From Candidatus Dojkabacteria bacterium (GTDB taxonomy: Bacteria; Patescibacteriota; Dojkabacteria; B142; OLB20), in the NCBI GenBank assembly GCA_035444565.1, contig DAOMOX010000001.1, positions 59,987 to 123,986 of the forward strand: a stretch of 64,000 nt of DNA. The letters are read 5' to 3'. The position numbers were made by a program, and so were the translations under genes. The notes beneath the pieces were generated by a model that saw nothing but the letters and a program-made list of their open reading frames with translations, did no database searches and was not told the DNA's origin. Positions within the stretch are counted from its first letter, which is position 1. Every line of letters begins with the position of its first letter. Positions 1 to 64,000 of the stretch are shown here, one piece after another.

Positions 1-14
1 TGCAAGACGGTGCT

Positions 15-788
15 ATGCTAGCAAGATTAAGTGAAGAAGTTGCAATGGTAGTTCCAAGTTCAGTATTTTCGAATCATTTCCATGATGGATATGGGGTAGT
101 AGAAAGAGGTGGATTCCCCTGGAAAGTTATTCCTGCACAAACCAAGCAAGGTTATGAATTAATTCCCCCAAAAGAATATTACAGGATAGATTTCAGACAA
201 ATATCAGAAGTTTATGTACCTGAATATGCATCAGTTCAAGGAGGACAAGTTGGAGTTCGTTTTCAATGGGACATCACAGGAAACAAACCTTCATTAAGGT
301 TGTTTGACATAAGTTGCGCGGGTACCGCAGCAAATAAAACTAGATTTATACGGGCAAAAGACGATCCACAATATTTTAAACCCAGTCAATTTGGAGTTAA
401 CCTACAAAACACAAGTGTATTTAAACCTCTAAAAGCTCCTGCTTTGCTTCCACATCCCCGAATAGTTTACGACTTCAACGAGAGCGATTTACAAACACAA
501 AAGAGTGCAAATCCAGAGGATAAACTTAGTGGAAAGTATTACGTTGGAAGTGGAGGACAGCAAATTATTTTTCCAGGTCCTTCAACAAATAATTCCGTAT
601 CTTCTATGACCTTTAATGTTGAAGTATCAAGTATTGAATATACGATAAATTCAATCTTTGATGATAATACTATAGGTATACATCTCAGGATTCCACTTGT
701 TGTTGAAGATTTTCGTAATCCTCATATTGACATAAGGTCAGTAGATAGGTTCATTGGAAATATTGCATCAATTATCCTTCCAAAGTAA
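15..788 (+). CDS. hypothetical protein; may be the 3' part of a gene that starts before the window
   Basis: Long ORF with coding-like composition. No motif I recognise. The ATG at 15 may be internal. Confidence 0.4.
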   Translation: MLARLSEEVAMVVPSSVFSNHFHDGYGVVERGGFPWKVIPAQTKQGYELIPPKEYYRIDFRQISEVYVPEYASVQGGQVGVRFQWDITGNKPSLRLFDISCAGTAANKTRFIRAKDDPQYFKPSQFGVNLQNTSVFKPLKAPALLPHPRIVYDFNESDLQTQKSANPEDKLSGKYYVGSGGQQIIFPGPSTNNSVSSMTFNVEVSSIEYTINSIFDDNTIGIHLRIPLVVEDFRNPHIDIRSVDRFIGNIASIILPK

Positions 789-858
789 CCTAAGAAATAA
801 ATTAAATTGAATCAAGAAAAGAGTATAATATAGTAATCTTATTTTTTACCCCCTATAA

Positions 859-1233
859 ATGAACAAATCCCAAAACGGATATCTCGACAACATTGAGCGA
901 GAAACTGAGGAGAATACCAGTTACAGAAAAGTTCTTTTTACTGGTGAATACTCACAATTAGTTTTGATGTCGCTTAAACCAGGCGAAGAAATCGGAAAAG
1001 AAGTACATGAAGGCCACGATCAATTTTTCAGAATCGAGACTGGTGAAGCCGAAGTTTTAATCGGAGACGAAGTCTTAAAAGCTGGTGCAGATGATGCAAT
1101 TATTATTCCATCAGGAGTGAAGCATAACGTCACCAATATCTCGGAGACTGAAGATTTGAGATTATATACTATATACTCACCTGCAGAGCATGCGGATGGA
1201 CTTGAGCAGGTGGAAAAACCGGAGGAAGATTGA
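859..1233 (+). CDS. cupin domain protein
   Basis: 124 aa. Two-His cupin motifs 'GEEIGKEVHEGHDQFF' and 'IIPSGVKHNVTN'. Preceded by an AT-rich promoter-like region. Confidence 0.65.
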   Translation: MNKSQNGYLDNIERETEENTSYRKVLFTGEYSQLVLMSLKPGEEIGKEVHEGHDQFFRIETGEAEVLIGDEVLKAGADDAIIIPSGVKHNVTNISETEDLRLYTIYSPAEHADGLEQVEKPEED

Positions 1234-1280
1234 GGAATTAAGAGATTAAGGGATTAAGGAATTAAGAAATTAAGAGATAA
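1234..1280. repeat. Tandem 7-8 nt repeat (attaagRga), about 6 copies
   Basis: gaggaattaagagattaagggattaaggaattaagaaattaagagataa, directly after the cupin stop codon. Confidence 0.8.
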
Positions 1281-1328
1281 TTTTATTGGAGTTGGATTAG
1301 ATCTGAAATTGTGAGTTCGGAATGATTG

Positions 1329-3083
1329 CTACTTTCTGAGTTTTACTTTTAACATTCGAAAGTGTTCTCTCTTTAGCTTATTCCCATTTATTACGAAGAA
1401 TCCGACAGACATTAATACTAGCCCTACCAATGGCGACTCAACAAGAGTATTCCCAGTATCTACAAGATCCACATTTATTCCCAACGTCATCTGAGGATAA
1501 GTTATCACTTCCCCTCCCACAGTCGTCGCAGTAATTGTCACTGTATGAAGTCCATCTTCAATGTATGCGAAAGTACACTCGAAATTACCATCAACATCGG
1601 CTGTAGTTTCGCAAATTTTAGGATCTGAGTTTACTACAATTCTTACAAAAGCTAGAGGGTGGGTTATTCCAGTAAATTTGATGTTATTGTTACCTTGGTA
1701 ATAGTATGCAAATACATTTTTGAGGACTTCAATTGCATTTATGTTGGTGATTTTAAGACTCACAGATGTTGAAGGTATGATTGTTGGTATAGAGGTGGGT
1801 GTAATTGTAGGCACTATAGTCGGAGTAGGTAATTGTGAATTTATATCAAACATCATCAACTTTGTTGAATTCTCACTGCCTGTAGGATTGAAAAAGAATT
1901 TATCGTTTATAATTTTATAGTTCCAAATATCAGTATGACCATTTGTGTTTAAGTCGACACCTAAAAATGTACCTTCCGTAGTACCATCACTTACCCATAT
2001 TTCTTGGCCGTGTACTCCATCATCTATCAGAAGGTAAAGTTTTTGGTTAAAGGTTTTCATAAAACTTGCAGGATTTCCCGTCCAAGTCTTTATTAGGGAT
2101 AATCCTGTCTCGGTTCCATCGGTTTTCCATAGTTCGGTAGAATTAGCAATAAAATATAATTCACTATCCAGTGTATTAAATGCATTTGGAGCACTACCTG
2201 TTATAGGGTTAATGTCATGAACTAAAACCGTTCCATCCTGACTCCCGTCCGTTTTCCACAACTCATTACCTTCTAAGAGGGTATTCGCAGTGAAATATAA
2301 TTCGTTCTTGTAATAATAAAAATTATTTGGATCTGAGGTATTAAAGGTATTGATATTTTTCACCATTGTTGTGCCAGATTCGGTTCCATCTGTTCTCCAT
2401 AATTCTTTATCGCCATCAGTATCCTCAGCTGAGAAGTACATAAAGCCATTATATTCTGCTAACTCCAAATAGTAACTTGAATTATAATTCTTGAAATTAC
2501 CCGATTCATTTATATCTTTTAATAATCTTGTTCCTAAGGTAGTACCATCAGAAACCCAAAGCTCATTTCCATGTACACAATCATATGCTGAGAAGTAGAG
2601 TAAATCATTCACCCCAAATTGCATATTTGTGTTATAACCTCCGTTATTCAATTCCAGCGACATCAGTCCAAATGGATCTTGTTTTGAACCATCTGGCCCA
2701 ATATAGATATCTTTCACCAATACGGTTCCTGATGGGGTTCCATCTGTTTTCCAAAGTTCACGCCCATGTGTTCCATCGTCAGCATAAAACATTAGTTCAT
2801 TTCCCGTATTTTGAAAAGCAAAGGGCATTGATGAAGAAATCCCAGGATTAATGTCTTTCACTATGTAAGTGCCTTGTTCCGTTCCATCAGTTCTCCATAA
2901 TTCTTCACCATTAATTGCATCAAAATTACTAAAATAGAGTACGGAATTAAACTCTGTCGCATTTAAGAAAGTTGAATTACTGGGAGAATCCGTAGCGAGT
3001 GTTGTTACCCTTAAAGTTCCATTCGAAGTACCGTCTGATTTCCATAACTCGTAACTTCCTTCTGCCCATCGAACAAAATACAA
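1329..3083 (-). CDS. Secreted ELWxxDGT-repeat surface protein with PT-rich linker, Ig-like C-terminal region and sortase-like sorting signal (LVDTG, TM helix, basic tail)
   Basis: At least 11 repeats of 'ELWKTDGTxxGT'. PT-rich linker 'PTPTIVPTITPTSIPTIIPS'. C-terminus 'LVDTGN..LVGLVLMSVGFFV..KLKREHFRMLKVKLRK'. The ORF begins on a TTG. Confidence 0.6.
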   Translation of the reverse strand: MYFVRWAEGSYELWKSDGTSNGTLRVTTLATDSPSNSTFLNATEFNSVLYFSNFDAINGEELWRTDGTEQGTYIVKDINPGISSSMPFAFQNTGNELMFYADDGTHGRELWKTDGTPSGTVLVKDIYIGPDGSKQDPFGLMSLELNNGGYNTNMQFGVNDLLYFSAYDCVHGNELWVSDGTTLGTRLLKDINESGNFKNYNSSYYLELAEYNGFMYFSAEDTDGDKELWRTDGTESGTTMVKNINTFNTSDPNNFYYYKNELYFTANTLLEGNELWKTDGSQDGTVLVHDINPITGSAPNAFNTLDSELYFIANSTELWKTDGTETGLSLIKTWTGNPASFMKTFNQKLYLLIDDGVHGQEIWVSDGTTEGTFLGVDLNTNGHTDIWNYKIINDKFFFNPTGSENSTKLMMFDINSQLPTPTIVPTITPTSIPTIIPSTSVSLKITNINAIEVLKNVFAYYYQGNNNIKFTGITHPLAFVRIVVNSDPKICETTADVDGNFECTFAYIEDGLHTVTITATTVGGEVITYPQMTLGINVDLVDTGNTLVESPLVGLVLMSVGFFVINGNKLKREHFRMLKVKLRK

Positions 3084-3137
3084 AGTTTCATTTAACTCGG
3101 AGAAATGTAAAATATATGACTCGTTCGATTCATCTAT

Positions 3138-3239
3138 TTATTTTACAAGTACTGGAATTATCTCGGAAGCTGAAACTTTATTTATAAACGACAAAGAAAG
3201 TATAATGGAGACAAAAAAAACAAAGACTAATTTTTTCAT
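3138..3239 (-). CDS. Signal-peptide mini-ORF (MKKLVFVFFVSIILSLSFINKVSASE...) in a different frame directly upstream of the ELWxxDGT protein; likely the frameshifted 5' end of that gene
   Basis: 33-aa ORF with a classic n-h-c signal peptide. Its stop lies 55 nt upstream of the TTG of the body ORF, in a different frame. Confidence 0.45.
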   Translation of the reverse strand: MKKLVFVFFVSIILSLSFINKVSASEIIPVLVK

Positions 3240-3368
3240 TTTACGATAAGTTGAATTATCATTTATTATCTAACAATTCAAAAAATCTTACAAACTAGTA
3301 AACTACTGATTACGTTATATTCAGAATATATTTCGGAAACAGAAATTATTCCAGAAGTTAACCTTTGG

Positions 3369-6024
<2,656 letters not shown>

Positions 6025-7479
6025 TTAATCTAGATATGATTTAATAATAGTGTTAATTTCTTCGGCTAATTCACCTTCTACTTTTTCTTTACCTGTGTTC
6101 AATCTTTCCCAAACCTTTGGATATTTAGTCTTTAATGTAAGAATAATTTGCTTTTTCCAAGGTCCAATTTCATTCAATGGCATTTCATCAAGGAATCCCT
6201 GACTTGCTGAGTACATAATCACTATCTGCTCAGGAGCTGGTAGTGGATTGTACTGAGCTTGTTTGACTGCTTCGGTGATATGTTCACCTCGAATCAATTG
6301 AGCTTTTGTAGCTTCATCAAGTTCTGAACCTAATTGAGCGAATACTGCCAATTCTCTAAATTGTGCAAGATCAAGTTTAACTTTACCAGCAACACTTTTC
6401 ATCGTTTTTGTTTGAGCAGCACCTCCGACACGAGATACTGAAAGACCTACGTTAAGTGCAGGTTTCTGACCAGCGTTGAATAAATCTTGATCAAGATAAA
6501 TCTGACCGTCTGTAATAGAGATAACGTTTGTAGGAATGTATGCTGACAAGTCGTTTGCTTGAGTTTCAATGATTGGAAGTGTCGTAATCGAGCCTCCACC
6601 AAGAGCATCAGAATACTGCAGTGCTCTCTCTAGTAGTCTTGAGTGAAGATAAAAAACATCTCCAGGATAAGCCTCTCTACCAGAAGGTCTTTTCAATAAT
6701 AACGACATTTGTCTATATGCATTTGCATGCTTGGTAAGATCATCTATAACAACAAGAACATCCTGGCCTTTTTCTGCAAAATATTCTGCAATGGCAGTAC
6801 CTGCGTATGGAGCTAGATATTGTTGTGTTGCTGGATCATTTGCAGATGCTACAACTACTGTTGTGTATTCCATCGCATCTTTTTCTTTCAATTTTCTGAC
6901 AATATTTGCAACATTTGAAGCTTTCTGACCGACTGCTACATAAACACATAGGCAGTTTTTGCCCTTTTGGTTGATAATAGCATCCACTGCGATAGCGGTT
7001 TTACCAGTCTGTCTGTCTCCGATAATTAATTGCCTTTGTCCTCTACCAATTGGAATCAAAGCATCAATAACTAAAATTCCAGTTTCTATAGGTCTTTCGA
7101 CATCTTTTCTCTCGATGACACCAGGAGCTTTCTTCTCCATAGGCATCATTTTCGCATCTTGACCATATTGAATCTCAACACTACTGTCTTGAACTTCTCC
7201 TAAAACATTGATTACTCTTCCGAGAACATTGTCATCGACTTTAATTGAAGGTAATTCCCCAGTTGATTCTACGCTTTGGCCTTGCATTACTTCGTCAAGG
7301 TGATCGATCATAACTCCTTTTACGACATCTTCTTCGAGGTTCAATGCTAAAGCTCTAGCGTATTTATTTTCATCAATTTTGACTCTAATTAACTCACCAG
7401 CACCTACAGACGACAATCCTGATACTGTAACAATACCTTCATCAATCGAGATTACTTTTCCAGTCGTTACATTTGCCAT
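6025..7479 (-). CDS. atpA: F0F1 ATP synthase alpha subunit
   Basis: 484 aa. Walker A 'GDRQTGKT', and conserved 'ITDGQIYL' and 'SVSRVGGAAQ' blocks. Confidence 0.95.
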   Translation of the reverse strand: MANVTTGKVISIDEGIVTVSGLSSVGAGELIRVKIDENKYARALALNLEEDVVKGVMIDHLDEVMQGQSVESTGELPSIKVDDNVLGRVINVLGEVQDSSVEIQYGQDAKMMPMEKKAPGVIERKDVERPIETGILVIDALIPIGRGQRQLIIGDRQTGKTAIAVDAIINQKGKNCLCVYVAVGQKASNVANIVRKLKEKDAMEYTTVVVASANDPATQQYLAPYAGTAIAEYFAEKGQDVLVVIDDLTKHANAYRQMSLLLKRPSGREAYPGDVFYLHSRLLERALQYSDALGGGSITTLPIIETQANDLSAYIPTNVISITDGQIYLDQDLFNAGQKPALNVGLSVSRVGGAAQTKTMKSVAGKVKLDLAQFRELAVFAQLGSELDEATKAQLIRGEHITEAVKQAQYNPLPAPEQIVIMYSASQGFLDEMPLNEIGPWKKQIILTLKTKYPKVWERLNTGKEKVEGELAEEINTIIKSYLD

Positions 7480-7500
7480 TTTTTTGTATGCTAATAATTA

Positions 7501-7863
7501 TTATGCTGATTTTTGTTTTTTGGCGATAAGCTCTTTTACCTCATCCAACATAGTCTTTGACTTTTCTTTTGCTGTTTCTACAATTGATTTTGCCTCTGTA
7601 TTAGCTTGGCTAATAATTTCCTCTGCTTGTAGTTCCGCTTTCTCTATCAATTTTGCTTCTTTCTCCTTTGCTTCCTTTTCTAGCTCTGCTTTGTGCATTT
7701 CGATTTCTGCTTGGAGTTTAAGATTGTCCTCAAGAAGCTTTTTTCGAGCATTGATATTCTTCAAAAGTGGAGGTACGAGAAATTTATTCAACACTACAAA
7801 TAGAACTGCGAACAGTACTAGATATATGATGAAACTTAGTAAATTGAATCCTAGTGCTTGCAT
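7501..7863 (-). CDS. atpF: F0 ATP synthase b subunit (short, 120 aa)
   Basis: N-terminal TM helix then a charged coiled coil ('LNKFLVPPLLKNINARKKLLEDNL'). Only 22 nt separate it from atpA, leaving no room for a delta gene. Confidence 0.8.
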   Translation of the reverse strand: MQALGFNLLSFIIYLVLFAVLFVVLNKFLVPPLLKNINARKKLLEDNLKLQAEIEMHKAELEKEAKEKEAKLIEKAELQAEEIISQANTEAKSIVETAKEKSKTMLDEVKELIAKKQKSA

Positions 7864-7882
7864 GATAATTTTTGTTTAATAA

Positions 7883-8131
<249 letters not shown>

Positions 8132-8145
8132 TTAAAAAATATTAA

Positions 8146-9081
8146 TTATGAATGATGATGTTCGATTGCCAAATTGATAAAGACAGCCGTTAACATGAAA
8201 AATACTAACGCCTGAATAACCCCCACGAATAATTCGAGTCCGAGGAAAGGCAATGTTGCGACACCGAATGAAATTGCTGTAATAACCACGAGCAGAACCT
8301 CTCCTGCGAAGATGTTTCCAAACAACCTGAAAGAGAAAGATACAATCTTTCCAATTTCTGAAATTAATTCCAGAATACCGACTACAAAGTTAATAGGACC
8401 GTTGAAGTTAATGTATTTGCTCAAGTAAGCGAGTTTATTTGTTTTGAATCCGATAAAGTTTGTGACCAATACTGAGATAAGTGCTAGTGCAATACCTGCG
8501 GAAAGATCCGCAGTTGGAGCTCTAAACATATGTGTGAAGCTACCGGTTGTGATTCCTGAAGTAGTCAAATAGCATTTGCCCTTTAATAGACATCCGAAAG
8601 TTGGTTCTACTTCTTCTTCGACTGTAGCTGTTTCTGATAATACTGCACCTCCATCTGTGTTTTCGATTATTTCTGAATTAGAAGATGCAGTGTATTCGAC
8701 GCTTGTCTCTTCGGTATGTTCTTCTTCACCAACTAGACCAATTGAAGATATTCCAGGCAGAAGTGGGAACCAGTTTGAAACTAAGATGAAAACGAAAAAT
8801 GTGAGTAAAAAGGAGAAATATTTCAATGCGTTTTTCTCTCCCATAATGCTCTCGACCAAACCGAACAGTCCACCTATGAACATTTCTAGAAACAATTCAA
8901 ACTTTGAAGGCTTGAGTGCGTTAAAGTTCTTACTAAATATGACTATCAAGATGATAGTCGGAATCAACACAAATAATGCTGTGTAGAGTGAGTTCGTGAT
9001 TCCTTGGGAAAAAAGATTGAATAAAACTTCTGGTTGAAAACTGATATGTACTTCCACGGTTAAAAATAGCTTAAGGAGCAT
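8146..9081 (-). CDS. atpB: F0 ATP synthase a subunit with an acidic ~70-aa insertion
   Basis: Conserved 'FSFRLFGNIFAGEVLL' arginine motif. An E/T/S-rich insertion ('GEEEHTEETSVEYTASSNSEIIENTD...') lies between TM helices. Confidence 0.85.
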   Translation of the reverse strand: MLLKLFLTVEVHISFQPEVLFNLFSQGITNSLYTALFVLIPTIILIVIFSKNFNALKPSKFELFLEMFIGGLFGLVESIMGEKNALKYFSFLLTFFVFILVSNWFPLLPGISSIGLVGEEEHTEETSVEYTASSNSEIIENTDGGAVLSETATVEEEVEPTFGCLLKGKCYLTTSGITTGSFTHMFRAPTADLSAGIALALISVLVTNFIGFKTNKLAYLSKYINFNGPINFVVGILELISEIGKIVSFSFRLFGNIFAGEVLLVVITAISFGVATLPFLGLELFVGVIQALVFFMLTAVFINLAIEHHHS

Positions 9082-9172
9082 AGTAGCACAAAGGGCATCA
9101 AATGGGCAATGGGGTTGGAGAGGAATATTGAGAATTCAGAATTCACACATTAAGCCTGCAATTCTATCCAAA

Positions 9173-9421
9173 TTACTCTAGATTTTGATTTGGGTTCCAT
9201 TCAACTTTTGTTTCTTCCATAACTAGATATGCTGATGCAGCTTTCATTAAAGTTTTTCCCATGAAATCCAACGTACCTACTGTATAGGTATCAATTGGTA
9301 AAGTACTTTCTTCTGATGTAGGTATACCCCCCTTACTGATTGACATGACTGTCGTAGCTTTAAGAGTTTTTACACGTTGACCATCGGGAACTTCATTTAA
9401 ATCATAAATATTACCTTCCAT
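9173..9421 (-). CDS. hypothetical protein
   Basis: 82-aa ORF, coding-like composition. Confidence 0.35.
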   Translation of the reverse strand: MEGNIYDLNEVPDGQRVKTLKATTVMSISKGGIPTSEESTLPIDTYTVGTLDFMGKTLMKAASAYLVMEETKVEWNPNQNLE

Positions 9422-9522
9422 GAACTTTTTTCTAATATGTATATAAGGATTATACGCTATACACTAGTATTTACAAACTCAGATTATTCTTAAATATAAG
9501 GATACAATACTCAGGGAATTAA

Positions 9523-10614
9523 CTAATTTGGATTTCTTAACAATCTTTCAGCAATTATCCTAAAAGTATCTCGTAAATTACTTCTTATCTTTTTTGAATT
9601 GTCTACCTCCCTAACTTGTGCCCATATCTGCGATTCTGTAGGAGTGGTAATAACATTTAATTCCATATCGTCAGGTATGACAAAGTCCTTTGGATGAATA
9701 TCATTCTCCATAAAATTACGTGAGTCTCTAAAAACTCCTTTCAAGATTGGCCTCCCCTCATGTAAATCTATAGCAAATACTGTCTCTTCAATTACATCTT
9801 CAGGAAGTACTCTGCCATCTTCTAAAATCCTGCGTCCTTTAGATTCTTGTGGTAGTTTGACCAAACTTCCCAATGGTAGTTCATTTATTAATCCCCAGTA
9901 TTCCTGTTCTTGAAAGGGTTCTACTGGCGCTCCTACTTCCCAACAACTAGCCCATAAATTTGCCTCTTCGGGGATTGTTACTATTCCCACTATCAAATCG
10001 TCTGGGAGTATATAAGTTATTTCAATATTATTAGTACCCGCTCTCATGGTCGTTAGAGTATGACCTCTATTGGACATACCAACTAAGTAATCCTTATCAG
10101 ACTTCTGTAGTGCATGTACTACTTCGTTTGAATCTTCACCCCTAAATAATTGGCTAAATCTTTCCCCAAAAAGTCTCACGACACTTCCTACAGGGACCCA
10201 CTGCATCTGAGTTTTATATTGAGGATTTGATTCAGGAATTATACTTTTATAAGTTAGATTATATATTTCATTAGAGTCATGTGGCCCCATCGTCGCACAT
10301 ACCCCACCACTGGCAACACATTCCTCACATCTTTCACTCAAATCTAAGGGACCAACTATTCTTAATGTAGATCCCGGGCTGGGAGAAAAAGTCTTAGAGG
10401 AGTAATTATCTGGCGAAACAGTCCCATTATGAGAAGGTTTACCAAGTGTTCCGAAAGGACCATTTGAGATGCAATTTACAGTGGTGCAATGACTTACTTC
10501 AATTGGTAATGTTTTTGTGGTGACTACATAAGTAACACCCTCTTGCAGAAGTGAAGAATCTTCAGGAAGTGAAGGGAACAATTGGGATATCTCTACAAGT
10601 TCGGTTTCATCCAT
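9523..10614 (-). CDS. hypothetical protein (363 aa, Cys-rich N-terminal region)
   Basis: Long ORF. No motif recognised. Confidence 0.5.
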   Translation of the reverse strand: MDETELVEISQLFPSLPEDSSLLQEGVTYVVTTKTLPIEVSHCTTVNCISNGPFGTLGKPSHNGTVSPDNYSSKTFSPSPGSTLRIVGPLDLSERCEECVASGGVCATMGPHDSNEIYNLTYKSIIPESNPQYKTQMQWVPVGSVVRLFGERFSQLFRGEDSNEVVHALQKSDKDYLVGMSNRGHTLTTMRAGTNNIEITYILPDDLIVGIVTIPEEANLWASCWEVGAPVEPFQEQEYWGLINELPLGSLVKLPQESKGRRILEDGRVLPEDVIEETVFAIDLHEGRPILKGVFRDSRNFMENDIHPKDFVIPDDMELNVITTPTESQIWAQVREVDNSKKIRSNLRDTFRIIAERLLRNPN

Positions 10615-10745
10615 AATCTAAATTAGTCAACGCAGATTATACATTTATTTGACTAATTTCGGCAAAATTTTATGCATAAATCCTTATCAATCCATACCTC
10701 AATACTTCCAGATTTAGAATTATTATAATTTATATAAAAACCTTC

Positions 10746-11015
10746 TTAACTTGGACGAACTCCTGGAATTACGTGATGTACGACTCCATATTCATCTTTC
10801 TCAGCAGTGCTAACGGAATCCACAACGTTTCCTCCTGCTTTAATTACATGCACAGTGTGTTCACCAGGCTTTGGAGCACCTAGCATGGATGATATAAATC
10901 CTCCCAGTGCATTCACAACAGCGTACCCAGAACAAGCCACTTTTGTTTCGGGCTCTACAGGTAAAGTATCTGGTAGCATAATGGGAAAATAAAAATTAGA
11001 AATACGTGATAACAC
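10746..11015 (-). CDS. hypothetical protein
   Basis: 89-aa ORF. Confidence 0.35.
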   Translation of the reverse strand: MLSRISNFYFPIMLPDTLPVEPETKVACSGYAVVNALGGFISSMLGAPKPGEHTVHVIKAGGNVVDSVSTAEKDEYGVVHHVIPGVRPS

Positions 11016-11193
11016 ACCGTTAACGTAAAGATTCGTTAGTAATTACAATAATGAAGATGGATTTGAGAGAATAGATAAAGAAAAAATGAATACGGATAGA
11101 AGGGAGATTAATCAGTAGAATTAGAAACCAGTTCTTGGAATTTCTCTCGTAGTCCTATTTCACTTGAACTATGTATTTATAATATGGTTGAAT

Positions 11194-11571
11194 TTAAACT
11201 TCTCGAGCTACGATTACATGAGCCATTGGAGACATAAAGAAGATTCCTTCTTCACTTCCTATCTTAATAAATTTGCCATCGATTGTTTTCCCTAACACCA
11301 TTCCAATACCTGAAACGTAACGCCCCAATCTAACCGATTGAAATGGGTCTCCGTAATTAAAAAGTTGAAAATCTTCCTCACTTATCCCACTAATGTCTGG
11401 ACATAGACACTCGCATCCAGATTCTAGGGAAATTAAAGGAACATAGCCAAAACGACCTGAATCATTTCCCAATTTCTTCATTTCCCCGGGATATTTTTCT
11501 AAAAAAAATAATATCAAATTGTCAGTTGGAGTCTCTCCAAGCATTATTAATATATGATGATATTTAATCAT
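11194..11571 (-). CDS. hypothetical protein
   Basis: 125-aa ORF. Confidence 0.4.
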   Translation of the reverse strand: MIKYHHILIMLGETPTDNLILFFLEKYPGEMKKLGNDSGRFGYVPLISLESGCECLCPDISGISEEDFQLFNYGDPFQSVRLGRYVSGIGMVLGKTIDGKFIKIGSEEGIFFMSPMAHVIVAREV

Positions 11572-11640
11572 TATATCATCACAACATCTTATTTGGGAAG
11601 AATATCTAAAACACAGAATTCGGAATTAATATTTTACGTA

Positions 11641-12045
11641 TTAGGAATCTAATTCCTGTGAAATTTTGTTACTTTTCTTCGTGCTATAAATCAATAACCC
11701 AATCACCACTGAAAAAGTTACCAACTGAGGAAATGACGAAAGTAGTAATTTTGATTCGTCGTTCATCAAAGCGAGTATGGCAAAAATGAGAATATTTGTA
11801 ATAAGCGATAAAAGCGAGAATAATATAAACATATTATTCATTACCCCTCTGATTGCTTGAAATCCGAGAAACATTCCCAACAAGAAAATAACACCAGCAC
11901 TCTGATACCATGATATCGTTGCTATCAATTTAAGTTCAGATTGATCACTCGCAAATTCATTTAGGAAATTCTCTCTACCCCAGATAATATGTACAAATGA
12001 CATTAAAATTAAAATTGCACTGGAAATAAGTAGTGGCTTTTTCAT
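11641..12045 (-). CDS. integral membrane protein (4 predicted TM helices)
   Basis: 134 aa with a hydrophobic segment pattern. Confidence 0.5.
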   Translation of the reverse strand: MKKPLLISSAILILMSFVHIIWGRENFLNEFASDQSELKLIATISWYQSAGVIFLLGMFLGFQAIRGVMNNMFILFSLLSLITNILIFAILALMNDESKLLLSSFPQLVTFSVVIGLLIYSTKKSNKISQELDS

Positions 12046-12200
12046 AGTTATATTGATGATGAGTAACTAAGTATATGGGGAAATGATATTTGTATCAAGT
12101 TATTACCATTACGGTCATGAATCGAGAATGTCCATTTCGATTAAACTAGCAATCTAAAACTCAGATTAATTTAACCAAGTCCTGCTACATACTGTAATCC

Positions 12201-12485
12201 CTATGTGTGACCATGTTCTTCAAATCTTCGCTCATAAGGATTATTTGATGTAACAATATCCTCAAGAGGGATTTGACTTAAACCATGAATTAAACCTAAT
12301 AAAAAACATTCTTCTAACTCTTTTCTACTTTCATCTTCAAATCTATACCTCCTTGGTCCTATATCTATTTAGGAAGGTTCGTTCTGATATCTGGTATCGA
12401 ACTCTGCTTGGGCTGCTTCACTCCTTAGGATATTATCAATATCCCCATCATTTAACGAAGGTTTGCTGGGATTTAAATCTGGCAT
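12201..12485 (-). pseudogene. Small gene interrupted by a single in-frame TAA (38 aa + stop + 55 aa)
   Basis: 'MPDLNPSKPSLNDGDIDNILRSEAAQAEFDTRYQNEPS*IDIGPRRYRFEDESRKELEECFLLGLIHGLSQIPLEDIVTSNNPYERRFEEHGHT' reads through in one frame except for a TAA at 12370-12372. Confidence 0.35.
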
Positions 12486-12644
12486 AAATAAAGGATAAGA
12501 AATATATCGGGATTATACAGCTACATAACCAGATTGTAAAATCACTAGTGGCTTTTCTATTTATCACAGAAAAGATTGCTCGTCATTGTTATACTCCGAT
12601 CTTCAGTTCTTAATTTTGTTCCGAGTAAAGTTTCCCACTAAAAA

Positions 12645-12686
12645 CCTCAGTTTCTAGAACACTTTTTGATATAATCTATTTCGTGA
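12645..12686 (+). promoter_or_regulatory. Promoter-like repeat copy 1 (extended -10 'TGaTATAAT')
   Basis: 'cctcagtttctagaacactttttgatataatctatttcgtga' is 34/42 identical to the copy at 12834-12875. Extended -10 at 12667-12675. Confidence 0.45.
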
Positions 12687-12743
12687 TTTGTAGTTGTATC
12701 CCGTACAAATTCACTCACAAGTTCGCTCTTTTACGGGACACTC

Positions 12744-12762
12744 CCCCGGATTAAATCCGGGG
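12744..12762. repeat. Perfect hairpin CCCCGGAT-taa-ATCCGGGG inside a possibly structured ~150-nt intergenic transcript
   Basis: Palindrome seen directly. An upstream 7-bp stem 'tcccgta...tacggga' (12699-12742) and downstream 'gatttaatcccgg' echo it. Confidence 0.5.
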
Positions 12763-12833
12763 TTGTTACACCTCATTTTGTTTCTTCGTTCCTTGTTCAG
12801 TGATTTAATCCCGGACAATTTTCTTATTTAATC

Positions 12834-12875
12834 CCTCAGTTTCTAGTTTACAATTTGATATAATCTCTTACGTGA
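12834..12875 (+). promoter_or_regulatory. Promoter-like repeat copy 2, directly upstream of the tRNA-His 5' fragment, hairpin and GIY-YIG gene
   Basis: 'cctcagtttctagtttacaatttgatataatctcttacgtga'. Confidence 0.45.
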
Positions 12876-12882
12876 CAAATTT

Positions 12883-12905
12883 GGTGGCAATAGTTCAGTT
12901 GGTTA
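12883..12905 (+). repeat. Partial duplicate of the tRNA-His 5' end (G-1 plus 22 nt; 22/23 identical to 13188-13210)
   Basis: 'ggtggcaatagttcagttggtta' versus 'ggtggcaatagctcagttggtta' in the intact tRNA. Confidence 0.8.
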
Positions 12906-12925
12906 CCTGCCTGCCGGCAGGCAGG
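12906..12925. repeat. Perfect 20-bp palindrome CCTGCCTGCC/GGCAGGCAGG
   Basis: Seen directly. Lies between the tRNA fragment and the GIY-YIG ORF. Confidence 0.85.
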
Positions 12926-12947
12926 GAGCGCCGATTTATTTGATAAA

Positions 12948-13211
12948 ATGTTTTATATATACATAATTCAAAGCAAAAAGGATCATAAGTTGTATACTGG
13001 TTACACCAAAGACATTGATAAGAGAGTGAGTGACCATAATCTAGGTAAAGTGAAATCAACAAAGGCCAGAATACCTTTTGAGTTAGTTTATAAAGAAATA
13101 TTTAGAACCAAGGAAGAGGCAATCGATAGAGAAAAAGAATTAAAAACTGGTCAATGGAGGGAATTGATAAAAGAATTTATCAAAGATGGTGGCAATAGCT
13201 CAGTTGGTTAG
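12948..13211 (+). CDS. Small GIY-YIG nuclease superfamily protein (YhbQ/UPF0213-like)
   Basis: 'FYIYIIQSKKDHKLYTGYTKDIDKRVSDHN' is a canonical GIY-YIG module followed by a conserved Glu. The 3' end overlaps the first 24 nt of tRNA-His. Confidence 0.75.
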   Translation: MFYIYIIQSKKDHKLYTGYTKDIDKRVSDHNLGKVKSTKARIPFELVYKEIFRTKEEAIDREKELKTGQWRELIKEFIKDGGNSSVG

Positions 13212-13265
13212 AGCGCCTCTCTGTGGAAGAGGAGGTCGTGGGTTCGAGTCCCATTTGCCACCCCA
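13188..13265 (+). tRNA. tRNA-His (anticodon GTG) with genome-encoded G-1 and 3' CCA
   Basis: Manual fold. G-1 precedes acceptor GTGGCAA/TTGCCAC. D arm GCTC-AGTTGGTTA-GAGC. Anticodon stem CCTCT/AGAGG with loop cTGTGga. T arm GTGGG-TTCGAGT-CCCAT. Discriminator C73 then CCA. G-1:C73 is the tRNA-His identity element. Confidence 0.9.
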
Positions 13266-14714
13266 TGTAGGACGCTGGTTCATTTCCACTAATGTAGAGA
13301 AGGGTATTTTATAATCATAGTGCAGTTTTGCACCATCCCAGTTAGCGTTCGATAGTACAAGATTCACAATTTTCGATTTATCGGCGTTATTTTCTTCTCC
13401 TTCTTGTAAAAATAGTTCATGAGCCTCTTGTGAAAGTTCGACAATTTTGTTTGCAGTTGTAAAGAAATTCTTATCCGCTAAATCAATATTCTTTAGCTTT
13501 GTAGTAATCATTCTAATCTCATTAGAGTATTCAGCATACTTAACATCATAGAGGTCTTTAGATATCTTCTCATCAAGATATTCATCATACATTTTGGAAA
13601 GTCTATTCCTTAGTTTGATTTTTCTATCCTGGAGTTCTTTTATTAGATCTTCAGAATAACCAGCCCTATCATTGTTAGTTTTCTTAATTGTTTCTTTAAG
13701 CTCTAATGCTATTTGAGGCTTAATCTTTATTTGTTTAAGTGCCTCTGCTATCTGCTCTGTTAATATTTCTTCCCTAACATAGCTTACAGCGTGTTTTTTT
13801 CTGCCCTGACTACAGCTATAGTAGTGAAAGCCTTTATGTCTTTCGGGGACCATTGAACACCCACAGATGGAGCATTTTATCAATCCCCGATATATGAAAT
13901 TGATTTTACCCATGAGTTTAACAGGATTAATTAATCTATTGGACCTGATATCCTCTGCTTTCCTGAAGAGTTCTTCAGATATTATTTGAGGATAAACATG
14001 CTTGTATTTAATATTCTTTTTCTTGTATGTAGCAATACCTATGTAAAAGTCATCCATTAAAATTCTACCTATCTTACTGCTCACTAGCTTTACATTATCT
14101 TCTTTGAGGGATTGAACAATCTCTCTAATAGACATACCATCATATACATAAAGATTAAAAATCTTCTGAACTACCTTAGAGGTAAACTCATCTACTACAA
14201 TATTATTGGGAACGTTTTTGTATCCATAAGGGGCTTTACCGAGTGATAAACCCTTTGATATCCTTTCATTAATAACCTTCTTAACGTTATCAGAAACGGA
14301 TAGTGCATAGCTTTTAGCAAACATTACCCCCATATCCCACCTCAATAACTCATGGCTCCTGGAGTCCTGGTTAATAACTAGATTTTCTGCTATGAAATGG
14401 ACCTCTATTTTATTGGATTTTCGTAAATCATCGAGTGCTACACTATCTCCGAAGTTACGCATACCTCTATCAATGGTATCAAACACTAATGCTACAACGG
14501 AGTTGAGTTCATCAACACGTTTCAACATCTCTTTGAAGGTTTTACGTTCATGCCTTCTACTTGCAGTTTCTACAACTTGATAAATATCTTTAGGAGATTG
14601 TATGAAGAGGTCGTTTTTTTCAAGGTAGGAATATACCCTCTTGAGTTGTGAAGGGATGGAGAAATTATCGCTTTGGTCTGGAGTTGATACTCTAGTAAAT
14701 ACGAAAGCCCTCAA
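13200..14714 (-). CDS. Large serine recombinase (phage integrase)
   Basis: N-terminal resolvase catalytic domain 'FVFTRVSTPDQ'. Central recombinase domain. Zinc ribbon 'CSICGCSMVPERHKGFHYYSCSQ'. C-terminal coiled coil. The 3' end overlaps the complement of tRNA-His. Confidence 0.85.
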   Translation of the reverse strand: MRAFVFTRVSTPDQSDNFSIPSQLKRVYSYLEKNDLFIQSPKDIYQVVETASRRHERKTFKEMLKRVDELNSVVALVFDTIDRGMRNFGDSVALDDLRKSNKIEVHFIAENLVINQDSRSHELLRWDMGVMFAKSYALSVSDNVKKVINERISKGLSLGKAPYGYKNVPNNIVVDEFTSKVVQKIFNLYVYDGMSIREIVQSLKEDNVKLVSSKIGRILMDDFYIGIATYKKKNIKYKHVYPQIISEELFRKAEDIRSNRLINPVKLMGKINFIYRGLIKCSICGCSMVPERHKGFHYYSCSQGRKKHAVSYVREEILTEQIAEALKQIKIKPQIALELKETIKKTNNDRAGYSEDLIKELQDRKIKLRNRLSKMYDEYLDEKISKDLYDVKYAEYSNEIRMITTKLKNIDLADKNFFTTANKIVELSQEAHELFLQEGEENNADKSKIVNLVLSNANWDGAKLHYDYKIPFSTLVEMNQRPTWGGKWDSNPRPPLPQRGALTN

Positions 14715-14779
14715 GTTATGAATTAATAATTAAACGTGGGAAGTAATCTTATTGAATAACAGATTGAGGATTTTGTCAA

Positions 14780-14998
14780 TTATTTCTTTGGTTGTCTAGG
14801 AGGCTGAGGGGGCTGAGGAATTATTCGTTTTTCTCTCCTATTCCTATCTTGGCTGCCCCTTATTTTCGGTCTAGGAGTTGGACGTTTACCCTGCCCCCCC
14901 ATGTTAATTATATTTCCCCCACTTATTAACAATGTGTTTTCAAAGTGTATTAAAGGCGATTGTGTTAGGATACCTTCTTCAGTTCCAATAATTTCCAT
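14780..14998 (-). CDS. hypothetical small protein with an Arg/Pro-rich basic C-terminus
   Basis: 72-aa ORF ending 'RPTPRPKIRGSQDRNRREKRIIPQPPQPPRQPKK'. Confidence 0.3.
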   Translation of the reverse strand: MEIIGTEEGILTQSPLIHFENTLLISGGNIINMGGQGKRPTPRPKIRGSQDRNRREKRIIPQPPQPPRQPKK

Positions 14999-15177
14999 GC
15001 GAGAATATTTCCTAATATACCTAATGCAACAGGAATATATCTACCTATTGCCCCACCTGCCGCTATTGCATCATCACTCACCATTGCAATCATGGTAGCA
15101 ATTCCAGCATAAAGAATAATCTTTACTGGAGTTGGTAGACTATCGAATTTAGATCTTGTTGTGTAGAGTAATCTCAT
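14965..15177 (-). CDS. small membrane protein (holin-like, 2 TM helices)
   Basis: 70 aa with two hydrophobic helices. Lies downstream of the putative lysin. Confidence 0.4.
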   Translation of the reverse strand: MRLLYTTRSKFDSLPTPVKIILYAGIATMIAMVSDDAIAAGGAIGRYIPVALGILGNILAWKLLELKKVS

Positions 15178-15182
15178 TACAA

Positions 15183-15374
15183 TTAATTAATAGATAAAAT
15201 AGGTGTAGGAACTGGAGCTAGTTCGTTAATGTCTGCACTCAACAATTCCCGATTAAATGTTTGTAGGTAAAAGAGTATTAATATCAGCAGTAAAACAACT
15301 GCTAGTGTGTACATAATAGAATCAGTTTTTCTCATGTTTTCGATTGAATAAATTTTTGATAAAGGTATAAACAT
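15183..15374 (-). CDS. small membrane protein (holin or spanin-like, 1 TM helix)
   Basis: 63 aa with TM 'MYTLAVVLLLILILFYL'. Confidence 0.35.
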   Translation of the reverse strand: MFIPLSKIYSIENMRKTDSIMYTLAVVLLLILILFYLQTFNRELLSADINELAPVPTPILSIN

Positions 15375-16491
15375 CTTTTAATAATCTTTTGTAATCATCT
15401 GCACTCCCTTGTGTTTCCTGGAGGAGTTTCTCATACTTTTCCTCTAGCTTATTGTATTGGGCGGTCTTTGTTATTAATTGAGAGTTTTGCTCTGCAACTG
15501 TATTCTTTAGTTCTACAATTTGAGGTTCCCAATTCAAAGCCTCATTTTCCAATACTAGAATTTGATGTTTCGCCTCTTCAAGTTCTTTCTTTTTGCCTAA
15601 CAGTTCCACGTGGGCTGTATCCAGTTGAGCATTGAGAGAGTCTATAGTCGGTTGTAATTCCTCTACTTGTGCTTTGTATTTGTTTCTATCTGTAGTTAAA
15701 CCCCCAATCCTTGCATTAAGTTTAGCTATCTCACTATCTTTAGTTGCTACAACTTTAGTCATTGTTTCAAGTTCAGTCTTAACCGCTTTGCATGGGTCGG
15801 GTCTATTATCATATTGTTTTGTAACCCCTTTAGCGGTTACTTCATAAAGCGCCTCTAACATACCAGTATTGATTGGTCCCCCATCATTCCCCACACTTTT
15901 ATTACAGAACACAGTCCAGGAGGTACCCTTTGAAATATTCTTAACAGTTGCGTTCTCATTGATAGAACCTGATGTAACCCTCATGTACATATCGGACCCT
16001 TTTAGATAAAGATCATAATTAAAACTCATTGGAGGTTGATTAGAATTAGAAATAGGTAAGTGTACGCCTTTGTTTAAGCCCGTATAGGCATTAGAACCAT
16101 AACTGGTTGATATCTTGATAGATGGGTCCAGGTGTTCTAGGTATCTTAGGTATTTAGTAACTGTACTAGCATATCCGCCAATCTTTATATGCACGTGTAG
16201 AAACTTTGAAGGTACTAAATCAAATGCAATTTCTCCTCTTTTAGCGGACCTTGCATTCCTGATATGAACTGCAAAGAGATAGTAATCTGTTCCAGTTAGT
16301 TTGAATACTGCATAATTGGTTCCATCCCCATTAGGTGCCTCTAATATCTTTTCATAGTCATACCATGCTCTATTAAGTCCAGGAGTATGTACCATGTCTA
16401 GACGATAACCCCCACTCTTTTTATGTTCGGCAGTTTGTAATCCGCCCCCTATGATAAATTCTTTTAAGTAACTGTTCCCTAAATAGCTCAT
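15322..16491 (-). CDS. Putative lysis protein: globular N-terminal domain with an HxH motif (possibly M23-like peptidase) and a ~150-aa C-terminal coiled coil
   Basis: 'LFAVHIRN...FLHVHIKIGGYA' resembles the M23 HxH region. The C-terminal half is a heptad-rich coiled coil. Two holin-like genes lie immediately downstream. Confidence 0.3.
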   Translation of the reverse strand: MSYLGNSYLKEFIIGGGLQTAEHKKSGGYRLDMVHTPGLNRAWYDYEKILEAPNGDGTNYAVFKLTGTDYYLFAVHIRNARSAKRGEIAFDLVPSKFLHVHIKIGGYASTVTKYLRYLEHLDPSIKISTSYGSNAYTGLNKGVHLPISNSNQPPMSFNYDLYLKGSDMYMRVTSGSINENATVKNISKGTSWTVFCNKSVGNDGGPINTGMLEALYEVTAKGVTKQYDNRPDPCKAVKTELETMTKVVATKDSEIAKLNARIGGLTTDRNKYKAQVEELQPTIDSLNAQLDTAHVELLGKKKELEEAKHQILVLENEALNWEPQIVELKNTVAEQNSQLITKTAQYNKLEEKYEKLLQETQGSADDYKRLLKDVYTFIKNLFNRKHEKN

Positions 16492-16587
16492 ATGATGGCA
16501 TTAAGTAAGAAGTAGGTTTGCATCAGAAATAAATAGATTGAAGTAATGGTTACAATAGAGAGAAGAATTTTTATTATCCTAATATCT

Positions 16588-16986
16588 TTATTCATTGTCT
16601 GAATCTAATAATTCAATAGATACGTAAGCTATATCCTTATTCAATGTAGGGTCAAAAGAGAGGTTCACATGGCGGAGGATTGTATAGTTATCATCACTTA
16701 GAATAGCGGTATCTACTAGTAAATCAGCTATGCTTTCAAACTTATTGGAAAGGTCCCATTTTCTCTTACTAGCAGTACCAAAAAGGACATCGATTTTAAC
16801 TGGAGTATTTACTGGAAGTTCTATTTCTGACCGATACAGAGCCTTCTGTACGTTGAGTTCCCATTTCTTATCCCTTGCCCATTGTTCGTGATTAACCGAG
16901 GGTACACTAAATTTTCTACCACCCCTCATAATCATCCTTCTTGAGTTCTTCTTACTAGGGATTATCCCTTCAAGAATAAAGTTCAT
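16588..16986 (-). CDS. rusA: RusA-family Holliday junction resolvase
   Basis: 132 aa. Contains 'PSKKNSRR', 'VPSVN' and 'ILSDDNY', which are conserved RusA catalytic Asp and PSxN blocks. Confidence 0.7.
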   Translation of the reverse strand: MNFILEGIIPSKKNSRRMIMRGGRKFSVPSVNHEQWARDKKWELNVQKALYRSEIELPVNTPVKIDVLFGTASKRKWDLSNKFESIADLLVDTAILSDDNYTILRHVNLSFDPTLNKDIAYVSIELLDSDNE

Positions 16987-17345
16987 TTAGGGGATGAGAT
17001 TAAGTTAAATACAAACTGAATCAAGAATACAACTCCAGGTAATCCCAGGAATGAAATTACAAGCCATAGGTTTTGGAATATCCATTGATTCTTTTCTCTG
17101 TATCTAGTATTGACCTGATGTTCTGCAATCATGTTTTCGGTAATGTCTAAGTGGTTCCTCAATTGGTCCCTTACTCTATTAACCTCTTTTTCTAAGGTAT
17201 CCGTTCTCTTCGTGATAGTATCAATTGCTATTGGAATTACCCGAATCTGCTCTGATACTTCTGCAAACTTCTCAACCATTGTTTGCCTTAACCAACTAAC
17301 ATCATTTTTAATTACAGCAATATCAGTAGTTTCTTGATGGTCCAT
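16983..17345 (-). CDS. hypothetical coiled-coil protein with a C-terminal TM anchor
   Basis: 120 aa. Ends 'WLVISFLGLPGVVFLIQFVF'. Confidence 0.4.
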   Translation of the reverse strand: MDHQETTDIAVIKNDVSWLRQTMVEKFAEVSEQIRVIPIAIDTITKRTDTLEKEVNRVRDQLRNHLDITENMIAEHQVNTRYREKNQWIFQNLWLVISFLGLPGVVFLIQFVFNLISSPK

Positions 17346-17362
17346 AAGGTTTAATTACTAAT

Positions 17363-17425
17363 TTTTGCTTTCGGGAGTATTACTTTTATGTTGCAAAAAG
17401 TCAAGAAAAAAGTAATACTCCGCCC
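17363..17425. promoter_or_regulatory. Bidirectional palindromic late-promoter-like element (TTGCAA-N16-TAATACTCCGCCC going right; TTGACT-N16-TAATACTCCCG going left)
   Basis: 14-bp perfect palindrome arms GGAGTATTACTTTT (17374-17387) and AAAAGTAATACTCC (17408-17421). The element sits immediately before the TerL ATG. The same motif is found at 42786-42820 and 45983-46016. Confidence 0.55.
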
Positions 17426-19873
17426 ATGAAATCAAATACATACACTTACAAAGAGTTAATGATAGAAACAATTCGCAGGAGAAGAGAGGAAAAATATAGG
17501 TTTTATGAACCCATTGGTAAGGTTGAGGAGTTTCTTAATAATTTTGGTTCATGTGATTTTTTTGTTTCTGTGCTGAGTGCCGCTAATGGTGTTGGCAAAA
17601 CTACTTTAATAGGGAATATATTAGCTAATCTATTCTATCCGAATAAGAACTCATACTTTCATCAGAAATTGTTTCAAGATTATCCTTTCTCATTAAAGCG
17701 TGGAAGGATAGTTTCTGAACCTACTACCATCAAAGAAACGATTATACCTATGTTAGAGGAGTGGTTAATTCCTGGTACCTACAAGCGTGAAAAAATGGGA
17801 AAGAATTACTACTACCATTGGGAGGTAGAGGGAGGATGGGTTTTCGATATTATGAGTTATGATCAAGCGGTTAAAGAGTTTGAATCTATTACTTTAGGAT
17901 GGTGTCTCTTTGACGAACCACCGCCTGAACCAATTTATAAAGCCACAGTATCACGTATGAGGCGTGGGGGTATCATTGGTATATTTATGACCCCTCTAGC
18001 AGGTTCAGCCTGGATTTATGATGATATTATTGCTAATCAGAACAATGATGAGGGAGAGAGATACTGGAGTACAGCAGAGATGGAGGACGCTTGTTTTCCT
18101 TTATGGATGGAAGTGTTAACAAACCAAGGTTGGAAAAGTTTTAATGATATAGATATCAAAATTGATAAGTATGCAAGTGTAGATTCATTTAATAATAGAT
18201 TCAGCTTCAAAAAATCAACTAGGTTGGTAGAGAAAACCGCTAATGAATTATGCTATCTCAATAGTGGAATTACCTGCACACCAGATCATGACTTTCCCGC
18301 AATTAGAGATGATGGGAAAATACATAGAGTTAAAGCATCACAACTATACAGGGGAAACAAATTACTAACAAGATCTAGAATACACTCCGATAAACTAAAT
18401 TATTCTCCTGATGAAAGGTTTACACCTCTGCAATGGGCAGAGTTTTTAGGGTGGTATATCTCCGAGGGATGCGCTGAAGGGTCAAAGAGTGGAAATAACC
18501 AACACAATCAAGTAATAATTTCTCAAACAAATAAAAGACTCGAACTAGAAACTTTCCTAAATTCTCTCCAGATAGGGTTTAAAAGTAAAAAATCAGGCGA
18601 TAATTGGATATGTGATGAAAAACTTCATCAAATACTTTCACCACTAGGAACAGCAAGAGATAAATATTTACCTTCATATGTGTTTGAAGGGGATTATGAT
18701 TACAGGCATAGACTCCTCGACTCGTTAATAATGGGAGATGGAGATGAGAACGATACTGCATATAGATATAGGACATCTTCAGAAAGATTATCAGACGATA
18801 TACAAATCCTTGCTATGAGTTTAGGTTACAGAACAACAATTACATATCAATCTAATAGGGAAAGATATATTAAAGGTAAAAAACTTCCAGCTATAGGTGG
18901 TGTTTACACTATACGAATACTAAAAAGTAATAAAAACATTTATATTGAAAGAAAACCAGAAATACATACCACAGAACCACAAAAAGTGCGGTGTGTAACA
19001 GTCGAGGATGGCTACATCTTTGTTCGTAACCCGATAGAGAAAGTACCAGTAATAGCAGGGAATTGTATTGAGCATGGAGTTAGAGGTTTCCTACAACACA
19101 AAGATATTGAAAGGATTGTAAATCAGTTCAGCGAGGAAGATAAACAAGCTAGGGTAAAGGGACAATTCCAGCATTTAACAGGCTTAGTATTCAAACAATT
19201 CCAGCCACAAATCCATGTAATAGAACCTTTCGATATAGATATATATAACTATGTAGTAGTGGAGGCACTAGATACTCATCCACGAGTTCCAGATGCTTTG
19301 CTTTATGTAGCAATAAACGAGCAGGGACAGCACTTTGTTATAGATGAATCCTTCGAGAATAACACAACATCACAACTTGCTTTCAAGATTAAACAAAAGA
19401 GGTCTAACTACAGAGTGGTGAAGAAACTTATTGAACCAGCCGCATTTAACCAGGACCAGCATAGAGATTTAAGACAAGGACAATATGCATCCTTAGCAGA
19501 TGAGTTGTATTACGAACATGGATTAGACTTTGAGGCAGGTAGTAAAAGAAGATTAGATGCCATCAAAAGGATTGGGGACTATTTATCCTATCAGAAAGTC
19601 GGGGACCAGTTCATTACATCCCCTAATCTATATATCTTTAGTAGTTGTACGAGATTGAAGTATGAAATTCAGCACTACTTATGGGATGAGTGGAGAGGTA
19701 AGTCGGCTGAATATAGGTCTAAAAAAGAAACACCAATGGACAAGGATGACCACTTGATAGAGGATTTGGGTAGGGTTCTATTAGAGAACGTTCAATTCAC
19801 ACCATATGTTAAGCCATCTTCAATGGACAATAATTCTATTTCTTATAATTCAGATCCATATGCCAAAGTCTAA
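17426..19873 (+). CDS. terL: Terminase large subunit (TerL) interrupted by an intein
   Basis: N-terminal ATPase with Walker A 'AANGVGKTT' and Walker B 'WCLFDEPPP'. C-terminal nuclease region after the intein. The exteins together are ~491 aa, a typical TerL size. Confidence 0.85.
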   Translation: MKSNTYTYKELMIETIRRRREEKYRFYEPIGKVEEFLNNFGSCDFFVSVLSAANGVGKTTLIGNILANLFYPNKNSYFHQKLFQDYPFSLKRGRIVSEPTTIKETIIPMLEEWLIPGTYKREKMGKNYYYHWEVEGGWVFDIMSYDQAVKEFESITLGWCLFDEPPPEPIYKATVSRMRRGGIIGIFMTPLAGSAWIYDDIIANQNNDEGERYWSTAEMEDACFPLWMEVLTNQGWKSFNDIDIKIDKYASVDSFNNRFSFKKSTRLVEKTANELCYLNSGITCTPDHDFPAIRDDGKIHRVKASQLYRGNKLLTRSRIHSDKLNYSPDERFTPLQWAEFLGWYISEGCAEGSKSGNNQHNQVIISQTNKRLELETFLNSLQIGFKSKKSGDNWICDEKLHQILSPLGTARDKYLPSYVFEGDYDYRHRLLDSLIMGDGDENDTAYRYRTSSERLSDDIQILAMSLGYRTTITYQSNRERYIKGKKLPAIGGVYTIRILKSNKNIYIERKPEIHTTEPQKVRCVTVEDGYIFVRNPIEKVPVIAGNCIEHGVRGFLQHKDIERIVNQFSEEDKQARVKGQFQHLTGLVFKQFQPQIHVIEPFDIDIYNYVVVEALDTHPRVPDALLYVAINEQGQHFVIDESFENNTTSQLAFKIKQKRSNYRVVKKLIEPAAFNQDQHRDLRQGQYASLADELYYEHGLDFEAGSKRRLDAIKRIGDYLSYQKVGDQFITSPNLYIFSSCTRLKYEIQHYLWDEWRGKSAEYRSKKETPMDKDDHLIEDLGRVLLENVQFTPYVKPSSMDNNSISYNSDPYAKV
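18092..19063 (+). mobile_element. Intein (324 aa) with a LAGLIDADG homing endonuclease domain, inserted in TerL
   Basis: Block A starts with Cys ('CFPLWMEVLT'). Block B 'GITCTPDHDF'. LAGLIDADG motifs 'LGWYISEGCAEG' and 'LLDSLIMGDGDEN'. Block F 'VRCVTVEDGYIFV'. Block G 'VPVIAGN' is followed by the +1 Cys ('CIEHG'). Confidence 0.8.
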
Positions 19874-20084
19874 ATCACCTGAAAGAAAACTATTGAGTCA
19901 AAAAGAGTGTGTGATGAAGGTATCAATATATGAGGCTACATTAATCCTGGAATTAAGGAAACTGAGTTTTGGGAATGTAACTATTTATAAAAACATGGGA
20001 GAACCTTTCAGAATTAATCTAAATCAATCTAAGAACCTTAATATAGATGAGGCGGTTAAATCAGAAGATGTACAAATACTCTAA
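19860..20084 (+). CDS. hypothetical small protein
   Basis: This ORF overlaps the TerL 3' end. A start at 19860 or 19914 is possible. Confidence 0.3.
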   Translation: MPKSKSPERKLLSQKECVMKVSIYEATLILELRKLSFGNVTIYKNMGEPFRINLNQSKNLNIDEAVKSEDVQIL

Positions 20085-20113
20085 AATACAATTTTATTTA
20101 TTAGGACAATACA

Positions 20114-20506
20114 ATGCAATTTACAAATTCAGAGGGGAAATACATAGACCTGGAAAGATTCGTATGGATAGCCTTCTACAACGATAACACTTCACTAAGT
20201 CAATTCGATACAGATACTCAAGCGTATCACTACTTCAGAGAGATTGAACAATCTAAACTCATTGTATTTAGGATATTAGATACTTCTAATAATCAGACAT
20301 ACGACCTACAGTTTGACCCTTCAACAATGAAACTAATTCACTTCTATAGAACGTTAGTTGTAAAAGGTGCATCTACAACCCAAATAAGATTAACTTGTTT
20401 TGGATACGAAACAAAGCAAGGGGCAGTAATAAACGTTCTACTTCCCGATGGTAGATTAATCACTACAAATAACAAGGATTTCCATATTAATTTACAGGTT
20501 ATATAA
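20114..20506 (+). CDS. hypothetical protein
   Basis: 130-aa ORF. Its stop overlaps the start of the next gene. Confidence 0.45.
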   Translation: MQFTNSEGKYIDLERFVWIAFYNDNTSLSQFDTDTQAYHYFREIEQSKLIVFRILDTSNNQTYDLQFDPSTMKLIHFYRTLVVKGASTTQIRLTCFGYETKQGAVINVLLPDGRLITTNNKDFHINLQVI

Positions 20507-20507
20507 A

Positions 20508-23500
20508 GTGGCAGTAGTAATAACACAAACAGCCAATCCAGCAGGAGTTAACACATCCTCAAATGTAGCCACATACTCTAGCGTAGCCATTGGAGCTGCG
20601 GCAGCGAATAGAATAGTAGTAGTCTTGGTTGGCTCTGAATTAGCCTCAGCCTCGATAAACTCCGTAACGCTTGGTGGAAACGCCATGAGTGCTGGTACTC
20701 AGGGCAATTTTGGTGCAGTATACGCAAGAGCATTCTATTTAGCCTACCCAACAGGAACGACTGCCGACATCGTTGTTACTTACGGAGCAGGGGCAACAAG
20801 CACACAAAACCATATTGCAGTATATAGCGTAACTGGTGGGGTTTATTCTGCTACTGGAGCAGACCAGTCTAGCGATATGGACACAACCGATAGGCTAACT
20901 ACTGGTGCAATAACAATAGCCTCAGGTGGGGGGTTTATTGCAATTGCGGCAGGTGCTACTGATACTGCTGCCAAGACGTGGGCAAATGCTACTGAGGACC
21001 TTGACGTGGATGCGGGGGGTTTTAGGTTTACGACAGCTACTAGGACAACCGCTCTTACCGCTACTGCGGTTACGTGTACTGGTGGTACTAACGGAGAGGA
21101 TGGTGCATTATCTTATCTCCTCTTTACTGCAAATGTTTCCCCAACAGTTGCACTTAACAGTCCAGCAGATACTGCTACAATAACAGACACTACTCCCGAA
21201 TTGATATTCACAGGAACGGATACTGAGAGTAACGATATAAGGTATAACGTGCAGGTGGATACGGTTAATACGTTTGATAGCCTAGGTGGTGCTGAAGATG
21301 CCCTGTACCTAAATGATAATGGAAACCTAAACGCCTCACCTCTTTCAACTTATACCAACGGAATGTCTTTCTTTTGTTGGGTTCAATTAGAAACATTAAG
21401 TAGGTATCATTTAATATGGTCGAATGGTAGAGGTGGCGACTATGGGGAGGGGTATGAATTTTATATTACGTCTGGTGACAACTCTCTTATCATAGGGTTA
21501 TCCTATATTGGTGGTCATAGCTCTTCATTGTCCATAACAGATACAGATTGGCATTTTGTGGGTTTTACAAGAAATTCTGGTACGTGGACACTATATCTTG
21601 ATGGGTCGTCAGAGGTTGTTGGGACTGGAAACCCATACTCTATAAATGGTGCGAATTCCAAAAGTATGATAGGTGGTTACAATGATGCAGGGACACCTGT
21701 TAGTGAGTTCAAGGGTTCTATTGCTAGGGTTGGATATTGGGAAAGAGTTCTAAGTGGGGGGGAAATAGCAGGCCTTTACGCAGGTGCGTTAGTTTCAACG
21801 CTTTCCTCTAACTTGGTAATTGACTGCCAACTAGATGATAGTGCCAATTTTGGTGTTAATGATGGCTCTGCTGGGGACTTCACAGAAAGTGGTACTTTAA
21901 CAGAGGACACGCTTGGCTTTGATGCAGTAGGCGGTGGACCGTTAATTGATGCAGTCTCTGGTACAGATGCGGGGTTTCTGGACTCACCCGATGAAAGTGA
22001 TACAGACCCTTTCACCTCTGGAACTGCAGTTGCCTATACGGTTCAGTCGGCACTTGACCCCGATACTTATTATTGGAGGGTAAGAGGGCTTGACCCATCA
22101 GGTAGTAATTCGTATGGAGCATGGAGTTCTATTAGGAGCTTTACTATTACATCTGGAGAAACTGAAGTATCAATTACCAAAACCCTTGCATACAAAGTAC
22201 AACCATCAGTCTCTATTACTAAAACCATCGCTTATAGAATTAAAACGGATACTGCCATCACAAAGAATTTGGCTTATAGCATAGTAGATGAAATCTCAAT
22301 AACAAAAGGATTAACGTATGAAGTTATTGTAACCACAACGGAAACAATCCAAAAGGATGTTGACTACACAATTATTACCGATAGCTCAATTCAGAAAGGA
22401 TTAGAATACCAAGTTGTAACAAACGCACAAATACAGAAGGACCTGGATTATTTCATCAAGCTAGAAACATCTATTCAGAAGGATTTAGATTATACAATCC
22501 TTACCTCTGATAGTGTAGTAAAGGACCTGGAGTATATTATCATCATTACTGATAGTATAAACAAAGACCTGGACTATACAGTCCTTACGGAAGGATTAAT
22601 ACAGAAGAGTATGCTTTATGAGGTTGTGGTTACTGGAATTGAGAAGGTACAGGCAACGCTTGACTATACAGTAATTACAAGTACAACAATCCAAAAGGAC
22701 CTAGAGTATTTCATCACTACAGAAGGATTAATACAAAAAGACTTATCCTATAAAGTACAACCCTCAACAACAATAACAAAAGATTTAACTTATACAGTTG
22801 AATCTCAGCAGGATGTTACAAAAGACCTTGATTATCATATAGTAATTCCTAAACTTATACAGAAGGATGTAACTTACTTTATAAAAGGTTCTACAGGTAT
22901 TCAGAAAGATGCTGATTATTCGGTTATAACTACCATCGACCAGGACAAGGCATTAGATTATAGAGTCATAACTGAGGGTGATATACAAAAGGATGTAGAC
23001 TACTACATATCAATCACCACGAACGTAGAGAAAGATATCAATTATAACTTGCAAGTAAGTACAACTATTCAGAAGGGAGTTACCTACTCTATCGATGTCC
23101 CCTCAATAATAGTTCAGAAAGAACTTGACTATGCAATAGTAACAACAACAAGCACAACAACCGACCTTGATTATAATATTCTGCTTGAAAGCACTATTCA
23201 GAAAGATACTGATTATTCGGTTATGGGTAGTACAGCAATAACGAAAGGAATTGAGTATACAGTCATAGCACCACAATCAATTGAACAAGCCCTTCAGTAT
23301 ACAATCGCCATCACACCATCAGCTCTAGAGAAAGCACTTGAATATATCATTGTACAAAGGACCACTAAACAATATGAGTTGAGATATAGGGTAGATGCAC
23401 CTCATAGCATTTCTAAGGATTTAATGTATACTATCGGCGAAAAAATAGGGATATGGATAAAACATCCTGGAGAAAGTTCAGACTCATTCACAAAAGATGA

Positions 23501-23627
23501 AGGAGTATCAAGCACATACACTAAAACAGAATCTGTAACAGCGAGTAGTTATACAAAAGAAGAATCTGTAACACCTAGCATATATACAAAGACGGAGAAA
23601 GAATCGTCTTTATGGACCAAAATTTAG
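20508..23627 (+). CDS. Large tail-fibre or receptor-binding-like protein: A/T/G-rich N-terminal region, LamG/concanavalin-like domain, and ~40 tandem 15-aa repeats (consensus IQKDLDYxIxTxxxx)
   Basis: GTG start. The 20.5-22.1 kb stretch is clearly more GC-rich than its surroundings. LamG-like block 'WHFVGFTRNSGTWTLYLDGS...SIARVGYWERVLSGGEI'. The repeat array spans ~22150-23400. Confidence 0.65.
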   Translation: MAVVITQTANPAGVNTSSNVATYSSVAIGAAAANRIVVVLVGSELASASINSVTLGGNAMSAGTQGNFGAVYARAFYLAYPTGTTADIVVTYGAGATSTQNHIAVYSVTGGVYSATGADQSSDMDTTDRLTTGAITIASGGGFIAIAAGATDTAAKTWANATEDLDVDAGGFRFTTATRTTALTATAVTCTGGTNGEDGALSYLLFTANVSPTVALNSPADTATITDTTPELIFTGTDTESNDIRYNVQVDTVNTFDSLGGAEDALYLNDNGNLNASPLSTYTNGMSFFCWVQLETLSRYHLIWSNGRGGDYGEGYEFYITSGDNSLIIGLSYIGGHSSSLSITDTDWHFVGFTRNSGTWTLYLDGSSEVVGTGNPYSINGANSKSMIGGYNDAGTPVSEFKGSIARVGYWERVLSGGEIAGLYAGALVSTLSSNLVIDCQLDDSANFGVNDGSAGDFTESGTLTEDTLGFDAVGGGPLIDAVSGTDAGFLDSPDESDTDPFTSGTAVAYTVQSALDPDTYYWRVRGLDPSGSNSYGAWSSIRSFTITSGETEVSITKTLAYKVQPSVSITKTIAYRIKTDTAITKNLAYSIVDEISITKGLTYEVIVTTTETIQKDVDYTIITDSSIQKGLEYQVVTNAQIQKDLDYFIKLETSIQKDLDYTILTSDSVVKDLEYIIIITDSINKDLDYTVLTEGLIQKSMLYEVVVTGIEKVQATLDYTVITSTTIQKDLEYFITTEGLIQKDLSYKVQPSTTITKDLTYTVESQQDVTKDLDYHIVIPKLIQKDVTYFIKGSTGIQKDADYSVITTIDQDKALDYRVITEGDIQKDVDYYISITTNVEKDINYNLQVSTTIQKGVTYSIDVPSIIVQKELDYAIVTTTSTTTDLDYNILLESTIQKDTDYSVMGSTAITKGIEYTVIAPQSIEQALQYTIAITPSALEKALEYIIVQRTTKQYELRYRVDAPHSISKDLMYTIGEKIGIWIKHPGESSDSFTKDEGVSSTYTKTESVTASSYTKEESVTPSIYTKTEKESSLWTKI

Positions 23628-23643
23628 CTCTTAAAATAAAATA

Positions 23644-25461
23644 ATGGCAGAAAAACAATCAAGTTTCATTCAGGTTAAGAATATCAATTCGGGAGGAATT
23701 GCAGAAAGTATTTTTCAGGGACCACCTAATTCAGTTGCTGAGGCAGTTGGACTAGATCTTCATTCAGTTCCTGGAGAAATTAGAGTCAATCAAGCACCAG
23801 TTAAAGCAAGTAGTACAGTTGTTACAGAGTTTTGTAAGGTGTCAATTGCACTATCAACTGGACAAGTATTATTCTTCAGTAGTTCATCAGGGAAGATATG
23901 GTTAGAAGGTAGTCCTTATACCCTACTCGATACAACAGCCCCTACAAATGGTAGTGCAGGATGTAGCGGAGCTTGTGAGTATGATGGTTATCTATATTGG
24001 GCTACACAAAACTATATTCATAGGATAAGAATAGATAAGATAGCTACATTCTCTACAGACAAAGAGGAGAATTGGGGAGAGTTACATCTAGACCAGGAAG
24101 AAATGGGAGGGACTGGACAGTCATACACTCTTCAAACATCAGTTAATGAGGGAGAAACACATAAAATCCCGATTAATTTCCATGAAAGAATACAGTATGG
24201 AATTGGAATACAGGTATTGGCTAAAGGTACTGGAGACTGGACAATAACACTTCATGATGAAGATAACAACTCTATCACCTCTAAAACAGTTACAAATGCT
24301 AGTTTAGCTAATGGATGGAATTATTTACTTTGGACTACTCAGCTAACAGTTGATAGAAGTTTGAATTATCACATACACATACATTCAACTGTAGCGGATG
24401 GGACAATGAACACACTAACAGGGAATGATTTAGCACAAGGGAGTGTGAAGATTTTCACATTAGGGGACCCCGATTATCATCAAATGAAGATACAGAATCA
24501 AACCCTATACCTTGCAGATAGACATTACATTCACCAAGTGGGAGAGAATGAGGGAGTACATATATTCACTAATTGGGCGTTGGACCTTACAGAACCTCAT
24601 AGGATTAAATGTTTAGGTAAATCCCCTGGAACAGACTTAATAATAGGAACTCATGTAGACAACGGAGTAGAAGAGGTACAAGTGGCGGTATGGGATACAT
24701 TCTCTGAGGCACCAATATTCATTGACCCAGTAAAAGAAAGATCTATTCATACATTCCTAGAGCTTGATAATGGATTATTAGCAATAGCAGGTGATAGGGG
24801 TAGAGTATACGAATACAACAATTATAGACTACAGAAGAGAAAGTCTATTCCTGGAGAATATTCACCATCAAAGTATGTAACAGTTCATCCTGAGGCAGGT
24901 ACAGTATTAGATGGTTTGCCAATATGGGGAGTATCTAATGGGACAGGTAATCCATGCAAACAAGGGGTTTACAGTTATGGAAGTAAAAATCCAGCCTATC
25001 CATTCATACTAAATCTTGAGTTTGTAATATCCGAAAGGAGTGGAAGTGATTTTGTTACTAGTAATATCGAGATAGGAAGTTTACTTGCTAAAGGAAACGA
25101 CTTGTACATAACATGGAAAAATGGCTCCTCTTATGGTGTAGACAAGCTAGATTATAATACTAAACTCAACGGAGCCTATTTTACTACACGAGCATTATTC
25201 ATCAGTAGAATCTATAGAGATGTATTCAAAAATATATATCTACCCTATAAATCACTACCTGCTAATACAAACATAGGAGTACAGAAGAGTATCCGATATG
25301 GTTCATATTCTAGCTGGAATGATGTTCGTAACGACACCGACAACTACATGATGGTTAGCCACAACGAAGAGAAGGCTAATATTATGCAGATTAAAGTTTC
25401 ATTTACAACAAGTGGGAACAATGCCCCCATACTTGAAGAATTATTAGTTGAAATAGCATGA
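23644..25461 (+). CDS. hypothetical virion or tail-associated protein (605 aa)
   Basis: Long ORF in the same operon. Confidence 0.5.
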   Translation: MAEKQSSFIQVKNINSGGIAESIFQGPPNSVAEAVGLDLHSVPGEIRVNQAPVKASSTVVTEFCKVSIALSTGQVLFFSSSSGKIWLEGSPYTLLDTTAPTNGSAGCSGACEYDGYLYWATQNYIHRIRIDKIATFSTDKEENWGELHLDQEEMGGTGQSYTLQTSVNEGETHKIPINFHERIQYGIGIQVLAKGTGDWTITLHDEDNNSITSKTVTNASLANGWNYLLWTTQLTVDRSLNYHIHIHSTVADGTMNTLTGNDLAQGSVKIFTLGDPDYHQMKIQNQTLYLADRHYIHQVGENEGVHIFTNWALDLTEPHRIKCLGKSPGTDLIIGTHVDNGVEEVQVAVWDTFSEAPIFIDPVKERSIHTFLELDNGLLAIAGDRGRVYEYNNYRLQKRKSIPGEYSPSKYVTVHPEAGTVLDGLPIWGVSNGTGNPCKQGVYSYGSKNPAYPFILNLEFVISERSGSDFVTSNIEIGSLLAKGNDLYITWKNGSSYGVDKLDYNTKLNGAYFTTRALFISRIYRDVFKNIYLPYKSLPANTNIGVQKSIRYGSYSSWNDVRNDTDNYMMVSHNEEKANIMQIKVSFTTSGNNAPILEELLVEIA

Positions 25462-25730
25462 AAATAATTAATAACAAAGTGTTTACTGATATTGGAGATT
25501 TCAATCCGATGGAGAGGGACCAGGACATTCAGTCAGGGGACCAGAACAATTTCCTTTCAAACACAAGAAAGCTAACGATTGGAGAGGGTTCAGCAAGTAT
25601 TAAGATGGGAAAAGAGGGTTTATGGAGTGGTAGTAGAACGTTTATTACAGCACCATTCAGGATGGATATAAACGGAAACATGACCTGGAATGATGGTACT
25701 ACAGATAGAATGTATATCGGACGGGTTTGA
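25458..25730 (+). CDS. hypothetical protein
   Basis: 90-aa ORF with an ATGA overlap onto the upstream gene. Confidence 0.4.
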   Translation: MKIINNKVFTDIGDFNPMERDQDIQSGDQNNFLSNTRKLTIGEGSASIKMGKEGLWSGSRTFITAPFRMDINGNMTWNDGTTDRMYIGRV

Positions 25731-25795
25731 AAAGGTTCAAAAGTATTTGAAAGTCTTTAGGACTGTTAAGGACTGTTAAGGACAACTTACAAAAC

Positions 25796-27919
25796 ATGAA
25801 TGAGTTCAAAATAGAAACAGGTACAATAACGCTATCAGATACTATCGATAATGGGATAGAGCAAACTATCACGTTCAAATTCCATTACGTAGACCCTATC
25901 ATAGTGGCATATATCGCTACTAGAAATAATGGAGAATCTATTGATGTTAGAGTTCATGATGTAACAAGTAACAGTTGTAAGATTTATACTCAAGAACCTA
26001 GCCTCGGTACACATGGGACCGAAGATATTAATTACATGATTGTAGAGGCTGGAGAGTGGACACTACCTTCAGGCAAGAAAATTAAAGCTGGAAAAACTTC
26101 AACACAACATCAACATTACTCAGGAAATTCTTATTTAGGGGATAAAATTACATTTTCAGATGCATTTTCAACAGCTCCAGTAGTGATACACCAAATTTCG
26201 AGCCAAAATAGCCCTAATTTCTGTAGTAGTGCCATATTGAGTATTGCATCAACTGGTTTTGAAATAACACAAGAAAAAGGCGGTACAGCTACCGACCTTT
26301 CAGTAGAAACTATAAATTGGATTGCATTTGAGAATACTGGAGGAAATTTTGTGTTTGATCATGGACAAACTGTAAAAATGGAAGTTGACGTTGAGAACAA
26401 TGGATTTTCTGATGGTATAGATAATACTTATCATGAATACACTTTTACTAATACTTACACTTCCACCCCTTATGTAATAGCTAAGATGAATAGTTCTAAT
26501 GATACAGATGGAGCATGGAGTAGAGCCTCAGCTACAGCAACTAACACAACAAGGACAAGAGTATATGCTGAAGAGGACCAGGTGGGAGATAGTGAGAGGA
26601 GCCATAATGACGAGAGTTTCGGGTTCGTTGTTTTCTCTAAACATATTGCATGGAGAGATTGCCTTTCATCTAATGGGTTTAAGATGGAAGTAGGACAAGT
26701 AAATAGTGAGGGTTCGATATACGACCACTCGGTGTTTGTAGAGTTCCAGAATAACTATATAAATCCAATAGTTGTAGCCTTTATTCAAACCAGGAATAAT
26801 ACAGGTTCAATGATAGTTCAAACACTTATAGATGATAGTTTAGAGGGCTATCAGTTCGCCTCATTGTATCTTATCAATATGAGAGATGAAGTGGGTTTAA
26901 GTAAAGGCTTTATAGTAAACATTCAAAATGCTAGTGCATCCTTAGGAGCAAATGCTGAAAAGATTTCCTACATAGTGGTAGAGGCTGGAGACTGGACATT
27001 ACCCAATGGGTTACATATCCAAGCAGGAAAAGCATCTAGTTTAGAATACCATGAGACAGTAGAGGCTTATACAGGTACAACAATACCATTTTATAGCGCT
27101 TTCAGTTCTACCCCTATTCTATTACATAGTTGCGGTGCTAGTTGGTACACAAACGGAACTGTATTAGGTTTTGGAGTAACTACCACAAACTTCAAGTGTG
27201 TAATTGAGAAGGCTGGTTTAACAACATCAAACGGATATTCAGATGTTCCTTGTTATATGAATTGGATTGCTATTGATGATGCAAATGGTTCATTTACACT
27301 ACATGATTCTATTGACTTACTAATGGAAACAAAGAAAGGTTCTCCAGGTGTGAATTGTGGTGTAGATGATACTGCTTATGTTATCAATTATGCTAACACT
27401 TATAGTGTAGCCCCCATAGTAATTGCATCTCAAAATACTGGTAATGGTTCTGATGGTGGATGGGCGAGAGGTTCAGGTACAAACTCAACAACACAGTTCG
27501 GCATTTATTCAGAAGAGGACCAAATATCAGATAGTGAGAGGGCGCATACTAGCGAGACTTTCTCTTTTGTTGTTTTCGAGTCTACATTTAGTCTAGACCT
27601 TACAGAAGAAACTATCACACCTCCATTAGACTACACCATTAAAATATCCCTGGAAGGTAATTCCGTAAACAATGAGAATTTACCAGAGTATGCTCATGCG
27701 ATTATTGATAACAGACAAGCATTAAAAGAAGTTAGTTCAGGTTTATCAGACCAAGATATTGATATAGGTTATTCATTAGGGATGCCCCTTGCTATGTCCT
27801 TTACACGTTCAGGAAACTATAGGTTCGGATTAGTGGGTACAGAATTGGATATGTCCGACCTTCTAAGCCCCTCAGAAGGCTTTTATAGAATATTTTACAA
27901 TAACACTAAAACAGGATGA
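25796..27919 (+). CDS. Tail-fibre or adhesin-like protein with an internally duplicated A-B-A-B domain organisation
   Basis: A-type: 'PIIVAYIATRNNGESIDVRVHDV' and 'PIVVAFIQTRNNTGSMIVQTLIDD', each followed by 'IVEAGEWTLPSGKKIKAGK' or 'VVEAGDWTLPNGLHIQAGK'. B-type: 'DGAWSRASATATN...DQVGDSERSHNDESFGFVVFS' and 'DGGWARGSGTNST...DQISDSERAHTSETFSFVVFE'. Confidence 0.55.
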   Translation: MNEFKIETGTITLSDTIDNGIEQTITFKFHYVDPIIVAYIATRNNGESIDVRVHDVTSNSCKIYTQEPSLGTHGTEDINYMIVEAGEWTLPSGKKIKAGKTSTQHQHYSGNSYLGDKITFSDAFSTAPVVIHQISSQNSPNFCSSAILSIASTGFEITQEKGGTATDLSVETINWIAFENTGGNFVFDHGQTVKMEVDVENNGFSDGIDNTYHEYTFTNTYTSTPYVIAKMNSSNDTDGAWSRASATATNTTRTRVYAEEDQVGDSERSHNDESFGFVVFSKHIAWRDCLSSNGFKMEVGQVNSEGSIYDHSVFVEFQNNYINPIVVAFIQTRNNTGSMIVQTLIDDSLEGYQFASLYLINMRDEVGLSKGFIVNIQNASASLGANAEKISYIVVEAGDWTLPNGLHIQAGKASSLEYHETVEAYTGTTIPFYSAFSSTPILLHSCGASWYTNGTVLGFGVTTTNFKCVIEKAGLTTSNGYSDVPCYMNWIAIDDANGSFTLHDSIDLLMETKKGSPGVNCGVDDTAYVINYANTYSVAPIVIASQNTGNGSDGGWARGSGTNSTTQFGIYSEEDQISDSERAHTSETFSFVVFESTFSLDLTEETITPPLDYTIKISLEGNSVNNENLPEYAHAIIDNRQALKEVSSGLSDQDIDIGYSLGMPLAMSFTRSGNYRFGLVGTELDMSDLLSPSEGFYRIFYNNTKTG

Positions 27920-28464
27920 GTAATTATGCTATAAAAATATCACAACAGGGAAAGGATATACACCTTGCAGACTATAACGAATTACGTTTCACTTCTGAAT
28001 TTCCCGCTTTGAAGGTGGGGCAAAGTGGATATCATCAAGTATTACTTGCTAGACAAATAGATCCTACATTACAGATGACACCAGTTCTTTATGCTCAAGT
28101 AAAAATCCCTCACAATGTGGGAAAAACACCAATGTTCATAGCATATACACAACACCATACAATAGCGGAAACATCTACAAAAGTTGAGAGTTTCAAACAA
28201 TTCAGTTGGACCGACATACTAAGCATTGATGCAACATATGATTATATTGAAATTACAAATGAGTACAAAGCATACACCGATGATAAATATATCTACTTCA
28301 CCTGGACCATTACATCCCCTACTGATTTATACGAAAGATTAGACTTCTTTTACTTTATCTTTGAAGAACCACAAGCACAGAATGAATACAATATAGTTGG
28401 AGATGGATTTGCAGGTAATTCTATAGTTGGACAAGGCATAGTAGCAAAACCTTTTAATTCTTAA
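27916..28464 (+). CDS. hypothetical protein
   Basis: 182-aa ORF with an ATGA overlap. Confidence 0.45.
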   Translation: MSNYAIKISQQGKDIHLADYNELRFTSEFPALKVGQSGYHQVLLARQIDPTLQMTPVLYAQVKIPHNVGKTPMFIAYTQHHTIAETSTKVESFKQFSWTDILSIDATYDYIEITNEYKAYTDDKYIYFTWTITSPTDLYERLDFFYFIFEEPQAQNEYNIVGDGFAGNSIVGQGIVAKPFNS

Positions 28465-28473
28465 TATGTAAAA

Positions 28474-29232
28474 ATGAATATACCAGACCTAATAAGAGTA
28501 GCAGGAAATTATATTAGAACCTCTACTACTACAGCTTTTGATAATAATGATTTAACCTTTGATGTTTACGACCCTACAAAAATAGAAAGTGAAGGAGGAT
28601 TACTAGAGGTTCAATACGATGTCCCTCATAAGAGAGAAGTAGTATATGTAGTTTCCAAATCAGGGAATACATTAACTATTGCGGATGATGGAAGAGGATT
28701 ATATGGTACAAACGCACAGGACCATCCAGCCAATTCTAAGGTGAGAGATTTTTTTGTATCGGACCATATCAATCAATTTACTTCTACTGTATTAGGAATA
28801 ATATATCCTATTGGAAGTATCTATATATCCACTAACTCATCATTACCAACTTACATATCAGCATTGGGTACTTGGACAACATTCGGGGCAGGAAGAGTTT
28901 TAGTAGGTAGAGATAGTGGAGATACAGACTTTGACACCGCAGAAGAAACAGGAGGACAAAAGACAACACGACATGCCTATCCTATCACAGCATTAAATAG
29001 TAGCCAATTTCAAGACCCTGGAGCCGCATATTGGACCTCAGTTCGTGGAGATATCAATTCATACTTAACTGGTGGTGGTTCATCATCAGTATCATCACAA
29101 ACAGCAGTTAGAGGAGTTGGAGGTACAGGAGGGACAACTGGTACAGGGAATACAGAAGTTACACACGATAGATATACCGCAACCAACCTACAACCATATG
29201 TAGTAGTTTATATGTGGAAAAGAACAGCATAA
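28474..29232 (+). CDS. hypothetical tail-associated protein with a Gly/Ser/Thr-rich segment
   Basis: 252 aa, including 'GGGSSSVSSQTAVRGVGGTGGTTGTGNT'. Confidence 0.45.
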   Translation: MNIPDLIRVAGNYIRTSTTTAFDNNDLTFDVYDPTKIESEGGLLEVQYDVPHKREVVYVVSKSGNTLTIADDGRGLYGTNAQDHPANSKVRDFFVSDHINQFTSTVLGIIYPIGSIYISTNSSLPTYISALGTWTTFGAGRVLVGRDSGDTDFDTAEETGGQKTTRHAYPITALNSSQFQDPGAAYWTSVRGDINSYLTGGGSSSVSSQTAVRGVGGTGGTTGTGNTEVTHDRYTATNLQPYVVVYMWKRTA

Positions 29233-29702
29233 TGTTTGGAGCCAACATATCACAACTGAATAGCAACGTAAACGATGATAATTACCAGGATAAGGTATTC
29301 TCATCAATCAAGCCCTCATTTCTTATTAGAGGTAAAATCTCTATACCACTTACTACTTACGATACTGGAAACTATGCTCAGATTGTTTATACACACAATT
29401 ACGGATATATACCTAACGTGATGGTATTCACTCATACCATGTCAGATAAGTATATCAACATACCTTCAACATGGGGAGAATATTATAATGATCCAGAAGG
29501 GTTAGTAATTGTATCTACTGAAGAGAGTTTCAATTGTTTTGCAGATTCTGTAGCGGTATACATAGAGGCTAGAGTTCATAGATTAGGTTTATATAGAGAG
29601 TTCAATTGGGACACTATGGTGTGGGACGAAACACCAGTAGATGAATACATAATCTATGATTATATGTTTGAGTTAATACTTTCAATGGAGGAGGTCAGTT
29701 AG
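29214..29702 (+). CDS. hypothetical protein
   Basis: 162-aa ORF, the last gene of the plus-strand block. Confidence 0.45.
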   Translation: MEKNSIMFGANISQLNSNVNDDNYQDKVFSSIKPSFLIRGKISIPLTTYDTGNYAQIVYTHNYGYIPNVMVFTHTMSDKYINIPSTWGEYYNDPEGLVIVSTEESFNCFADSVAVYIEARVHRLGLYREFNWDTMVWDETPVDEYIIYDYMFELILSMEEVS

Positions 29703-29719
29703 GTTTAGCAACGAGTCCA

Positions 29720-29741
29720 ATAAGGGTACCCTTATTTTTTA
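29720..29741 (+). terminator. Rho-independent terminator (ATAAGGG-ta-CCCTTAT followed by a T6 run)
   Basis: Perfect 7-bp stem, 2-nt loop and T-tract, 18 nt after the stop of the last plus-strand gene. It is embedded in the 'aggtttagcaacgagtccaa' boundary element. Confidence 0.7.
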
Positions 29742-29814
29742 CCCTCTGAACGCATTGTGGGGAGTTTATTTAGCCCCTAGAAACGGTTCACCTATCCTAG
29801 TTGATACTTCCTAT

Positions 29815-30771
29815 TCATGCCTCACTATCCTGGTCATCAAAAGCAATTTGTTGTGGTTTCTTAAATTCTATATATTCTATTAAGTTGGTGATGACGTAAC
29901 TATTTAGAATTTTATTTTGATAGTCCTTTTTTTGCCTGATTTCTAAATCAACCTTTAAGACATCTTCATGAAATAACCTCAAGCTTCCATCTTTTAACTT
30001 ATTCAATAACTTTGGATCTTCAATGCTTGTTGGATAGAGAATACTTTCTCCCATATAAAAAGAGTATGCTTTGTCCTCACCAGAATACGAGCCTCGTTTT
30101 GGTTTTATATACACATTAGGGAGTTTTTGTACATTCTCTTCAACGTCTTCAAGAAGAATCTCCCCTAGATATGTCTCGAATATCTCTACATCTTGTTGTG
30201 TAACGGATAATCCACTTTCTTCACTTTCTTTATAGATTGACACTCTACTAGCATCGGGAAACCTTTTAAGAGGGATAATAACACTATTAAAATAATTAAC
30301 TTGAACTAGTGGAGACTGTACTAATCGGTGTTCCTCCATAGATACTTCAAATTTTCCTCCATCAGGCATTACATATTCAATTTTTCCGTTTTCTTTTTTG
30401 TGGAAGTTTGTTACCTTCCCTTTTGTGAACCTCAAGATGTTCATAACCCCTACTATGCCTTCTTTGGCATTAAGACCTAGGAAACTAAATAGCAACATTA
30501 AATCCTGTCCATCGCTATCTTTTAGATAGTTTAGAAGACTGCTTACAGGAGAATCTGGTTGAAAGACAAAATCGGTTATCCATGAACCCTCCCTAAATGG
30601 TTTGACCTTAACGTTAATTTTCTTGTCGTAACCCAAAATCTCTGCTGAAATCTTTATTAATTCCCCAAAACTCATTAGAATTGGTGCAATTTCAAATATA
30701 TCCACACCATTGTCGGGATCCACGCCATCTAGCCTGTATACATATTCAATTTTTTTATTATCACTAATCAT
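29815..30771 (-). CDS. hypothetical protein (318 aa)
   Basis: ORF downstream of the giant protein. Confidence 0.45.
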   Translation of the reverse strand: MISDNKKIEYVYRLDGVDPDNGVDIFEIAPILMSFGELIKISAEILGYDKKINVKVKPFREGSWITDFVFQPDSPVSSLLNYLKDSDGQDLMLLFSFLGLNAKEGIVGVMNILRFTKGKVTNFHKKENGKIEYVMPDGGKFEVSMEEHRLVQSPLVQVNYFNSVIIPLKRFPDASRVSIYKESEESGLSVTQQDVEIFETYLGEILLEDVEENVQKLPNVYIKPKRGSYSGEDKAYSFYMGESILYPTSIEDPKLLNKLKDGSLRLFHEDVLKVDLEIRQKKDYQNKILNSYVITNLIEYIEFKKPQQIAFDDQDSEA

Positions 30772-30862
30772 TGTTTGTTATAGGGTTTTAGGACAACTAA
30801 TATTTGTATACTACTATGTTAACTTCTATAAAGTATGAGGTCAATTAAGATTTCGACTAAAA

Positions 30863-33800
30863 CTATTTCTTACTTTTGTTTTTATAACGAGTTTTAGTCC
30901 TATCTTTAGACCACTCTGCAAAATCTCTAGGATAATACTTAGGGTTTTCCAAACCTTCAACATTAGTTAGTATTTTTGACCGTAATTTGGAAGCCTCCTC
31001 TTGATTCTTCTCAATATCAACTTCCCTAAACTCATCTAACAAGTCGTCTACATCGTCCGTAATTGCTTTTATCCTATATATTTCTTTGATTTCTGGTTCT
31101 GTAATGTTTTCGTACTCTCCCCTATGATTTTGAACCGAAGAATATTTTTTATCATTCTCGTCACGAGTGTTATAAAAGTCTGTAATTCTTCTATCAGACG
31201 TCAACCAATAATCTCTCTGGAAAGATGTTAAAGGATTCAAATTTTCGGGTTGACCCATCAGCATTTTACTTGCACGTCCGAATGTTCCTGTAACAAAATA
31301 GTCAATCTTAATTGGGCTGAGGTTCATCATTTCGCCCAATTTTTTAGCCAAAGGTGTTGTACCTTCATTATATTGTTCGGCATTTGGTCTGTTGGATAAT
31401 CCCTGATTAACTAGAGGTCTCACTTCTGGATACTCTTTTACATTAAAAATTACATGTGTTGTAGGTTTAAAGAATTGTGGGACCCATGCTAGTGCTGCCT
31501 TAGTAGGTTCTGCTAAATTAAACTGATCTGGAATCCACGAAGTAACTAAATCTATATACTCATCAGAGTCATACTTTGTGTCAAACATAGCTTCGGAAAC
31601 TATCATGTTTAGGACCGTAGCAGGGATTGTAATTGGAGTAGGAACCCTAAATCGCCACAATCCTTTTCCAGAAGGATTGGGGAAATATATAAAGTTTGCT
31701 AACTCCTCAGGTGCCAAACCTTTATACTGTTCTTTCTGATCGTCTGATGAGTTTCTAAATAAGTAATCTAATGAAGCTAGATAGGCTGCCATTAACACTA
31801 GACCTACAAACATTATGCGTTTTCTCCCACCAGGAGTTTTAGAAACTCTTGCAAGTTGATCCAATACTTGAAGACTTGCATTAAAGAACGGAAGTCCTCG
31901 TATATAGACCGCTCCAGTAATATCAGATGATGTACTTCCCCACACACCTGTGTGATGAAAAGGTGCCGTTACACGACCTGCTTCTTCTAATGCAACTACT
32001 TGAGATTTACCTGCTTTTCTAGCTGCAACATACTCAGCAGCCCTTGTAATAATCTCACTAGCAGAAGCTGGTTTCTGTAGAATATCAAGCGCCTTAGACC
32101 CAATTAAGGTGGCTTTATCTATAAGGCTTTTCTCTGATTTAATTTTCTCAAACAACTGACTTGGTGACATTTTTTGCCAACCCATGAAGGTTTGTCTTTC
32201 ACCCCCCATTACTAGGTATTCCTCATAATACTTTGACTCAATACTATTCTTGTTGATTTTTTGTTTAATATATGTACTAAAAGGACTATAGAGGGGAATG
32301 AATTTATTGTATGAGTTCACAGATGCAGTCACCTGGTCCATGAAAAAGTTGGTTATAGTAAATGGAACAAAAGCTCCAGTAGTACCTAAAGTGAACATCC
32401 TAGAAACTGCGAGATACAATTTACTGAACTTACCAATCGATTTATAATCAAGGATATCATCTATTATTGTTTTAACCTCTTTGTTAACCAAAATAGGTTG
32501 TCTCTTGTAATTCAGTCTTGCCATTATTATGTTTGGATCTTTCTCTTGCGGATATGTTACCTTCTCGGAGCTTTTATCATAGAGAATTTTTAATTCTTGT
32601 TCCTGGAAGATATTCGGAATTGCCGCTGAACTACCAAGACCCCCTATGCGGTTATATACAACCTGTCTCATAGACTTCCTGACTATTTCCGAATGGTTAA
32701 TCATGGAGGAGTAAATAGGATTAATGATAGTTCTCTCTGATCCTGTTCTTCTCATAAGAGATGAAATCTTGGTCTTTTTAACCTTACTAGTTGAGGGGAT
32801 GTCTGTTTCTCCAACCAACTCATCATAAAACTGTCTTTTGAATGATGCGTAACCTTGGGTGTTGTTAAGTTTATCGAAAGTTGCTTTGTCTATTAGTTGG
32901 ACTTCTGGGTTGTGTAATAATTCTAAATCAGCCTTAACTAGTGAATCAAACATTTTCTCCTCATATTTATATGCTTCAGAGTTCTGTTTATAGGCATCGT
33001 CTACAACCTGTCGTGAGAAACCATCATTATCAAGTACAGACTTAAACTCTTCATATTCTTTTTCTAGTTTTTGTAATAACCTATTGGTCTCTCTTTTAAA
33101 GCGCTCAAGGTTCATGGCGGTATACTCGGGCTTACCATTTTTGATGGTACTAGGGATTATTTCAATCCCATAATCTTCCTCTAACATGGACTTTAAATCC
33201 CTGTTAAATCTAGATAACTTATTAGGCTCGGTTATTTTATTTAGTGCCTTAACAATCACCTCTAGTTGACCTTTTCTGTTCCCTAATAGATCTAACTCTT
33301 TGTACAGAAAGTGCTGTCTTCTAGCTACTAAATAATATCCAAAACTATCAGCTCTGTTATTCTTTTCTAATCTGTCTATTAAAGTCTTCCAATTATATTC
33401 ATATTTCTTTTGAAAACCCGATTCTAAGTCTGTAAATGCCCAATACCCACGTTTAGTAGAGATATTATTTCCAACTATTCCATTTACTGCCGAATATGCC
33501 CTTGCCCATAAAGATGGATCAATCGACTTATTATCAATCCCCGCTTTCTTGGCTATAACCTCTAATGGATACACCTTATCTGCTAATTGTTGCCTCAACC
33601 TTTCTTGTGAGGTGAAGAAGCTCTTGCGATCTATTCCAGTATCATCACTAGAAACTCTCGTTCCAATCTTATCTAACGACTCCAGACCTTGATAATCTGC
33701 TACTAATTGGTTTAAATCTTCTAACATTTTCCCAATTGTGGGTTCATAGTATTCTCCCTTTGGTTTAAGAAACTCATTAACTAGTAAAGGATATTCTGTC

Positions 33801-36800
33801 TCTGTAGTCGTAGGAAACTCGACATACTTCTGTAGTAATGTTGCAAACCCTTCTAATTGCTTTAATCTTGGATTATGCCCTGCCTCAGCTCCTGGATAAT
33901 ATTGTAGATAAATCTTTGATAGTTCTTTGTTTAATTCTGGCTTACTTAGATGTACTGTAATTTTGTATTTTGCATCTAAATAATGGGTGAATTCATGAGC
34001 AAACACCGATAAACTATTAATTGAATCGACACGAATGTTTTTTGTAGAAGGATAATACACGCCTAATGCGCCCCTAGGAAGGTATTTCTCACCAACCGTG
34101 AAGTCTTTATCGTATGATTTAAGCAGACTCTGAATCCTCTGGTATATTTTAAACTCCCTAGTCCCTGGCTTGGGCGATTCCCTTAATTCATACTCATCAA
34201 TTGAGGTGGTCCCTTTAGATTTTAGACTAGATATGGTGGCATATCCTTGTCCCCCTCGTACTTTCTCCCCTCTCTGTTTGCCTGTCTCCTTGCCTCTAGT
34301 TCCCTCTGTGAATTCTCTCTCCCTATTCTCAACGACTCCACCAGTTCGGGTGGAAGAGGAGGTTCTTGATTTCTCCTGAATATTTTGTTTAGTAGTTCTT
34401 TCATTGTTGTTATTACTATCTATGCTAATATTTTTTTGCCCTCCCTTTTCATTTTCTCTAGATACTTCCTTCTTCTCTCCTTGCCCTTTTCGATTCCTTC
34501 GTTCATCGCCTTGATTATGTAATTCTCCCTGCCTTCCCTGTCTTCCCAAGAGGGCATCGAGTTGTTTTTTTGTAATTCTTCCTGATTCATATAATTGTTC
34601 TGCATAACTAGCTATCTGATTAATTAAAGTTTTTTTATTGAAGGGGATTTCCTTTATATATTTAACGTCTAGCCTATGAACTCCTTGCATATTCTCCCCA
34701 TTATTTGTAAACATAATGTTTACATTTTCATTTTTCCCGTAATCTTCAAATAATTTTAAGATTACCATCCTTGCTTTTCTATGAGAATTAATGTGATTAC
34801 TTATAGTGACAGTTCTTGGAGTTCCACTTTCATACCTTGCCATAACTCCATCCTTAAATGCCACAAAAGGTTCTCTGTATACATAAAGGATATCGGTCTT
34901 ATAACCTAAGTCTATGGCTTTATCAATATAGCTTTTAGCCCTATTATAATCAGATAGCGTAGAATCATAAGTAATAGTATAATCATTTTTCAATCGTGAT
35001 TTTGAGGTTGTTTTGCCCGATCCTGTACCTCCTGCTAACATAAGTATGCTTTTGTCTTGTTCTTTACTTTTCTCTACTAGTAGTTTATTTAATACTTTAT
35101 CTGCTACTATTCCACTTGCTCTACCATAATCAACTGCATTGGTACGTTTATAACCATCGAATAAAAGTTTTGCACTATCGGAACTAACGTTATTTCCGAA
35201 CCTTTGAATATAGTTATCAACAATCTCGTCGGGGTTTTCCGATAATTGCTCAAAAGACTTTTTTTCGTCTTCGGATCGGAATTTCTCAGGAACTTCTATT
35301 TTCCCAACGTTATCTTCTTTGGGTGTCGACAATAAATTACCATTGGCTTGAACCCTTTTCTCATCTTCGGTTTCGACTGCGATACCCTCTGTTACTTCTC
35401 CTTCTGCCTGGTCCTCTCTTATTTTAGTGGTGATTATAGGGATTTCATTTATCTTTAGTTCTCCATATGCTTTTAAGCGATGATTTCCATCTTCTACCTC
35501 AAAGGTATTCGGTCCTGTAGGTCTAGCAACAATTGGTACTCTTTTACCGCTTTTAATCTCCTCAAGCGCCCTTTGCCCCCTTTCACTATCAAGAGATACA
35601 TTTTCACTTGATTTTATTTGTGTTCTATCTATTGTTCGCCTTTCAACATTATCAGGTCCGCCTATGTTATCAATCGCCTCTTTGAAAGTTCCTTTGCCTA
35701 TAAACTCATCCTCAAAATAACCCGATTCAGTATCATTGTATTCCTGGAATATATCTGATTCAGGGGTAACATCATTTCTCAAACTCTCTGTTACCTCTTG
35801 TACGTCATTCTCGACTGGACCACCCTCTAACTCATTCAATTCATTGATATCATAGTTCCCATCTTCAACACCTTCTGTTATCCCATCCCTAGCTATAAGA
35901 TCATCCATCCCGGCTATTTCATCTGACACACCTTCATCCACACTTATCTCATCCTCTTCAATACCTGCCTGATTTTCGTTCTGTAATAGTTCTATTTCTT
36001 CTCTTATTACTGAAGGTAAACTATCAGGAGGTATATTCTCTTCTTCATCAATGGGGATCTCGATAGGTCCAAATTCGGGTCTTTTTTCTCTCCACTTATA
36101 CCCGGCATTAACAGTTACCTCTGGAATCTTTACCAATCCCCCATACATACCAATCCCTATAATCTCCATCATTAATCTTTGCGCACCTTCCGGTGTAAGA
36201 AGAGAATGATATTGCCTATCTTCAATCTTGGCTTGTACCGGCTCATTGATTTCTTCTTCTAATATCTCCATTAAAAGCCCATCAAATCCACTCTTCTTGA
36301 GATACCTTGAGAATAAATCAATTGATTTGTTATTACTCTTCGAGATTGCCTTACCAATCAACGCCTTCTGCATGAACTTCTCCGGATTCTCTGTAATCAA
36401 TCCCATACGTTTAACAATTCCTTTATACGCTGCACTACCACCCTTTGTTGTTAAATCTCCGACACGTTCTGAAAAATGTTCAGCCCATGAAGATAGAAAT
36501 GCTTTCCTAAAAGCAACGTTAGGATCATCTCCCTTACTTGCTTCCTTCAGTAAAGCCTCTCCATCTTCACTCATCATTATTTCGTATTCGGGTAACGCAT
36601 ACCCGGCTGCCTTCTCTGATAGTGCCGGGAAATTGATTCCTGTTTGAACTGCTGATTCTGCTAACTCGCCTGTCAATTTCTGCATAAATGGTCCTGCGAT
36701 TCTCTTGGGTAGTATCTTTGTAACAGCCGGACCTATTTTAGTGGCACCTAAGGCACCTTTGGCTGCACCCTTTGTAATCAGAAATTCATATCCGTACCTA

Positions 36801-37696
36801 GCCATATCCGGCATCATCTCTCCGACTGCATAAGGAATACCCCTATCTATTCTAGAATCTATCATCTTGGCTGACATTAGATTCAATGCGGCAATTTCAG
36901 TCTTACTTAATACATCACCTCCATGATATTTCTCGGTTATTGCTTTGATATCTACCAATTCCCTTTCACCCTCTTCTAACTTCTCTAGTGCTTCTTTCGT
37001 GAGCTTATCCCTATCACTTTTCAATGTGTTATATCCAAAGGGTAGAAAACGGAGATCAAGGATTGATTCTTTTAATCCATCAAAGAATCCGGATTTAACA
37101 TCAGACCTATTAATAAACTTGTTGTACATTTCCGCCTCTTCACTAATCAACTGAAGATACTCATGATCTTCTTTCCTCTTCTTTCGTTTCTCTGGATCAA
37201 TTGTAGGAATAAAACCAGCCCATCTTTCCTCAAAGGTCATATTCTGGAACTCTTGATTAAGGAAATTCATCCTCTCTAGTACATAAGGACTCTTTGCTTC
37301 ATACACTTCCGGAGCATTATGATCTATCACCTTCTTCTGGTCGTTATACATCTTCTTTGCATACTTGACTCTATCCTTTGCTCCTTTAATGCTTAGAGGA
37401 TCCTTTAGAAGGACCTTCTTTGGATCCTTCTTGATCGCACTCTTTAGTTTGGAGAAAAAGCCCTCTTCAGGCTCCTCTTTTTTAGTTGAAGTTGATATGG
37501 GAGTTGTATCGGGAGCGGTCCATTTCTTAGGAGTTGTTGGCTCTACTGCCTTGTTATAAGTGCCATCTAAAATAGCATCAAATTGTTTCCTATCGAAACT
37601 GACTTGACGCATTTCTTCATCATCATCATTGTCATTTGTTTGAACTCCGGTAGATAATATCCTATCAAAGTCCTCCCTTGAGAATATCTTAGACAT
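30863..37696 (-). CDS. Giant polyvalent virion protein (2277 aa) with ParB-like nuclease, zeta-toxin-like P-loop kinase, low-complexity R/G/E linker, HExxH metallopeptidase and a long C-terminal region with a TM segment
   Basis: ParB nuclease (ParBc) 'KRVPIVARPTGPNTFEVEDGNHRLKA'. P-loop 'ILMLAGGTGSGKTTSKSRL' with a zeta/PNK-like downstream region. Linker 'RQGRQGELHNQGDERRNRKGQGEKK...'. Peptidase 'SVFAHEFTHYLD'. TM 'IMFVGLVLMAAYLASLDYL'. Confidence 0.7.
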   Translation of the reverse strand: MSKIFSREDFDRILSTGVQTNDNDDDEEMRQVSFDRKQFDAILDGTYNKAVEPTTPKKWTAPDTTPISTSTKKEEPEEGFFSKLKSAIKKDPKKVLLKDPLSIKGAKDRVKYAKKMYNDQKKVIDHNAPEVYEAKSPYVLERMNFLNQEFQNMTFEERWAGFIPTIDPEKRKKRKEDHEYLQLISEEAEMYNKFINRSDVKSGFFDGLKESILDLRFLPFGYNTLKSDRDKLTKEALEKLEEGERELVDIKAITEKYHGGDVLSKTEIAALNLMSAKMIDSRIDRGIPYAVGEMMPDMARYGYEFLITKGAAKGALGATKIGPAVTKILPKRIAGPFMQKLTGELAESAVQTGINFPALSEKAAGYALPEYEIMMSEDGEALLKEASKGDDPNVAFRKAFLSSWAEHFSERVGDLTTKGGSAAYKGIVKRMGLITENPEKFMQKALIGKAISKSNNKSIDLFSRYLKKSGFDGLLMEILEEEINEPVQAKIEDRQYHSLLTPEGAQRLMMEIIGIGMYGGLVKIPEVTVNAGYKWREKRPEFGPIEIPIDEEENIPPDSLPSVIREEIELLQNENQAGIEEDEISVDEGVSDEIAGMDDLIARDGITEGVEDGNYDINELNELEGGPVENDVQEVTESLRNDVTPESDIFQEYNDTESGYFEDEFIGKGTFKEAIDNIGGPDNVERRTIDRTQIKSSENVSLDSERGQRALEEIKSGKRVPIVARPTGPNTFEVEDGNHRLKAYGELKINEIPIITTKIREDQAEGEVTEGIAVETEDEKRVQANGNLLSTPKEDNVGKIEVPEKFRSEDEKKSFEQLSENPDEIVDNYIQRFGNNVSSDSAKLLFDGYKRTNAVDYGRASGIVADKVLNKLLVEKSKEQDKSILMLAGGTGSGKTTSKSRLKNDYTITYDSTLSDYNRAKSYIDKAIDLGYKTDILYVYREPFVAFKDGVMARYESGTPRTVTISNHINSHRKARMVILKLFEDYGKNENVNIMFTNNGENMQGVHRLDVKYIKEIPFNKKTLINQIASYAEQLYESGRITKKQLDALLGRQGRQGELHNQGDERRNRKGQGEKKEVSRENEKGGQKNISIDSNNNNERTTKQNIQEKSRTSSSTRTGGVVENREREFTEGTRGKETGKQRGEKVRGGQGYATISSLKSKGTTSIDEYELRESPKPGTREFKIYQRIQSLLKSYDKDFTVGEKYLPRGALGVYYPSTKNIRVDSINSLSVFAHEFTHYLDAKYKITVHLSKPELNKELSKIYLQYYPGAEAGHNPRLKQLEGFATLLQKYVEFPTTTETEYPLLVNEFLKPKGEYYEPTIGKMLEDLNQLVADYQGLESLDKIGTRVSSDDTGIDRKSFFTSQERLRQQLADKVYPLEVIAKKAGIDNKSIDPSLWARAYSAVNGIVGNNISTKRGYWAFTDLESGFQKKYEYNWKTLIDRLEKNNRADSFGYYLVARRQHFLYKELDLLGNRKGQLEVIVKALNKITEPNKLSRFNRDLKSMLEEDYGIEIIPSTIKNGKPEYTAMNLERFKRETNRLLQKLEKEYEEFKSVLDNDGFSRQVVDDAYKQNSEAYKYEEKMFDSLVKADLELLHNPEVQLIDKATFDKLNNTQGYASFKRQFYDELVGETDIPSTSKVKKTKISSLMRRTGSERTIINPIYSSMINHSEIVRKSMRQVVYNRIGGLGSSAAIPNIFQEQELKILYDKSSEKVTYPQEKDPNIIMARLNYKRQPILVNKEVKTIIDDILDYKSIGKFSKLYLAVSRMFTLGTTGAFVPFTITNFFMDQVTASVNSYNKFIPLYSPFSTYIKQKINKNSIESKYYEEYLVMGGERQTFMGWQKMSPSQLFEKIKSEKSLIDKATLIGSKALDILQKPASASEIITRAAEYVAARKAGKSQVVALEEAGRVTAPFHHTGVWGSTSSDITGAVYIRGLPFFNASLQVLDQLARVSKTPGGRKRIMFVGLVLMAAYLASLDYLFRNSSDDQKEQYKGLAPEELANFIYFPNPSGKGLWRFRVPTPITIPATVLNMIVSEAMFDTKYDSDEYIDLVTSWIPDQFNLAEPTKAALAWVPQFFKPTTHVIFNVKEYPEVRPLVNQGLSNRPNAEQYNEGTTPLAKKLGEMMNLSPIKIDYFVTGTFGRASKMLMGQPENLNPLTSFQRDYWLTSDRRITDFYNTRDENDKKYSSVQNHRGEYENITEPEIKEIYRIKAITDDVDDLLDEFREVDIEKNQEEASKLRSKILTNVEGLENPKYYPRDFAEWSKDRTKTRYKNKSKK

Positions 37697-37719
37697 AGTT
37701 GCAAATATAGATAAATCAA

Positions 37720-39156
37720 TTATTTCTTCTTTAGACCACTTATGGCGTTCTTGACCGAATCAGCAACTTTGTTTCCAACAGTTTTAGCTGCTCCTTCTGC
37801 TCCATACTTGTAGCCACCTGCTTCAAACGCTGCATAAACTAGATCTCTAGCTTGTGCATCAGTCAACCTATATGCTGCCTTCACAGTATTAACTGCATTT
37901 GTCATGTTCTGTTGGGATAACACTTTGGAATCACCTCCGTATCCTTTTAGTATCGATGCGGTCCTATTGAATTGAGTTGGAGTATATCCTCCTCCGGTAC
38001 CGCCACCACCTGTACTTGTTTTACTCTGGTAAGTTGATCCCATCCTCTCGCTTCTGGTAGTGAATGAGCCATCTGCATTTTGTATCAAGATATCTAGGTA
38101 TTGTGTACCACTTGCATCCGTTCTTACGTTCATATGTTTTATAGTTTCAGATGGAGCAATCTTTATTCCTTGTACAAAACCAATTGGTAATCCGGCTTGT
38201 ACTTCCAATTTATTGATTTGGGACCTCTCGCTATCTGTTAGGCTTTCCCATGTCTTAGATCCGCTTGTTAGAAGATCTATGTATATCTGTACATTAGCCC
38301 TTGCCATGTTCTCATCAGCACGTTTAACCTTCTCGGCAAACTCTGTATCCCATCTTCTCTTATCTTCTGCCGCTTGTTCTTTTTCAAACTCTAATCTCAT
38401 TTCAAACCTTCTCTTATCCTCGACCATTTCATAGATCTGGATGTTCTCTGAAAGCCTTGCATTATAGTCTTGTACTGCATTGTTATAATCCATTGCAGTA
38501 AGGTCCATAATGTTCTTGACTAGATCATTAGCTATCTGAAGTTGAAATGCTTTGGTAGAGATCTGCCTATTGATGAAGTCAATATTTTCACGTTCCTGAC
38601 GTTCTACTTGACCTACACGACCTTCGATCACTCCTAAGTTAACTCCGGCTTTACCACGTTCTGATTGGCTTCTAGCTCTAAGTCTAGCTTCTGCCTCCAT
38701 CCTTTGAGCCTCAAGGTCCGCTAATCCCTTCTCAATCTCTTCCATCCCCCTTGCTATCCTTTGTTTCTCGAACTCATCTACAAGATTAGGGACCTCTGGT
38801 CTATCTCCGGGAGATAGATCGTCATACAGTTTGCGTTCTTCTGATCCTTCGGCGAAAGGCGATTTATACCCTCCGGTTAGTGAGTCCTGCACATCATCAA
38901 GATACGCACCCACATCCTCTGGTTTTTGTGGATCAGGCACTATTGCACCGGCATCTACCGCATTGGTAGGTTTAGGTACAATAGGCTGAAGTTCATAGTC
39001 GTTATTACCGGGAATACCGGGAACACGAGCACCACCGGGAACAGGTGATAACGATCCTTCATTGGGTACAGGAATCACCGGTGCGGTATTAGCTATACCT
39101 TCAGTTGGTGTTTGTCTTGTAAGTGGTGATGTTGTAGGTAGTGGTGATGTTGCCAT
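37720..39156 (-). CDS. hypothetical virion protein (Pro-rich N-terminus, central coiled coil, Gly-rich segment)
   Basis: 478 aa. Central 'EKGLADLEAQRMEAEARLRA'. Gly run 'TSTGGGGTGGGYTPTQ'. Confidence 0.45.
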   Translation of the reverse strand: MATSPLPTTSPLTRQTPTEGIANTAPVIPVPNEGSLSPVPGGARVPGIPGNNDYELQPIVPKPTNAVDAGAIVPDPQKPEDVGAYLDDVQDSLTGGYKSPFAEGSEERKLYDDLSPGDRPEVPNLVDEFEKQRIARGMEEIEKGLADLEAQRMEAEARLRARSQSERGKAGVNLGVIEGRVGQVERQERENIDFINRQISTKAFQLQIANDLVKNIMDLTAMDYNNAVQDYNARLSENIQIYEMVEDKRRFEMRLEFEKEQAAEDKRRWDTEFAEKVKRADENMARANVQIYIDLLTSGSKTWESLTDSERSQINKLEVQAGLPIGFVQGIKIAPSETIKHMNVRTDASGTQYLDILIQNADGSFTTRSERMGSTYQSKTSTGGGGTGGGYTPTQFNRTASILKGYGGDSKVLSQQNMTNAVNTVKAAYRLTDAQARDLVYAAFEAGGYKYGAEGAAKTVGNKVADSVKNAISGLKKK

Positions 39157-39659
39157 TAAGCCACTTCATCATACTGGTAGTTCATGGTTGTGCTTGATCC
39201 TGCTGTATCACCCGCATCGGTTTGGATCTGGTGTACAAGATAATCACTCAATCCAGTTGCTGTAAGTTCTCCAGTCAATGAACCTCCAATACCTAGATTA
39301 GCTGTTCCTGGTTCACTTGTTGGCATTGCCTGGTCCGCTACTGTAGATGAAGTAGCTACTGGTGTGGCGAAGGTTTCAGCTCCTCCATAAGCAGATGTTC
39401 TAGCATTTGTTACATGAGTTGCGGCTCCTCCTAATGCTCCAGTTCTCCATACTTTAAGATTCTTAATAGCACTAGAACCCCCCATGTTGGTTACTTCTAT
39501 TTTCTGCCATTTCTCGTAGGAGTTTTCTCCTGGAACAATTGGATAAGATGCAGCAGTTAGATTAACTGCATCTGTACTACCCATGTTTGAGTTAGTGATT
39601 GATGCGGTTTTAGTTTCCGATACTGTATTAAATTCGTTTATTTGTACTGTAGCTGCCAT
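39156..39659 (-). CDS. hypothetical structural protein (167 aa, A/T/G/S-rich)
   Basis: ORF in the morphogenesis operon. Confidence 0.4.
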   Translation of the reverse strand: MAATVQINEFNTVSETKTASITNSNMGSTDAVNLTAASYPIVPGENSYEKWQKIEVTNMGGSSAIKNLKVWRTGALGGAATHVTNARTSAYGGAETFATPVATSSTVADQAMPTSEPGTANLGIGGSLTGELTATGLSDYLVHQIQTDAGDTAGSSTTMNYQYDEVA

Positions 39660-39677
39660 TTTGATTAGACATAATAA

Positions 39678-40433
39678 TTAAAGTTCAAAGCCATGATTAG
39701 GATACGCCTCTCCTCGGCTTAGAGGAGTGGTAATTTCATATGACCTATCTTTATTTTTTCGTCTCATTTGGAAAAGTGCATCATCAATGAATTTCTCTAT
39801 ACTTTGTTCATATTCATCTAATGGTAATGGCTTATCCTTGTTCGACTTAACATCTTTACTACATAAATAAAGTAGTGGAGCATGTAACTCTTTAGGGAAC
39901 CCACGTGTAGTGCTTGAAGGTGCTATTGATAAATCTACTGCATCATCCAAATCTCCAGCCTCCCATGGGTCGGGATACGTTGCAAAATAGACTTTAAGTC
40001 CACTAGTAACGTTTGTAATGGCTCCAGTAAGTAGATAAATAGCCCCTCTAAACTGGTAATACTTAGCTCTACCACGTTCGTTTCCAAATAAAGAAATAAT
40101 CATATCTTCTGTAATAGCCCGATCTATTGAAGAGAGTTGAACCTCTTCTAATTCAATCCAGTTAGTACCATCTAATTTAGCCTCAACTTTCTCTAACGAA
40201 ATAACTTCATCCCCTGTACTTGCATCAATCACTAATGAATATTCCCTTTGGTCCTCAATCAAGTTAGTAGTAGCGATAGCTCCGAAATAACTTTCAGATA
40301 CTTCTGCTACTACCTTCTGAGCAAGTAGGTCCTTGTGGAAGTTCATTAGTGGTAATATCTCTGCATCAGTTAGAGTGGTGCTATTCGTACCAGTTCTAAA
40401 TCTGAGTAGAGTTGTAAATTCAGTAAATAGCAT
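39678..40433 (-). CDS. hypothetical structural protein (251 aa)
   Basis: ORF in the morphogenesis operon. Confidence 0.45.
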   Translation of the reverse strand: MLFTEFTTLLRFRTGTNSTTLTDAEILPLMNFHKDLLAQKVVAEVSESYFGAIATTNLIEDQREYSLVIDASTGDEVISLEKVEAKLDGTNWIELEEVQLSSIDRAITEDMIISLFGNERGRAKYYQFRGAIYLLTGAITNVTSGLKVYFATYPDPWEAGDLDDAVDLSIAPSSTTRGFPKELHAPLLYLCSKDVKSNKDKPLPLDEYEQSIEKFIDDALFQMRRKNKDRSYEITTPLSRGEAYPNHGFEL

Positions 40434-40692
40434 CCTTCTCTTCTAATACTAATTTAATGGTATCCTTGTTAACTTCAATCAGTTCTTTATAATCCTGTAA
40501 CTTCTTCTCGTATTGTTCCTCTTCAAACTTACCTAGTTTCTTAAATGTTTTGCTTTTCTTTAACTTATCTATCTTTTTTCTGTGTCTCAGTTTTGCTAGT
40601 TTAATGCTTAAATCTAGCTGTATGAGATTTTTCCTGGATTGTGTTTCAAGTTCGTCTAGATAAGTTAGTTTGAATTTTTCGTTTACAATCAT
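40420..40692 (-). CDS. hypothetical coiled-coil protein (90 aa)
   Basis: Small ORF, overlapping genes on both sides. Confidence 0.35.
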   Translation of the reverse strand: MIVNEKFKLTYLDELETQSRKNLIQLDLSIKLAKLRHRKKIDKLKKSKTFKKLGKFEEEQYEKKLQDYKELIEVNKDTIKLVLEEKDAIY

Positions 40693-41063
40693 GATAGGGC
40701 ATCCCTAACATCTTCAGCTCTCTCTACTGCAAACATGCTTAAACTTTCATCGGTTTGCTGTTGGGACCTCATGATGATATCAGCGATAGCTTGAGGTAAA
40801 TCTATATATTCACCTTTAGGAACCTTGTAAAAAGCTCCGTTTAATCCAATCTCTAGAAATGATTTACCCCTCTTCTCTGTAGGTCCAAGAGGTACTAAGA
40901 CTCTGACCTTTTGTTGTTCCCTGAGTCTTTCTTCCATTTGTTCTTTTTGTTTCTTGAAAGAACTTGCTATATCTTTACTTCTAGCTACTGGTGATTTAAC
41001 TGTATTTTCTTTTACGTCTGAGGATTCAACCTCTTTTGTATTTACGTCTTTGACTTTAGACAT
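40689..41063 (-). CDS. hypothetical protein (124 aa), possible head-tail connector or completion protein
   Basis: Sits between the capsid and tail genes. Confidence 0.35.
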   Translation of the reverse strand: MSKVKDVNTKEVESSDVKENTVKSPVARSKDIASSFKKQKEQMEERLREQQKVRVLVPLGPTEKRGKSFLEIGLNGAFYKVPKGEYIDLPQAIADIIMRSQQQTDESLSMFAVERAEDVRDALS

Positions 41064-41135
41064 TTTGTTTTTGTTAATAAATAAGCTATTGGGTAGGGAT
41101 GAGATAACCCCATCCCTACCATCAATTAATAGTTA

Positions 41136-41675
41136 TTATTCTGCTGTTACGTCTCCAGGTGCCCATGCATCATCAAATCTACCTAGAAGTGATGCATTAC
41201 CTCCGAAACTTACATAAGTGTCGGTGATGTGAGCTGCATCAAGGTCATCTGAAGAGGCATCAAAAGCAGTTGCCCCTGCGGCAATTGCAATTCTCGCATA
41301 TCCTAAAGCTACCTTTCCTGAAGGTACTTCTGGTATTAATGCGTTTCCAGCTCCTTCAGCGATATCACCCATTACTAGAGTGATAGTTCCTGCTGAATCG
41401 GCAACTACAAGATATACTGCCTCTTGTACGCTTGATGCGTTAGCAGCTATATCATGAGTCGTTGCGGTGAAAGCTGTCTCTGCTCCAGTTACGGATACAA
41501 GTACACCATTTACACAAGCAACTGCTGTAGTAGTCTTAATTGTTTTCTTTGATGAAGTTCCAATAGCAACTACTGGATTTCCCAACATTCGATAGTTGAG
41601 TGCATCATGGAGTTGGTCCATGTAGTTCATTAAGGCTTGTTTATGCCCTACTATGTGGTTTGAGTTAATTTCCAT
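41136..41675 (-). CDS. hypothetical structural protein (179 aa, possible head decoration or fibre)
   Basis: Ala/Gly/Thr-rich ORF immediately downstream of the capsid gene. Confidence 0.4.
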   Translation of the reverse strand: MEINSNHIVGHKQALMNYMDQLHDALNYRMLGNPVVAIGTSSKKTIKTTTAVACVNGVLVSVTGAETAFTATTHDIAANASSVQEAVYLVVADSAGTITLVMGDIAEGAGNALIPEVPSGKVALGYARIAIAAGATAFDASSDDLDAAHITDTYVSFGGNASLLGRFDDAWAPGDVTAE

Positions 41676-41703
41676 AGTTAATTAATTAATAGTTAATAAA
41701 GTA

Positions 41704-42681
41704 TTATTCGTTAGAGTGTTCAACTCGGACCATAAACATCTCTTGAAGTCTAGTTACACCCATAGTTGCTTTCCAACCTGATGTACCTCTTTGATTCAAA
41801 GGATCTTCTGTACCTCCTGAACCTACTGGTTTGACAATGTTTTCCATTGCTCTACCTGATAGTCTCGAAACTCCGTATGCATCCATACCTAAGAATAGAG
41901 TTGAGTAAACATCAATACCTCCATTGCCTCCATCTTCAAAAACTTTAGCGTTTGTAGTTTCTACAAATCTAACCTCTTCAAATTTTCCAACTTCTCCTGG
42001 AAGTGGTTGTGAGTTCTGGTAGTATTTCTCTACTGGTTCAAACCCTGATACGCCTCTAAGGTTTAGAGTAGTTGTAGGATGGACCATAGCAACATAAGCT
42101 GAGGCTACTGGAGTAGTGTTGTAACCTCTATCTGCTGAAACGATTTTAGTAATCCTCTTTGCGTTCTGCATCTTCAAGGTCCAAATAGCGAGTCTTATTT
42201 CATCTGCAAGTAGTTTATCTCCAGTTGTAATGTCTGTTCTTTCATCATTAGCTTTAGGAGCTGTAACATCTGCATAGCGGATATTAGTTCCAGCATGTAA
42301 TACTTCTCTAATTATTAAATCAAGTGATTGTCCTGCTTGTTCTCCCAATACTTCTGCAGCCTCCATCAAAACGAGGTCTATTGAAGTATCTAGCGTGAAG
42401 TCATCTACAGTCATGTAATCACCATATTGTTTTATCTGAGTGGTTACATCAGTAACTGATAGTTGTTTACCTTCAGGAGTTACTCCAGGTGTTAGAGGAG
42501 TAGTGTTTGCTGATAATGCATTGTATTTTCTGAACTTGATAGTATCAGTATTATGCATTGGTAAATCTCTTACTTGTGCAAATCTATCATGTAAGAGTAA
42601 AGGTAAAGCCCTGCTCAATAGTTGTCTATCGTAGTATGTATTTACAGGGTAGGGAATGTTTGCTGTGGTGTTTAATGCCAT
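41704..42681 (-). CDS. Probable major capsid protein (HK97-fold family)
   Basis: ~325 aa. Lies after the portal and scaffold genes. N-terminus 'MALNTTANIPYPVNTYYDRQLLSRALPLL..DRFAQVRDLP' resembles phage coat proteins. The ORF could start at 42717; the ATG at 42681 is preferred. Confidence 0.55.
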   Translation of the reverse strand: MALNTTANIPYPVNTYYDRQLLSRALPLLLHDRFAQVRDLPMHNTDTIKFRKYNALSANTTPLTPGVTPEGKQLSVTDVTTQIKQYGDYMTVDDFTLDTSIDLVLMEAAEVLGEQAGQSLDLIIREVLHAGTNIRYADVTAPKANDERTDITTGDKLLADEIRLAIWTLKMQNAKRITKIVSADRGYNTTPVASAYVAMVHPTTTLNLRGVSGFEPVEKYYQNSQPLPGEVGKFEEVRFVETTNAKVFEDGGNGGIDVYSTLFLGMDAYGVSRLSGRAMENIVKPVGSGGTEDPLNQRGTSGWKATMGVTRLQEMFMVRVEHSNE

Positions 42682-42785
42682 TTGATTAAAGTAATAAATA
42701 AAAAATAAAGGGTACAAATAGTCTCTTCCCTAGAGATTAAATTATCTGTACCCAGTATTTCTGGTTAAGCTGTACCCAACTTATC

Positions 42786-42820
42786 GGGCGGAGTATTACT
42801 TTTTAGTTATAAAAAGTCAA
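42786..42820 (-). promoter_or_regulatory. Late-promoter-like motif upstream of the capsid gene (TTGACT-N17-TAATACTCCGCCC, minus orientation)
   Basis: Plus strand reads 'gggcggagtattactttttagttataaaaagtcaa'. Contains an 8-bp inverted repeat ACTTTTTA/TAAAAAGT. Confidence 0.5.
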
Positions 42821-43302
42821 TATCTTCCAGCGTTTTTTATTCTCATCTGATTAATTGTCTTTTCAAAATCCTCTTCTGAAAGGTCCCAGGCATTGCCTAG
42901 TTCATTTCCTTTGCTTGAAGAGTTGGACCCTTTGAAGAAGTCCCTATCTACATTAGATTGATTCGTATCTGCCATCTGCTTACCTATCTCTACTAATTCA
43001 GATGGACCTAATGCAATAGCTACAACTCTATCAATGGGTAGTGTTCTGTTCTCAGGTTTCATAGCCTCTTCAAGTATTTTATTAGCGTGTTTCTTGTATA
43101 CTTCATTTCCATCCTCAAGTAGGAAATCACTAACTTTATCCTTTGCTACTAGCCTTTCAACTCTATCATCGGGGTTGTCCTTGCCTTCAGGCTTTGTTTT
43201 ATCCCCTTTAGTTTCTGCCTTCTTCTCTTCAGGTTCGTTGTTCTCTTCTCCTTCTGCCTCTTCATCTAAGTCATCAAAAGGATCTTTGTAATCTTCATTC
43301 AT
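42817..43302 (-). CDS. Putative scaffolding protein (highly acidic N-terminal region)
   Basis: 161 aa with 'DPFDDLDEEAEGEENNEPEEKKAETKGDK'. Sits between the portal and capsid genes. Confidence 0.45.
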   Translation of the reverse strand: MNEDYKDPFDDLDEEAEGEENNEPEEKKAETKGDKTKPEGKDNPDDRVERLVAKDKVSDFLLEDGNEVYKKHANKILEEAMKPENRTLPIDRVVAIALGPSELVEIGKQMADTNQSNVDRDFFKGSNSSSKGNELGNAWDLSEEDFEKTINQMRIKNAGRY

Positions 43303-43331
43303 TGTATGAATATAAAAAATAAATTACCCAG

Positions 43332-43634
43332 TTAATCTGGTAGGTTATAATATGGGTCCAGGTAGTTTTTAATAGATGTTTTCTTATATTGCTTATCTAG
43401 TCTTACAACTTGTTCGGGTAGACTTATAAACCTAGTTAATTGCTCTATTAGTTTGGCGGTCCTTACTCTCTCTTCTCCTAGTTTCTGATAGTCTACAGAC
43501 TCTGGAATCACTAACAAATCCTTGTTGAGTTCCTCAATCGTATCCTCAATAACGGAAACAAGGTATTTCCATCCCTCAGTTGAGATTAGATTAGCAAAGT
43601 TTTCTACAATTACCTCTTGTTCCTTATGTATCAT
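43332..43634 (-). CDS. hypothetical protein (100 aa)
   Basis: ORF with a 4-nt overlap onto the portal gene. Confidence 0.4.
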   Translation of the reverse strand: MIHKEQEVIVENFANLISTEGWKYLVSVIEDTIEELNKDLLVIPESVDYQKLGEERVRTAKLIEQLTRFISLPEQVVRLDKQYKKTSIKNYLDPYYNLPD

Positions 43635-45559
43635 TGCATCATAAGTGCTTGGCTTATATTAGATGGAGCATCAGGGTTCAATTGTGCATTTATATTAGGT
43701 TCTCCTGGTTGTTGATTCTGTAATTCAGGGAATAATTCAGGCTTAGCTTTCTGAAGTGCCATTGCCGCCTTATGGGTTTCAATATGTGCAAACGTGGCGT
43801 TAGTTGCTTTAGCTCTTTCGTGTATCTCTATGTGAGCCATGTGGTCATCATTCGGTTTAACTGGAGCTTTCTTATTCTTATCGAGTAATTGATTCTCCTC
43901 TTCTGCCATCAACTCATCAGGAGATGGAGGGAGTAGTTTATTAATCTCAGTAACGCTATACCCTATGAGTTTATACATCTTCTTAGCTATATAGCGGTGA
44001 TTAGTTCCTGGATTTTGTGCAGTTGCTTTATAAACTGTAGCAAGTCTAGTTAGTTCCTTGTCTCTGATAGCCTCTGATAATATCTTAGATGTGATTGTTA
44101 TATTCGGGTCCGCCTTAGGAGTTATAAGTTCGTTCTTCTTGTATGTTTTCCAGTCAGAACCAAAAGCCGATTTAAGCTCTACCAATTTCTTAGAAGTATC
44201 AGGCATGTACTTGTGATACATGAAGTACCATGTTTTCCAGAAGTTCTTTTCTGATATCTCAAAGAATTTAGCTGTTAGAGAATATCTTACTCCAACTTTA
44301 GAGGCTACAAGGTTAATTTCTCCTAGAGTTTTATCCTGAGATGATGTTACGCCTTGTTGTGTTTCAGGCGTGGCTGTAGCTTTTTGAGCCGCCTCATCCA
44401 GTTGATTCATGATATATTCAACGACATTTACATTAGGGTAATCCTTTGGAAGGGCTACTACAGCCCCTACAGGGTCGTGTTTTATTCCAGTTTTCTTATT
44501 TAAGCCAAAATCTAGCTCTTTTGGATTAGTTATCTTAGTTTCATTGTATAAGTAATGAGGGTATATCGAGTGTTGTATGCTATCTAGAGTTGCATTTTGT
44601 GTAATTGCTCTAGCCCTTTGCTTATCCTCAATCAAGTCAGGAATAGATACTCCATCCCAGTCTCTACTCATTTTAGATGATGGACGATCTACAGCTAACC
44701 AACTAGCCTGGTTCTTAGCTACAGAATACTTAACAACATCTGCAAAATCATTAGTGGTAACAACTAAACATTTCTTTCCGTTAAAGTGTGTATGCCATTT
44801 GATAAGTTGAAACGATTCATTATCTCCAAATTCAGGACCCTCTTTAGAATCATTCTGAGTATTTTGAGCATCAGCTCTAGCCCTTCTAGCCTCTTCTATT
44901 CCTGAATCATGCTTGATTGATGTTTGAATAATTCTATCAATGGATGCATAGCGGTCCTTCTCTAATTCCCTTTTGGTAATTTCTACATCCTGCCCCCAGA
45001 ACCTACAACCACGTGAAGTTGAACTATCATTAAATGCACTTGCTTTAGGGTCCCTATAGAATACAAGGGGGTCTATTACCTGGACCTCAGGAGTATTAGT
45101 TTTGGTATCGAATCCTACAAACTCAACCATACCTCTACCAAAGAAAAGGGAATCAAATATCCAATCATAATTAATCTCAGCCATCCCCATTTCATCAAAA
45201 TCATATCGGGCGATATGGTTCAAGTTCTCAGCTTGTGTGTCATCTCCAGTCTCATGTCCTGAAAACTCTACTTGCATTTGGTCGTTATACAAACTAGCTA
45301 TAACAGTCATGAAGATTGTATATAGCAAAGGGTCCCCGAACTTATCTTCATCCCTCTTTTGGTTATTGAAAAGGGAAAGTCTCATTCCCCATACTTTTTT
45401 CTTGTGGAGTAAATAGTTTCTAGAGGTATCGTATTCTGCCTCAACTTGTTTTAATAATCGTTTAGTCTCTTCAGGAGTAAGGGGAATATCCCCTCCGCTT
45501 GTGTCTTGTTCCTGGAACTCTACCTTCACTTGCTCATTGGTTATTTTATTTTTTGGCAT
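43631..45559 (-). CDS. Portal protein
   Basis: 642 aa, directly downstream of TerS. Size, charge pattern and position fit a podovirus portal. No single diagnostic motif. Confidence 0.6.
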   Translation of the reverse strand: MPKNKITNEQVKVEFQEQDTSGGDIPLTPEETKRLLKQVEAEYDTSRNYLLHKKKVWGMRLSLFNNQKRDEDKFGDPLLYTIFMTVIASLYNDQMQVEFSGHETGDDTQAENLNHIARYDFDEMGMAEINYDWIFDSLFFGRGMVEFVGFDTKTNTPEVQVIDPLVFYRDPKASAFNDSSTSRGCRFWGQDVEITKRELEKDRYASIDRIIQTSIKHDSGIEEARRARADAQNTQNDSKEGPEFGDNESFQLIKWHTHFNGKKCLVVTTNDFADVVKYSVAKNQASWLAVDRPSSKMSRDWDGVSIPDLIEDKQRARAITQNATLDSIQHSIYPHYLYNETKITNPKELDFGLNKKTGIKHDPVGAVVALPKDYPNVNVVEYIMNQLDEAAQKATATPETQQGVTSSQDKTLGEINLVASKVGVRYSLTAKFFEISEKNFWKTWYFMYHKYMPDTSKKLVELKSAFGSDWKTYKKNELITPKADPNITITSKILSEAIRDKELTRLATVYKATAQNPGTNHRYIAKKMYKLIGYSVTEINKLLPPSPDELMAEEENQLLDKNKKAPVKPNDDHMAHIEIHERAKATNATFAHIETHKAAMALQKAKPELFPELQNQQPGEPNINAQLNPDAPSNISQALMMQ

Positions 45560-45941
45560 TTTTTAGATCTTTTAATAATTCTTCTAGTTCTTTATCAGTC
45601 ATAGTTTTTAGTTCATCTGTAGGGTCCGCCCTCTTTATCTCTTGTAGGTCCCTCCAACCAAATCTATTTTTCATATTGAAAATCCAAACTGTAGCATTTA
45701 GTTTTACATCTTGTGGTCCGCCTAGAATATAATCAATCCCTAATCCTTCCCAAAACATCCTACATTGCACTTCCCCTTCTTTTATGGCATCTGAAAACTC
45801 TCTATGAATTTTCACCCATCTATACAAAGTATCTGCTGTAATATGTAAAGAACCTGCAACTGCCTCTTTAGAATAACCCTTACTCATCAAGTCTACGACT
45901 TTCTTACAATAGGCTTTTTTGTATTTAGTAGGTCTAGCCAT
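45546..45941 (-). CDS. terS: Terminase small subunit (TerS)
   Basis: 131 aa. N-terminal HTH 'ARPTKYKKAYCKKVVDLMSKGYSKEAVAGSLHITADTLYRWVK' is typical of the P27-family TerS. Immediately upstream of the portal. Confidence 0.7.
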   Translation of the reverse strand: MARPTKYKKAYCKKVVDLMSKGYSKEAVAGSLHITADTLYRWVKIHREFSDAIKEGEVQCRMFWEGLGIDYILGGPQDVKLNATVWIFNMKNRFGWRDLQEIKRADPTDELKTMTDKELEELLKDLKNAKK

Positions 45942-45982
45942 CTCATAGAATTAGAGTTACGAGTTTGATTCTCAATTTTCGT

Positions 45983-46016
45983 GGGAGTATTACTTTTTTT
46001 TGAGGCGATTGTCAAA
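45983..46016 (-). promoter_or_regulatory. Late-promoter-like motif upstream of terS (TTGACA-N17-TAATACTCCCACG, minus orientation)
   Basis: Plus strand reads 'gggagtattacttttttttgaggcgattgtcaa'. Confidence 0.5.
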
Positions 46017-46329
46017 TATTTTGTGTGATTTTATCCAGGAATAAATGTTTCATCCCTAGAAGATATCGAGTAAGTTCTGATATCTCTTCATCCTCTGTAA
46101 GGTAGTCGTAATAATAACTACCCTTTTTGAAGTTGATAATTACCTTATTTTCCCCATGTTTTGTGTAGGCTATAGCCCCTTCTTTAACTTTAACCTTTTT
46201 GTTTTCTCTGATGATGTGAAAGGAATTAGCTACACGATAACGGAGACGAACAAAAGTAATTATATCTACGATTGACTCGGCTCTAGTGGAGCTAAATCTG
46301 TAGTATTTACGTGATATGTTGTTTCCCAT
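46012..46329 (-). CDS. hypothetical protein
   Basis: The ORF is trimmed to the internal ATG so that it abuts the replisome organizer stop. Confidence 0.35.
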   Translation of the reverse strand: MGNNISRKYYRFSSTRAESIVDIITFVRLRYRVANSFHIIRENKKVKVKEGAIAYTKHGENKVIINFKKGSYYYDYLTEDEEISELTRYLLGMKHLFLDKITQNI

Positions 46330-46330
46330 G

Positions 46331-47185
46331 TTAGGTAGTGTTAAGAAATAAACCAGTACGTTTAAGCTCCTCAAAGCGTTCACGACTGAGTTTGAGGAGG
46401 TCCGAACTCGCACGTTTAGGCGATGGTGGTGGTACCCATCCAGGAGGTAAATCTAGTTTTCGTTCCTGGTACATGGGTTTAATATCTAAATCATCATTCC
46501 ATCTTTGAGCATTAAGCCAACTTGTTGGGAGGGGAATATATCGGGGTTCTGTTTTGTGTTGTTTCCAGTAACGGAGATAGCGTTGAAGTCCCTGGATTAT
46601 TTTTTCATGATAACCATCCTTCACTAGGATTTTATATTTCTTCTCTGCATCAACTTTACTTTGTTTCCTAGGATATAAATTCCAAAATTCTAAAAATTCC
46701 TTACTCTCTTGCACATGTTCTTTTGTAATAGTTTCTTTTGTAATAGTTTCTTTTGTGTGTTTCCTTTTGGTAACTACCTGTGTAACCATTTGGTAACTAG
46801 TGGGGGTACATTTGGTAACTAGTTTCCTTTTGGTAACTACCCAGTTATCCGTATTGGGATTGATTTTATAATGTAGTGGTTCCCTATTGGTAACTAGTAG
46901 AATTTTCGCATTAATAAGCCTAGCTAATGATTTAGAGACCGACTTTCTTGTTAGTCCAGTAAATTTTTCAAACTGAGTGTAACTTATCCAATCTGCGTTT
47001 TTATTAAATCCCGAAGTCTTTCTCAAAATAACAAGAACCACTCTAAAGTCGGATCCCGATAGTTCAGCAAGTGTAAGTTTTTCTAGTAAGGTATTTTCAA
47101 ACTGTGTAAATAGTTCGTCTTTATGGTGATTGGTATTTTGTGGGCTAGTTGAGACCATGATTTTATGTTTAGTTGTCGTAAACAT
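46331..47185 (-). CDS. Phage replisome organizer or replication initiator (N-terminal winged-HTH domain) with iterons embedded in the coding sequence
   Basis: 'FRVVLVILRKTSGFNKNADWISYTQFEKFTGLTRKSVSKSLARLINAKILL'. Internal 'TKETITKETITKE' and a VTK-rich region are encoded by the iterons. Confidence 0.65.
   Translation of the reverse strand: MFTTTKHKIMVSTSPQNTNHHKDELFTQFENTLLEKLTLAELSGSDFRVVLVILRKTSGFNKNADWISYTQFEKFTGLTRKSVSKSLARLINAKILLVTNREPLHYKINPNTDNWVVTKRKLVTKCTPTSYQMVTQVVTKRKHTKETITKETITKEHVQESKEFLEFWNLYPRKQSKVDAEKKYKILVKDGYHEKIIQGLQRYLRYWKQHKTEPRYIPLPTSWLNAQRWNDDLDIKPMYQERKLDLPPGWVPPPSPKRASSDLLKLSRERFEELKRTGLFLNTT
46767..46896. repeat. Iteron array: 5 direct copies of TTGGTAACTA plus an adjacent 15-bp tandem duplication (46719-46748); candidate phage replication origin
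   Basis: Copies at 46767, 46790, 46812, 46830 and 46887. An inverted partial copy 'tgtaacca' lies at 46781. Confidence 0.7.
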
Positions 47186-47450
47186 TTATAATCTATCAAT
47201 AAAACTTAGCACTCGTCAACTAGAAAAAAGAGAAAAATTACTTTTTAGTAGGAATTAGAGAAACTATTTTCTCCATTAAGTCGACATAAGGAAGGAGGAA
47301 TTTAGAGGAGGAGTGGTCGATTGAATTTCTCAAGGATTGTAATTCCTGAATTATCTTATCAAGTCGCTTAATCATATTGATATATAAGATAGTGTGTTAT
47401 ATATATCAAACCAAGGGCTATTTTGTCAACACAAACACATTTTGATGAAT

Positions 47451-48053
47451 TTAATCATCAGTTGACTCGCATACTACCCCATTGTCTATAAATTCTAAAC
47501 CGTCTAGATCCATAGGATCATTAGTTTTCGTAAAGCCACAACTATCAAAGAATTTTTGGGCTTCTGCCTGGCTACTAAAATCGCTACAATCCCTATCAAC
47601 ACTACAAGAATATTTTCCCCCCTCGCTTCTTCTATTAACAGTCTCATACGTTTCCAATCCCACCGCTAACATAAATAGAAAGAGCGGTACCAAGACAATT
47701 GATGCGAAAAACAACATAATCGAAATCAATAATTTCTCTCTCCGTGACGAACTAGCCCAAAATCCCCTAAAAGATTTAAAGATACTTAGAATTACTCTAA
47801 AGAAAAAGTACAAAATAAATAACCCTAAAAAGCTTGATATTACGGGGTATTTGTATGTAGGTATTTCGGACCAGACAAGATATAAAACAAAGGTTAAAAC
47901 CAATCCAAATATATTGAACGCAGCTTCGTGATGGTTGTTGACATGCTTACTAATATTCATATCCCCTTTCAAGAATTTATATAATAGATAAAGGATAAAC
48001 CCACACAAAAGACCACTCGATACCCCTATTAAATAAATATCTAGATTGACCAT
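47451..48053 (-). CDS. Membrane protein with a C-terminal Excalibur-like calcium-binding domain
   Basis: 4 TM helices. Then 'DRDCSDFSSQAEAQKFFDSCGFTKTNDPMDLDGLEFIDNGVVCE', matching the Excalibur 'DCSDF..QAEAQ.FF....DPH.LDRDGDG.ACE' signature. Confidence 0.55.
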   Translation of the reverse strand: MVNLDIYLIGVSSGLLCGFILYLLYKFLKGDMNISKHVNNHHEAAFNIFGLVLTFVLYLVWSEIPTYKYPVISSFLGLFILYFFFRVILSIFKSFRGFWASSSRREKLLISIMLFFASIVLVPLFLFMLAVGLETYETVNRRSEGGKYSCSVDRDCSDFSSQAEAQKFFDSCGFTKTNDPMDLDGLEFIDNGVVCESTDD

Positions 48054-48111
48054 GAGCGATTAATTAGAAATTAACTATTGTAAGCAAATGGCAATAAATA
48101 GATTGTGCGAT

Positions 48112-48471
48112 CTATTTATCTTTCGGTGGTTTAATTGGTTGATTGGTGAGGTTACTCAATGCCTTTCTTCTTAGAGTAAATTCATATTTATCTAACCCAG
48201 TAGTATATTTCTGTCCATAATACTTCTCAAAGTCCTTATATAGTTGTTGAGGGCTGACATTCAACTTTTTTGCCAAATCTCTTATTCCAGCATACTCCAG
48301 ATCTTGTGCCAATAAAGCTATTAGATGAATCTTTTTCATATGGAGCATAGCTTTTGCCTTGTTATAATTTTTTGGCATTGTAATAAACACAAGAGAGAAA
48401 GAATCAATTCTCCCTTTTAAGTGGTCCTTAAAATGACTGAGGTTATGTTGATATTTTATCATATTTTTCAA
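48112..48471 (-). CDS. Putative HTH transcriptional regulator (phage repressor or activator candidate)
   Basis: 119 aa with 'GIRDLAKKLNVSPQQLYKDFEKY'. Lies at the divergent junction between the minus-strand and plus-strand blocks. Confidence 0.45.
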   Translation of the reverse strand: MKNMIKYQHNLSHFKDHLKGRIDSFSLVFITMPKNYNKAKAMLHMKKIHLIALLAQDLEYAGIRDLAKKLNVSPQQLYKDFEKYYGQKYTTGLDKYEFTLRRKALSNLTNQPIKPPKDK

Positions 48472-48688
48472 TGTTTACAAGTAAATACAAGATGTACGTA
48501 TCGTAAATGCAAGTTAAATATAACACCAACCTTACCCACCGTCAAGTGTAACTGACTGGATAGATATTCCCTTTTATCATTTCTCGCAACCGCCTAACGC
48601 AGTAGAGAAAATTGAGAAAATACACATTTTAACTTGACGACTACTAATCTATATTATATATTTTATACAGAGTTACGACCGCTAAACC

Positions 48689-48847
48689 ATGACAAACCAA
48701 ATTTACAACACGAGAAAATACGTGGAAGGCAAGAAGAAGAAAGAGAGAACTGAGTTAATTATCTTTGTACTTGAGAGTGCAATGGTAGTAGCAACAGTTC
48801 TAACTTTCATACTAGGAGTACCCTTCTGGTATCTCTTCACCTTCTGA
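48689..48847 (+). CDS. small membrane protein (52 aa)
   Basis: 'MTNQIYNTRKYVEGKKKKERTELIIFVLESAMVVATVLTFILGVPFWYLFTF'. Preceded by TTGACG-N17-TATATT and followed by a G/C hairpin with a T-tract. Confidence 0.35.
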   Translation: MTNQIYNTRKYVEGKKKKERTELIIFVLESAMVVATVLTFILGVPFWYLFTF

Positions 48848-48914
48848 ACTTAATCAGGGGGGGTTTTTTGCGTACACATAAGACCCCCGCTATTTAAGTT
48901 TATTACTTCTAATT

Positions 48915-49199
48915 ATGGGAATAAGGGATATCTGGCAACAGATGACACTAAGGGAGGCTAAATCAAGAAAGAAGAGTATAAGATCTTCTCAAATTGAATT
49001 AGCCAAACAACTATTATTTTTGATAGCTACAAAGCAATTAGGGATAGTAGGCAAACAGAAGAGGAAGATTTTTCAATTCCAATTCGGAAAGGTTAACCAT
49101 AATACCTACAATCGAAGATGCATACACGCTGATTCGCTTGAGCAATGGTTAGAGGACCAAAACATTAAACTTAAATTTAAGAATATTGCCAATGGATAA
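48915..49199 (+). CDS. hypothetical protein (94 aa, basic)
   Basis: ORF ahead of RecT. Confidence 0.4.
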   Translation: MGIRDIWQQMTLREAKSRKKSIRSSQIELAKQLLFLIATKQLGIVGKQKRKIFQFQFGKVNHNTYNRRCIHADSLEQWLEDQNIKLKFKNIANG

Positions 49200-50094
49200 C
49201 CAACAATTAGCGACAGTTAAAGAATACACACCACAAGAGGTTGAACTAATTAAGAACACGATAGCAACTGGTTCTACAGATAATGAACTAAAGTTGTTTC
49301 TATATCAAGCTAAGAGGACACAACTAGACCCCCTTGCAGGACAGCTACACTTTACTAAGTACAACACTAAATCAGGACCGAAGGTGGGCTTTATAACCTC
49401 AATAGATGGGTACAGATTAATAGCGGAGAGAACAGGACAATATGCAGGGAATGATGATTATAGTTTTAATGATAATAAATCTCAGTATGAAGTATTGAAG
49501 AACGGAGAAAAAAGACCCCTAACCGCTACAGCTACAGTCTATAGATTAGTGAACGGAGAGAGAATACCTTTCACATCTACTGTAGTATGGGATTCATATT
49601 ATCCAGGACCAAACAAGGGTTTTATATGGGATAAGATGCCCTTCCTAATGTTAGGAAAGTGTGCAGAGGCGATAGCATTAAGAAAAGCATTTCCACAAGA
49701 GTTGGGAGGATTATACACAAGTGAAGAGATGGACCAATCAGAGATGATACATAAGCACAACGGAAAGGCTACAGAGAAGAAAGAAGAGGCTACTGAAGGA
49801 GAAGTAGTACACAAAAAAGATTATGAGACATTGCCCGAAGATGAGATGCAGAAATTGAGACTAAGAATAAAGATAGCAGTTAGACAATCGGACCTGGAGA
49901 AGGTGGGAGAGATGATTAAGAAACTCAAAAAGGATATGAAGATAGACGTATCCCAACTAACAGAATTAAGCAAACTATATAAGGAAAGGGAGTTCTATTT
50001 ACTAGGGGAAGAGGATGAGGACGAGGAAGAGGGTCCAAAAGAAGAGGATAAATCATATGTAATAGACCCTGATGAAATAAAGATAGACGAATAA
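49186..50094 (+). CDS. recT: RecT-family single-strand annealing recombinase with an acidic C-terminal tail
   Basis: 'LFLYQAKRTQLDPLAGQLHF' and 'ITSIDGYRLIAERTGQYAGN' are conserved RecT blocks. C-terminal tail 'EEDEDEEEGPKEEDK'. Confidence 0.7.
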   Translation: MPMDNQQLATVKEYTPQEVELIKNTIATGSTDNELKLFLYQAKRTQLDPLAGQLHFTKYNTKSGPKVGFITSIDGYRLIAERTGQYAGNDDYSFNDNKSQYEVLKNGEKRPLTATATVYRLVNGERIPFTSTVVWDSYYPGPNKGFIWDKMPFLMLGKCAEAIALRKAFPQELGGLYTSEEMDQSEMIHKHNGKATEKKEEATEGEVVHKKDYETLPEDEMQKLRLRIKIAVRQSDLEKVGEMIKKLKKDMKIDVSQLTELSKLYKEREFYLLGEEDEDEEEGPKEEDKSYVIDPDEIKIDE

Positions 50095-50129
50095 GCACTA
50101 TTTTATATTTTATTTTTTAACTTGCCCCC

Positions 50130-50312
50130 ATGAGTCAAATCTCAAAACTCAAAGAGATAATGAGTTGTAAAGAGGATTTAGAGACTTTTGAAGAGAAATA
50201 TATTGAGAGTGTTTTCAGGTTTTATAGGAGATACGGATATCTTACCAGGAGCCAATGGGACTGGATAGATATCTACTATAACAAACTTTATCAATTATAC
50301 AGCTATGAGTAA
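50130..50312 (+). CDS. hypothetical small protein
   Basis: 60 aa. Confidence 0.3.
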   Translation: MSQISKLKEIMSCKEDLETFEEKYIESVFRFYRRYGYLTRSQWDWIDIYYNKLYQLYSYE

Positions 50313-50345
50313 TGGTTCTAGAGCTACATTAGATTATGTCCTATT

Positions 50346-50531
50346 TTGGACTATTGGAATGATTATTTTAGTTATTACCTTTCTTTAATGCCCTACATTA
50401 AAAGCACTAATTTTGGATTTAATGGTGATGATGATTATCCGAAGTTAACGAAAGCAGGAACTGTTGTATCCGTATTGATGGTTTTACTTACAGTTAGTTT
50501 TCTACTATGGATAACAATAGCATACAGCTAA
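50346..50531 (+). CDS. hypothetical small membrane protein
   Basis: 61 aa with a C-terminal TM helix. Confidence 0.3.
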   Translation: MDYWNDYFSYYLSLMPYIKSTNFGFNGDDDYPKLTKAGTVVSVLMVLLTVSFLLWITIAYS

Positions 50532-50692
50532 CAGAAGAGGACAAGCAGAGTATAGTAGAATATCTACAGGCGTTACAAAGCATAAAGGACCGCACTACAG
50601 AAGGTTAATAATTGAATTGTGGTGGACAATGCGGGGCATAGGGGTATGTTTAAGTTGTCCATCACAACCCATTTACATTTTAACCAATCCAA

Positions 50693-51187
50693 ATGAGAGA
50701 GATAAGATTCAGGGCTTGGCAAAGCGAAGATAAACAAATGATTTACTCGCCTTTAATCACATCTAATGATGGTGCCGATAAAGCCTTCACGTCTTTTTGG
50801 GCTTTTATTGAAGATAACACTATATACGCGGGAGATGTTCAGATAATGCAATACATAGGACTAAAAGACAAGAACGGTAAAGAGATTTACGAGGGGGATG
50901 TGATAAATTATTTAGATAATTCTCATGATTATGGTGAATTTGGTTTTGGAATTAGAAAGGGGGTATGTGAATTTTCAAACCATACGGGAAGTTTCTTTTT
51001 TAGGGGTGATGATGGAGATACAAGGGATTATATGAACCTTGTTAATATGCAAGAAAAATGGAGTAAAGAAAGTTATCAAACAGTAAGTTCGCCATTCAGA
51101 GATGGTAAATTAGTAAAAAGTTACACTGAAATTGAAATCATCGGAAACATCTACGAAAACCCTAATTTATTATCACAAGACAAATGA
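50693..51187 (+). CDS. YopX-family phage protein
   Basis: N-terminus 'MREIRFRAWQ..' and 'IGLKDKNGKEIYEGDVI', as in the YopX domain. Confidence 0.65.
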   Translation: MREIRFRAWQSEDKQMIYSPLITSNDGADKAFTSFWAFIEDNTIYAGDVQIMQYIGLKDKNGKEIYEGDVINYLDNSHDYGEFGFGIRKGVCEFSNHTGSFFFRGDDGDTRDYMNLVNMQEKWSKESYQTVSSPFRDGKLVKSYTEIEIIGNIYENPNLLSQDK

Positions 51188-51414
51188 CAGACAAAGAGAT
51201 TGAGGAAAAAAGAGAGGAGTTTATTACAACATTTCCGAGTCTTTACGAGGGTCTTGGAACTGGAAGTTATTTGGAGATTCACGATAAGGTATGGCAATGG
51301 ATAGAGGAACTGATAAGGCATTATCATACACAAGGAAAGATAGAGGGATATAAAGAATGTCTTGAAGAGCAAGACGAACATGGCAAATATAATTTATTAA
51401 AAGATAAAAGATGA
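51184..51414 (+). CDS. small acidic protein, paralog of 53066-53359 (WxWIEELI motif)
   Basis: 'MTDKEIEEKREEF...VWQWIEELIRHY' versus 'MTDKEKAEKKNEY...LLIWEWIEELIKEV'. Confidence 0.45.
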   Translation: MTDKEIEEKREEFITTFPSLYEGLGTGSYLEIHDKVWQWIEELIRHYHTQGKIEGYKECLEEQDEHGKYNLLKDKR

Positions 51415-51493
51415 AAATTCACGAGGTTAATAAGTTCATAAGGGACACTAAAGTCACATTGATAAGCGAATATTATGACGGACAGGTTGCCCG

Positions 51494-51742
51494 ATGAAGA
51501 GTACTTCAAAAATGAACTTAATACAGAAAGCTCAAAAGGTTAAAACAAGCACTTATTCATATAACAAGAAGTATACCTTTGAGGAGGTACAACTTGCCAA
51601 TGCTTGGGTTCATAGAGCAGTTACTTCTCACCAATTAGCTACAGTACTGAACATGAGTGGCGGAAATATTTATGTATTTATTTGTGGAGCTTTAAAGTAT
51701 GGTGCAAGCAAGGGTTGGTTAGAAACAAATATAATTTATTAA
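51494..51742 (+). CDS. hypothetical protein
   Basis: 82 aa. Confidence 0.35.
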   Translation: MKSTSKMNLIQKAQKVKTSTYSYNKKYTFEEVQLANAWVHRAVTSHQLATVLNMSGGNIYVFICGALKYGASKGWLETNIIY

Positions 51743-51750
51743 ATAATGAC

Positions 51751-52089
51751 ATGAACTATTATCCCAAAACTATAAAAAAAGACCCACTCCATAATTGGAA
51801 AGAGGTTGAGAAATATCGAGACAATAATAAAGGGAGATTACCAACAGAGCCAACTATTAAAGAAAGGGATATTAGGCTTTTAATAGATGAACTGGGCTTT
51901 GAATGGCACTCAGTTAGAACTTGGATTTTTGAAAGGGCTTATGGAGTTGAAAAGATTAGATTCACAATAAGCCAGAGTAGAACGCAAAAGGACCATTGGA
52001 TGTTCACAATTAAAAGCAAGGGTTATATACAGCAAACAAGAACTAATAAGTTAGAAGAGATTTGGAACGAGATACACGCTCATTTTTAA
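51751..52089 (+). CDS. hypothetical protein
   Basis: The track ORF starts at 51682 and overlaps the upstream gene. The internal ATG at 51751 is preferred. Confidence 0.35.
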   Translation: MNYYPKTIKKDPLHNWKEVEKYRDNNKGRLPTEPTIKERDIRLLIDELGFEWHSVRTWIFERAYGVEKIRFTISQSRTQKDHWMFTIKSKGYIQQTRTNKLEEIWNEIHAHF

Positions 52090-52218
52090 ATTATTATTTC
52101 TTATTATGAAAATAAATACAGAAATAGCAAAAGGAACTAAAAAAGTACCAACACTTGATATTACCAAGAAGGTAAATCAAGATCCTATCCAAAAGAGAGA
52201 AGATAACTAACTTATTAA

Positions 52219-52653
52219 ATGATTGATATGTTAAAAAGAAAATTTAGAATAGATGATTATGGTGATTTACTTGCAGAGGGAGTGGGGAAAAAGCTCATTT
52301 CTATTACTTATTTCGGTAGCTATCAGGGCGATTGGATTGCCGCACTTGATAATGGAAAGAACATAGAGGTTTGGAAGGGTTTTTATGGTAGTTGTTCGGT
52401 GTGTGATTCGTTACAGTCGATGTATCGTATGGATAAAAATGCAGACGACTATTTAACTAGGGGAGATATTGACGCATTGACAGATATGCTCAAAGAAGAG
52501 GGTAACCCATTCATTAAAATACCTAAGAATATATTTAATGACATTTCTGTAAAAGATTTTGAGGCACTACTTCCTCTGAATACCAGGGCTGACATATACA
52601 ACTTCGATGCAGGGGAATTATTAACAGATATTAGACAAGCTCTTCAAAACTAA
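52219..52653 (+). CDS. hypothetical protein (144 aa)
   Basis: ORF containing a CxxC pair 'CSVCDS'. Confidence 0.4.
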   Translation: MIDMLKRKFRIDDYGDLLAEGVGKKLISITYFGSYQGDWIAALDNGKNIEVWKGFYGSCSVCDSLQSMYRMDKNADDYLTRGDIDALTDMLKEEGNPFIKIPKNIFNDISVKDFEALLPLNTRADIYNFDAGELLTDIRQALQN

Positions 52654-52807
52654 ATAGGAACCAAACACAGGTGGTTTGCTTGACCGAAAAGAGGGCGTAG
52701 AGGGAATGTGCAAACGTAGCACTAGGTCGGTAAGTTACGCATTAGCCATGAAAGAAGTCGACTCAGACATGGCAGACCGCAGACCACCTCTGTTTAGTTT
52801 TTATTAA

Positions 52808-53047
52808 ATGCTTGATATGAGCTATATAGATTTTATTTATCAAGAGCCACCAGATGAAGGGGACTTCTATGCAGACTTAGCAGAGCTAGATAGGCAATGG
52901 ATTTGGAAAACAAAGAGTGGTGAGGAAATAGAATATGACAAACTAGAAACAAGTCATATTCAAAACATCATTAAAAAACTTAAAGTGGAAAGGTACAACA
53001 TGCCAAATTTATTCAGAGAATTAAGAAGAAGAGGGTTTACTAACTAA
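52808..53047 (+). CDS. hypothetical protein
   Basis: 79 aa. Confidence 0.35.
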   Translation: MLDMSYIDFIYQEPPDEGDFYADLAELDRQWIWKTKSGEEIEYDKLETSHIQNIIKKLKVERYNMPNLFRELRRRGFTN

Positions 53048-53065
53048 CTTATTAAATGAAACCAA

Positions 53066-53359
53066 ATGACAGACAAAGAAAAAGCCGAAAAGAAGAATGA
53101 GTATTACGAGAAATTCGTGGGCTATGATGCATATGACGAGTTAACAGATGCAGAACAGGAGAAGCTATTGATATGGGAATGGATAGAGGAACTGATTAAA
53201 GAAGTTGAGAACAAAATAGAATCAGATATCCAAGACATTAGGATAGATTATTATCAAAAGTATTTAGGACACAATGTTTTGAAAGAGTTATCTGTACACG
53301 AGATGGAAAAAGTAATGATATGGAACTGGTTTGAAGAAAAGTTACGGAACTTTTCGTAA
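53066..53359 (+). CDS. small acidic protein with two WxWIEELI-like repeats (paralog of 51184-51414)
   Basis: 'LLIWEWIEELIKEVENK' and 'VMIWNWFEEKLRNF'. Confidence 0.45.
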   Translation: MTDKEKAEKKNEYYEKFVGYDAYDELTDAEQEKLLIWEWIEELIKEVENKIESDIQDIRIDYYQKYLGHNVLKELSVHEMEKVMIWNWFEEKLRNFS

Positions 53360-53437
53360 CCATCTTTATGTTAAAGAGAAAAATGTGAAGTCCTGATTTA
53401 AGCTCATTATTCCAGTTCTAAACACGTCCCATAAGGC

Positions 53438-53515
53438 ACCCCAGTGTTTCTGAGCTTGCGAAGAAATACACTGGGTAAGGTCTGCCGTAGCTTTAGCGTA
53501 GGCATGACCACCCCA
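53438..53515 (+). repeat. 78-bp direct repeat, copy 1 (75/78 identical to 58818-58895); contains a hairpin CCAGTGT-N22-ACACTGG
   Basis: 'accccagtgtttctgagcttgcgaagaaatacactgggtaaggtctgccgtagctttagcgtaggcatgaccacccca'. Confidence 0.85.
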
Positions 53516-53561
53516 TTTCATCAATTAACTTAAATCCAATCAAACTCTCAAAAAAACATAT

Positions 53562-54554
53562 CTAGTTTAAGATAGTTGTTAAATCAGACTCGTCTAGCAT
53601 GATTGCAAGATCTTTTAGTAATTCATGTCCCTCCGGCATATGAACTCCAGGTAAATTAGCAAGGACATGATCAGTAACACCATCACTATATACGTCAGGA
53701 TTTGCATATCTATATTGCATTATTGGATCGAGTGCTAATTGAGATAAAATATTTCCCGGAATCATAGCCATACTCATTTCGGCAAATATTACCCCTCCTC
53801 TCAACGTTTTACCATCATACTTCCCGGCAGTTCCTTTATGTTCTCGTTTGACTCCTTCCGCCAAATCAATACCTGAATCACCATACCGTCTTAAGGGATC
53901 GTTGAATAAAAGTAATTCTGTTTCTCTTCCAACGTAACCAAAAATACGCCTCCTAACATGACCTTCTTTAACAGGATGGCCAAATGCATGCTCATACAAA
54001 CCCCAGTATTGATCAAAGCTCAATTGAAGTTGTTTTCTAAACAGAATATTTAATGTGTTTTGTTCTAAATATTGAGTAATAAGTGAGGAAATATGTTTAA
54101 TTTCTGGCCTTATTAAGATTGCTGAGACACCATTTGCTACCAGTGCATTTACCTGAGGTATTTTTTCTGCAAACAACCGCTCCAAGTTGATACCGCCAAG
54201 ATACCGAAATGTGCCATAGTCTTGACTATTTAATATTGGAAGGACTTCCGGGAAATCGCAATGTGCAGATACAATCATTGCTTTTTCTATGTATCCTTGT
54301 GCTGCATTTGAGTCTTTTGGAGTTAACCCAGTCTCTTGAGTCAAATACAAAAGTTGTTGGGGTAGAATGTGTGCTAATTCTTTCATAGCCTGCCCAGCAA
54401 GAAAAGTGAGATGTTCATTTCTTTGTTGATAGAAAGGAGGCATTTCTTCGGGTTCAGAAGAAAAAGATCTTTCAAAAAAATCTAGATATTGAGTGATCGA
54501 AATTTGGTTAACATTTGGGGCAGTTCTATTTTCACCAGAGAACTTGAGATTCAT
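53562..54554 (-). CDS. hypothetical protein (330 aa), last gene of a 4-gene operon
   Basis: Long ORF separated by 6 nt from the CYTH gene. No motif recognised; 'RRYGDSGIDLAEG' is faintly nucleotidyltransferase-like. Confidence 0.5.
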   Translation of the reverse strand: MNLKFSGENRTAPNVNQISITQYLDFFERSFSSEPEEMPPFYQQRNEHLTFLAGQAMKELAHILPQQLLYLTQETGLTPKDSNAAQGYIEKAMIVSAHCDFPEVLPILNSQDYGTFRYLGGINLERLFAEKIPQVNALVANGVSAILIRPEIKHISSLITQYLEQNTLNILFRKQLQLSFDQYWGLYEHAFGHPVKEGHVRRRIFGYVGRETELLLFNDPLRRYGDSGIDLAEGVKREHKGTAGKYDGKTLRGGVIFAEMSMAMIPGNILSQLALDPIMQYRYANPDVYSDGVTDHVLANLPGVHMPEGHELLKDLAIMLDESDLTTILN

Positions 54555-54560
54555 GTTTCA

Positions 54561-55208
54561 TTATTTAAACAAAAGCTCGGAATAAAAATTAATATTATAT
54601 AGATCAAAAAAACTCTGTCCCGAAAGAATTGATACTTGATTTCCCCCTAGACCAAGTTTTTTAATCCAATTATGAATGATTTCAGAATTACTTGCTTCAA
54701 TCTCCAAATAAGTAGGGATTCCTGGCCACGTATCAATATCAAAATGAGCAGAAAGTGATTCGTGAACAATTTGGTATGAAATTCTTTTTTTCTGTTGATG
54801 TGCAGTAACAATTAAACCAGCATCGGTAATAGTTTGGCCAATTTTTCCCCATTCATTCTTTGTTAAATTTGTATTTAGCTCGACTTCTTTTTTTACGTCT
54901 ATATTGTGAGACTTTGAAAATTTAAGTGTAAACTCATAATGCTCACCTTGTTTTCGTGCTCGTAAATGATAATTTTGATCACGCAATGATTTACCATGCC
55001 AAGTTAATTCTTCAGCAATTTTAATAGTATCTACTAGTTTTGCCGGTAGCTTTGTATATTCAATTTCAAGACTCTTACTTATATCGAAAGTCCAAATTTC
55101 AGTAAGAGCATCTAAAATTTTTTCAGCATGATTCTTTTCAAGTTCATTTATTAAATGTTCCTTGTTTACTGCTAATACTTTTAATTCTAATTCTTCTACT
55201 TTTTTCAT
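54561..55208 (-). CDS. CYTH-domain protein (class IV adenylyl cyclase / triphosphate tunnel metalloenzyme family)
   Basis: N-terminal 'ELELKVLAV' (EIE[RK]KFL-like) and C-terminal 'YLEIEA'. Length 215 aa fits a CYTH domain. Confidence 0.55.
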   Translation of the reverse strand: MKKVEELELKVLAVNKEHLINELEKNHAEKILDALTEIWTFDISKSLEIEYTKLPAKLVDTIKIAEELTWHGKSLRDQNYHLRARKQGEHYEFTLKFSKSHNIDVKKEVELNTNLTKNEWGKIGQTITDAGLIVTAHQQKKRISYQIVHESLSAHFDIDTWPGIPTYLEIEASNSEIIHNWIKKLGLGGNQVSILSGQSFFDLYNINFYSELLFK

Positions 55209-55209
55209 T

Positions 55210-56109
55210 TTAAGTTAATAATATATCAATGGATTCATCTTCATTAAGCAAATACTCCGTTGCTCTTTCGGACAGCCTAGCTATTTTATCGGGGCTACTG
55301 TTTATCTTGTATGGGACATTTGTTCTATAAGTCCGATACAAGATCGTGGCTGCAATATATTGGTTTATTAAATTCTTATTAAATGTTAACCCAAAGCTAG
55401 TTTCAAAACCAGAAAAGAATGCATCGAAAATCTCTCTACGAGCATCAGAGTTTAGAAGTAAATGACCTAATGCATAACCAATATCGAATTCTTTTATACC
55501 TACGCAAACTGTTTCTAAATCACAAATCTTAATTTCTCCTTCCGTATCTATCAATATATTTTTTGGGGATAGGCTCCCCATTATTAACCCTTTATTACCT
55601 TTATTTAAAAGTTGTAGATGATTAAATCCGGGGATTCTTGAAAATCTAAAATTTAATATTTGTTCAAAAAATGATTTATCGTCTTCCCTAAACTCATCAA
55701 CAACTGGCAATTTAGATTGCACACAAGCAATTAGCTCACCAAACTTAAACGCGAAGCCAGGTGTGATTCCAGACGAGAAAATCATATTTTGTAGTGTATC
55801 TCCACCTGATGGTAATAAATCCGATAGAACAATTATCCCATTTTCAATATCTTCACCTAATAAGAGAGGGAAATTTTTAGGGGCAATTCCTGAAAATATT
55901 TTTATCCCTTCTGCTTCATATTCAATCTCATGAGGTTGTGTAGTTACATTTTCCAATTGTGAGGCACTTTTACCTCTGATTTTTACTATATACGTTCCAT
56001 CTTCACCAAAGATTCTATAGACCTGATGTACTAAGCCACCCGACAATTCAGCAACATTCACTGGTTTATAATTTAGATATTTTTCAAGTACAAGATTTGA
56101 TTCCGTCAA
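55210..56109 (-). CDS. APH/ChoK-family small-molecule kinase (phosphotransferase enzyme family)
   Basis: Nucleotide-binding 'LSGGLVHQVYRI'. Catalytic region 'PKNILIDTEGEIKICDLE'. 299 aa. Confidence 0.6.
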   Translation of the reverse strand: MTESNLVLEKYLNYKPVNVAELSGGLVHQVYRIFGEDGTYIVKIRGKSASQLENVTTQPHEIEYEAEGIKIFSGIAPKNFPLLLGEDIENGIIVLSDLLPSGGDTLQNMIFSSGITPGFAFKFGELIACVQSKLPVVDEFREDDKSFFEQILNFRFSRIPGFNHLQLLNKGNKGLIMGSLSPKNILIDTEGEIKICDLETVCVGIKEFDIGYALGHLLLNSDARREIFDAFFSGFETSFGLTFNKNLINQYIAATILYRTYRTNVPYKINSSPDKIARLSERATEYLLNEDESIDILLT

Positions 56110-57044
56110 AATACTCTAGGTAAAAAGAATTCGGGAGGTTCAAAAAGCTGAGTTTCAGAAAAATCATCTCTTTGTATACTGCTAACAATTTGTTCATACG
56201 ACCAATCTGGACAAACATTATGTGGTATTTGTACAGTATCTCTACCTAAGTGAGCTAATTGCCTCACCCCAACAATATAATATGGTGGTCTATAAGTATC
56301 TTCACTTAAACCACCATCTATCCCCATATTAATCATAAGATCATCAGTCTCAATTCTTGATCTCTGAATCACACCTTCAATTTCTTCTAATAAAAATTCT
56401 CTAGTATTTCTTAAGGGTAATTTATCTGTGAGATATAAAATATGTTTAAGTTTTGCTTTCAGTACATATTGGTAGTCATCCCTTATTACTCGCCATGCTT
56501 CAAGTTTGCTCGAAAGATGGTCATCAATCATTGATCTTGTGACAGTACCTGTATTTAGTTTGCCTTCGAGGATATTTACATACCAATTTGATTCACTCAA
56601 TCGCGGTACAATCATTCCAATTACTGCTCTTAATCCGTTAATGTTTTCTACATCAAATTGCAATTTTAATAGTTCTGAAAATTGTGGAAATAGATAATCA
56701 AAGCCGGCAAACAATGATTGCCTATCCCAATAAGGAATATTTTCGGTATTTGACCCACCCCATTCTGCGATTCCTGTGACAACATGAACTTTTGTATGCC
56801 TATCCATCCTTCTCAAATGGTTTGGCTTGGACAAATCAATTCCAGCTTGAAGTTGAGTATTAGGCTTAACTTTTTCCTTCTCTCTAGCATACATGTCGTT
56901 TACGGCTTCAAAAAACATTACTGGATGTGATACCACTTCTTGAAGGGGATAATTTAATACTGCAGTATGGGACGCTGAACTGTTTGGAAATAGTTCTTGG
57001 TCAAAGATGTGATTTTTAACGTCTGTGGAGAATTCACTACCCAT
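56106..57044 (-). CDS. hypothetical protein (312 aa), first gene of the 4-gene operon
   Basis: ORF overlapping the kinase start by 4 nt. Confidence 0.5.
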   Translation of the reverse strand: MGSEFSTDVKNHIFDQELFPNSSASHTAVLNYPLQEVVSHPVMFFEAVNDMYAREKEKVKPNTQLQAGIDLSKPNHLRRMDRHTKVHVVTGIAEWGGSNTENIPYWDRQSLFAGFDYLFPQFSELLKLQFDVENINGLRAVIGMIVPRLSESNWYVNILEGKLNTGTVTRSMIDDHLSSKLEAWRVIRDDYQYVLKAKLKHILYLTDKLPLRNTREFLLEEIEGVIQRSRIETDDLMINMGIDGGLSEDTYRPPYYIVGVRQLAHLGRDTVQIPHNVCPDWSYEQIVSSIQRDDFSETQLFEPPEFFLPRVF

Positions 57045-57183
57045 ACCTTAATATATTATATTAATAAGTAATGTGGGCAGTTAAAATAAATGTGTTATCC
57101 ATTATACCATTTAAGTAAAGTGTGATTAATAGGAGGTCGTCTTGTAGTACATCCTATACGAGTCCTACAAGTGACCCCCCATC

Positions 57184-57918
57184 TTAGGAATTATTTATTG
57201 AGAATTTATCCAATTCTTTTTTCACTTGTACTAATAATTGTTTATCAACTTTAAAATCCTTTGAGTAAATTTCGTTATGTAATGAGCTCAAATCAAGTAT
57301 GATATCTTTAGTATGTATATCATCAGGATTGAAATCATTGACCATAACAACTAATGGTTTAACGAAAAGTTTGTCATGCGTATCTTCGGGTAATTTATCC
57401 AGCAAAAACTTTCTTAATCTCATTGCATTGGATAATGCCTGTGTATTTGGAGATCTTAGTAATTGTTTACGCTTACCACTTATACCAAATTTCCGTTTCT
57501 CAGTTCGATACCATTTATCGCCATATACTTCAATCCTACCTGTATAATTCTTAGTTTCTATTACAAAAATCCCTTTCCTAGATAAGACAATATGGTCAAT
57601 ATCCATCTTACTATTAGGTAGCATTATATTTTGGTAACTATAACTATGCTCTACTTCTAACAGTTTATTAGCAACAACTATTTCTCCTTGGTCACCTCTT
57701 TCGTAACTATCATAGCTATCCCAGCTCGAAAAAAACATATCAATTATCTTATCCATTAATATGAATAGTCCACAAAAGCCTAACAAATAGAATAACAAAG
57801 TATTTTGCACAATGAATTTTTTATCAAGTAGAATGAGGAATATCAACACTGTAATAAATCCGCTAAGTAGCATTATTATAAGTTTTCTGGATTTTTGTTT
57901 TTTAGAATATTTACTCAT
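57184..57918 (-). CDS. Membrane-anchored NERD (nuclease-related domain) protein
   Basis: Two N-terminal TM helices, then 'QGEIVVANKL...MDIDHIVLSRKGIFVIETKNYTGRI', the NERD signature. Confidence 0.7.
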   Translation of the reverse strand: MSKYSKKQKSRKLIIMLLSGFITVLIFLILLDKKFIVQNTLLFYLLGFCGLFILMDKIIDMFFSSWDSYDSYERGDQGEIVVANKLLEVEHSYSYQNIMLPNSKMDIDHIVLSRKGIFVIETKNYTGRIEVYGDKWYRTEKRKFGISGKRKQLLRSPNTQALSNAMRLRKFLLDKLPEDTHDKLFVKPLVVMVNDFNPDDIHTKDIILDLSSLHNEIYSKDFKVDKQLLVQVKKELDKFSINNS

Positions 57919-58056
57919 ATATGAATCAGTATAAACACTTTGTTCATGAACATGAAGACCTTGCTAGATACCATCATAAAATGAACAGTCAGTTAATGTA
58001 AAATTGACTAATTAAAGCAATAATATTAAAATCCTAATATATGAATCCTTCTCCAA

Positions 58057-58365
58057 ATGACTGATAAAGTAGTTAAACTCTCAATAGATAATAGACTAAT
58101 AATATTGGTTGTTTTATTAGTTGCAGGAATCTTTTCTCTATTTGTAATGTACGAAAAGATTAATGACCAACAAAAGCAGTCCAATTTCGAAGAATGCCAA
58201 GCCTCAGCATACAAGAGGTTCGGGGAACGACTTCAGTCACTTTGTGGAAAAAAAGATCTCTCAGAATGTCAAGCCTCAGAAATATCTACAGACTTAGCAG
58301 ATCACTACACTAAAATGTATGATGATGAGAATGATGATTGTTTGAAAATTATGCTTTATGATTAA
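58057..58365 (+). CDS. small secreted or membrane-anchored Cys-containing protein (paralog of 58372-58674)
   Basis: N-terminal TM or signal, then 'FEECQASAY...LCGKKDLSECQASE'. Confidence 0.45.
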   Translation: MTDKVVKLSIDNRLIILVVLLVAGIFSLFVMYEKINDQQKQSNFEECQASAYKRFGERLQSLCGKKDLSECQASEISTDLADHYTKMYDDENDDCLKIMLYD

Positions 58366-58371
58366 TTTGCT

Positions 58372-58674
58372 ATGAAAAGGTCCTATGCTTTAATCGCACT
58401 CATATTTACAAGTTTAATTATAATCATGCTTGGTATCCTAGTTGGATACCCAATTTATAAGGACCAATCAAGAAAAGAGCTTGTTAGTAATTGTAACGAG
58501 TTTCGAGATTTCTCACTTAGAGAGAAGCTTAGCGAAGTGTGCAAAGACGAGGGTTTTAGAAACACTGACGAATGTAAACTTCCAGATGATACGTTTAAAG
58601 CTATAAATAATTACGCGGACATACAAGAGGAAGCATGCATCAAACAAGACTGGCCTTCCAAATATGATGAATAG
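58372..58674 (+). CDS. small secreted or membrane-anchored Cys-containing protein (paralog of 58057-58365)
   Basis: N-terminal TM, then 'SNCNEFRDFSLREKLSEVCKDEGFRNTDECKLPDD'. Confidence 0.45.
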   Translation: MKRSYALIALIFTSLIIIMLGILVGYPIYKDQSRKELVSNCNEFRDFSLREKLSEVCKDEGFRNTDECKLPDDTFKAINNYADIQEEACIKQDWPSKYDE

Positions 58675-58794
58675 TATTAGTTTATAGTATATAGTTTCCA
58701 ATACCCATGTAATGATATTGAGAACTACTAAATTGTCGACTCTGAAAGCAGTGAATTTATATTATTAATGTTGAAGTTAAAATCAATTTTAAGG

Positions 58795-58895
58795 TTTAGC
58801 AACGAGTCCAACAAGTGACCCCAGTGTTTCTGAGCTTGCGAAGAAATACACTGGGTAAGGTCTGCCGTAGCTTCAGCGAAGGCATGGCCACCCCA
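58795..58895 (+). repeat. Boundary element: 'ggtttagcaacgagtccaacaag' (22/23 identical to 29701-29723) fused to copy 2 of the 78-bp repeat (58818-58895); 'cgagtccaacaagtgacccca' resembles the tRNA-His 3' end
   Basis: Direct comparison with 29701-29723, 53438-53515, 57155-57176 and the tRNA 3' sequence 'cgagtcccatttgccacccca' (16/21). Confidence 0.75.
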
Positions 58896-58984
58896 AGTGT
58901 GACTCTTAGCGGAAACAAACACACTATCAAAAGGTTTAACCCATTCGTAGCTTAGCTTTCCATCCTTTATTTCAAATTCGACTA

Positions 58985-59557
58985 TTATTTTCGACGAGAA
59001 TGTTCATCATACTTTTTATTCATTTTCTCTGCTGCCTTTTTCCCCAATAGTCCTTCAGATTGAACTCTGCTTGCATATTTGTCCGCCGAGCAACCTTTGA
59101 CTCCTCTTCCTGTAGATGCGTCATTAGCAGCTTTGGCTTCTTTATTGGTCCATATTATCCGTTGTCTTTGTTGACCAGACCATTCTTCAGGATTAGTTCC
59201 GATATATCCTTCACTAACCCTATTATCCCAAGAATAAGCTAAAAGAGGCAAAACAGCAGTTACGCCCAGACCCCATAACATACTACCTGCTAAGGTAGCT
59301 AAAGTTCGGCGAAGGACCTGTGGATTGTCTGGAAACATTTCATTAAAGCTTTCTCCTAATCCGTGAAATGCATGCTTTGATCCACCCTCCTCCCAATCCG
59401 CTACAAAAGCTTCTGAACCGGGGAGAGTTCCAGGCAAAGGGGATGGTTGTGCTTTATATCTTTGGACAAGGGATCCTACTAATCGCGATCCGAATGGCCT
59501 ATTTTTAGAAATATTGTCAGGTTGAACAGCTTCCATTTCATCTATTCGTATATACAT
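58985..59557 (-). CDS. hypothetical membrane protein (190 aa); locally GC-rich relative to neighbours
   Basis: Long ORF with TM 'LATLAGSMLWGLGVTAVLPLLAYSW'. By eye it is clearly more GC-rich than the flanking sequence. Confidence 0.4.
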   Translation of the reverse strand: MYIRIDEMEAVQPDNISKNRPFGSRLVGSLVQRYKAQPSPLPGTLPGSEAFVADWEEGGSKHAFHGLGESFNEMFPDNPQVLRRTLATLAGSMLWGLGVTAVLPLLAYSWDNRVSEGYIGTNPEEWSGQQRQRIIWTNKEAKAANDASTGRGVKGCSADKYASRVQSEGLLGKKAAEKMNKKYDEHSRRK

Positions 59558-59636
59558 ATTATATCACGCGATTCAGCTTAAGTACCTATTAAAAAGTTCA
59601 TAACTTCGAGATGCTAGTTCTAGTGTATTACACAAT

Positions 59637-60260
59637 CTAGTGTTTTATTGCTTGTATCAAACAAAGAGGATTTTCAGATTTTGGGTCTGAAGTGATATTC
59701 ATACTTAAAAGGTTTATCTCCATGCGTTGAGCTTCCTGACTAACCCTATTTTGAAATTCTGAAGCCCAATTTACTGGAAAAACAAAGTAGGCTCTTCCAT
59801 CTACGGCTAATACTCTTTTCAGTTCTAACAAAGACCCTATAGTTAAATCCATTAAATCGCCTTCTGAAGGACAATTAATTCCATAGGGAGGATTAACAAT
59901 CGCCAACTTAAAGGAAGATGCTGCAAGGGGTAGTTTTGTAGCATCCCATGCAAAAAACCTCTGATCTGCTCCTGCATAACCATGTTTTGCTCTTAATCTT
60001 TCTAACCCTTCAATTGGATTAGGGTAATCTGTAGCATGCCTTATATCTCCAGAAAAAGTTAAGATCCCTAATGAATCAAAAAAAATAGGCATGGACCCTG
60101 GACCTCCGAAAGGGATTAATACTTTGTCCCCTTCATGATAACCTCCTTGATCCAATACTTTTTGCCAAATAATAAATAATTTTTCAGTCCCCAAACAGAA
60201 ATTACGAAACTCTTCAGGCACACCTAATTTATTAAAGTTTACGCCACATGATTCACACAT
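59637..60260 (-). CDS. SAM-dependent methyltransferase with an NPPY motif and an N-terminal CxxC
   Basis: Motif I 'VLIPFGGPGS', motif IV 'AIVNPPYG', N-terminal 'CESCG'. 207 aa. Confidence 0.55.
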   Translation of the reverse strand: MCESCGVNFNKLGVPEEFRNFCLGTEKLFIIWQKVLDQGGYHEGDKVLIPFGGPGSMPIFFDSLGILTFSGDIRHATDYPNPIEGLERLRAKHGYAGADQRFFAWDATKLPLAASSFKLAIVNPPYGINCPSEGDLMDLTIGSLLELKRVLAVDGRAYFVFPVNWASEFQNRVSQEAQRMEINLLSMNITSDPKSENPLCLIQAIKH

Positions 60261-60525
60261 TATTAGATTTATAAAAAAATGCCAAACAGCAGTATATCAC
60301 AATTATATACCCTATTGTTATTTAATGACTACGAGGTAGAAAGTTCGTAATGTTATGCCAAATCAAGCATATGTTATGGGTAGTAGTTTGGAAAGACTTT
60401 CGTTGATTTAGAAATTATAGAAATAGATCCATATCCACCCAATACCAAAATTGTATATTTGTTTTTACATATAATCAATATATATGTTACTATGTAATCC
60501 AGATAGATATACTTGATATATAACA

Positions 60526-63500
60526 GTGAGACTCATTACAAACTATGGAGGGGAATACTCCCCTCCCTTTTTTGCACCAAGTAATTCAGTGCAATTAGAC
60601 TTAAAATATGCCGACCTACACTCCTATATAACTGGAGTAGTCAATGTTGTTGAAAATAATAGCAGTAACCAAAGGGAAAAATTAGGTCTAGGTTCGATTT
60701 GGGGGAATAAATCTTCTCTTCGAGATTTTGATTTATCTAATAATCAAGTAGGATTACGAGGGAGTTATAAATTAGGTAAGAACTTAGACTCTGATGAATC
60801 TGATACTGGATTGTTACCATACTATCAGAAAGATGGAAGGTTAGACGCTTTTCCTGGTCAAAAACCCACCCATAAAGGAGCGAGATATTATATTTCTGTA
60901 GACTCAAGTGTTCCCACACAGTGGAAGTTAGAAGTCATAAAAGAAGATGTTAATGATGCAATAGCGCAACTTTCAGAAGGATATGAAGATGAAAACTATC
61001 TACAATATCTCGGAGTGATTGACCATTTACGTAACCATATAAGCACTTTATATCATTCATACACATATAAGGATAGGTATGAATTAACTGAAAATGCAGA
61101 GTACGTAGAAAGGAGAGAGAGGATTTTCAATTCTATGGTTAATATTACCCAGGAGTACTATTTAACTTTGCTTGGCCATAAGTCAGGAGTTGAAATTAAT
61201 TCAGCAGAAATACTTTCTATTGTTGATGATACTACAAACGATTTATTGGGACGAGATGATGTGGTTTTCAAGATGCCAGAAATTGAAAACTCTCTGAAAG
61301 TACTAGCATTTGCAGACTTGGTTACAGACAAGCATCCTGAAATTGATGTGGTTGTTGGTGCTCCATCGGGAGGAAGCGAAACTGCAATAGTTACAGATCT
61401 CCTATATAAAATTAAAAATCCCAATAGAGAAAGACAATTGGAGTTACTTCCAATTTCTACACACTCTGCATCAGTTAAGAGGGATGACGAAGAAACCACC
61501 AAAGACGACATTGAAGATTACATAAAATCAAATGGGATTGAATTCCAAGGAAAGAAAGTATTATTTGTCGACGACAACAGCAATACTGGACGTACTTTGG
61601 CACTTGCAGAAAATATAATTATTAATTCAGGTGCAGAAAATGTTATTTGTAGAGTAGTAGAGGCAGATCCGATAAGAATTCAATTAAAGTCAAGTCCAGA
61701 CAACGTTCAACTTGTGCCTAATCCGATGGTGAACGAATGTTCAGTTGGGTTTGTACCTATAACGAGAGGTGCGGGTCTACTATCTCCAGATCGTCAAATG
61801 CTTAAAATAGAAAGACAGGGTGTCCTACGCAGAAATTATAATAGAACTACAAATGCGGAAGATTCTCCAATGGAGCGAGATGAGGTGGATTCGAAAACTC
61901 AGGAAAGTAGAACGGAAGCAGAAATAAAAGTATGTGGAGTTCACAACATCTATGATGCCCAAGCATGTTTGCTCTCTGGGGTTAGAAATTTCGGAATACA
62001 TTTAACTTACACCCCAGAAGAGTACAAGAGAAAAGCACTAGGAATCGATGATCCGAGAGTAGCTATAAAGATGAATAAAGTACACGATTTTTACAGTGAC
62101 CGGGATTTACCCTTACCATGGCTCGAATTAAATCCTATAAGAGACATGATAGATTATCTTGACGAAAGTGAAATAGAAACTAACCTATTCCTACTGATGA
62201 GACCTAAAAGTTCAGACGAAGCTATAAGAATATTAAGAAGAGTTATTCCAAGTGGAAGTCAGCAAAAAGTAACCCTCCAGTTACAAGGTGATTATGATGC
62301 CGAATTGGTCAATTCCATCAGGGAAGAATTAAAAGCTGGATTTGAAAATGAAATTTCAATCGTACAGATGGTTGCCCTGGATGAAGATGATTTAGATCGA
62401 AAAATTTTTGAATTGAATTCTGATACAAATGTGGATGCGGTTCTAGTTGATTCAAAGAAAAAAGGTGGAACTGGGGAGCAAGGGGATATCGAACAACTAG
62501 TAAGAGTTCTAGGAGGAATCTCAAAGAGAAAATATTTGGCTGGAGGGCTTTCTAGTTCAAATATAAATCAAACGTTAGAAATACTGAGGAATAACGGAAT
62601 CCAAGTTGAGGGATTGGACTTAGAGTCGTCTGTTGAATTTGACGAAACCATGATAAAAGTTAAATCGGATGGAAGTATAGTAAAAAGACGTAAAGATCCT
62701 GAGAAAATATCACGATTTGTTGATGAAGTTGAATTAATTGAATATATGGAAATCACAATTCAAGACACCCAATTCAAAACGGTTTTAAATCAAGCTTGGG
62801 AATTTGCTAAAAACGAAACTGGTTATTTCAATCTTGATGCAGCAGCAGAAGGATTTTGGATCTATGCTTCCCAGGAGGGTTTACTAACCGACATTGCATT
62901 ATCGAATAAGACTGCATTCATCAATCAATTTAGAATCGCCGCTTCTACATACCCTGCTATACCAGGAATCGTGCGCGAGAAGTTAAGCAGAGATGAAGAA
63001 AGTGATGCTTTTCAGGAGAAAAAGCCTCAAGCATGGCTGAATGCTGGTGTTGGAAACTTTCTTAGTCAAATCGCTAATGCTGGTGATGTTTCATCAATAA
63101 TTTGGACTGCTGGTGATTCTGTAGTTGAGGACTACCCAAGGATAGGTAATTACGCAATGACCGAAGAACAACGACTTCGTTACGAATTATCTGGTTTGGA
63201 GAGACTTTCGAATCAAATATTTGCCGAACATACAGGCATAGAATTTATAGCACATCCTGACAAGCTGGGCGTTGTCGGAAAAAGAATCGAGGAGTGGAGC
63301 CAACACGGAACGATATATGTAATGGATAACGACTTGGAGAATCTCAGAAGGTTTAATGAAATTTGTAACAAACATGGCGTAACGAATGTACAGATAATAC
63401 ACATTGATGGTCCTTTAGATGGATATTCTGATAGAATCACAAATTTGGTACCTGGAGATCTAGTTATCATGGATATGGACGACGTTTTACTAAATGGCGA

Positions 63501-63570
63501 GTTCAGGAAATTCCACCAGCCCAGAAATATATTGAAACACTTAACCGATTTGGGCTACTACCATGAATGA
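60526..63570 (+). CDS. Multidomain protein fusing a type I phosphoribosyltransferase domain and a TrpF-like phosphoribosylanthranilate-isomerase domain, with unknown N- and C-terminal regions
   Basis: PRTase 'GKKVLFVDDNSNTGRTLALAE', preceded by 'VVVGAPSGGSETAIVT'. TrpF-like 'EIKVCGVHNIYDAQACLLSGVRNFGIHLTY' and 'VLVDSKKKGGTGEQGDIEQL...KYLAGGLSSSNINQTLE'. Confidence 0.6.
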   Translation: MRLITNYGGEYSPPFFAPSNSVQLDLKYADLHSYITGVVNVVENNSSNQREKLGLGSIWGNKSSLRDFDLSNNQVGLRGSYKLGKNLDSDESDTGLLPYYQKDGRLDAFPGQKPTHKGARYYISVDSSVPTQWKLEVIKEDVNDAIAQLSEGYEDENYLQYLGVIDHLRNHISTLYHSYTYKDRYELTENAEYVERRERIFNSMVNITQEYYLTLLGHKSGVEINSAEILSIVDDTTNDLLGRDDVVFKMPEIENSLKVLAFADLVTDKHPEIDVVVGAPSGGSETAIVTDLLYKIKNPNRERQLELLPISTHSASVKRDDEETTKDDIEDYIKSNGIEFQGKKVLFVDDNSNTGRTLALAENIIINSGAENVICRVVEADPIRIQLKSSPDNVQLVPNPMVNECSVGFVPITRGAGLLSPDRQMLKIERQGVLRRNYNRTTNAEDSPMERDEVDSKTQESRTEAEIKVCGVHNIYDAQACLLSGVRNFGIHLTYTPEEYKRKALGIDDPRVAIKMNKVHDFYSDRDLPLPWLELNPIRDMIDYLDESEIETNLFLLMRPKSSDEAIRILRRVIPSGSQQKVTLQLQGDYDAELVNSIREELKAGFENEISIVQMVALDEDDLDRKIFELNSDTNVDAVLVDSKKKGGTGEQGDIEQLVRVLGGISKRKYLAGGLSSSNINQTLEILRNNGIQVEGLDLESSVEFDETMIKVKSDGSIVKRRKDPEKISRFVDEVELIEYMEITIQDTQFKTVLNQAWEFAKNETGYFNLDAAAEGFWIYASQEGLLTDIALSNKTAFINQFRIAASTYPAIPGIVREKLSRDEESDAFQEKKPQAWLNAGVGNFLSQIANAGDVSSIIWTAGDSVVEDYPRIGNYAMTEEQRLRYELSGLERLSNQIFAEHTGIEFIAHPDKLGVVGKRIEEWSQHGTIYVMDNDLENLRRFNEICNKHGVTNVQIIHIDGPLDGYSDRITNLVPGDLVIMDMDDVLLNGEFRKFHQPRNILKHLTDLGYYHE

Positions 63571-64000
63571 ACTTATAAGTTATTTCGGTCCCAAGCATAT
63601 GCCCGAAGTTGTTAAAGATAGTTACAATGTTGCCTATTTACAACCGGGAGATACATACTCTCTGGAGGAATTTGAAGGTAGAAGAGTGAACGTTTTAGAA
63701 ACTCCATCTTTTGCTCTACCTGATGCATTATTACTTAGAATTGCGGGTTTGTTGTTATATCCCGGTAGACATCCTCAAAATCATCATGATTTGGATGTAC
63801 TATCAAACGAGGGAATTCGTACTGCTTATTTTGAAGATGATACACCCTGGAATCGAGCAGTAGTAAACTATTTATTAAAAGCTGTTGGTAGTTTTCTTGC
63901 TGGAGACCTTCAAACTTTTGCTAATTTTAAGACAAGGAAGGATATAAAATTAAGAGAGAATAATTCCGATTTGAAAATCGGTGTGATTGGGACCGGTAGC
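63563..64000 (+). CDS. hypothetical protein, 3'-truncated by the window end
   Basis: Open frame 'MNELISYFGPKHMPEVVKDSYNVAYLQPGD...' with an ATGAATGA overlap onto the previous stop. Runs off the window. Confidence 0.4.
   Translation, partial: MNELISYFGPKHMPEVVKDSYNVAYLQPGDTYSLEEFEGRRVNVLETPSFALPDALLLRIAGLLLYPGRHPQNHHDLDVLSNEGIRTAYFEDDTPWNRAVVNYLLKAVGSFLAGDLQTFANFKTRKDIKLRENNSDLKIGVIGTGS

Follow-up and report, generated by a model that had tools for sequence, protein, structure and literature searches.

The look-alike sequence blocks described here lie in a 64,000-nt stretch of a Candidatus Dojkabacteria (Patescibacteria) chromosome, referred to as the window, and we interpret them, with a probability of roughly 0.78, as recombination joints of an integration hot spot located at the 3' (CCA) end of tRNA-His. 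For the most part, they would be joints left when a 40-kb virus and a smaller island were spliced in successively, which is an ordinary kind of feature with a few unusual details. An earlier note on this DNA had treated the blocks as one family of related boundary elements. All four blocks are present in the sequence and exceed chance expectation, but the proposed family merges three different things: the att sites of a prophage, a 95-nt direct repeat, and the box of a dispersed element.

Comparison with prophage-free relatives, by which the earlier note had proposed to define attB, recovered two kinds of site: tRNA-His joined directly to the chromosomal flank R, and tRNA-His joined directly to a segment termed S. 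Fully empty sites (tRNA-His|R) were found in contigs L035, which is short and of low coverage, and L027, which like L029 is long but belongs to a sister species. In these related genomes, the tRNA core (...GCCACCCCA) directly adjoins AGTGTGAC(T/C)CTTAGC. The site joined to S, which lacks the phage, occurs in the metagenome-assembled genome JAJTYI010000004.1 (the MAG). Relative to the related genomes, the alignments thus delimit positions 13266-58895 (45.6 kb) as inserted DNA. The outermost joint between this DNA and the chromosome is 58895|58896, and the same S|R joint is found in the MAG and in L011. Flank R (agtgtgactcttagcgg..., 58896-58984, plus strand), which directly follows tRNA-His in L035 and L027, is the ancestral B' side of attB and forms the spacer up to the stop codon of a 190-aa gene. 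The end of the island had previously been placed near 58830 instead of 58895, and the 95-nt direct repeat had been missed.

The left boundary of the inserted DNA is the intact tRNA-His (GTG) gene at 13189-13265 on the plus strand, identified by ARAGORN and Rfam, whose 3' end (13243-13265) serves as the B arm in attB and as the left half in attL. A common core, CACCCCA, is located at 13259-13265 in the tRNA and at 53437-53443 in attR, and a prophage of 40,178 bp (13266-53443) is bounded by these attL and attR cores. Its genes include those for a major head protein, RecT, a replication initiator and a Gp10_C baseplate protein. In the related phage contig IMGVR_UViG_3300048838_000562 from IMG/VR (L003), which is collinear with the window, position 13266 and onward is joined directly to the sequence ending at 53443 across the core, leaving attP (...cataaggCACCCCAtgtaggacg...) intact, although this contig has a 91% internal duplication and may be partly chimeric. 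The phage collection contained no match, near or distant, and no relatives of its 318-aa and 478-aa proteins were found in IMG/VR. The P arm and core of attR (aacacgtcccataaggCACCCCA, 53421-53443, plus strand), which correspond to the block noted earlier at 53425, are identical in the attP junction of L003, and, aligned on the core, this arm matches the B arm of the tRNA at 10 of 15 positions (p=4e-4). The short core is all that attL and attR have in common with attP and attB, and both attP (L003) and the empty sites (L009, L035, L027) place the junctions exactly. The prophage recombined at the 7-nt core, leaving the tRNA whole in attL and the P arm at 53421-53443 in attR; a core of this length fits the 5-8 bp of serine-integrase cores (PMC8092301).

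The gene for the recombinase of the prophage (13200-14714, minus strand) contains all three criterion domains of a large serine recombinase (LSR), namely Resolvase (PF00239), Recombinase (PF07508) and Zn_ribbon_recom (PF13408), and the motif TRVSTPDQ is read at its N-terminus; the tRNA-type (tyrosine) integrase that had been assumed is thus replaced by a serine recombinase. Only positions 13266-14714 of this ORF are encoded by the phage. In the integrated state, the ORF (504 aa) continues through the core into the antisense strand of the tRNA, whereas the attP form encodes 508 aa with a different tail; since the ORF spans attP, its last ~25 codons are altered upon integration. Imperfect inverted-repeat half-sites centred at gcCA|CCcc were found in attP (12/26 matches, with the dyad CGTCC-N18-GGACG), in attB reconstructed as tRNA-His|R (14/26, with the dyad GAGTC-N20-GACTC formed by flank R and the tRNA T-loop), and in attB of L027 (13/26), whereas the tRNA-His|S site actually used by the phage has no clear dyad at the core. 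Cleavage by the LSR would be expected at or near A|C in gcCA|CCcc, the centre of the imperfect attP and attB dyads. On this comparison of sequences, the 40.2-kb prophage at 13266-53443 is inserted by its own LSR at the CCA end of tRNA-His.

The remainder of the inserted DNA is organized around a 95-nt direct repeat (53421-53515 and 58801-58895), the copies of which are 91% identical overall and 96% identical over the 78 nt from the core onward; the blocks at 53421 and 58801 are its first 23 nt. Its 72-nt body, S, brackets a 5.3-kb island, and each S copy is both preceded and ended by the same C-rich core. The first copy (53444-53515, plus strand) ends in a second core, CCACCCCA (53508-53515), and its 5' end acted as the B' arm during phage integration. 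The second (58824-58895, plus strand) likewise ends in CCACCCCA (58888-58895), so that the region 58801-58895 contains an inner joint, 58823|58824, in addition to the outermost one. The suggestion that the blocks are attR-like remnants was thus largely right: it holds for 53421-53443, given the attP junction and the empty sites, and for 58801-58895.

The bracketed island, E2 (5,308 bp, 53516-58823), is found neither in the attP-form phage L003 nor at the empty sites. It carries a minus-strand operon of four genes (330, 215, 299 and 312 aa, the third kinase-like), a gene with a NERD domain and two genes for small membrane proteins, and no recognisable recombinase was found in it with Pfam, PADLOC or NCBIfam. 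At its left end, a 39-nt unit (53516-53554) precedes a 21-nt relic (53555-53575) of a left arm of the type seen in island A of the MAG, recognised by comparison with L037. E2 is 97.7% identical to island B of the MAG, and the chromosomal flank is 96.1% identical to that of the MAG; the similar divergence of both indicates that E2 is old and inherited. E2, bracketed by two S copies, is an older, recombinase-less part of the insert than the prophage.

Several origins of S were considered. Since the empty sites lack S, it is not a host gene, and its interpretation as ancestral host sequence or as a small RNA gene 3' of the tRNA was rejected; a decayed copy of tRNA-His was rejected as well, the similarity being not significant (470 of 3000 shuffles scored equally well). 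The similarity between S and R reaches p~0.01 only. A 24-mer of S was absent from IMG/VR, and the metagenome scan recovered merely the same arrangement. S is 24 codons long and its frame stays open; minus-strand ORFs across S were without support as genes. Neither of two simple models, in which S is carried at the left end or at the right end of an island, fits alone, because both boundaries are exact joints. In the window, its duplication would probably have gone through integration beside a resident S and then unequal or homologous exchange in relic arms; such a course can be read in the MAG, where the duplication is best taken as homologous exchange in a 21-nt relic arm.

Direct repeats of 78-95 nt around a 5.3-kb island beside a tRNA are typical of another class of element, and cores of 25-76 bp at tRNA sites have been reported for tyrosine integrases (PMC8092301). 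S, or the whole 95-nt repeat, could accordingly be the long att site of a tRNA-linked island of a tyrosine integrase, beside which the prophage merely landed, and a gene with a faint Phage_integrase match does adjoin the LSR of L026. We consider this explanation improbable: no tyrosine recombinase is detectable in E2 or in islands A and B of the MAG, and all recombinases found beside tRNA-His in the relatives are LSRs. Moreover, the repeat is situated beyond the tRNA, which it does not rebuild, S beginning after CCA with only the 7-nt core overlapping, while the boundaries of S coincide with the LSR core.

The hot-spot reading is drawn from the variety of partners joined at the core. In a matrix of partner swaps, flank R, S and at least five other element ends are found attached to the tRNA end; S is preceded by five different left arms; and of the right-end arms of MAG islands A and B, termed XA and XB, each occurs with two different partners on its right. 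Left and right arms joined in such varied combinations at the same core in relatives indicate that tRNA-His is an integration hot spot for LSRs, where elements accrete in tandem. In the sister species L026, an independent LSR island has attL and attR at the same core, and in L037 island A is flanked by a 13-nt repeat, ACCCCATCTAGAA. The arrays comprise the phage and E2 in the window, and island A (with an LSR) and the recombinase-less island B in the MAG, with S at every boundary; E2 in the MAG adjoins a different LSR element, the LSR of which is 24% identical to that of the phage. Tandem elements, att repeats, recombinase-less members and an LSR within the array, which together characterize an SCC-like composite, are all found.

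Compared in register with the tRNA arm, the left arms match at 10/15, 9/15, 8/15, 8/15 and 7/15 positions against a background of 3.5, and the S3' and XB arms are not significantly tRNA-like. The likeness of the left arms to the tRNA arm presumably reflects recognition of both by one kind of protein, and the joint to the right of an inserted element would consequently still be attB-like. Such joints could accept further elements, and tandem arrays would build up. Canonical LSRs act only on attP x attB, a short core is sufficient for them, and they would not be expected to use attR-like joints. These rules leave direct repeats of 78-147 nt unexplained, and therefore we only infer accretion by LSRs, for which the partner swapping at the core is indirect support.

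A broader proposal, which we regard as doubtful, is that LSRs in these bacteria of the candidate phyla radiation (CPR) run an open-ended accretion locus at tRNA-His, with the tail swap of the attP-crossing ORF as a built-in directionality switch. Each element would end in a tRNA-3'-like arm and an ACCCCA core, its right joint would stay a landing site, and phages, islands and gene cassettes would accumulate and reshuffle as arrays. A C-terminal tail, WGxLWxxxRTGxM, is common to LSRs that are otherwise 24% identical; it would be present only in the excised form, being replaced upon integration by a tRNA-antisense tail, and could in this way serve as the switch.

Among known systems, phiC31, Bxb1, A118, TP901-1 and SprA of SPbeta also combine a Resolvase-Recombinase-Zn-ribbon protein with attP beside int, and phage LSR systems share with the present one a short common core, attP and attB that are quasi-palindromic about the crossover, and a clean insertion checkable against empty sites. 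Here, however, the target is the CCA end of a tRNA rather than an ORF, the int ORF crosses attP, and the P and B arms are unusually alike. In a published survey, by comparison, serine-integrase sites were all inside ORFs and tRNA sites belonged to tyrosine integrases (PMC8092301). The fixed site, the tandem array with a recombinase-less member and the repeated att sequence are features shared with SCCmec. At staphylococcal rlmH (orfX), a conserved gene, the serine recombinases CcrAB insert SCCmec at one fixed site in the 3' end, and the tandem arrays there include recombinase-less psi-SCC elements with repeated att sequences between them, each insertion regenerating a usable site. The SCC repeats are ~15-20 bp long as opposed to 78-147 nt here, the present locus has no CcrA/CcrB pair, the host belongs to another phylum, and one member of the array is a full prophage. 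Accretion of CIMEs and integrative elements by tyrosine integrases at tRNA genes or fda also yields tandem elements that share att repeats, integrase-less beside integrase-bearing; the tRNA 3'-end hot spot is the same, whereas here the recombinase class is another and the repeat neither overlaps nor rebuilds the tRNA. The resemblance to integrons is no more than that: L027 contains same-orientation gene groups separated by single-orientation copies of a ~95-nt element beside a fixed insertion point, but there is no IntI and no attC-like conserved hairpin, and the units are multi-gene.

These results provide exact boundaries and the attP, attB, attL and attR sites for a temperate phage of 40 kb whose host is an uncultured member of the Dojkabacteria (CPR), and add a serine integrase aimed at a tRNA 3' end. 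To our knowledge, well-delimited prophages are scarce in Dojkabacteria and CPR bacteria. The tRNA-His locus is shown to receive at least six different elements in related genomes, which share it as a landing pad; the att pairs are candidate new integrase tools, and the array structure and tail swap offer clues to how repeated insertion at a single site might be tolerated by serine recombinases.

The third component of the supposed family is a ~95-nt Dojkabacteria intergenic dispersed element (DE), of which a full copy lies at 58735-58828 on the plus strand (nhmmer E=1e-25); nhmmer found three copies in L027 and one each in L026, L029 and L024. Its 3' box (58792-58823) holds the 24-mer aggtttagcaacgagtccaaYaag and 'cgagtcc..acccca', and forms the right-end arm of E2 beside the core. 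The 24-mer is found at 29701-29724, as originally reported, and at 58792-58815, rather than at 58795; the two copies match at 23 of 24 positions, with 0.00 expected in 100 shuffles. The pattern CGAGTCC-N8-ACCCC occurs three times (13245, 57159 and 58803) against 0.09 expected, two of the three being copies of one element. The box CGAGTCC-N8-ACCCCA resembles the tRNA arm in register with the core: the right arm of E2 matches it at 9/15 positions (p=0.002). The likeness to the tRNA-His 3' end noted before is accordingly real and in register with the crossover core, but the copy at 58803 matches at 15, not 16, of 21 positions. A partial copy of the box (29699-29732) is contained in a feature at 29699-29740 on the plus strand, directly 3' of the stop codon of the last gene of the tail-fibre block; the related phage L036 has kept it at the corresponding position. 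The CCCCA core is missing from it, and it overlaps a weak A+U-rich hairpin with a T6 run (aataagggtacccttatttttt, 29719-29740). We suggest that the 24-mer common to both places is a conserved box of the dispersed element and not an att site in origin.

The location of all copies in intergenic regions, at the ends of plus-strand gene blocks, would also suit RNA or transcription signals, such as a shared terminator or a small RNA after tRNA-His, kept for expression. The hairpin and T-run at 29701, the ability of S to form two hairpins, the position of DE upstream of genes in L027 and promoter-like hexamers on the other strand agree with such a function. This explanation is nevertheless hardly likely, as Rfam at gathering and permissive thresholds matches only the tRNA, folding of S on both strands gives z-scores of only -1.8 and -1.4, and the second S hairpin is lost in the diverged S' of L018. 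DE shows neither a conserved structure nor covariation (RNAalifold -1.6 and -3.0 kcal/mol), terminator and promoter scans were not above shuffle background, leaving DE unsupported as a promoter, and S is absent from the empty sites. Of the shared terminator modules envisaged in the earlier note, only the 29701 copy retains some plausibility through its weak hairpin and T-run; the terminator scan found no sites in the other copies and left this one unflagged.

It is similarly improbable that E2 and its S repeats form a non-autonomous satellite or cassette that the neighbouring LSR actively mobilizes in trans as part of the phage life cycle, with excision through S x S or core x core recombination. 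In favour of this, the repeats around E2 end in the core used by the phage LSR, the right arm of E2 is similar to both the phage P arm and the tRNA arm, and core partners have been swapped in several lineages. Against it, the 97.7% identity of E2 to the MAG, compared with 96.1% for the chromosome, looks like vertical inheritance, the element beside it in the MAG has a different LSR (24% identity), the viral and metagenome scans yielded no circular E2 junction, and inspection found no LSR-type inverted repeat at its ends.

Exchange of modular cassettes within the phage, another suggested role of the blocks, found no support, since the homology between the phage and L036 breaks at 29809, a gene border, and not at the box. 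The more distant phages L012-L017 contain none of the blocks. Partners are indeed exchanged at the core, but the units are whole integrated elements at tRNA-His. Within E2, an inner copy of the box (tacgagtcctacaagtgacccccca, 57132-57181, plus strand) follows aggaggtcgt and lies in the cttgtag/ctacaag hairpin between the NERD gene and the four-gene operon. S does not follow it. This block, at 57157, is conserved in the MAG and is a degenerate copy of the dispersed-element box, possibly marking an old joint.

The boundary blocks around the phage and island modules mostly belong to a serine-integrase attachment (att) system with tandem accretion of islands at a tRNA-His hot spot, a known kind of arrangement in an unusual host. 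All four blocks listed in the earlier note were found again in the window sequence. The motif CGAGTCC-N8-ACCCC occurs at 13245 (in tRNA-His), 57159 and 58803 (0.09 expected), and the 24-mer aggtttagcaacgagtccaaYaag is present at 29701-29724 and 58792-58815 with 23/24 identity (0 matches in 100 shuffles). This observation was real but incomplete, as a repeat finder identified a much larger direct repeat of 95 nt (53421-53515 and 58801-58895; 91% identical, spacing 5,380 nt), the two copies of which share 96% identity across 78 nt starting at CCCCA. The 72 nt that follow the core in each copy of the direct repeat (53444-53515 and 58824-58895) are designated S. Each S copy is closed by a second CCACCCCA, an octamer identical to the end of the tRNA-His gene (13189-13265).

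The gene adjoining tRNA-His (13200-14714, minus strand) encodes a large serine recombinase (LSR) with Resolvase, Recombinase and Zn-ribbon domains, rather than a tyrosine integrase. The related phage contig IMGVR_UViG_3300048838_000562, whose integrase is 98% identical to this LSR, carries the uninterrupted junction ...ccagttctaaacacgtcccataaggCACCCCAtgtaggacgctgg..., corresponding to window position 53443 joined to 13266; to either side of this junction the contig and the window are collinear. The prophage therefore occupies 13266-53443 (40,178 bp), with attL at the tRNA 3' end, attR at 53421-53443 and the common core CACCCCA; its genes include those for a major head protein, RecT, a replication initiator and a baseplate protein. 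The 7-nt core is within the range of 5-8 bp described for serine integrases, whereas the target, a tRNA end, differs from the serine-integrase sites of the same study, all located inside ORFs, tRNA sites being those of tyrosine integrases (PMC8092301). The phage contig, at 47.9 kb, exceeds the prophage by ~7.7 kb, and its terminal part duplicates an earlier stretch with an identity of only 91% (10614-12103 of the related-phage sequence L036 vs 4194-5683 of this contig, L003); instead of one clean circular genome it may thus represent a concatemer, or a chimera formed from two phage variants.

Prophage-free relatives, proposed in the earlier note as a check, provided the empty sites. In the short contig L035, whose neighbouring GIY-YIG gene has 94% identity, the tRNA core directly meets AGTGTGAC(T/C)CTTAGC, as it likewise does without insert in the sister-species contig L027; this sequence is the chromosomal flank R at 58896 in the window, and therefore the whole of 13266-58895 (45.6 kb) is insert. 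These junctions of tRNA and R also rule out S as ancestral host sequence. In the metagenome-assembled genome (MAG) JAJTYI010000004.1, S lies directly 3' of the same tRNA-His, so that the phage site is unoccupied there. Matching contigs come from activated sludge, and the right-flank protein has a homologue labelled Candidatus Dojkabacteria by its source.

The island E2 (53516-58823), located between the two S copies, contains an operon of four minus-strand genes, along with genes for a NERD-domain protein and two small membrane proteins; no recombinase was detectable in it using Pfam, PADLOC and NCBIfam. Its 97.7% identity to island B of the MAG, together with 96.1% for the chromosomal flank, argues that E2 is old and inherited and that the phage arrived later, as a lineage-specific insertion. 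Two islands and three S copies are present in the MAG, and the LSR that island A itself encodes shares only 24% identity with that of the phage. Canonical LSRs do not generate long direct repeats, and therefore the duplication of S needs another step. The left end of MAG island A is recombinant, formed from the island's own arm and the relic arm of 21 nt that lies on the left side of E2 (AACATATCTA joined to CTTTAAG), which points to homologous exchange as the origin of the 147-nt duplication in the MAG; the S copies around E2 may have been duplicated in the same way. S is weakly similar to R, collinear from the core (p~0.01), and could have diverged from a copy of the B' flank. Viral and metagenome scans found neither an E2 circle nor a single-S allele. 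The E2 cargo (53562-57918) includes the operon proteins of 330, 215, 299 (with a weak APH/kinase-like match) and 312 aa, and a NERD-domain protein weakly similar to defence kinases (N-terminal regions of MkoA, PglW and MAD6), with no family match for the remaining E2 proteins; E2 is possibly a defence island.

Relatives have at least five further element ends beside the same tRNA-His, the majority accompanied by an LSR gene with an ORF that extends into the tRNA; the sister-species contigs L026 and L027 together add another full trio of attL, attR and empty site with the same core. Island A is also present elsewhere, in contig L037, between 13-nt repeats ACCCCATCTAGAA. The arms to the left and right of the core were tabulated across the window and relatives. 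The tRNA-His end is joined to R and S and to six further right arms; the phage P arm to its own P' arm (attP) and to S (attR); the S 3' end to a 39-nt unit, R and TCTAGAAAATC; and the right-end arms of MAG islands A (XA) and B (XB) to S and TCTAGAAAATC, and to S and the island A left end, respectively. Judged from these sequences, the fixed breakpoints and shuffled partners constitute a signature of site-specific recombination at the core. Both attP (CGTCC-N18-GGACG, 12/26 matches) and attB (GAGTC-N20-GACTC, 14/26) contain imperfect dyads centred between the A and C in the middle of gcCACCcc, and the left GAGTC of attB is the tRNA T-loop. In core register, the left arms resemble the tRNA arm (phage P 10/15, E2 9/15, XA 8/15, the distant relative L024 8/15, L026 7/15; background 3.5 +/- 1.6), except for the S 3' and XB arms, which showed no likeness above background in this comparison. 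Hence the "tRNA-His-3'-like" blocks of the earlier note, a resemblance now borne out for the P and E2 arms. That landing sites may be regenerated by each insertion is a lead worth testing.

In L024 (56% identity in the flank protein), tRNA-His and the conserved flank gene are separated by an island of 7.3 kb (10552-17936), which encodes functions of the restriction-modification type (HNH, two methyltransferases, Mrr) and is limited by the 10-nt repeat CCACCCCATT. The GIY-YIG ORF (window 12948-13211) overlaps the 5' part of tRNA-His by 23 nt and is called alike in all relatives (L004-L007, L026-L035).

The suggestion that the blocks are attR-like remnants was largely right, since the related-phage junction identifies 53421-53443 as the prophage attR. 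By BLAST, the E2 right end matches three intergenic places in L027, and a profile built from these sequences detected a full-length copy of a dispersed ~95-nt element at 58735-58828, three copies in L027 and one each in L026, L029 and L024, as well as the box only, without the rest of the element, at 29699-29732. The 24-mer thus appears to be part of this dispersed element and a different object from the att sites. Its L027 copies have a single orientation throughout, 42-150 nt upstream of minus-strand gene starts; a promoter scan of the element gave no excess over background. A shared terminator family finds no support: only the 29701 copy, whose position is conserved in the related phage, overlaps a weak hairpin plus T-run, and no RNA fold is conserved in the element. 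Nor is there support for module exchange inside the phage; the homology between the two phages stops at a gene border, 29809, not at the 29701 box.

To the right of tRNA-His in L027 (10635-20264), genes on the minus strand fall into groups (a 421-aa gene; a set for Glu dehydrogenase, PALP, cupin and a TPP enzyme; a 218-aa gene; and ABC exporters) with same-orientation copies of the element between them; the region resembles an array of units accreted long ago. A sequence like the start of S (atgtttgttaga) comes after one of these copies. The copy inside the L024 island ends in ..TGACCCCAT and possibly marks two fused islands.

The LSR ORF spans the att core (window 13200-13330 and 53340-53443; L026 10319-10470 and 16880-17039). 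The excised form has 508 aa and ends in ..TWGALWDVFRTGIMSLNQDFTFFSLT, and the integrated form has 504 aa, ending in ..TWGGKWDSNPRPPLPQRGALTN encoded by the tRNA antisense. The L026 LSR, only 24% identical, has the attP-form tail ..PIWGRLWKEIRTGLMTHYMNLA, with WGxLWxxxRTGxM common to both. The conserved tail would be either functional and lost upon integration or a reflection of DNA-site conservation, and its alteration by integration is a lead worth testing. S is exactly 72 nt (24 codons), with the minus strand open in both copies (WGGHA[FY]A[EK]ATADLTQCISSQAQKHWG); the frame of copy 1 matches that of the integrase tail, which may be due to chance (one in three).

Upstream of the GIY-YIG gene, ~800 nt (12100-12900) have no long ORF and no Rfam match; they contain a 72-nt direct repeat (12615-12686 and 12804-12875, 72% identical) ending in tttgatataatct, and a G+C-rich palindrome follows at ~12905-12930. 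Units of 8 nt (GATTAAGG-like) form a short tandem array at 1228-1275, just past an ORF end at 1233. An 815-aa phage protein (17426-19873), encoded where the plus-strand tail block begins, has weak intein-splicing (E ~3e-4) and LAGLIDADG (~6e-4) matches and possibly contains an intein. Many 42-nt-phased repeats (families D1, D7, D9 and D14) at 22297-23264 suggest a repetitive fibre or adhesin domain in a 1039-aa tail-block protein.

Follow-up and report, generated by a model that had tools for sequence, protein, structure and literature searches.

A rare four-gene operon encoding CYTH and predicted NDK-fold proteins at a tRNA-His integration hotspot of Candidatus Dojkabacteria

The window, a stretch of 64,000 nucleotides, contains an integration hotspot at the 3' end of a tRNA-His gene in a Candidatus Dojkabacteria (CPR) chromosome, Candidatus Dojkabacteria also being the source named for the homologues and related loci. 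A prophage, a four-gene operon (genes A to D), a NERD-domain gene and two small Cys-rich genes are found at this site (Table 1). The sequence-only reading had called the four minus-strand genes at the same positions and as one tightly packed operon, and both points hold: A and B overlap by 4 nt, the stop codon of A overlapping the start of B, and gaps of 1 nt and 6 nt separate B from C and C from D. The promoter-like site upstream of A falls inside a block shared with the related locus L009 (window 57053-57142, 91%).

Table 1. Features of the tRNA-His locus (window coordinates)
Feature	Position	Strand	Basis
tRNA-His	13189..13265	+	ARAGORN + Rfam
Prophage large serine recombinase (integrase)	13200..14714	-	Pfam Resolvase, Recombinase, Zn_ribbon_recom on called gene
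Prophage, 40.2 kb	13266..53443	.	Gene content: integrase, portal, capsid, Rep_O, RecT, YopX, others
Repeat copy A	53421..53515	+	Arm/core/trailer composition by locus comparison
Gene D, helical N-terminal domain + NDK-fold C-terminal domain, 330 aa	53562..54554	-	Predicted structure
Gene C, CYTH / triphosphate tunnel metalloenzyme, hydrolase type, 215 aa	54561..55208	-	PF01928 in orthologues, motifs
Gene B, APH / protein-kinase-like fold without catalytic Asp, 299 aa	55210..56109	-	Weak APH match, alignment
Gene A, orphan protein, 312 aa	56106..57044	-	Homologue searches, model
Promoter-like site upstream of A, TTAACT-18-TATAAT	57055..57084	-	Consensus scan only
Partial att-type arm, ACGAGTCCTACAAGTGAC + CCCCCA	57158..57181	+	Sequence match to copy B
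NERD-domain protein, 244 aa	57184..57918	-	Pfam PF08378, 70.4 bits, E 2.3e-19
Two small Cys-rich paralogues	58057-58365, 58372-58674	+	Translations, mutual alignment
Repeat copy B	58801..58895	+	Arm/core/trailer composition by locus comparison
Serine-integrase 3'-end remnant	58896..58975	-	Translation ...EFEIKDGKLSYEWVKPFDSVFVSAKSHTWGG

The 40.2-kb serine-integrase prophage is inserted in the 3' end of tRNA-His with the core CACCCCA. This core was assigned because three junctions are available: an empty site (L010), in which an intact tRNA-His runs straight into the trailer, with gene D next; an occupied site (L011), where the junction reads GGGGTG/CCTTATGGGACGTG; and an IMG/VR contig (L028) with the circular attP junction, in which both prophage ends are joined as ...ACACGTCCCATAAGG-CACCCCA-TGTAGGACGCTGG.... 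At attL the core forms the final 7 nt of tRNA-His (13259-13265, from the junction sequence), and in the integrated prophage the integrase ORF continues over attL into tRNA-His antisense; its C-terminus reads ...RPTWGGKWDSNPRPPLPQRGALTN. The attR core lies at 53437-53443, within repeat copy A, and window 53421-53443 carries the same phage arm as L011. The cassette had been placed at the prophage end, which is correct, and had been taken for a moron or prophage cargo, which it is not: by the attP junction and by comparison of the empty with the occupied site, the phage ends at 53443, and the cassette is therefore outside it. What remains of that description is repeat-bracketed accessory DNA in a variable integration hotspot, adjoining an att end of the prophage. 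At the same site, sister strain L017 carries a 7.2-kb serine-integrase island (HigB-like, HTH+M78 peptidase, SNase and a 548-aa serine recombinase), located between copy A and a third repeat copy that abuts tRNA-His.

The direct repeats, described earlier as 78 bp long, are present and extend further (53421-53515 and 58801-58895; 95 nt, 91% identical, with 3 mismatches in a 77-nt core and 0/100 shuffles giving a match by chance). Both consist of an att arm fused to a copy of the 72-nt trailer found natively behind tRNA-His, and they are phage and island integration scars at tRNA-His rather than delimiters of a defence cassette as such. Copy A joins the attR arm of the phage (53421-53436), the core (53437-53443) and the trailer (53444-53515), the last comprising a hairpin and a pseudo-tRNA 3' half with the end CCACCCCA. 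To the left of 53443, copy A and the phage end of L011 agree at 94-95%; to the right, over the 118 nt compared (53443-53560), identity is 100% with the sequence that lies beyond gene D in the loci without phage, L009 and L014-L016. Copy B is composed of an attR-type arm (58801-58816), a core-like GACCCCA (58817-58823) and a second 72-nt trailer (58824-58895). Its arm belongs to a different integrase family from that of the resident phage arm; translated from the core along the minus strand, it encodes WGHLLDSLLNLKIDF..., which is conserved at the protein level in the L009 and L010 arms. The serine-integrase remnant joins this trailer's pseudo-tRNA end at ...HTWGG, forming an attL-type scar; its alignment with the window integrase covers residues 462-486 of the latter in the terminal register (E 5e-4, 3-sequence search), and it is 89.5% identical to L010 4349-4434.

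A boundary element proposed at 57155 corresponds to a 21-nt copy at 57158-57178, which matches 58802-58822 at 20/21 positions and separates the NERD module from the operon block. Homology of the window to L009 stops at 57143, and the partial arm (57158-57181) marks the boundary between the two modules, the divergence of NERD on one side differing from that of the operon on the other. The 5.4 kb between the repeat copies would have the layout of an integrase-less island, in the order arm, cargo, trailer, core, or of two modules in tandem, divided at 57158-57181. The island model is a reconstruction, no integrase being found within the 5.4-kb segment, and it is opposed by L009 and L014, where the trailer stops at ...ACACT/ATTCAGC with no tRNA nearby.

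The 72-nt repeat might alternatively be a functional structured element, for instance a trailer RNA of tRNA-His or a DNA hairpin bound by protein, beyond a mere integration scar. A hairpin starting in the CCA end is retained with differing stems (CCCAGTGT...ACACTGGG in the window copies; CCCATTCGT...ACGAATGGG and CCCATTTCT...AGAAATGGG in two L010 versions), and the element invariably closes on CCACCCCA, a mimic of the tRNA-His 3' end; such a role is also compatible with the att interpretation. However, no Rfam family matches it even at E<=1, its folding energies are unexceptional (z -1.1 to -2.2), few independent variants are available and the pseudo-tRNA end was used as an integration target in copy B, which makes this role quite improbable.

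Read as integration scars, the repeats give the locus much in common with tRNA-linked islands and tandem prophage arrays: integration at a tRNA 3' end with the tRNA regenerated at attL, direct repeats flanking each module, integrase remnants, stacked elements and strain-specific cargo (the 40-kb phage in the window, the 7.2-kb island in L017). Such tRNA targets are usually used by tyrosine integrases, whereas large serine recombinases act here. The locus differs further in that the four att sites have no more than 7 bp of identity in common, in that the long repeat, a 72-nt trailer mimicking the tRNA 3' end, was itself used as a secondary target, and in that the operon-bearing module lacks its own integrase.

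The complete operon is present in the window and L017, L007, L008, L009 and L013. Loci L022 and L023 have A-B plus a divergent C (A identity 32-35%), and the short contig L021 has A-B only (A identity 36%). The operon is kept as a unit in at least six lineages, in differing and non-phage contexts; block 53443-57143, for example, is 95.8% identical to L009 yet sits in a different context there. All four genes are under purifying selection (dN/dS 0.04-0.36). A and B co-occur in every case. A and most of B are deleted in L014-L016 with the flanks kept, C and D alone remain in L010-L012, and purifying selection persists in two lineages that retain just C and D. A pattern scan of GTDB finds the operon in 3/185,579 species representatives, and word-index searches return 5-6 homologues each of A and of D among 5.8 billion proteins. 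Distant A-B-C modules (L013, L022, L023) sit among the housekeeping genes HisRS, ATP-grasp, HAD, TsaD/Sua5 and SerRS, and NUDIX, APH and His_Phos_1 genes adjoin the operon in L008, L009 and L014. No match to A-D was found in PADLOC, NCBIfam-defence or PHROGs, and no homologue of A or D among GenBank phages or IMG/VR. The earlier statement that no described system combines these proteins is upheld by PADLOC, NCBIfam, PHROGs and the literature, all negative.

Homologues of the gene A product number just 5 in a word index of 5.8 billion proteins, and its family forms 29 clusters in a set of 1.84 billion representatives; a search with 26 family members gave no Pfam or PDB match. Its model (pLDDT 52.6) is of low confidence and mostly helical, and is not usable for reading the fold. 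Invariant residues are H87, S98, D107, K198, R215, R252, Q262, S289 and R292.

Gene B had been read as an APH/ChoK-like kinase. This is only partly upheld on the window protein itself, which scores 16.2 bits against Pfam APH, below the 23.2 threshold, but an orthologue clears the gathering score (27.3 bits) and B matches a Pfam-positive APH paralogue (E 5e-15); the best NCBIfam match is MTR kinase, very weak. The residues G24-G25, K43, E65, N184 and D197 are invariant. With APH/choline-kinase-like kinases and Asp-less pseudokinases B shares the glycine-rich loop, the beta3 Lys, the alphaC Glu, the catalytic-loop Asn and the DxE metal-binding Asp. In contrast to APH/choline-kinase-like enzymes, the HxD (Brenner) Asp is Gly or Ser in all orthologues, down to 28% identity (G[SG]LS[PF]KNI versus GDLSPKNI in the APH paralogue). 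The alignment thus retains the ATP- and Mg-binding residues without the catalytic base, and B may be inactive. SelO is an example of a pseudokinase that keeps ATP binding without the catalytic Asp.

The CYTH assignment of gene C is likewise carried by its orthologues: the window protein has no Pfam match at E<=0.1, but an orthologue 73% identical clears the CYTH gathering score (30.5 versus 23.2 bits), as do more distant orthologues with PF01928. Invariant motifs are E6xE8xK10, H81-L-R83-A-R85, ExTxK, KKR and E169-I-E171. Phosphatase-type CYTH proteins are recognized by ExExK, both xRxR arginines and a last-strand ExE (PMC8233210). By these sequence rules, the full hydrolase motif set in C and the absence of cyclase motifs indicate a hydrolase-type enzyme, and nucleotide cyclase activity is disfavoured. 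The same ExExK, xRxR arginines and ExE are found in the hydrolases NeuTTM, YgiF, SaTTM and thiamine triphosphatase, from which C differs in lying below Pfam detection and in an invariant His at the stacking position, which is small in TTMs and W/Y in thiamine triphosphatases.

These features bear on the thiamine-salvage alternative raised by the sequence-only reading, in which the operon would handle thiamine phosphates by means of an APH thiamine kinase, a kinase that makes the triphosphate from ThDP, and a thiamine triphosphatase of the CYTH type. CYTH is the family to which thiamine triphosphatases belong, hydrolase-type RxR and ExE motifs are present in C, and the thiazole-stacking position is occupied by the invariant aromatic His81, unlike the small residue of inorganic triphosphatases. 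The bacterial thiamine kinase ThiK is moreover a member of the APH family. However, C has HxRxR in place of the defining W/YxRxR motif, B lacks the catalytic Asp and matches no NCBIfam thiamine kinase model, and no thiamine transporter, TPK or ThiL gene is found nearby in any locus. Positive support is thus absent and the thiamine role is highly improbable.

Gene D is restricted to a few Dojkabacteria. Its C-terminal 185 residues are predicted to adopt the NDK fold of the NDK/NME family, and its invariant residues follow the NDK active-site order (RPE for KPD, Y, R, T-x-R-G-G, N, H). It differs from NDK in an insert of ~45 residues around the Kpn loop and in an additional helical domain of 140 residues at the N-terminus, and by sequence the similarity is not significant (no Pfam or PDB match; hhalign probability 2.75%). 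Judged by motif order and predicted secondary structure, without superposition, the invariant His305 would be the NDK catalytic His. A pairing of CYTH and NDK-fold genes was not found in the literature.

The predicted fold of D raises the possibility of housekeeping-type nucleotide salvage in a reduced CPR bacterium, with D replacing Ndk and B acting as a nucleoside or sugar kinase. This would agree with the resemblance of B to the APH/MTR-kinase family, with the adjoining NUDIX, APH and His_Phos_1 genes and with purifying selection on all four genes. The operon is nevertheless far too rare for such a function, A and B are deleted in close relatives, B lacks a catalytic base and near-identical operons occupy differing genomic positions, so that a salvage role is distinctly unlikely.

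The PF08378 match confirms the NERD gene called from the sequence. Its product has two N-terminal hydrophobic segments, putative membrane helices identified by eye from the translation. The gene lies upstream of the operon on the same strand in the window and L014, with a remnant in L010. A five-gene unit including NERD had been proposed, but NERD is absent beside the operon in L007, L008, L009 and L013, and its history is separate from that of the operon because dS between the window and L017 is 0.33 for NERD and ~0 for the operon. On these sequence grounds NERD is a variable neighbour outside the conserved operon. The Cys-rich paralogues have, as described earlier, hydrophobic N-terminal segments and four Cys in register (E 0.003), and different genes take their place in L017; they and NERD are exchangeable operon neighbours. 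The conserved unit is a rare four-gene operon that lies outside the prophage and is tied neither to NERD nor to any known defence system.

The cassette had been put forward as a candidate undescribed defence or signalling system. In an anti-phage or abortive-infection system, B, C and D would generate or break down a signal or drain a nucleotide pool, with the membrane NERD nuclease or orphan protein A as effector. The cassette's place in an integration hotspot beside a prophage and island scars, its patchy and narrow spread and its decay or partial deletion in some strains (L014-L016; L010-L012) are consistent with this, as are the upstream same-strand neighbours, NERD or, in L008, a KAP P-loop NTPase next to a serine recombinase. 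A NERD domain is also common to the defence proteins MkoA, PglW and MAD6. The PADLOC and NCBIfam matches of the window protein, however, cover solely the NERD regions of these, and it differs from them in being stand-alone, with its two putative membrane helices and without helicase, kinase or methylase partners, and in not being conserved with the operon. Moreover, A-D themselves have no defence match, no effector is recognisable in the conserved core, the motifs of C point to a hydrolase rather than a signal-making cyclase and the distant A-B-C modules sit among housekeeping genes. There is no positive evidence for a defence role, and it is considered unlikely.

The best guess for the operon is instead accessory phosphotransfer involving an organic or inorganic triphosphate, in which the four proteins would process a triphosphate-bearing small molecule. 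D, through its NDK fold and a phospho-histidine at His305, would move phosphate from an NTP to a diphosphate acceptor, and C would hydrolyse the organic or inorganic triphosphate that D makes. B might phosphorylate an already anionic acceptor (e.g. a phosphate) or serve A as a regulatory partner that binds nucleotide; the two genes overlap at their stop and start codons and always co-occur. C and D could act without A and B, since two lineages retain only this pair under purifying selection. Taken as a whole, the explanation that is somewhat favoured for these Dojkabacteria is a tRNA-His integration hotspot together with an operon that would serve accessory phosphate or nucleotide metabolism, as distinct from demonstrated immunity.

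The A-B-C-D operon does not belong to the prophage; it sits next to tRNA-His in a series of scars left by integration. Phage genes (SU10-type portal, capsid, Rep_O, RecT, YopX and tail-like genes) mark window positions 13.2-53.4 kb as a prophage, the ends of which were located using two JGI contigs of one lineage with identical flanks, only one of which (L011) contains the phage. At the empty site (L010), gene D is followed by ∼270 nt and then by ...GAATGGGGTG|GCAAATGGGACTCGAACC... (tRNA-His antisense), while the occupied site reads ...GAATGGGGTG|CCTTATGGGACGTGTTTAGAACTGG...; the phage arm of the latter is also present in the window at 53421-53443 (94-95% identity). A circular junction in the IMG/VR contig L028, ...AAACACGTCCCATAAGG-CACCCCA-TGTAGGACGCTGGTTC..., corresponds to window 53420-53443 fused to 13259 onward. 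These junctions give a 7-bp core, CACCCCA, common to attB, attP, attL and attR and consisting of the final bases of tRNA-His (CCA included), and therefore a prophage spanning 13266-53443. Since the prophage ends at 53443, the cassette is outside the phage. The sequence-only reading had suggested a moron or defence hotspot with accessory cargo next to the att end; the attR core lies at 53437-53443 and the cassette begins past it. The gene coordinates of that reading agree with the ORF map.

Coordinates of the principal features in the window
Feature	Position	Strand	Remarks
Gene A	56106-57044	-	312 aa
Gene B	55210-56109	-	299 aa; 4-nt overlap with A
Gene C	54561-55208	-	215 aa; gap to B 1 nt
Gene D	53562-54554	-	330 aa; gap to C 6 nt
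NERD gene	57184-57918		PF08378
Two small Cys-rich protein genes	58057-58365, 58372-58674	+	ORF map
Large serine recombinase of prophage	13200-14714		
tRNA-His	13189-13265		At prophage end opposite repeat copy A (ARAGORN)

The integrase ORF crosses attP and therefore overlaps tRNA-His antisense by 66 nt. In the integrated state its C-terminus is ...RPTWGG|KWDSNPRPPLPQRGALTN, encoded by the tRNA antisense strand; that of the free phage would be ...TWG|ALWDVFRTGIMSLNQDFTFFSLT. A called GIY-YIG gene (∼12948-13211, + strand) also extends over this tRNA at its 5' part. Elsewhere in the prophage, a 2277-aa protein (window 30863-37696) shows weak Zeta_toxin and LPD38 (large polyvalent protein domain) matches, and two small genes (51184-51414 and 53066-53359), which appear as direct repeats D2 and D7 at a distance of 1882 nt, are paralogues with a common N-terminus MTDKE.EEK and motif W.WIEELI. 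All four att sites were recovered from public data, which helps to define phage genome ends and to assign hosts within the phylum, and the locus is a cleanly resolved case of large serine recombinases using a tRNA-gene target in CPR bacteria.

The direct repeats reported to bracket the cassette are real and longer than claimed (95 nt, 91% identity), with a 37-nt core that is identical in both copies, which is not expected by chance. In the phage-free loci L009 and L014-L016, the DNA downstream of D agrees with window 53443-53560 at all 118 nt compared (100% identity). This stretch includes the native tRNA-His trailer, 72 nt at 53444-53515, in which a hairpin starting in the CCA end is followed by a degenerate tRNA 3' half ending in CCACCCCA; the L010 trailer is analogous, with a different hairpin sequence. 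In copy A of the repeat (53421-53515), this trailer follows the phage attR arm and the core. Copy B (58801-58895) is a second trailer with an arm, GGGGT|CACTTGTTGGACTCGTTGCTAAACC..., on one side and an integrase remnant on the other. The frame of the copy B arm as read from the core, WGHLLDSLLNLKIDF..., is conserved at the protein level with the L009 and L010 arms, as would be expected if it were the 'tail' belonging to another integrase family. The remnant (58896-58975; ...IKDGKLSYEWVKPFDSVFVSAKSHTWGG) lines up, in the same terminal register, with the C-terminal end of the window integrase and recurs in L010. A partial copy at 57158-57181 contains an arm of the copy B kind and a core-like C run.

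Several other explanations of the repeats were rejected. They are not the att pair of the resident prophage, as both copies lie to one side of it and its true attL is elsewhere, at 13259-13265; nor do they resemble the template and variable repeats of a diversity-generating retroelement, as the mismatches between copies are not adenine-specific. RNA genes were likewise discarded: Rfam gave nothing at the gathering score or at E<=1, the only gene found by ARAGORN was tRNA-His and folding z-scores were unremarkable. The small ORFs at 53366-53524 and 58728-58922, considered as paralogous genes, are trailer read-throughs into integrase 'tail' frames.

An exact 20-mer, TTGGACTCGTTGCTAAACCT, occurs twice in the window, in the copy B arm (58792-58811, - strand) and inside the prophage (29701-29720, - strand), where it lies between convergent genes directly after a GGGTACCC hairpin. 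Related copies are found in convergent intergenic regions of other Dojkabacteria loci (L009 ∼9169, L010 ∼74 and L014 ∼2713); the copy-B-type occurrence fits an integrase-tail arm. Two further assemblies touch the repeats: a Logan contig (L003, 5384 bp) begins within copy B and stops within copy A, the assembly having broken at the repeats, and a contig from another public assembly (L002, 5400 bp) is not broken there, beginning upstream of gene A and continuing through copy A into phage genes.

Copies A and B flank 53516-58800, and without the prophage copy A would adjoin tRNA-His, as copy C does in the sister strain L017. The latter lacks the 40-kb phage and carries instead a 7.2-kb island (L017 9119-16247) between copy A and a third copy adjoining tRNA-His. 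Its genes encode a HigB-like toxin, an HTH and Peptidase_M78 (ImmA/IrrE-like) protein, a 435-aa protein without assignment, a DUF4352 protein, a secreted SNase with an Excalibur domain and a 548-aa serine recombinase. The window phage and the L017 island therefore identify the tRNA-His site as a hotspot for serine-integrase elements. The first 6 nt of the tRNA fragment adjoining the L017 island do not match the window tRNA, which suggests another junction past the fragment.

The 5.4 kb between copies B and A is probably built like such an island (arm, cargo, trailer and core) minus the integrase. The att-derived flanking repeats beside the target tRNA are those of a tRNA-associated integrative island; no recombinase gene of its own was found between the repeat copies, and a remnant of ∼27 codons is the sole trace, outside copy B. 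Adjacent to this remnant, a 190-aa ORF (window 58985-59557) has no family match in Pfam, PADLOC, NCBIfam or PHROGs and is missing in L010, where its flanks (4261-4311 and 4349-4434) are 38 nt apart compared with ∼600 nt in the window. The ORF may have been inserted or may, with the remnant at 58896-58975, be left over from a decayed element. Tandem integration at a tRNA gene ordinarily gives rise to such a repeat architecture, as known from other systems; what is unusual is that serine recombinases act here, that the common core is just 7 bp and that the long repeat, a trailer mimicking the tRNA, was itself once used as a target. The repeats bracketing the cassette beside the prophage have thus proved to be integration scars rather than the borders of a defence system.

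The window belongs to a metagenomic contig of 186,934 bp (ENA ERZ773355 NODE_12). The nearest genome to the window is the MAG DTUPAT2 (L017; 97-98% nucleotide identity), and close homologues carry the name Candidatus Dojkabacteria (formerly WS6, a CPR lineage). The A-B-C-D order recurs across lineages, but the surroundings vary.

Arrangement and neighbours of the operon in the loci compared
Locus	Arrangement	Neighbours
Window, L017	NERD, then A-B-C-D	
L009	A-B-C-D, 95.8% identity over window 53443-57143, context different	Glutamine synthetase, NUDIX, APH, NIF3
L008	A-B-C-D; A 75% identical; KAP NTPase precedes	KAP NTPase, serine recombinase
L007	A-B-C-D; A 51% identical	TrmB regulator, ABC transporter
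L013	A-B-C-D; A broken into 123-aa and 219-aa ORFs	TsaD/Sua5, SerRS
L014-L016 (GCA_020429395.1)	NERD, 112-aa B remnant, C-D; window 55527-57190 missing	
L010-L012	86-aa NERD remnant, then C-D	
L022, L023	A-B adjacent; C divergent, upstream; A 32-35% identical	HisRS, ATP-grasp, HAD, histidine kinase
L021 (1.9-kb contig)	A-B only; A 36% identical	
L024-L027 (P0029)	A alone, 27% identical	Between PMT glycosyltransferase and EamA transporter

The deletion in L014-L016 takes out A together with two thirds of B, leaving NERD fused to the B remnant. Values of dN/dS for A, B, C and D (0.04-0.36) show purifying selection, including on C and D in loci without A-B. A scan of GTDB species representatives with a D pattern found only three loci (two MAGs labelled Dojkabacteria and L017). 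No homologues of A or D were found in GenBank phages or IMG/VR, and the cassette DNA matched no GenBank phage. Several of the loci have housekeeping genes beside the operon. We give a role in housekeeping salvage a slim chance. In L008, a 752-aa KAP-family P-loop NTPase and a 63-aa ORF precede A on the same strand (7557-9990), the 63-aa ORF ending 10 nt before A, and a tubulin/FtsZ-like gene and the serine recombinase lie nearby. Beyond the operon in the window, a 1014-aa protein (60526-63570) is an unusual fusion of a phosphoribosyltransferase domain (271-390) and a PRA-isomerase-like TIM-barrel segment (585-705) with long unannotated stretches; genes for a 2-hydroxyacid dehydrogenase and a NUDIX protein follow on the source contig.

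The NERD gene had been counted as a fifth cassette member; it is instead absent from several operon loci and has its own divergence. NERD is 72% identical between the window and L014 compared with 95% for D, and in the comparison of the window with L017 dS reaches 0.33 in NERD and is ∼0 in the operon. Because their divergence differs, NERD is a separate module with its boundary at the 57158 arm, and the boundary element suggested near 57155 was indeed recovered as a 21-nt partial repeat copy (57158-57178). The NERD protein has a clear PF08378 domain behind two hydrophobic N-terminal segments, which are read from the translation as membrane helices. Other genes replace the two small Cys-rich proteins in L017.

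Sequence searches with D (Pfam, NCBIfam and PDB) produced no nucleoside diphosphate kinase (NDK) match, and hhalign against E. coli Ndk gave a probability of 2.75%. The predicted model is confident (pLDDT 82.5, pTM 0.85), with a helical N-terminal domain (∼20-140) and a C-terminal α/β domain, and the best 50 Foldseek matches are all NDKs, establishing an NDK fold. The invariant residues R149-P-E, Y183/Y187, R237, T250-L-R252-G-G, N300, H305 and E311 follow the order of the NDK active site (the catalytic His and the K/Y/R/T/R/N/E set) and are candidates that may be equivalent to its residues. A weak match to isocitrate dehydrogenase (E 0.03) disappeared when the family profile was used.

The window C protein has no Pfam match at E<=0.1, but a 73% identical orthologue scores 30.5 bits against PF01928 (gathering cutoff 23.2), and the L010 and L022 orthologues also exceed the gathering score, so that the proposed CYTH assignment holds. 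Profiles of C and D gave no significant match to PDB sequences. The invariant tunnel residues of C are E6, E8, K10, R83, R85, E92/T94/K96, E108/E110, K140-K141-R142, D157/D159 and E169/E171. Class IV adenylyl cyclases are recognized by an HFxxxxExExK extension, a small residue for the first Arg of xRxR and ExA for ExE, and the thiamine triphosphatase subclass of CYTH by W/YxRxR (Vogt et al., 2021; PMC8233210). C lacks the HF (it starts MKKVEELELK), has both R83 and R85 and keeps E169-I-E171; judged by these motifs, it carries the phosphatase signature and not that of a class IV (CyaB-type) cyclase. A thiamine-salvage role, in which the APH-family kinase would act alongside a CYTH triphosphatase, agrees with this hydrolase signature, but all orthologues have H81-L-R83-A-R85 (HxRxR) in place of W/YxRxR, and an involvement of thiamine phosphates is highly improbable. 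The stacking position of C is an invariant His, where thiamine triphosphatases have W/Y and inorganic triphosphatases a small residue.

B, described as an APH-like kinase, has the fold motifs: it keeps the glycine-rich loop, K43, E65, N184 and D197, and it matches an APH paralogue that is itself Pfam-positive at E 5e-15 (BLASTP). With the APH profile (PF01636; cutoff 23.2), the window protein reaches 16.2 bits and the L022 orthologue 27.3 bits. In every orthologue, down to 28% identity, Gly or Ser stands in place of the catalytic Asp; the Brenner motif HxDxxxxN is represented by G[SG]LS[PF]KNI in 7/7 orthologues compared and by GDLSPKNI in the paralogue. For A, five homologues were found by word index and 29 clusters by an exhaustive profile search of 1.84 billion representatives; comparison of 26 members with Pfam and PDB found no relative. 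Its model is unreliable (pLDDT 52.6) and, as expected at that value, its fold search returned only non-specific helical bundles. The invariant polar or charged residues are H87, S98, D107, K198, R215, R252, Q262, S289 and R292. A PLD/HKD enzyme (H83xK85...GSxT) was considered and dismissed, as K85 is not kept in the wider family and neither Pfam nor PDB lends support.

In PADLOC-DB 2.0 and NCBIfam, A, C and D have no matches, B gives only catalytic-loop noise (E 0.01-0.07) and the NERD protein matches just the NERD segments of MkoA, PglW and MAD6. The operon matched no described system on comparison with PADLOC, NCBIfam, PHROGs and the searchable literature, and no paper found describes CYTH with NDK, APH or NERD as one system. 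The sequence-only reading had likewise known of no such combination. Nothing here shows an immune function, and we consider a defence role rather unlikely. The original observation is confirmed and its interpretation is supported in part.

What the comparisons establish are the domains and folds, a conserved and modular operon and the selection on its genes. The reading that we place at about an even chance is that the operon is a phosphotransfer module for an organic or inorganic triphosphate. D would transfer phosphate via His305 to a diphosphate acceptor and C would hydrolyse a triphosphate substrate, so that together they could set the level of the triphosphate. A and B, whose stop and start codons overlap and which are always together and lost together, may form a second sub-module, in which B would phosphorylate an already anionic group or only bind nucleotide. 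A more speculative proposal, which we think improbable, is that mobile elements have spread A-B-C-D as an undescribed pathway that makes and destroys an unusual triphosphorylated small molecule (a signal or toxic nucleotide analogue), built from an NDK-fold phosphotransferase, a hydrolase-type CYTH protein, an Asp-less APH-fold protein with non-canonical activity and the relative-less enzyme family A, and acting in conflict with phages or with the host cells of epibiotic CPR bacteria.

Our preferred description of the locus is a rare, uncharacterised accessory operon that joins diverged representatives of known enzyme superfamilies to one orphan family. Its NDK-fold protein, which sequence searches miss, is paired with a CYTH hydrolase; the other two members are a kinase-fold protein in which the catalytic base is systematically lost and the orphan family. 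CPR bacteria are uncultivated, with minimal metabolism and few recognised defence systems, and conserved accessory operons offer one of the few ways into their biology. The chemistry of A-D, if solved, could uncover a new triphosphate metabolite or show the NDK fold put to a new use.

Follow-up and report, generated by a model that had tools for sequence, protein, structure and literature searches.

A Dojkabacteria protein combining a type I phosphoribosyltransferase, a TrpF-type barrel and an apparently permuted HAD domain, with a proposed role in ribosylamine phosphate chemistry

The window, by which we mean the whole 64,000-nucleotide stretch of Candidatus Dojkabacteria contig DAOMOX010000001.1 that was analysed, is bacterial chromosome with a prophage of ~40 kb, and it is because of this prophage that the window looks gene-poor for metabolism. 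The gene under study (here called the target) is not among the recognisable phage genes: it is found ~7 kb beyond the prophage, next to NERD and methyltransferase genes. The features at the locus are:

59637-60260, minus strand: RMKL/UPF0020-like methyltransferase gene, divergent from the target
60261-60525, no strand: AT-rich intergenic region of 265 bp, separating the target from the divergent methyltransferase gene
60526-63570, plus strand: the whole target ORF, a single gene of 1014 aa with a GTG start and a TGA stop
60526-61311, plus strand: N-terminal region, aa 1-262 (conservation over 133-146 representatives, AF2 model)
61312-61755, plus strand: type I phosphoribosyltransferase (PRTase) domain, aa 263-410 (Pfam PF00156, family profile)
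61756-61911, plus strand: linker, aa 411-462, starting with PITRG and otherwise low-confidence/disordered
61912-62751, plus strand: TrpF/PRAI-like (beta/alpha)8 barrel, aa 463-742 (Pfam PF00697, Foldseek, family profile)
62752-63567, plus strand: HAD-fold phosphatase-like domain, apparently circularly permuted, aa 743-1014 (cap helices, then motifs II-III-IV-I)
63563-64000, plus strand: 5' part (145 codons) of a 2-hydroxyacid-dehydrogenase-like gene that runs off the window

Promoter-like hexamers occur in the intergenic region (for example TTTACA-18-TACTAT at 60464-60493, plus strand), where such matches are no more numerous than in shuffles; a promoter region is plausible here. The start of the target (MRLITN...) agrees with that of its orthologue at locus L003 (MRFIIQ...), to which it is 53% identical over aa 1-406. 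Full-length orthologues are found as a single ORF on a 248-kb MAG contig (L005, 97% identity) and in P0001 (93% identity), and the same fusion recurs in six distant full-length representatives (P0005, P0006, P0007, P0012, P0014 and P0016) at 25-35% identity. The recurrence of one uninterrupted ORF in related and distant genomes rules out an assembly artefact as well as the frameshift that the earlier note had raised as a possibility, and bears out that note's claim that a type I PRTase and a TrpF-type barrel share one polypeptide. At L003 the orthologue is divided into two adjacent genes at the PRTase/barrel junction, inside the linker, and the two halves are thus separable modules. The target is a protein of four modules: a helical N-domain, a type I PRTase, a TrpF-type barrel and a permuted HAD domain. 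The ~250 residues before the recognised domains and the ~300 after them, both of which the earlier note had left as unknown, correspond to aa 1-262 and aa 743-1014; the latter we assign to the HAD-fold phosphatases.

The N-terminal ~260 residues are the part that defines the family most. Residues 1 to ~120 are weakly conserved and unmodelled, and residues ~117-262 are helical (pLDDT 50-85 in AF2 model 1) and conserved across the family (R/K117, G118, Y121, D166, K/R169, E/D183, Y193, Y212, E252 and P256), with no match to the region in Pfam, NCBIfam, PHROG or PDB sequences. This is a putative family-specific helical N-domain that would pack against the next module, a type I phosphoribosyltransferase of the purine-PRTase-like kind. 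For the latter domain, Pfam Pribosyltran (PF00156) matches aa 271-390 at 29.3 bits (E 6.4e-7), which is marginal against the gathering cut-off of 26.3, and other family members score 19-32 bits. The domain contains a PPi loop (VVVGAPSGGSE, aa 275-285), a conserved LLPISTHSAS (aa 307-316), the PRPP loop VLFVDDNSNTGRT (aa 345-357, nt 61558-61596; a hydrophobic strand, two acidic residues and xxxTGxT), which the family profile aligns with VVIVDDVSDTGKTL of 1vdm, and an ExDPxR motif (aa 378-384). Conservation is high at D350 (0.99), G355 (0.95) and T357 (0.92), over 143-144 sequences, and likewise at N351 (0.94), S311 (0.97) and D381 (0.96). Against the PDB, the family profile places the purine PRTase 1vdm first (E 1.1e-8), followed by HGPRT, PyrR and PurF. 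Membership of a characterised subfamily (HGPRT, APRT, OPRT, UPRT/PyrR, PurF, Prs or ComF) was rejected, as neither the target nor 37 family members reached any NCBIfam equivalog cut-off and all scores were far lower. A PRTase fold is also seen in PRPP synthetases and in regulators like PyrR. In the whole-protein model the PRTase region has a pLDDT of ~50-75 and the expected beta-alpha alternation, the fold-search list being filled by barrel matches; pLDDT falls below 50 over aa 378-459, a stretch that includes the PITRG of the linker, whose P411, I412, T413, R414 and G415 are invariant in A1.

The barrel is recognised by Pfam PRAI (PF00697) at aa 585-705 with 39.5 bits (cut-off 22.7, E 6.6e-10), in a match confined to positions 76-178 of the 193 in the model. 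For the N-terminal half of the TrpF signature it took the family profile, which aligns IKVCGVHN with VKICGITN of Thermotoga maritima TrpF; both halves are thus present, as the earlier note had it, with an insertion of ~55 residues after beta2 between them. The top Foldseek match is the TrpF 5lhf_A (T. kodakaraensis PRAI; TM 0.76 of target, E 1.2e-6), and the barrel profile retrieved only TrpF chains from the PDB at E<0.01, so that among solved structures the region is assigned to TrpF and to no other TIM-barrel family. The predicted catalytic residues, Cys470 (nt 61933-61935, in IKVCGVHN) and Asp642 (nt 62449-62451, in VLVDS), correspond in the alignment to Cys7 and Asp126 of the T. maritima enzyme (1lbm/1nsj) and are invariant in 13 diverse members. 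The phosphate-binding motifs GGTG (647-650), LAGGLS (671-676) and GLDLESSVE (696-704), which answer to the TrpF patterns GG[ST]G, aGGL and D.SSGVE, likewise align with the T. maritima enzyme, and neither the general base/acid pair nor the phosphate site varies within the clade. The barrel further carries a C-terminal beta-hairpin with invariant R722 and K723, and ~15 clade-specific invariant polar residues, including H473, N474, H492, Y495, Y500, E534, Q585, Q587, Y590, Q614 and D633, which suggest a polar heterocyclic substrate rather than anthranilate. Orthology to authentic TrpF was rejected, since the best NCBIfam scores (42.2 and 36.5 bits) do not approach the respective cut-offs (380 and 215).

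In the C-terminal domain we found a HAD Rossmannoid core with a cap. Using the HAD consensus (motif I DxDx[T/V], II S/T, III K, IV an acidic pair), the cap helices come first, followed by motif II (IIWT861AGD), motif III (AHPDK913) and motif IV (YVMD934ND936), and motif I (VIMD983MD985DVLL, nt 63463-63492) lies on the last strand, ~30 residues from the C-terminus. All four motifs are conserved over 12 sequences (D983 0.92, D985 1.00 and V987; T861 0.92; K913 1.00; D934 0.83 with D936). The canonical order, I to II to III to IV with motif I on the first strand, does not apply: in contrast to the canonical HAD phosphatases 2p11, 3ddh and HDHD3 (3k1z), motif I here is C-terminal and follows motifs II-IV, and it is this placement that points to a circular permutation. 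An hhalign comparison with a canonical HAD covered 19 columns when the native order was kept and 203 once the sequence had been re-permuted, at a probability of only 20%. The target matches no Pfam HAD-clan model, a search of 11 C-terminal domain sequences against Pfam returned nothing beyond NIF (in two members, E 0.07) and DUF2608 (in one member, E 2.4e-5), and Foldseek did not relate the domain to a canonical HAD. The domain is apparently a permuted HAD variant, a form of which we found no description in the searchable literature.

The ATG of the downstream dehydrogenase gene overlaps the last codons and stop of the target by 8 nt, and the two genes are predicted to be translationally coupled. 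The complete dehydrogenase at L005 has 334 aa and matches the NAD-binding domain model of Pfam, 2-Hacid_dh_C (PF02826), at 66.3 bits (cut-off 25.1); that at L003 is 50% identical to the window's and shares the 8-nt overlap. Altogether, a 2-hydroxyacid dehydrogenase lies directly downstream with overlapping start and stop in four genomes (window/L005, L003, L006 and L012), and at L007 and L013 an SDR takes its place in the same operon. All four coupled dehydrogenases keep the catalytic His (at L005 in LTYHSAY, aligned with ITPHSAF of 2yq4), and in all four the carboxylate-binding Arg of NxARG is replaced (SVSGGG at L005, NVSNAG at L003, SVSAAG at L006 and SVSAGG at L012), whereas an unlinked paralogue at L001 keeps it (NTARGA) and 2yq4 and 2dbq carry CARG/IARG. 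The loss of this Arg fits a substrate other than a 2-oxo-acid; it is compatible with ketoreduction and falls short of proving it.

The N-domain+PRTase core comprises 183 cluster representatives at E<=1e-10, annotated as nothing beyond ‘phosphoribosyltransferase domain’. Its modules occur in several combinations: N+PRT+barrel without HAD (P0003, P0009, P0011, P0013 and P0018), N+PRT+HAD without barrel (P0017 and P0027), stand-alone barrels (P0049, P0058 and P0143) and a stand-alone C-terminal domain (P0081), together with a kinase-like tail on P0012 and P0016. In 42 representatives the core is fused to NADAR, an N-glycosidase family acting on ribosylamino-pyrimidine phosphates (PMC9503650), and in 8 to canonical HAD phosphatases. 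These fusions point to N-ribosylamine phosphate chemistry across the family, and the module combinations match what a pathway would be expected to leave. None of trpA, B, C, D, E or G lies beside the target family at the 11 distinct loci examined (the window, L001/L002, L003, L004, L005, L006, L007, L008, L009, L012 and L013). Most neighbours are nucleotide-metabolism enzymes: P-loop kinase-like genes are conserved across L003, L005 and L006 (E 4e-17), guanylate kinase, AAA_33 kinase, Ham1 and an NDT-like gene are found at L007 and L013, Maf lies near the L006 locus and Nudix near the L005 locus, dCTP and dCMP deaminases at L001 and L004, and adenosine deaminase and a pyrophosphatase at L010.

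Taken together, our best reading, to which we give somewhat less than an even chance, is that an amine and PRPP are converted through an N-phosphoribosylamine and an Amadori product, followed by ketoreduction and dephosphorylation. We infer the order of the steps, their chemistry and the substrate; grounded directly in the analysis are the domain identities, the conservation of catalytic residues, the fusion and the operon coupling. The PRTase would use PRPP to phosphoribosylate the amino group of an acceptor, for which an exocyclic amine on a heterocycle resembling a purine or pyrimidine is the most plausible candidate, giving an N-(5-phosphoribosyl)amine; the barrel would rearrange this to a 1-amino-1-deoxy-ribulose 5-phosphate derivative, Cys470 serving as the general base and Asp642 as the general acid; the coupled Arg-less dehydrogenase-like enzyme would reduce the C2' ketone to an N-(5-phosphoribityl)amine; and the HAD domain would remove the 5'-phosphate. 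The net conversion would be of amine and PRPP to an N-ribityl-amine (or N-ribulosyl-amine). The earlier note had proposed a two-step coupling of transferase and Amadori-type isomerase acting on an aromatic or heterocyclic amine, a putative substrate class, and because the Cys470/Asp642 pair and the phosphate site are invariant, Amadori-type isomerisation of a PRTase-made N-phosphoribosylamine is indeed the natural reading; as an account of the whole, two steps fall short, and four are likely, because the C-terminus is a HAD-fold phosphatase and a reductase gene is translationally coupled. The scheme does not need the neighbouring nucleotide-metabolism genes and may therefore be missing something.

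Those neighbours speak for the principal alternative, nucleotide or base salvage, in which the PRTase makes an ordinary or modified NMP at a ring nitrogen, and the barrel, reductase and HAD domain do not act sequentially on a ribosylamine and instead process sugar phosphates or nucleotides (for example in ribose phosphate supply or recycling, or from NMP to nucleoside), with the nearby kinases, Ham1, Maf and Nudix completing a salvage and house-cleaning network. The PRTase domain is nearest to purine/6-oxopurine PRTases and PyrR, nucleotide-metabolism genes adjoin the target family at L001, L003-L007, L010 and L013, and the kinase-like tails fit as well. Against this, the barrel retains a Cys/Asp pair that is specific to the TrpF type of Amadori reaction, whose substrates are N-aryl ribosylamines, and TrpF alone among solved structures matches the barrel, a ring-N nucleotide is incapable of the Amadori reaction, and the strict coupling to a reductase lacking the carboxylate-binding Arg is left unexplained; we consider salvage unlikely, if well short of negligible. 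Somewhat less probable still is a role in the opening steps of a specialised-metabolite or cell-envelope pathway, comparable to PRPP-dependent nucleoside antibiotic or ribofuranose-glycan pathways, in which the phosphoribosylated product, rearranged or not, would be a nucleoside-analogue-like intermediate that is reduced, dephosphorylated and handed to glycosyltransferases. Its chemistry overlaps that of the four-step scheme and the difference lies in the fate of the product; the conserved block of the type A operons, the window's included, holds no glycosyltransferase, no core natural-product enzymes lie nearby, and the spread of the family through small, streamlined-looking genomes argues for a housekeeping role.

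Two further explanations are very improbable. In an unconventional tryptophan biosynthesis, the type I PRTase would replace TrpD and the barrel would be a true TrpF acting on phosphoribosyl-anthranilate, as the over-threshold PRAI match, the conserved catalytic and phosphate motifs and the JGI annotation of the homologue P0003 (phosphoribosylanthranilate isomerase) would have it. However, 36-42 bits lie far under all NCBIfam TrpF equivalog cut-offs (172-380), the trp genes are absent beside all 11 loci, TrpC depends on the phosphate of CdRP, a compound that a fused 5'-phosphatase would destroy, and the barrel carries its ~55-residue insertion and many clade-specific invariant polar residues; after beta2, at the site of the anthranilate-carboxylate-binding Arg of T. 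maritima TrpF, the target appears by eye to read GIHLTY. Similarly, the proximity to the prophage, NERD and methyltransferase genes and weak PADLOC matches to PsyrT and ShosT (E 0.007-0.009) would suit a phage or defence effector carried as prophage cargo, like the PRTase toxins of retron, ShosTA and PsyrTA systems. These matches, however, reflect generic PRPP-loop similarity, with no stretch passing alone; no relatives were found in 50,697 GenBank phages, PHROGs or IMG/VR contigs; a related strain has the target and the flanking DNA from position 53437 on, with different DNA upstream of that; and orthologues lie in ordinary chromosomal contexts within conserved metabolic operons.

Were the proposed chemistry correct, amino-acid biosynthesis would not be the only setting into which TrpF-type Amadori catalysis has been recruited, and here it would be firmly tied to another kind of PRPP transferase as well as to a reductase and a phosphatase, as a compact four-step route to ribityl- or ribulosyl-amines; the substrate of the N-domain+PRTase family would then explain a recurrent metabolism in uncultivated, probably host-dependent bacteria. 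The more specific proposal, that PRTase, isomerase, Arg-less dehydrogenase and HAD domain constitute a new PRPP route building N-ribityl (or N-ribulosyl) amino-heterocycles from the free base, we regard as doubtful. If true, cells could make ribitylamino-pyrimidines by a salvage-type route in place of GTP-cyclohydrolase/RibD chemistry, or the pathway would yield a new nucleoside-like metabolite in uncultivated bacteria with reduced genomes. It would also include the first circularly permuted HAD phosphatase from nature, together with an N-domain+PRTase enzyme family that is new and widespread. A natural HAD circular permutant would be relevant to protein evolution, and to annotation because standard HAD models miss the domain.

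Among known systems, TrpD and TrpF are closest in logic, with PRPP-dependent N-ribosylation of an arylamine followed by Amadori rearrangement in a (beta/alpha)8 barrel, and the earlier note's phrase, a TrpD-TrpF analogue with a different transferase fold, is apt for how the protein would work. TrpF gives the best structural and profile match of the barrel and has the Cys, Asp and phosphate-binding motifs in common with it. In contrast, TrpD has a type III fold, where the target pairs a type I PRTase fold and an additional helical N-domain; the barrel departs from TrpF in its insertion, C-terminal hairpin, other invariant pocket residues and failed equivalog cut-offs; and the target has no trp gene context, and the Trp pathway contains nothing equivalent to its fused phosphatase and coupled reductase. 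HisG-HisI-HisA similarly combine PRPP-dependent phosphoribosylation of a purine nucleotide with Amadori rearrangement in a related phosphate-binding barrel. Here, however, HisA relies on two Asp residues instead of a Cys/Asp pair, and the PRTase, HisG, is of type IV; no HisA or HisF chain is among the PDB matches of the barrel profile. The tubercidin enzymes TubE, TubD and TubG, which perform a PRPP-dependent transfer, an NAD(P)H-dependent reduction and removal of the 5'-phosphate (PMC6112128), follow the same pathway logic as that proposed here. In the PRPP-dependent ribofuranosyl-transferase/phosphatase enzymes (Bcs3 8a0c, 7shg), HAD-type phosphatase domains are fused to the transferases that use PRPP. 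Both differ from the target in having no Amadori isomerase and in transferases and phosphatases of other families (Nudix in Tub), and no sequence relationship of the target to enzymes of the tubercidin/Bcs3 type was detected.

The riboflavin pathway includes the RibD/Rib7 pyrimidine reductase, HAD-family 5-amino-6-ribitylaminouracil-5'-phosphate phosphatases and the YbiA/NADAR N-glycosidase. In net terms the last three proposed steps would perform the same chemistry, taking an N-(5-phosphoribosyl)amino-heterocycle to an N-ribitylamino-heterocycle with the phosphate removed by a HAD enzyme, whereas the ribosylamine would come here from PRPP and a free amine instead of from GTP, and reduction would act on a TrpF-type Amadori product, with a 2-Hacid_dh or SDR ketoreductase instead of a RibD-type reductase. 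Flavokinase and riboflavin synthase lie near one NADAR-type locus (L010), the only locus with such a link, and riboflavin genes do not recur at the others, among them another NADAR-type locus (L014/L015); NADAR itself is often fused to the same N+PRT family.

The open reading frame at 60526..63570 (+) begins with GTG and encodes 1014 aa, as the earlier note had claimed. The fusion of a type I phosphoribosyltransferase (PRTase) with a TrpF-like isomerase proposed there is not an artefact: the same single reading frame occurs on a 248-kb contig of the MAG DTUPAT2 (L005, 97% identical), in the family representative P0001 (93% identical) and in six distant representatives with the full four-part architecture (P0005, P0006, P0007, P0012, P0014 and P0016). 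On one further contig (L003) two adjacent genes take the place of the fusion, one of 407 aa for the N-terminal region and PRTase and one of 603 aa for the barrel and C-terminal domain, each ~53-54% identical to the matching part of the window protein. When the single target sequence was used to scan the genome collection, only the near-identical MAG was found. The parts that precede the C-terminal HAD-like domain are:

aa 1-262, N-terminal region; the first ~120 aa poorly conserved and unmodelled, ~117-262 helical in the model
aa 263-410, type I PRTase domain with an intact PRPP loop, VLFVDDNSNTGRT
aa 411-462, linker beginning with an invariant PITRG
aa 463-742, (beta/alpha)8 barrel, modelled at pLDDT 75-90

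Residues R/K117, G118, Y121, D166, E/D183, Y193, Y212 and E252 of the N-terminal domain are conserved family-wide, and no homologue of aa 1-262 was detected by any sequence method (Pfam, NCBIfam, PHROG, PDB). The PRTase domain matches the Pfam type I family over aa 271-390 (29.3 bits, cut-off 26.3) and carries the further conserved, active-site-like motifs GxPSGG, PxSxHS and ExDPxR. A 37-sequence PRTase profile matched the purine PRTase 1vdm best (E 1.1e-8), followed by HGPRTs, PyrR, PurF and Prs, and none of the 37 members reached an NCBIfam equivalog cut-off. Sub-threshold NCBIfam matches of the target itself were to TrpF, Prs, PyrR, HGPRT and APRT, and the PDB, searched directly by sequence, yielded no more than weak matches to HGPRT/PyrR in the PRPP-loop region.

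The TrpF-like identity of the barrel was borne out by its best fold match, the authentic TrpF 5lhf (TM 0.76 of the target by Foldseek), and by a 13-sequence barrel profile, which retrieved only TrpF chains from the PDB. The Pfam PRAI/TrpF match (aa 585-705, 39.5 bits, cut-off 22.7) spans only model positions 76-178 of 193, that is the C-terminal half of the barrel, because of a ~55-aa insertion after beta2. In TrpF, Cys7 is the general base and Asp126 the general acid. Profile alignment to Thermotoga maritima TrpF pairs KiCgvHN with VKICGITN (Cys7) and iLlDsk with ILLDTK (Asp126), and the GG[ST]G, aGGL and D.EssvE motifs also align. The corresponding C470 and D642 are invariant in the barrel clade, along with about 15 clade-specific polar residues.

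The conserved residues of the C-terminal domain are those of the four HAD motifs, and we consider a HAD fold very probable here. They run in the order II (IIWT861), III (HPDK913), IV (D934-N-D936), with I (D983-M-D985-D-V) coming last, on the final strand. When searched against the PDB, the native C-terminal profile matched the HAD-domain structure 9mhs in two swapped pieces, below threshold. With hhalign, the native order aligned over 19 columns to the canonical HAD domains of other family members; with the last strand moved to the front, 203 columns aligned, which brings the cap and motifs I-IV into register (probability 20%). Because of the swapped match and this gain in aligned columns, we propose that the domain is circularly permuted and consider this likely, although the statistics of the alignment are weak. 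No HAD match was returned by the re-permuted HMM against the PDB, and Foldseek with the HAD-domain model gave no significant PDB match.

An exhaustive profile search recovered 306 family representatives at E<=1e-3, of which 183 pass E<=1e-10; in these the N-terminal domain and PRTase form a conserved core (about 450 aa when stand-alone) that occurs, or whose partners occur, as follows:

core with C-terminal NADAR, 42 representatives
N-terminal canonical HAD with core, 8 representatives
N-terminal extension of ~150 aa (no assignment) with core, 16 representatives
core with barrel, P0003, P0009, P0011, P0013 and P0018
core with barrel and permuted HAD (the target's type), the six distant representatives, of which P0012 and P0016 add a kinase-like tail
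core with permuted HAD and without barrel, P0017 and P0027
stand-alone barrels, P0049, P0058 and P0143
stand-alone permuted HAD, P0081

Full-length members lie in two types of operon:

type A (window/L005, L003, L006 and L012), fusion, then a 2-Hacid_dh gene joined by a start/stop overlap, then a conserved ~200-aa protein, with a P-loop kinase-like gene adjacent
type B (L007 and L013), an NDT-like gene on the opposite strand; fusion, then Ham1, GT2, SDR, guanylate kinase and AAA_33 kinase

A reductase is thus always present with full-length members, as 2-Hacid_dh in type A and SDR in type B. In the 2-Hacid_dh family the Arg of NxARG binds the substrate carboxylate. All four coupled dehydrogenases keep the catalytic His and have lost this Arg, which an unlinked paralogue retains. 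The ~200-aa protein follows the dehydrogenase in three type A operons (L005 12046-12645, L003 12663-13262 and L012 14162-14788; 74% identity between the first two, E 1e-22 to the third), and its invariant motifs ILxATxNxDKFN and VGxDDG recall Ham1/ITPase, a true Ham1 occupying that position in type B. Homology of this 199-aa partner to Ham1/Maf-type proteins was not supported by hhalign (probability <1%), and it had no PDB or Pfam match. Rosetta-stone links of the partner to the alternative C-terminus of P0004, and of the P-loop neighbour to the P0012 tail, were negative by BLAST; the neighbour showed only a weak P-loop match, to the P0016 tail.

YbiA is an N-glycosidase of the NADAR type. Ribosylamino-pyrimidine phosphates and ADP-ribose derivatives are the substrates of NADAR N-glycosidases (PMC9503650), and this points to N-ribosylamine chemistry for the N-domain-PRTase family as a whole. 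Given the fusion partners (barrel, HAD and NADAR) and the constant reductase, the PRTase product would most simply be an N-(5-phosphoribosyl)amine, formed from PRPP and a free amine. The TrpF-type barrel would then isomerise this phosphoribosylamine, a reaction that requires its nitrogen to be an exocyclic or secondary amine; the 2'-ketone so formed would be a natural substrate for a dehydrogenase freed of the need to bind a carboxylate, and the HAD domain would finally take off the 5'-phosphate. The resemblance of the transferase domain to purine PRTases, the polarity of the barrel pocket and the neighbouring genes of nucleotide metabolism lead us to favour a purine- or pyrimidine-like base as the amine. 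Directly before each of the barrel-less members P0004 and P0017 stand genes of the SIS and PRK/uridine-kinase families (L001 8165-9999 and L008 1948-3756, respectively), fused in L008 as one 602-aa protein; we speculate that these could represent a non-orthologous replacement of the isomerase step, together with a kinase.

The analogy to TrpD-TrpF with a different transferase fold, also drawn in the earlier note, is apt, as a type I PRTase and a TrpF-type barrel share one protein with a working logic similar to that of TrpD plus TrpF. Membership of the tryptophan pathway itself was rejected: TrpF equivalog cut-offs were failed, none of the 11 distinct loci examined has a trp context and the fused phosphatase would be incompatible with TrpC. 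The proposed route would achieve the same net transformation as the RibD-reductase and HAD-phosphatase steps of riboflavin synthesis but, unlike these, would start from PRPP and a free amine and pass through an Amadori intermediate. This remains an analogy only, and a riboflavin-specific role was rejected, since just one NADAR-type member has flavokinase and riboflavin synthase in its vicinity and this arrangement did not recur. A salvage-type role for the fusion and its neighbours seems unlikely to us; we retain it because the nucleotide-handling neighbours (kinases, Ham1, Maf, Nudix and NDT-like) are not accounted for by the minimal four-step scheme. Each catalytic fold of the target is already known, and the searchable literature gave no description of its family, of a PRTase-NADAR fusion or of a permuted HAD. 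The architecture, the N-domain-PRTase family, the Arg-less coupled dehydrogenase and the permuted HAD appear undescribed so far, and a new pathway around the target is plausible.

The window is bacterial chromosome, about two-thirds of which is occupied by a prophage (13.2 to ~53.4 kb, boundary approximate, recognisable phage genes up to ~51 kb). With so large a share of phage DNA the window looks poor in metabolic genes, and the earlier note's impression of a metabolically reduced genome does not follow from it. The prophage's surroundings are:

3.7-9.1 kb, F-type ATP synthase operon
13189-13265, tRNA-His (GTG), abutting the recombinase gene
13200-14714 (-), large serine recombinase of 504 aa, left end of the ~40-kb prophage

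The recombinase is followed by a putatively intein-containing ORF and genes for lectin-like tail proteins, capsid, SU10-type portal, replication protein O, RecT and YopX. No direct repeat >14 nt with the tRNA-His region was found as an att site, and a tRNA sought upstream in DTUPAT2 was not there. The DTUPAT2 MAG is collinear with the window solely from 53437 onward, so the target belongs to DNA that the strains have in common, with a strain-specific prophage on its left. A phage origin was rejected, as no family relatives were found in GenBank phages, PHROGs or IMG/VR and the flank is common to the related strain; membership of a defence system was likewise rejected, PADLOC giving only two sub-threshold PRPP-loop matches.

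Several minor observations were made. At 60547-60575 (+), 22 nt inside the target ORF (codons 8-17), there is a strong hairpin of terminator type (GGAGGGGAATACTCCCCTCC) with CTTTTTTG after it, where shuffles predict 0.1 such sites in the region; it may act as an attenuator or have arisen by chance from the GGEYSPP codons. At L003 20989-21676, ~9 kb downstream on the contig with the split gene, a Cas12a-type protein (REC1, RuvC_1 and NUC domains) and an AbiEii-like gene are encoded. Within the prophage, an 815-aa ORF (17426-19873, +) weakly matches intein-splicing domains and LAGLIDADG homing endonucleases (E ~3e-4 to 6e-4), which suggests an intein-interrupted phage gene, and a giant 2277-aa ORF (30863-37696, -) has a faint ParB-like PHROG match (aa 715-764, E 0.002) as its sole annotation; the 34-40 kb stretch shows a shift in both GC and skew. 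A near-identical direct repeat of ~76 nt occurs at 53438-53515 and 58818-58893 (L005 749-824 and 6294-6371), each copy close behind the 3' end of a gene on the minus strand, where a block shared with DTUPAT2 has its left edge and adjoins strain-variable DNA. The repeat can form two hairpins (z -2 to -2.9) and has no Rfam match. Both copies also read through in one shared minus-strand frame (..WGGHA[YF]A[KE]ATADLTQCISSQAQKHWG..), so the repeat might represent the conserved beginning of two small paralogous ORFs. Between a NERD nuclease gene and the second copy lies a strain-variable cassette (57934-58767, against L005 5246-6239), which holds two small membrane-protein-like ORFs in the window (58057-58365 and 58372-58674) and an unrelated 185-aa ORF in DTUPAT2.
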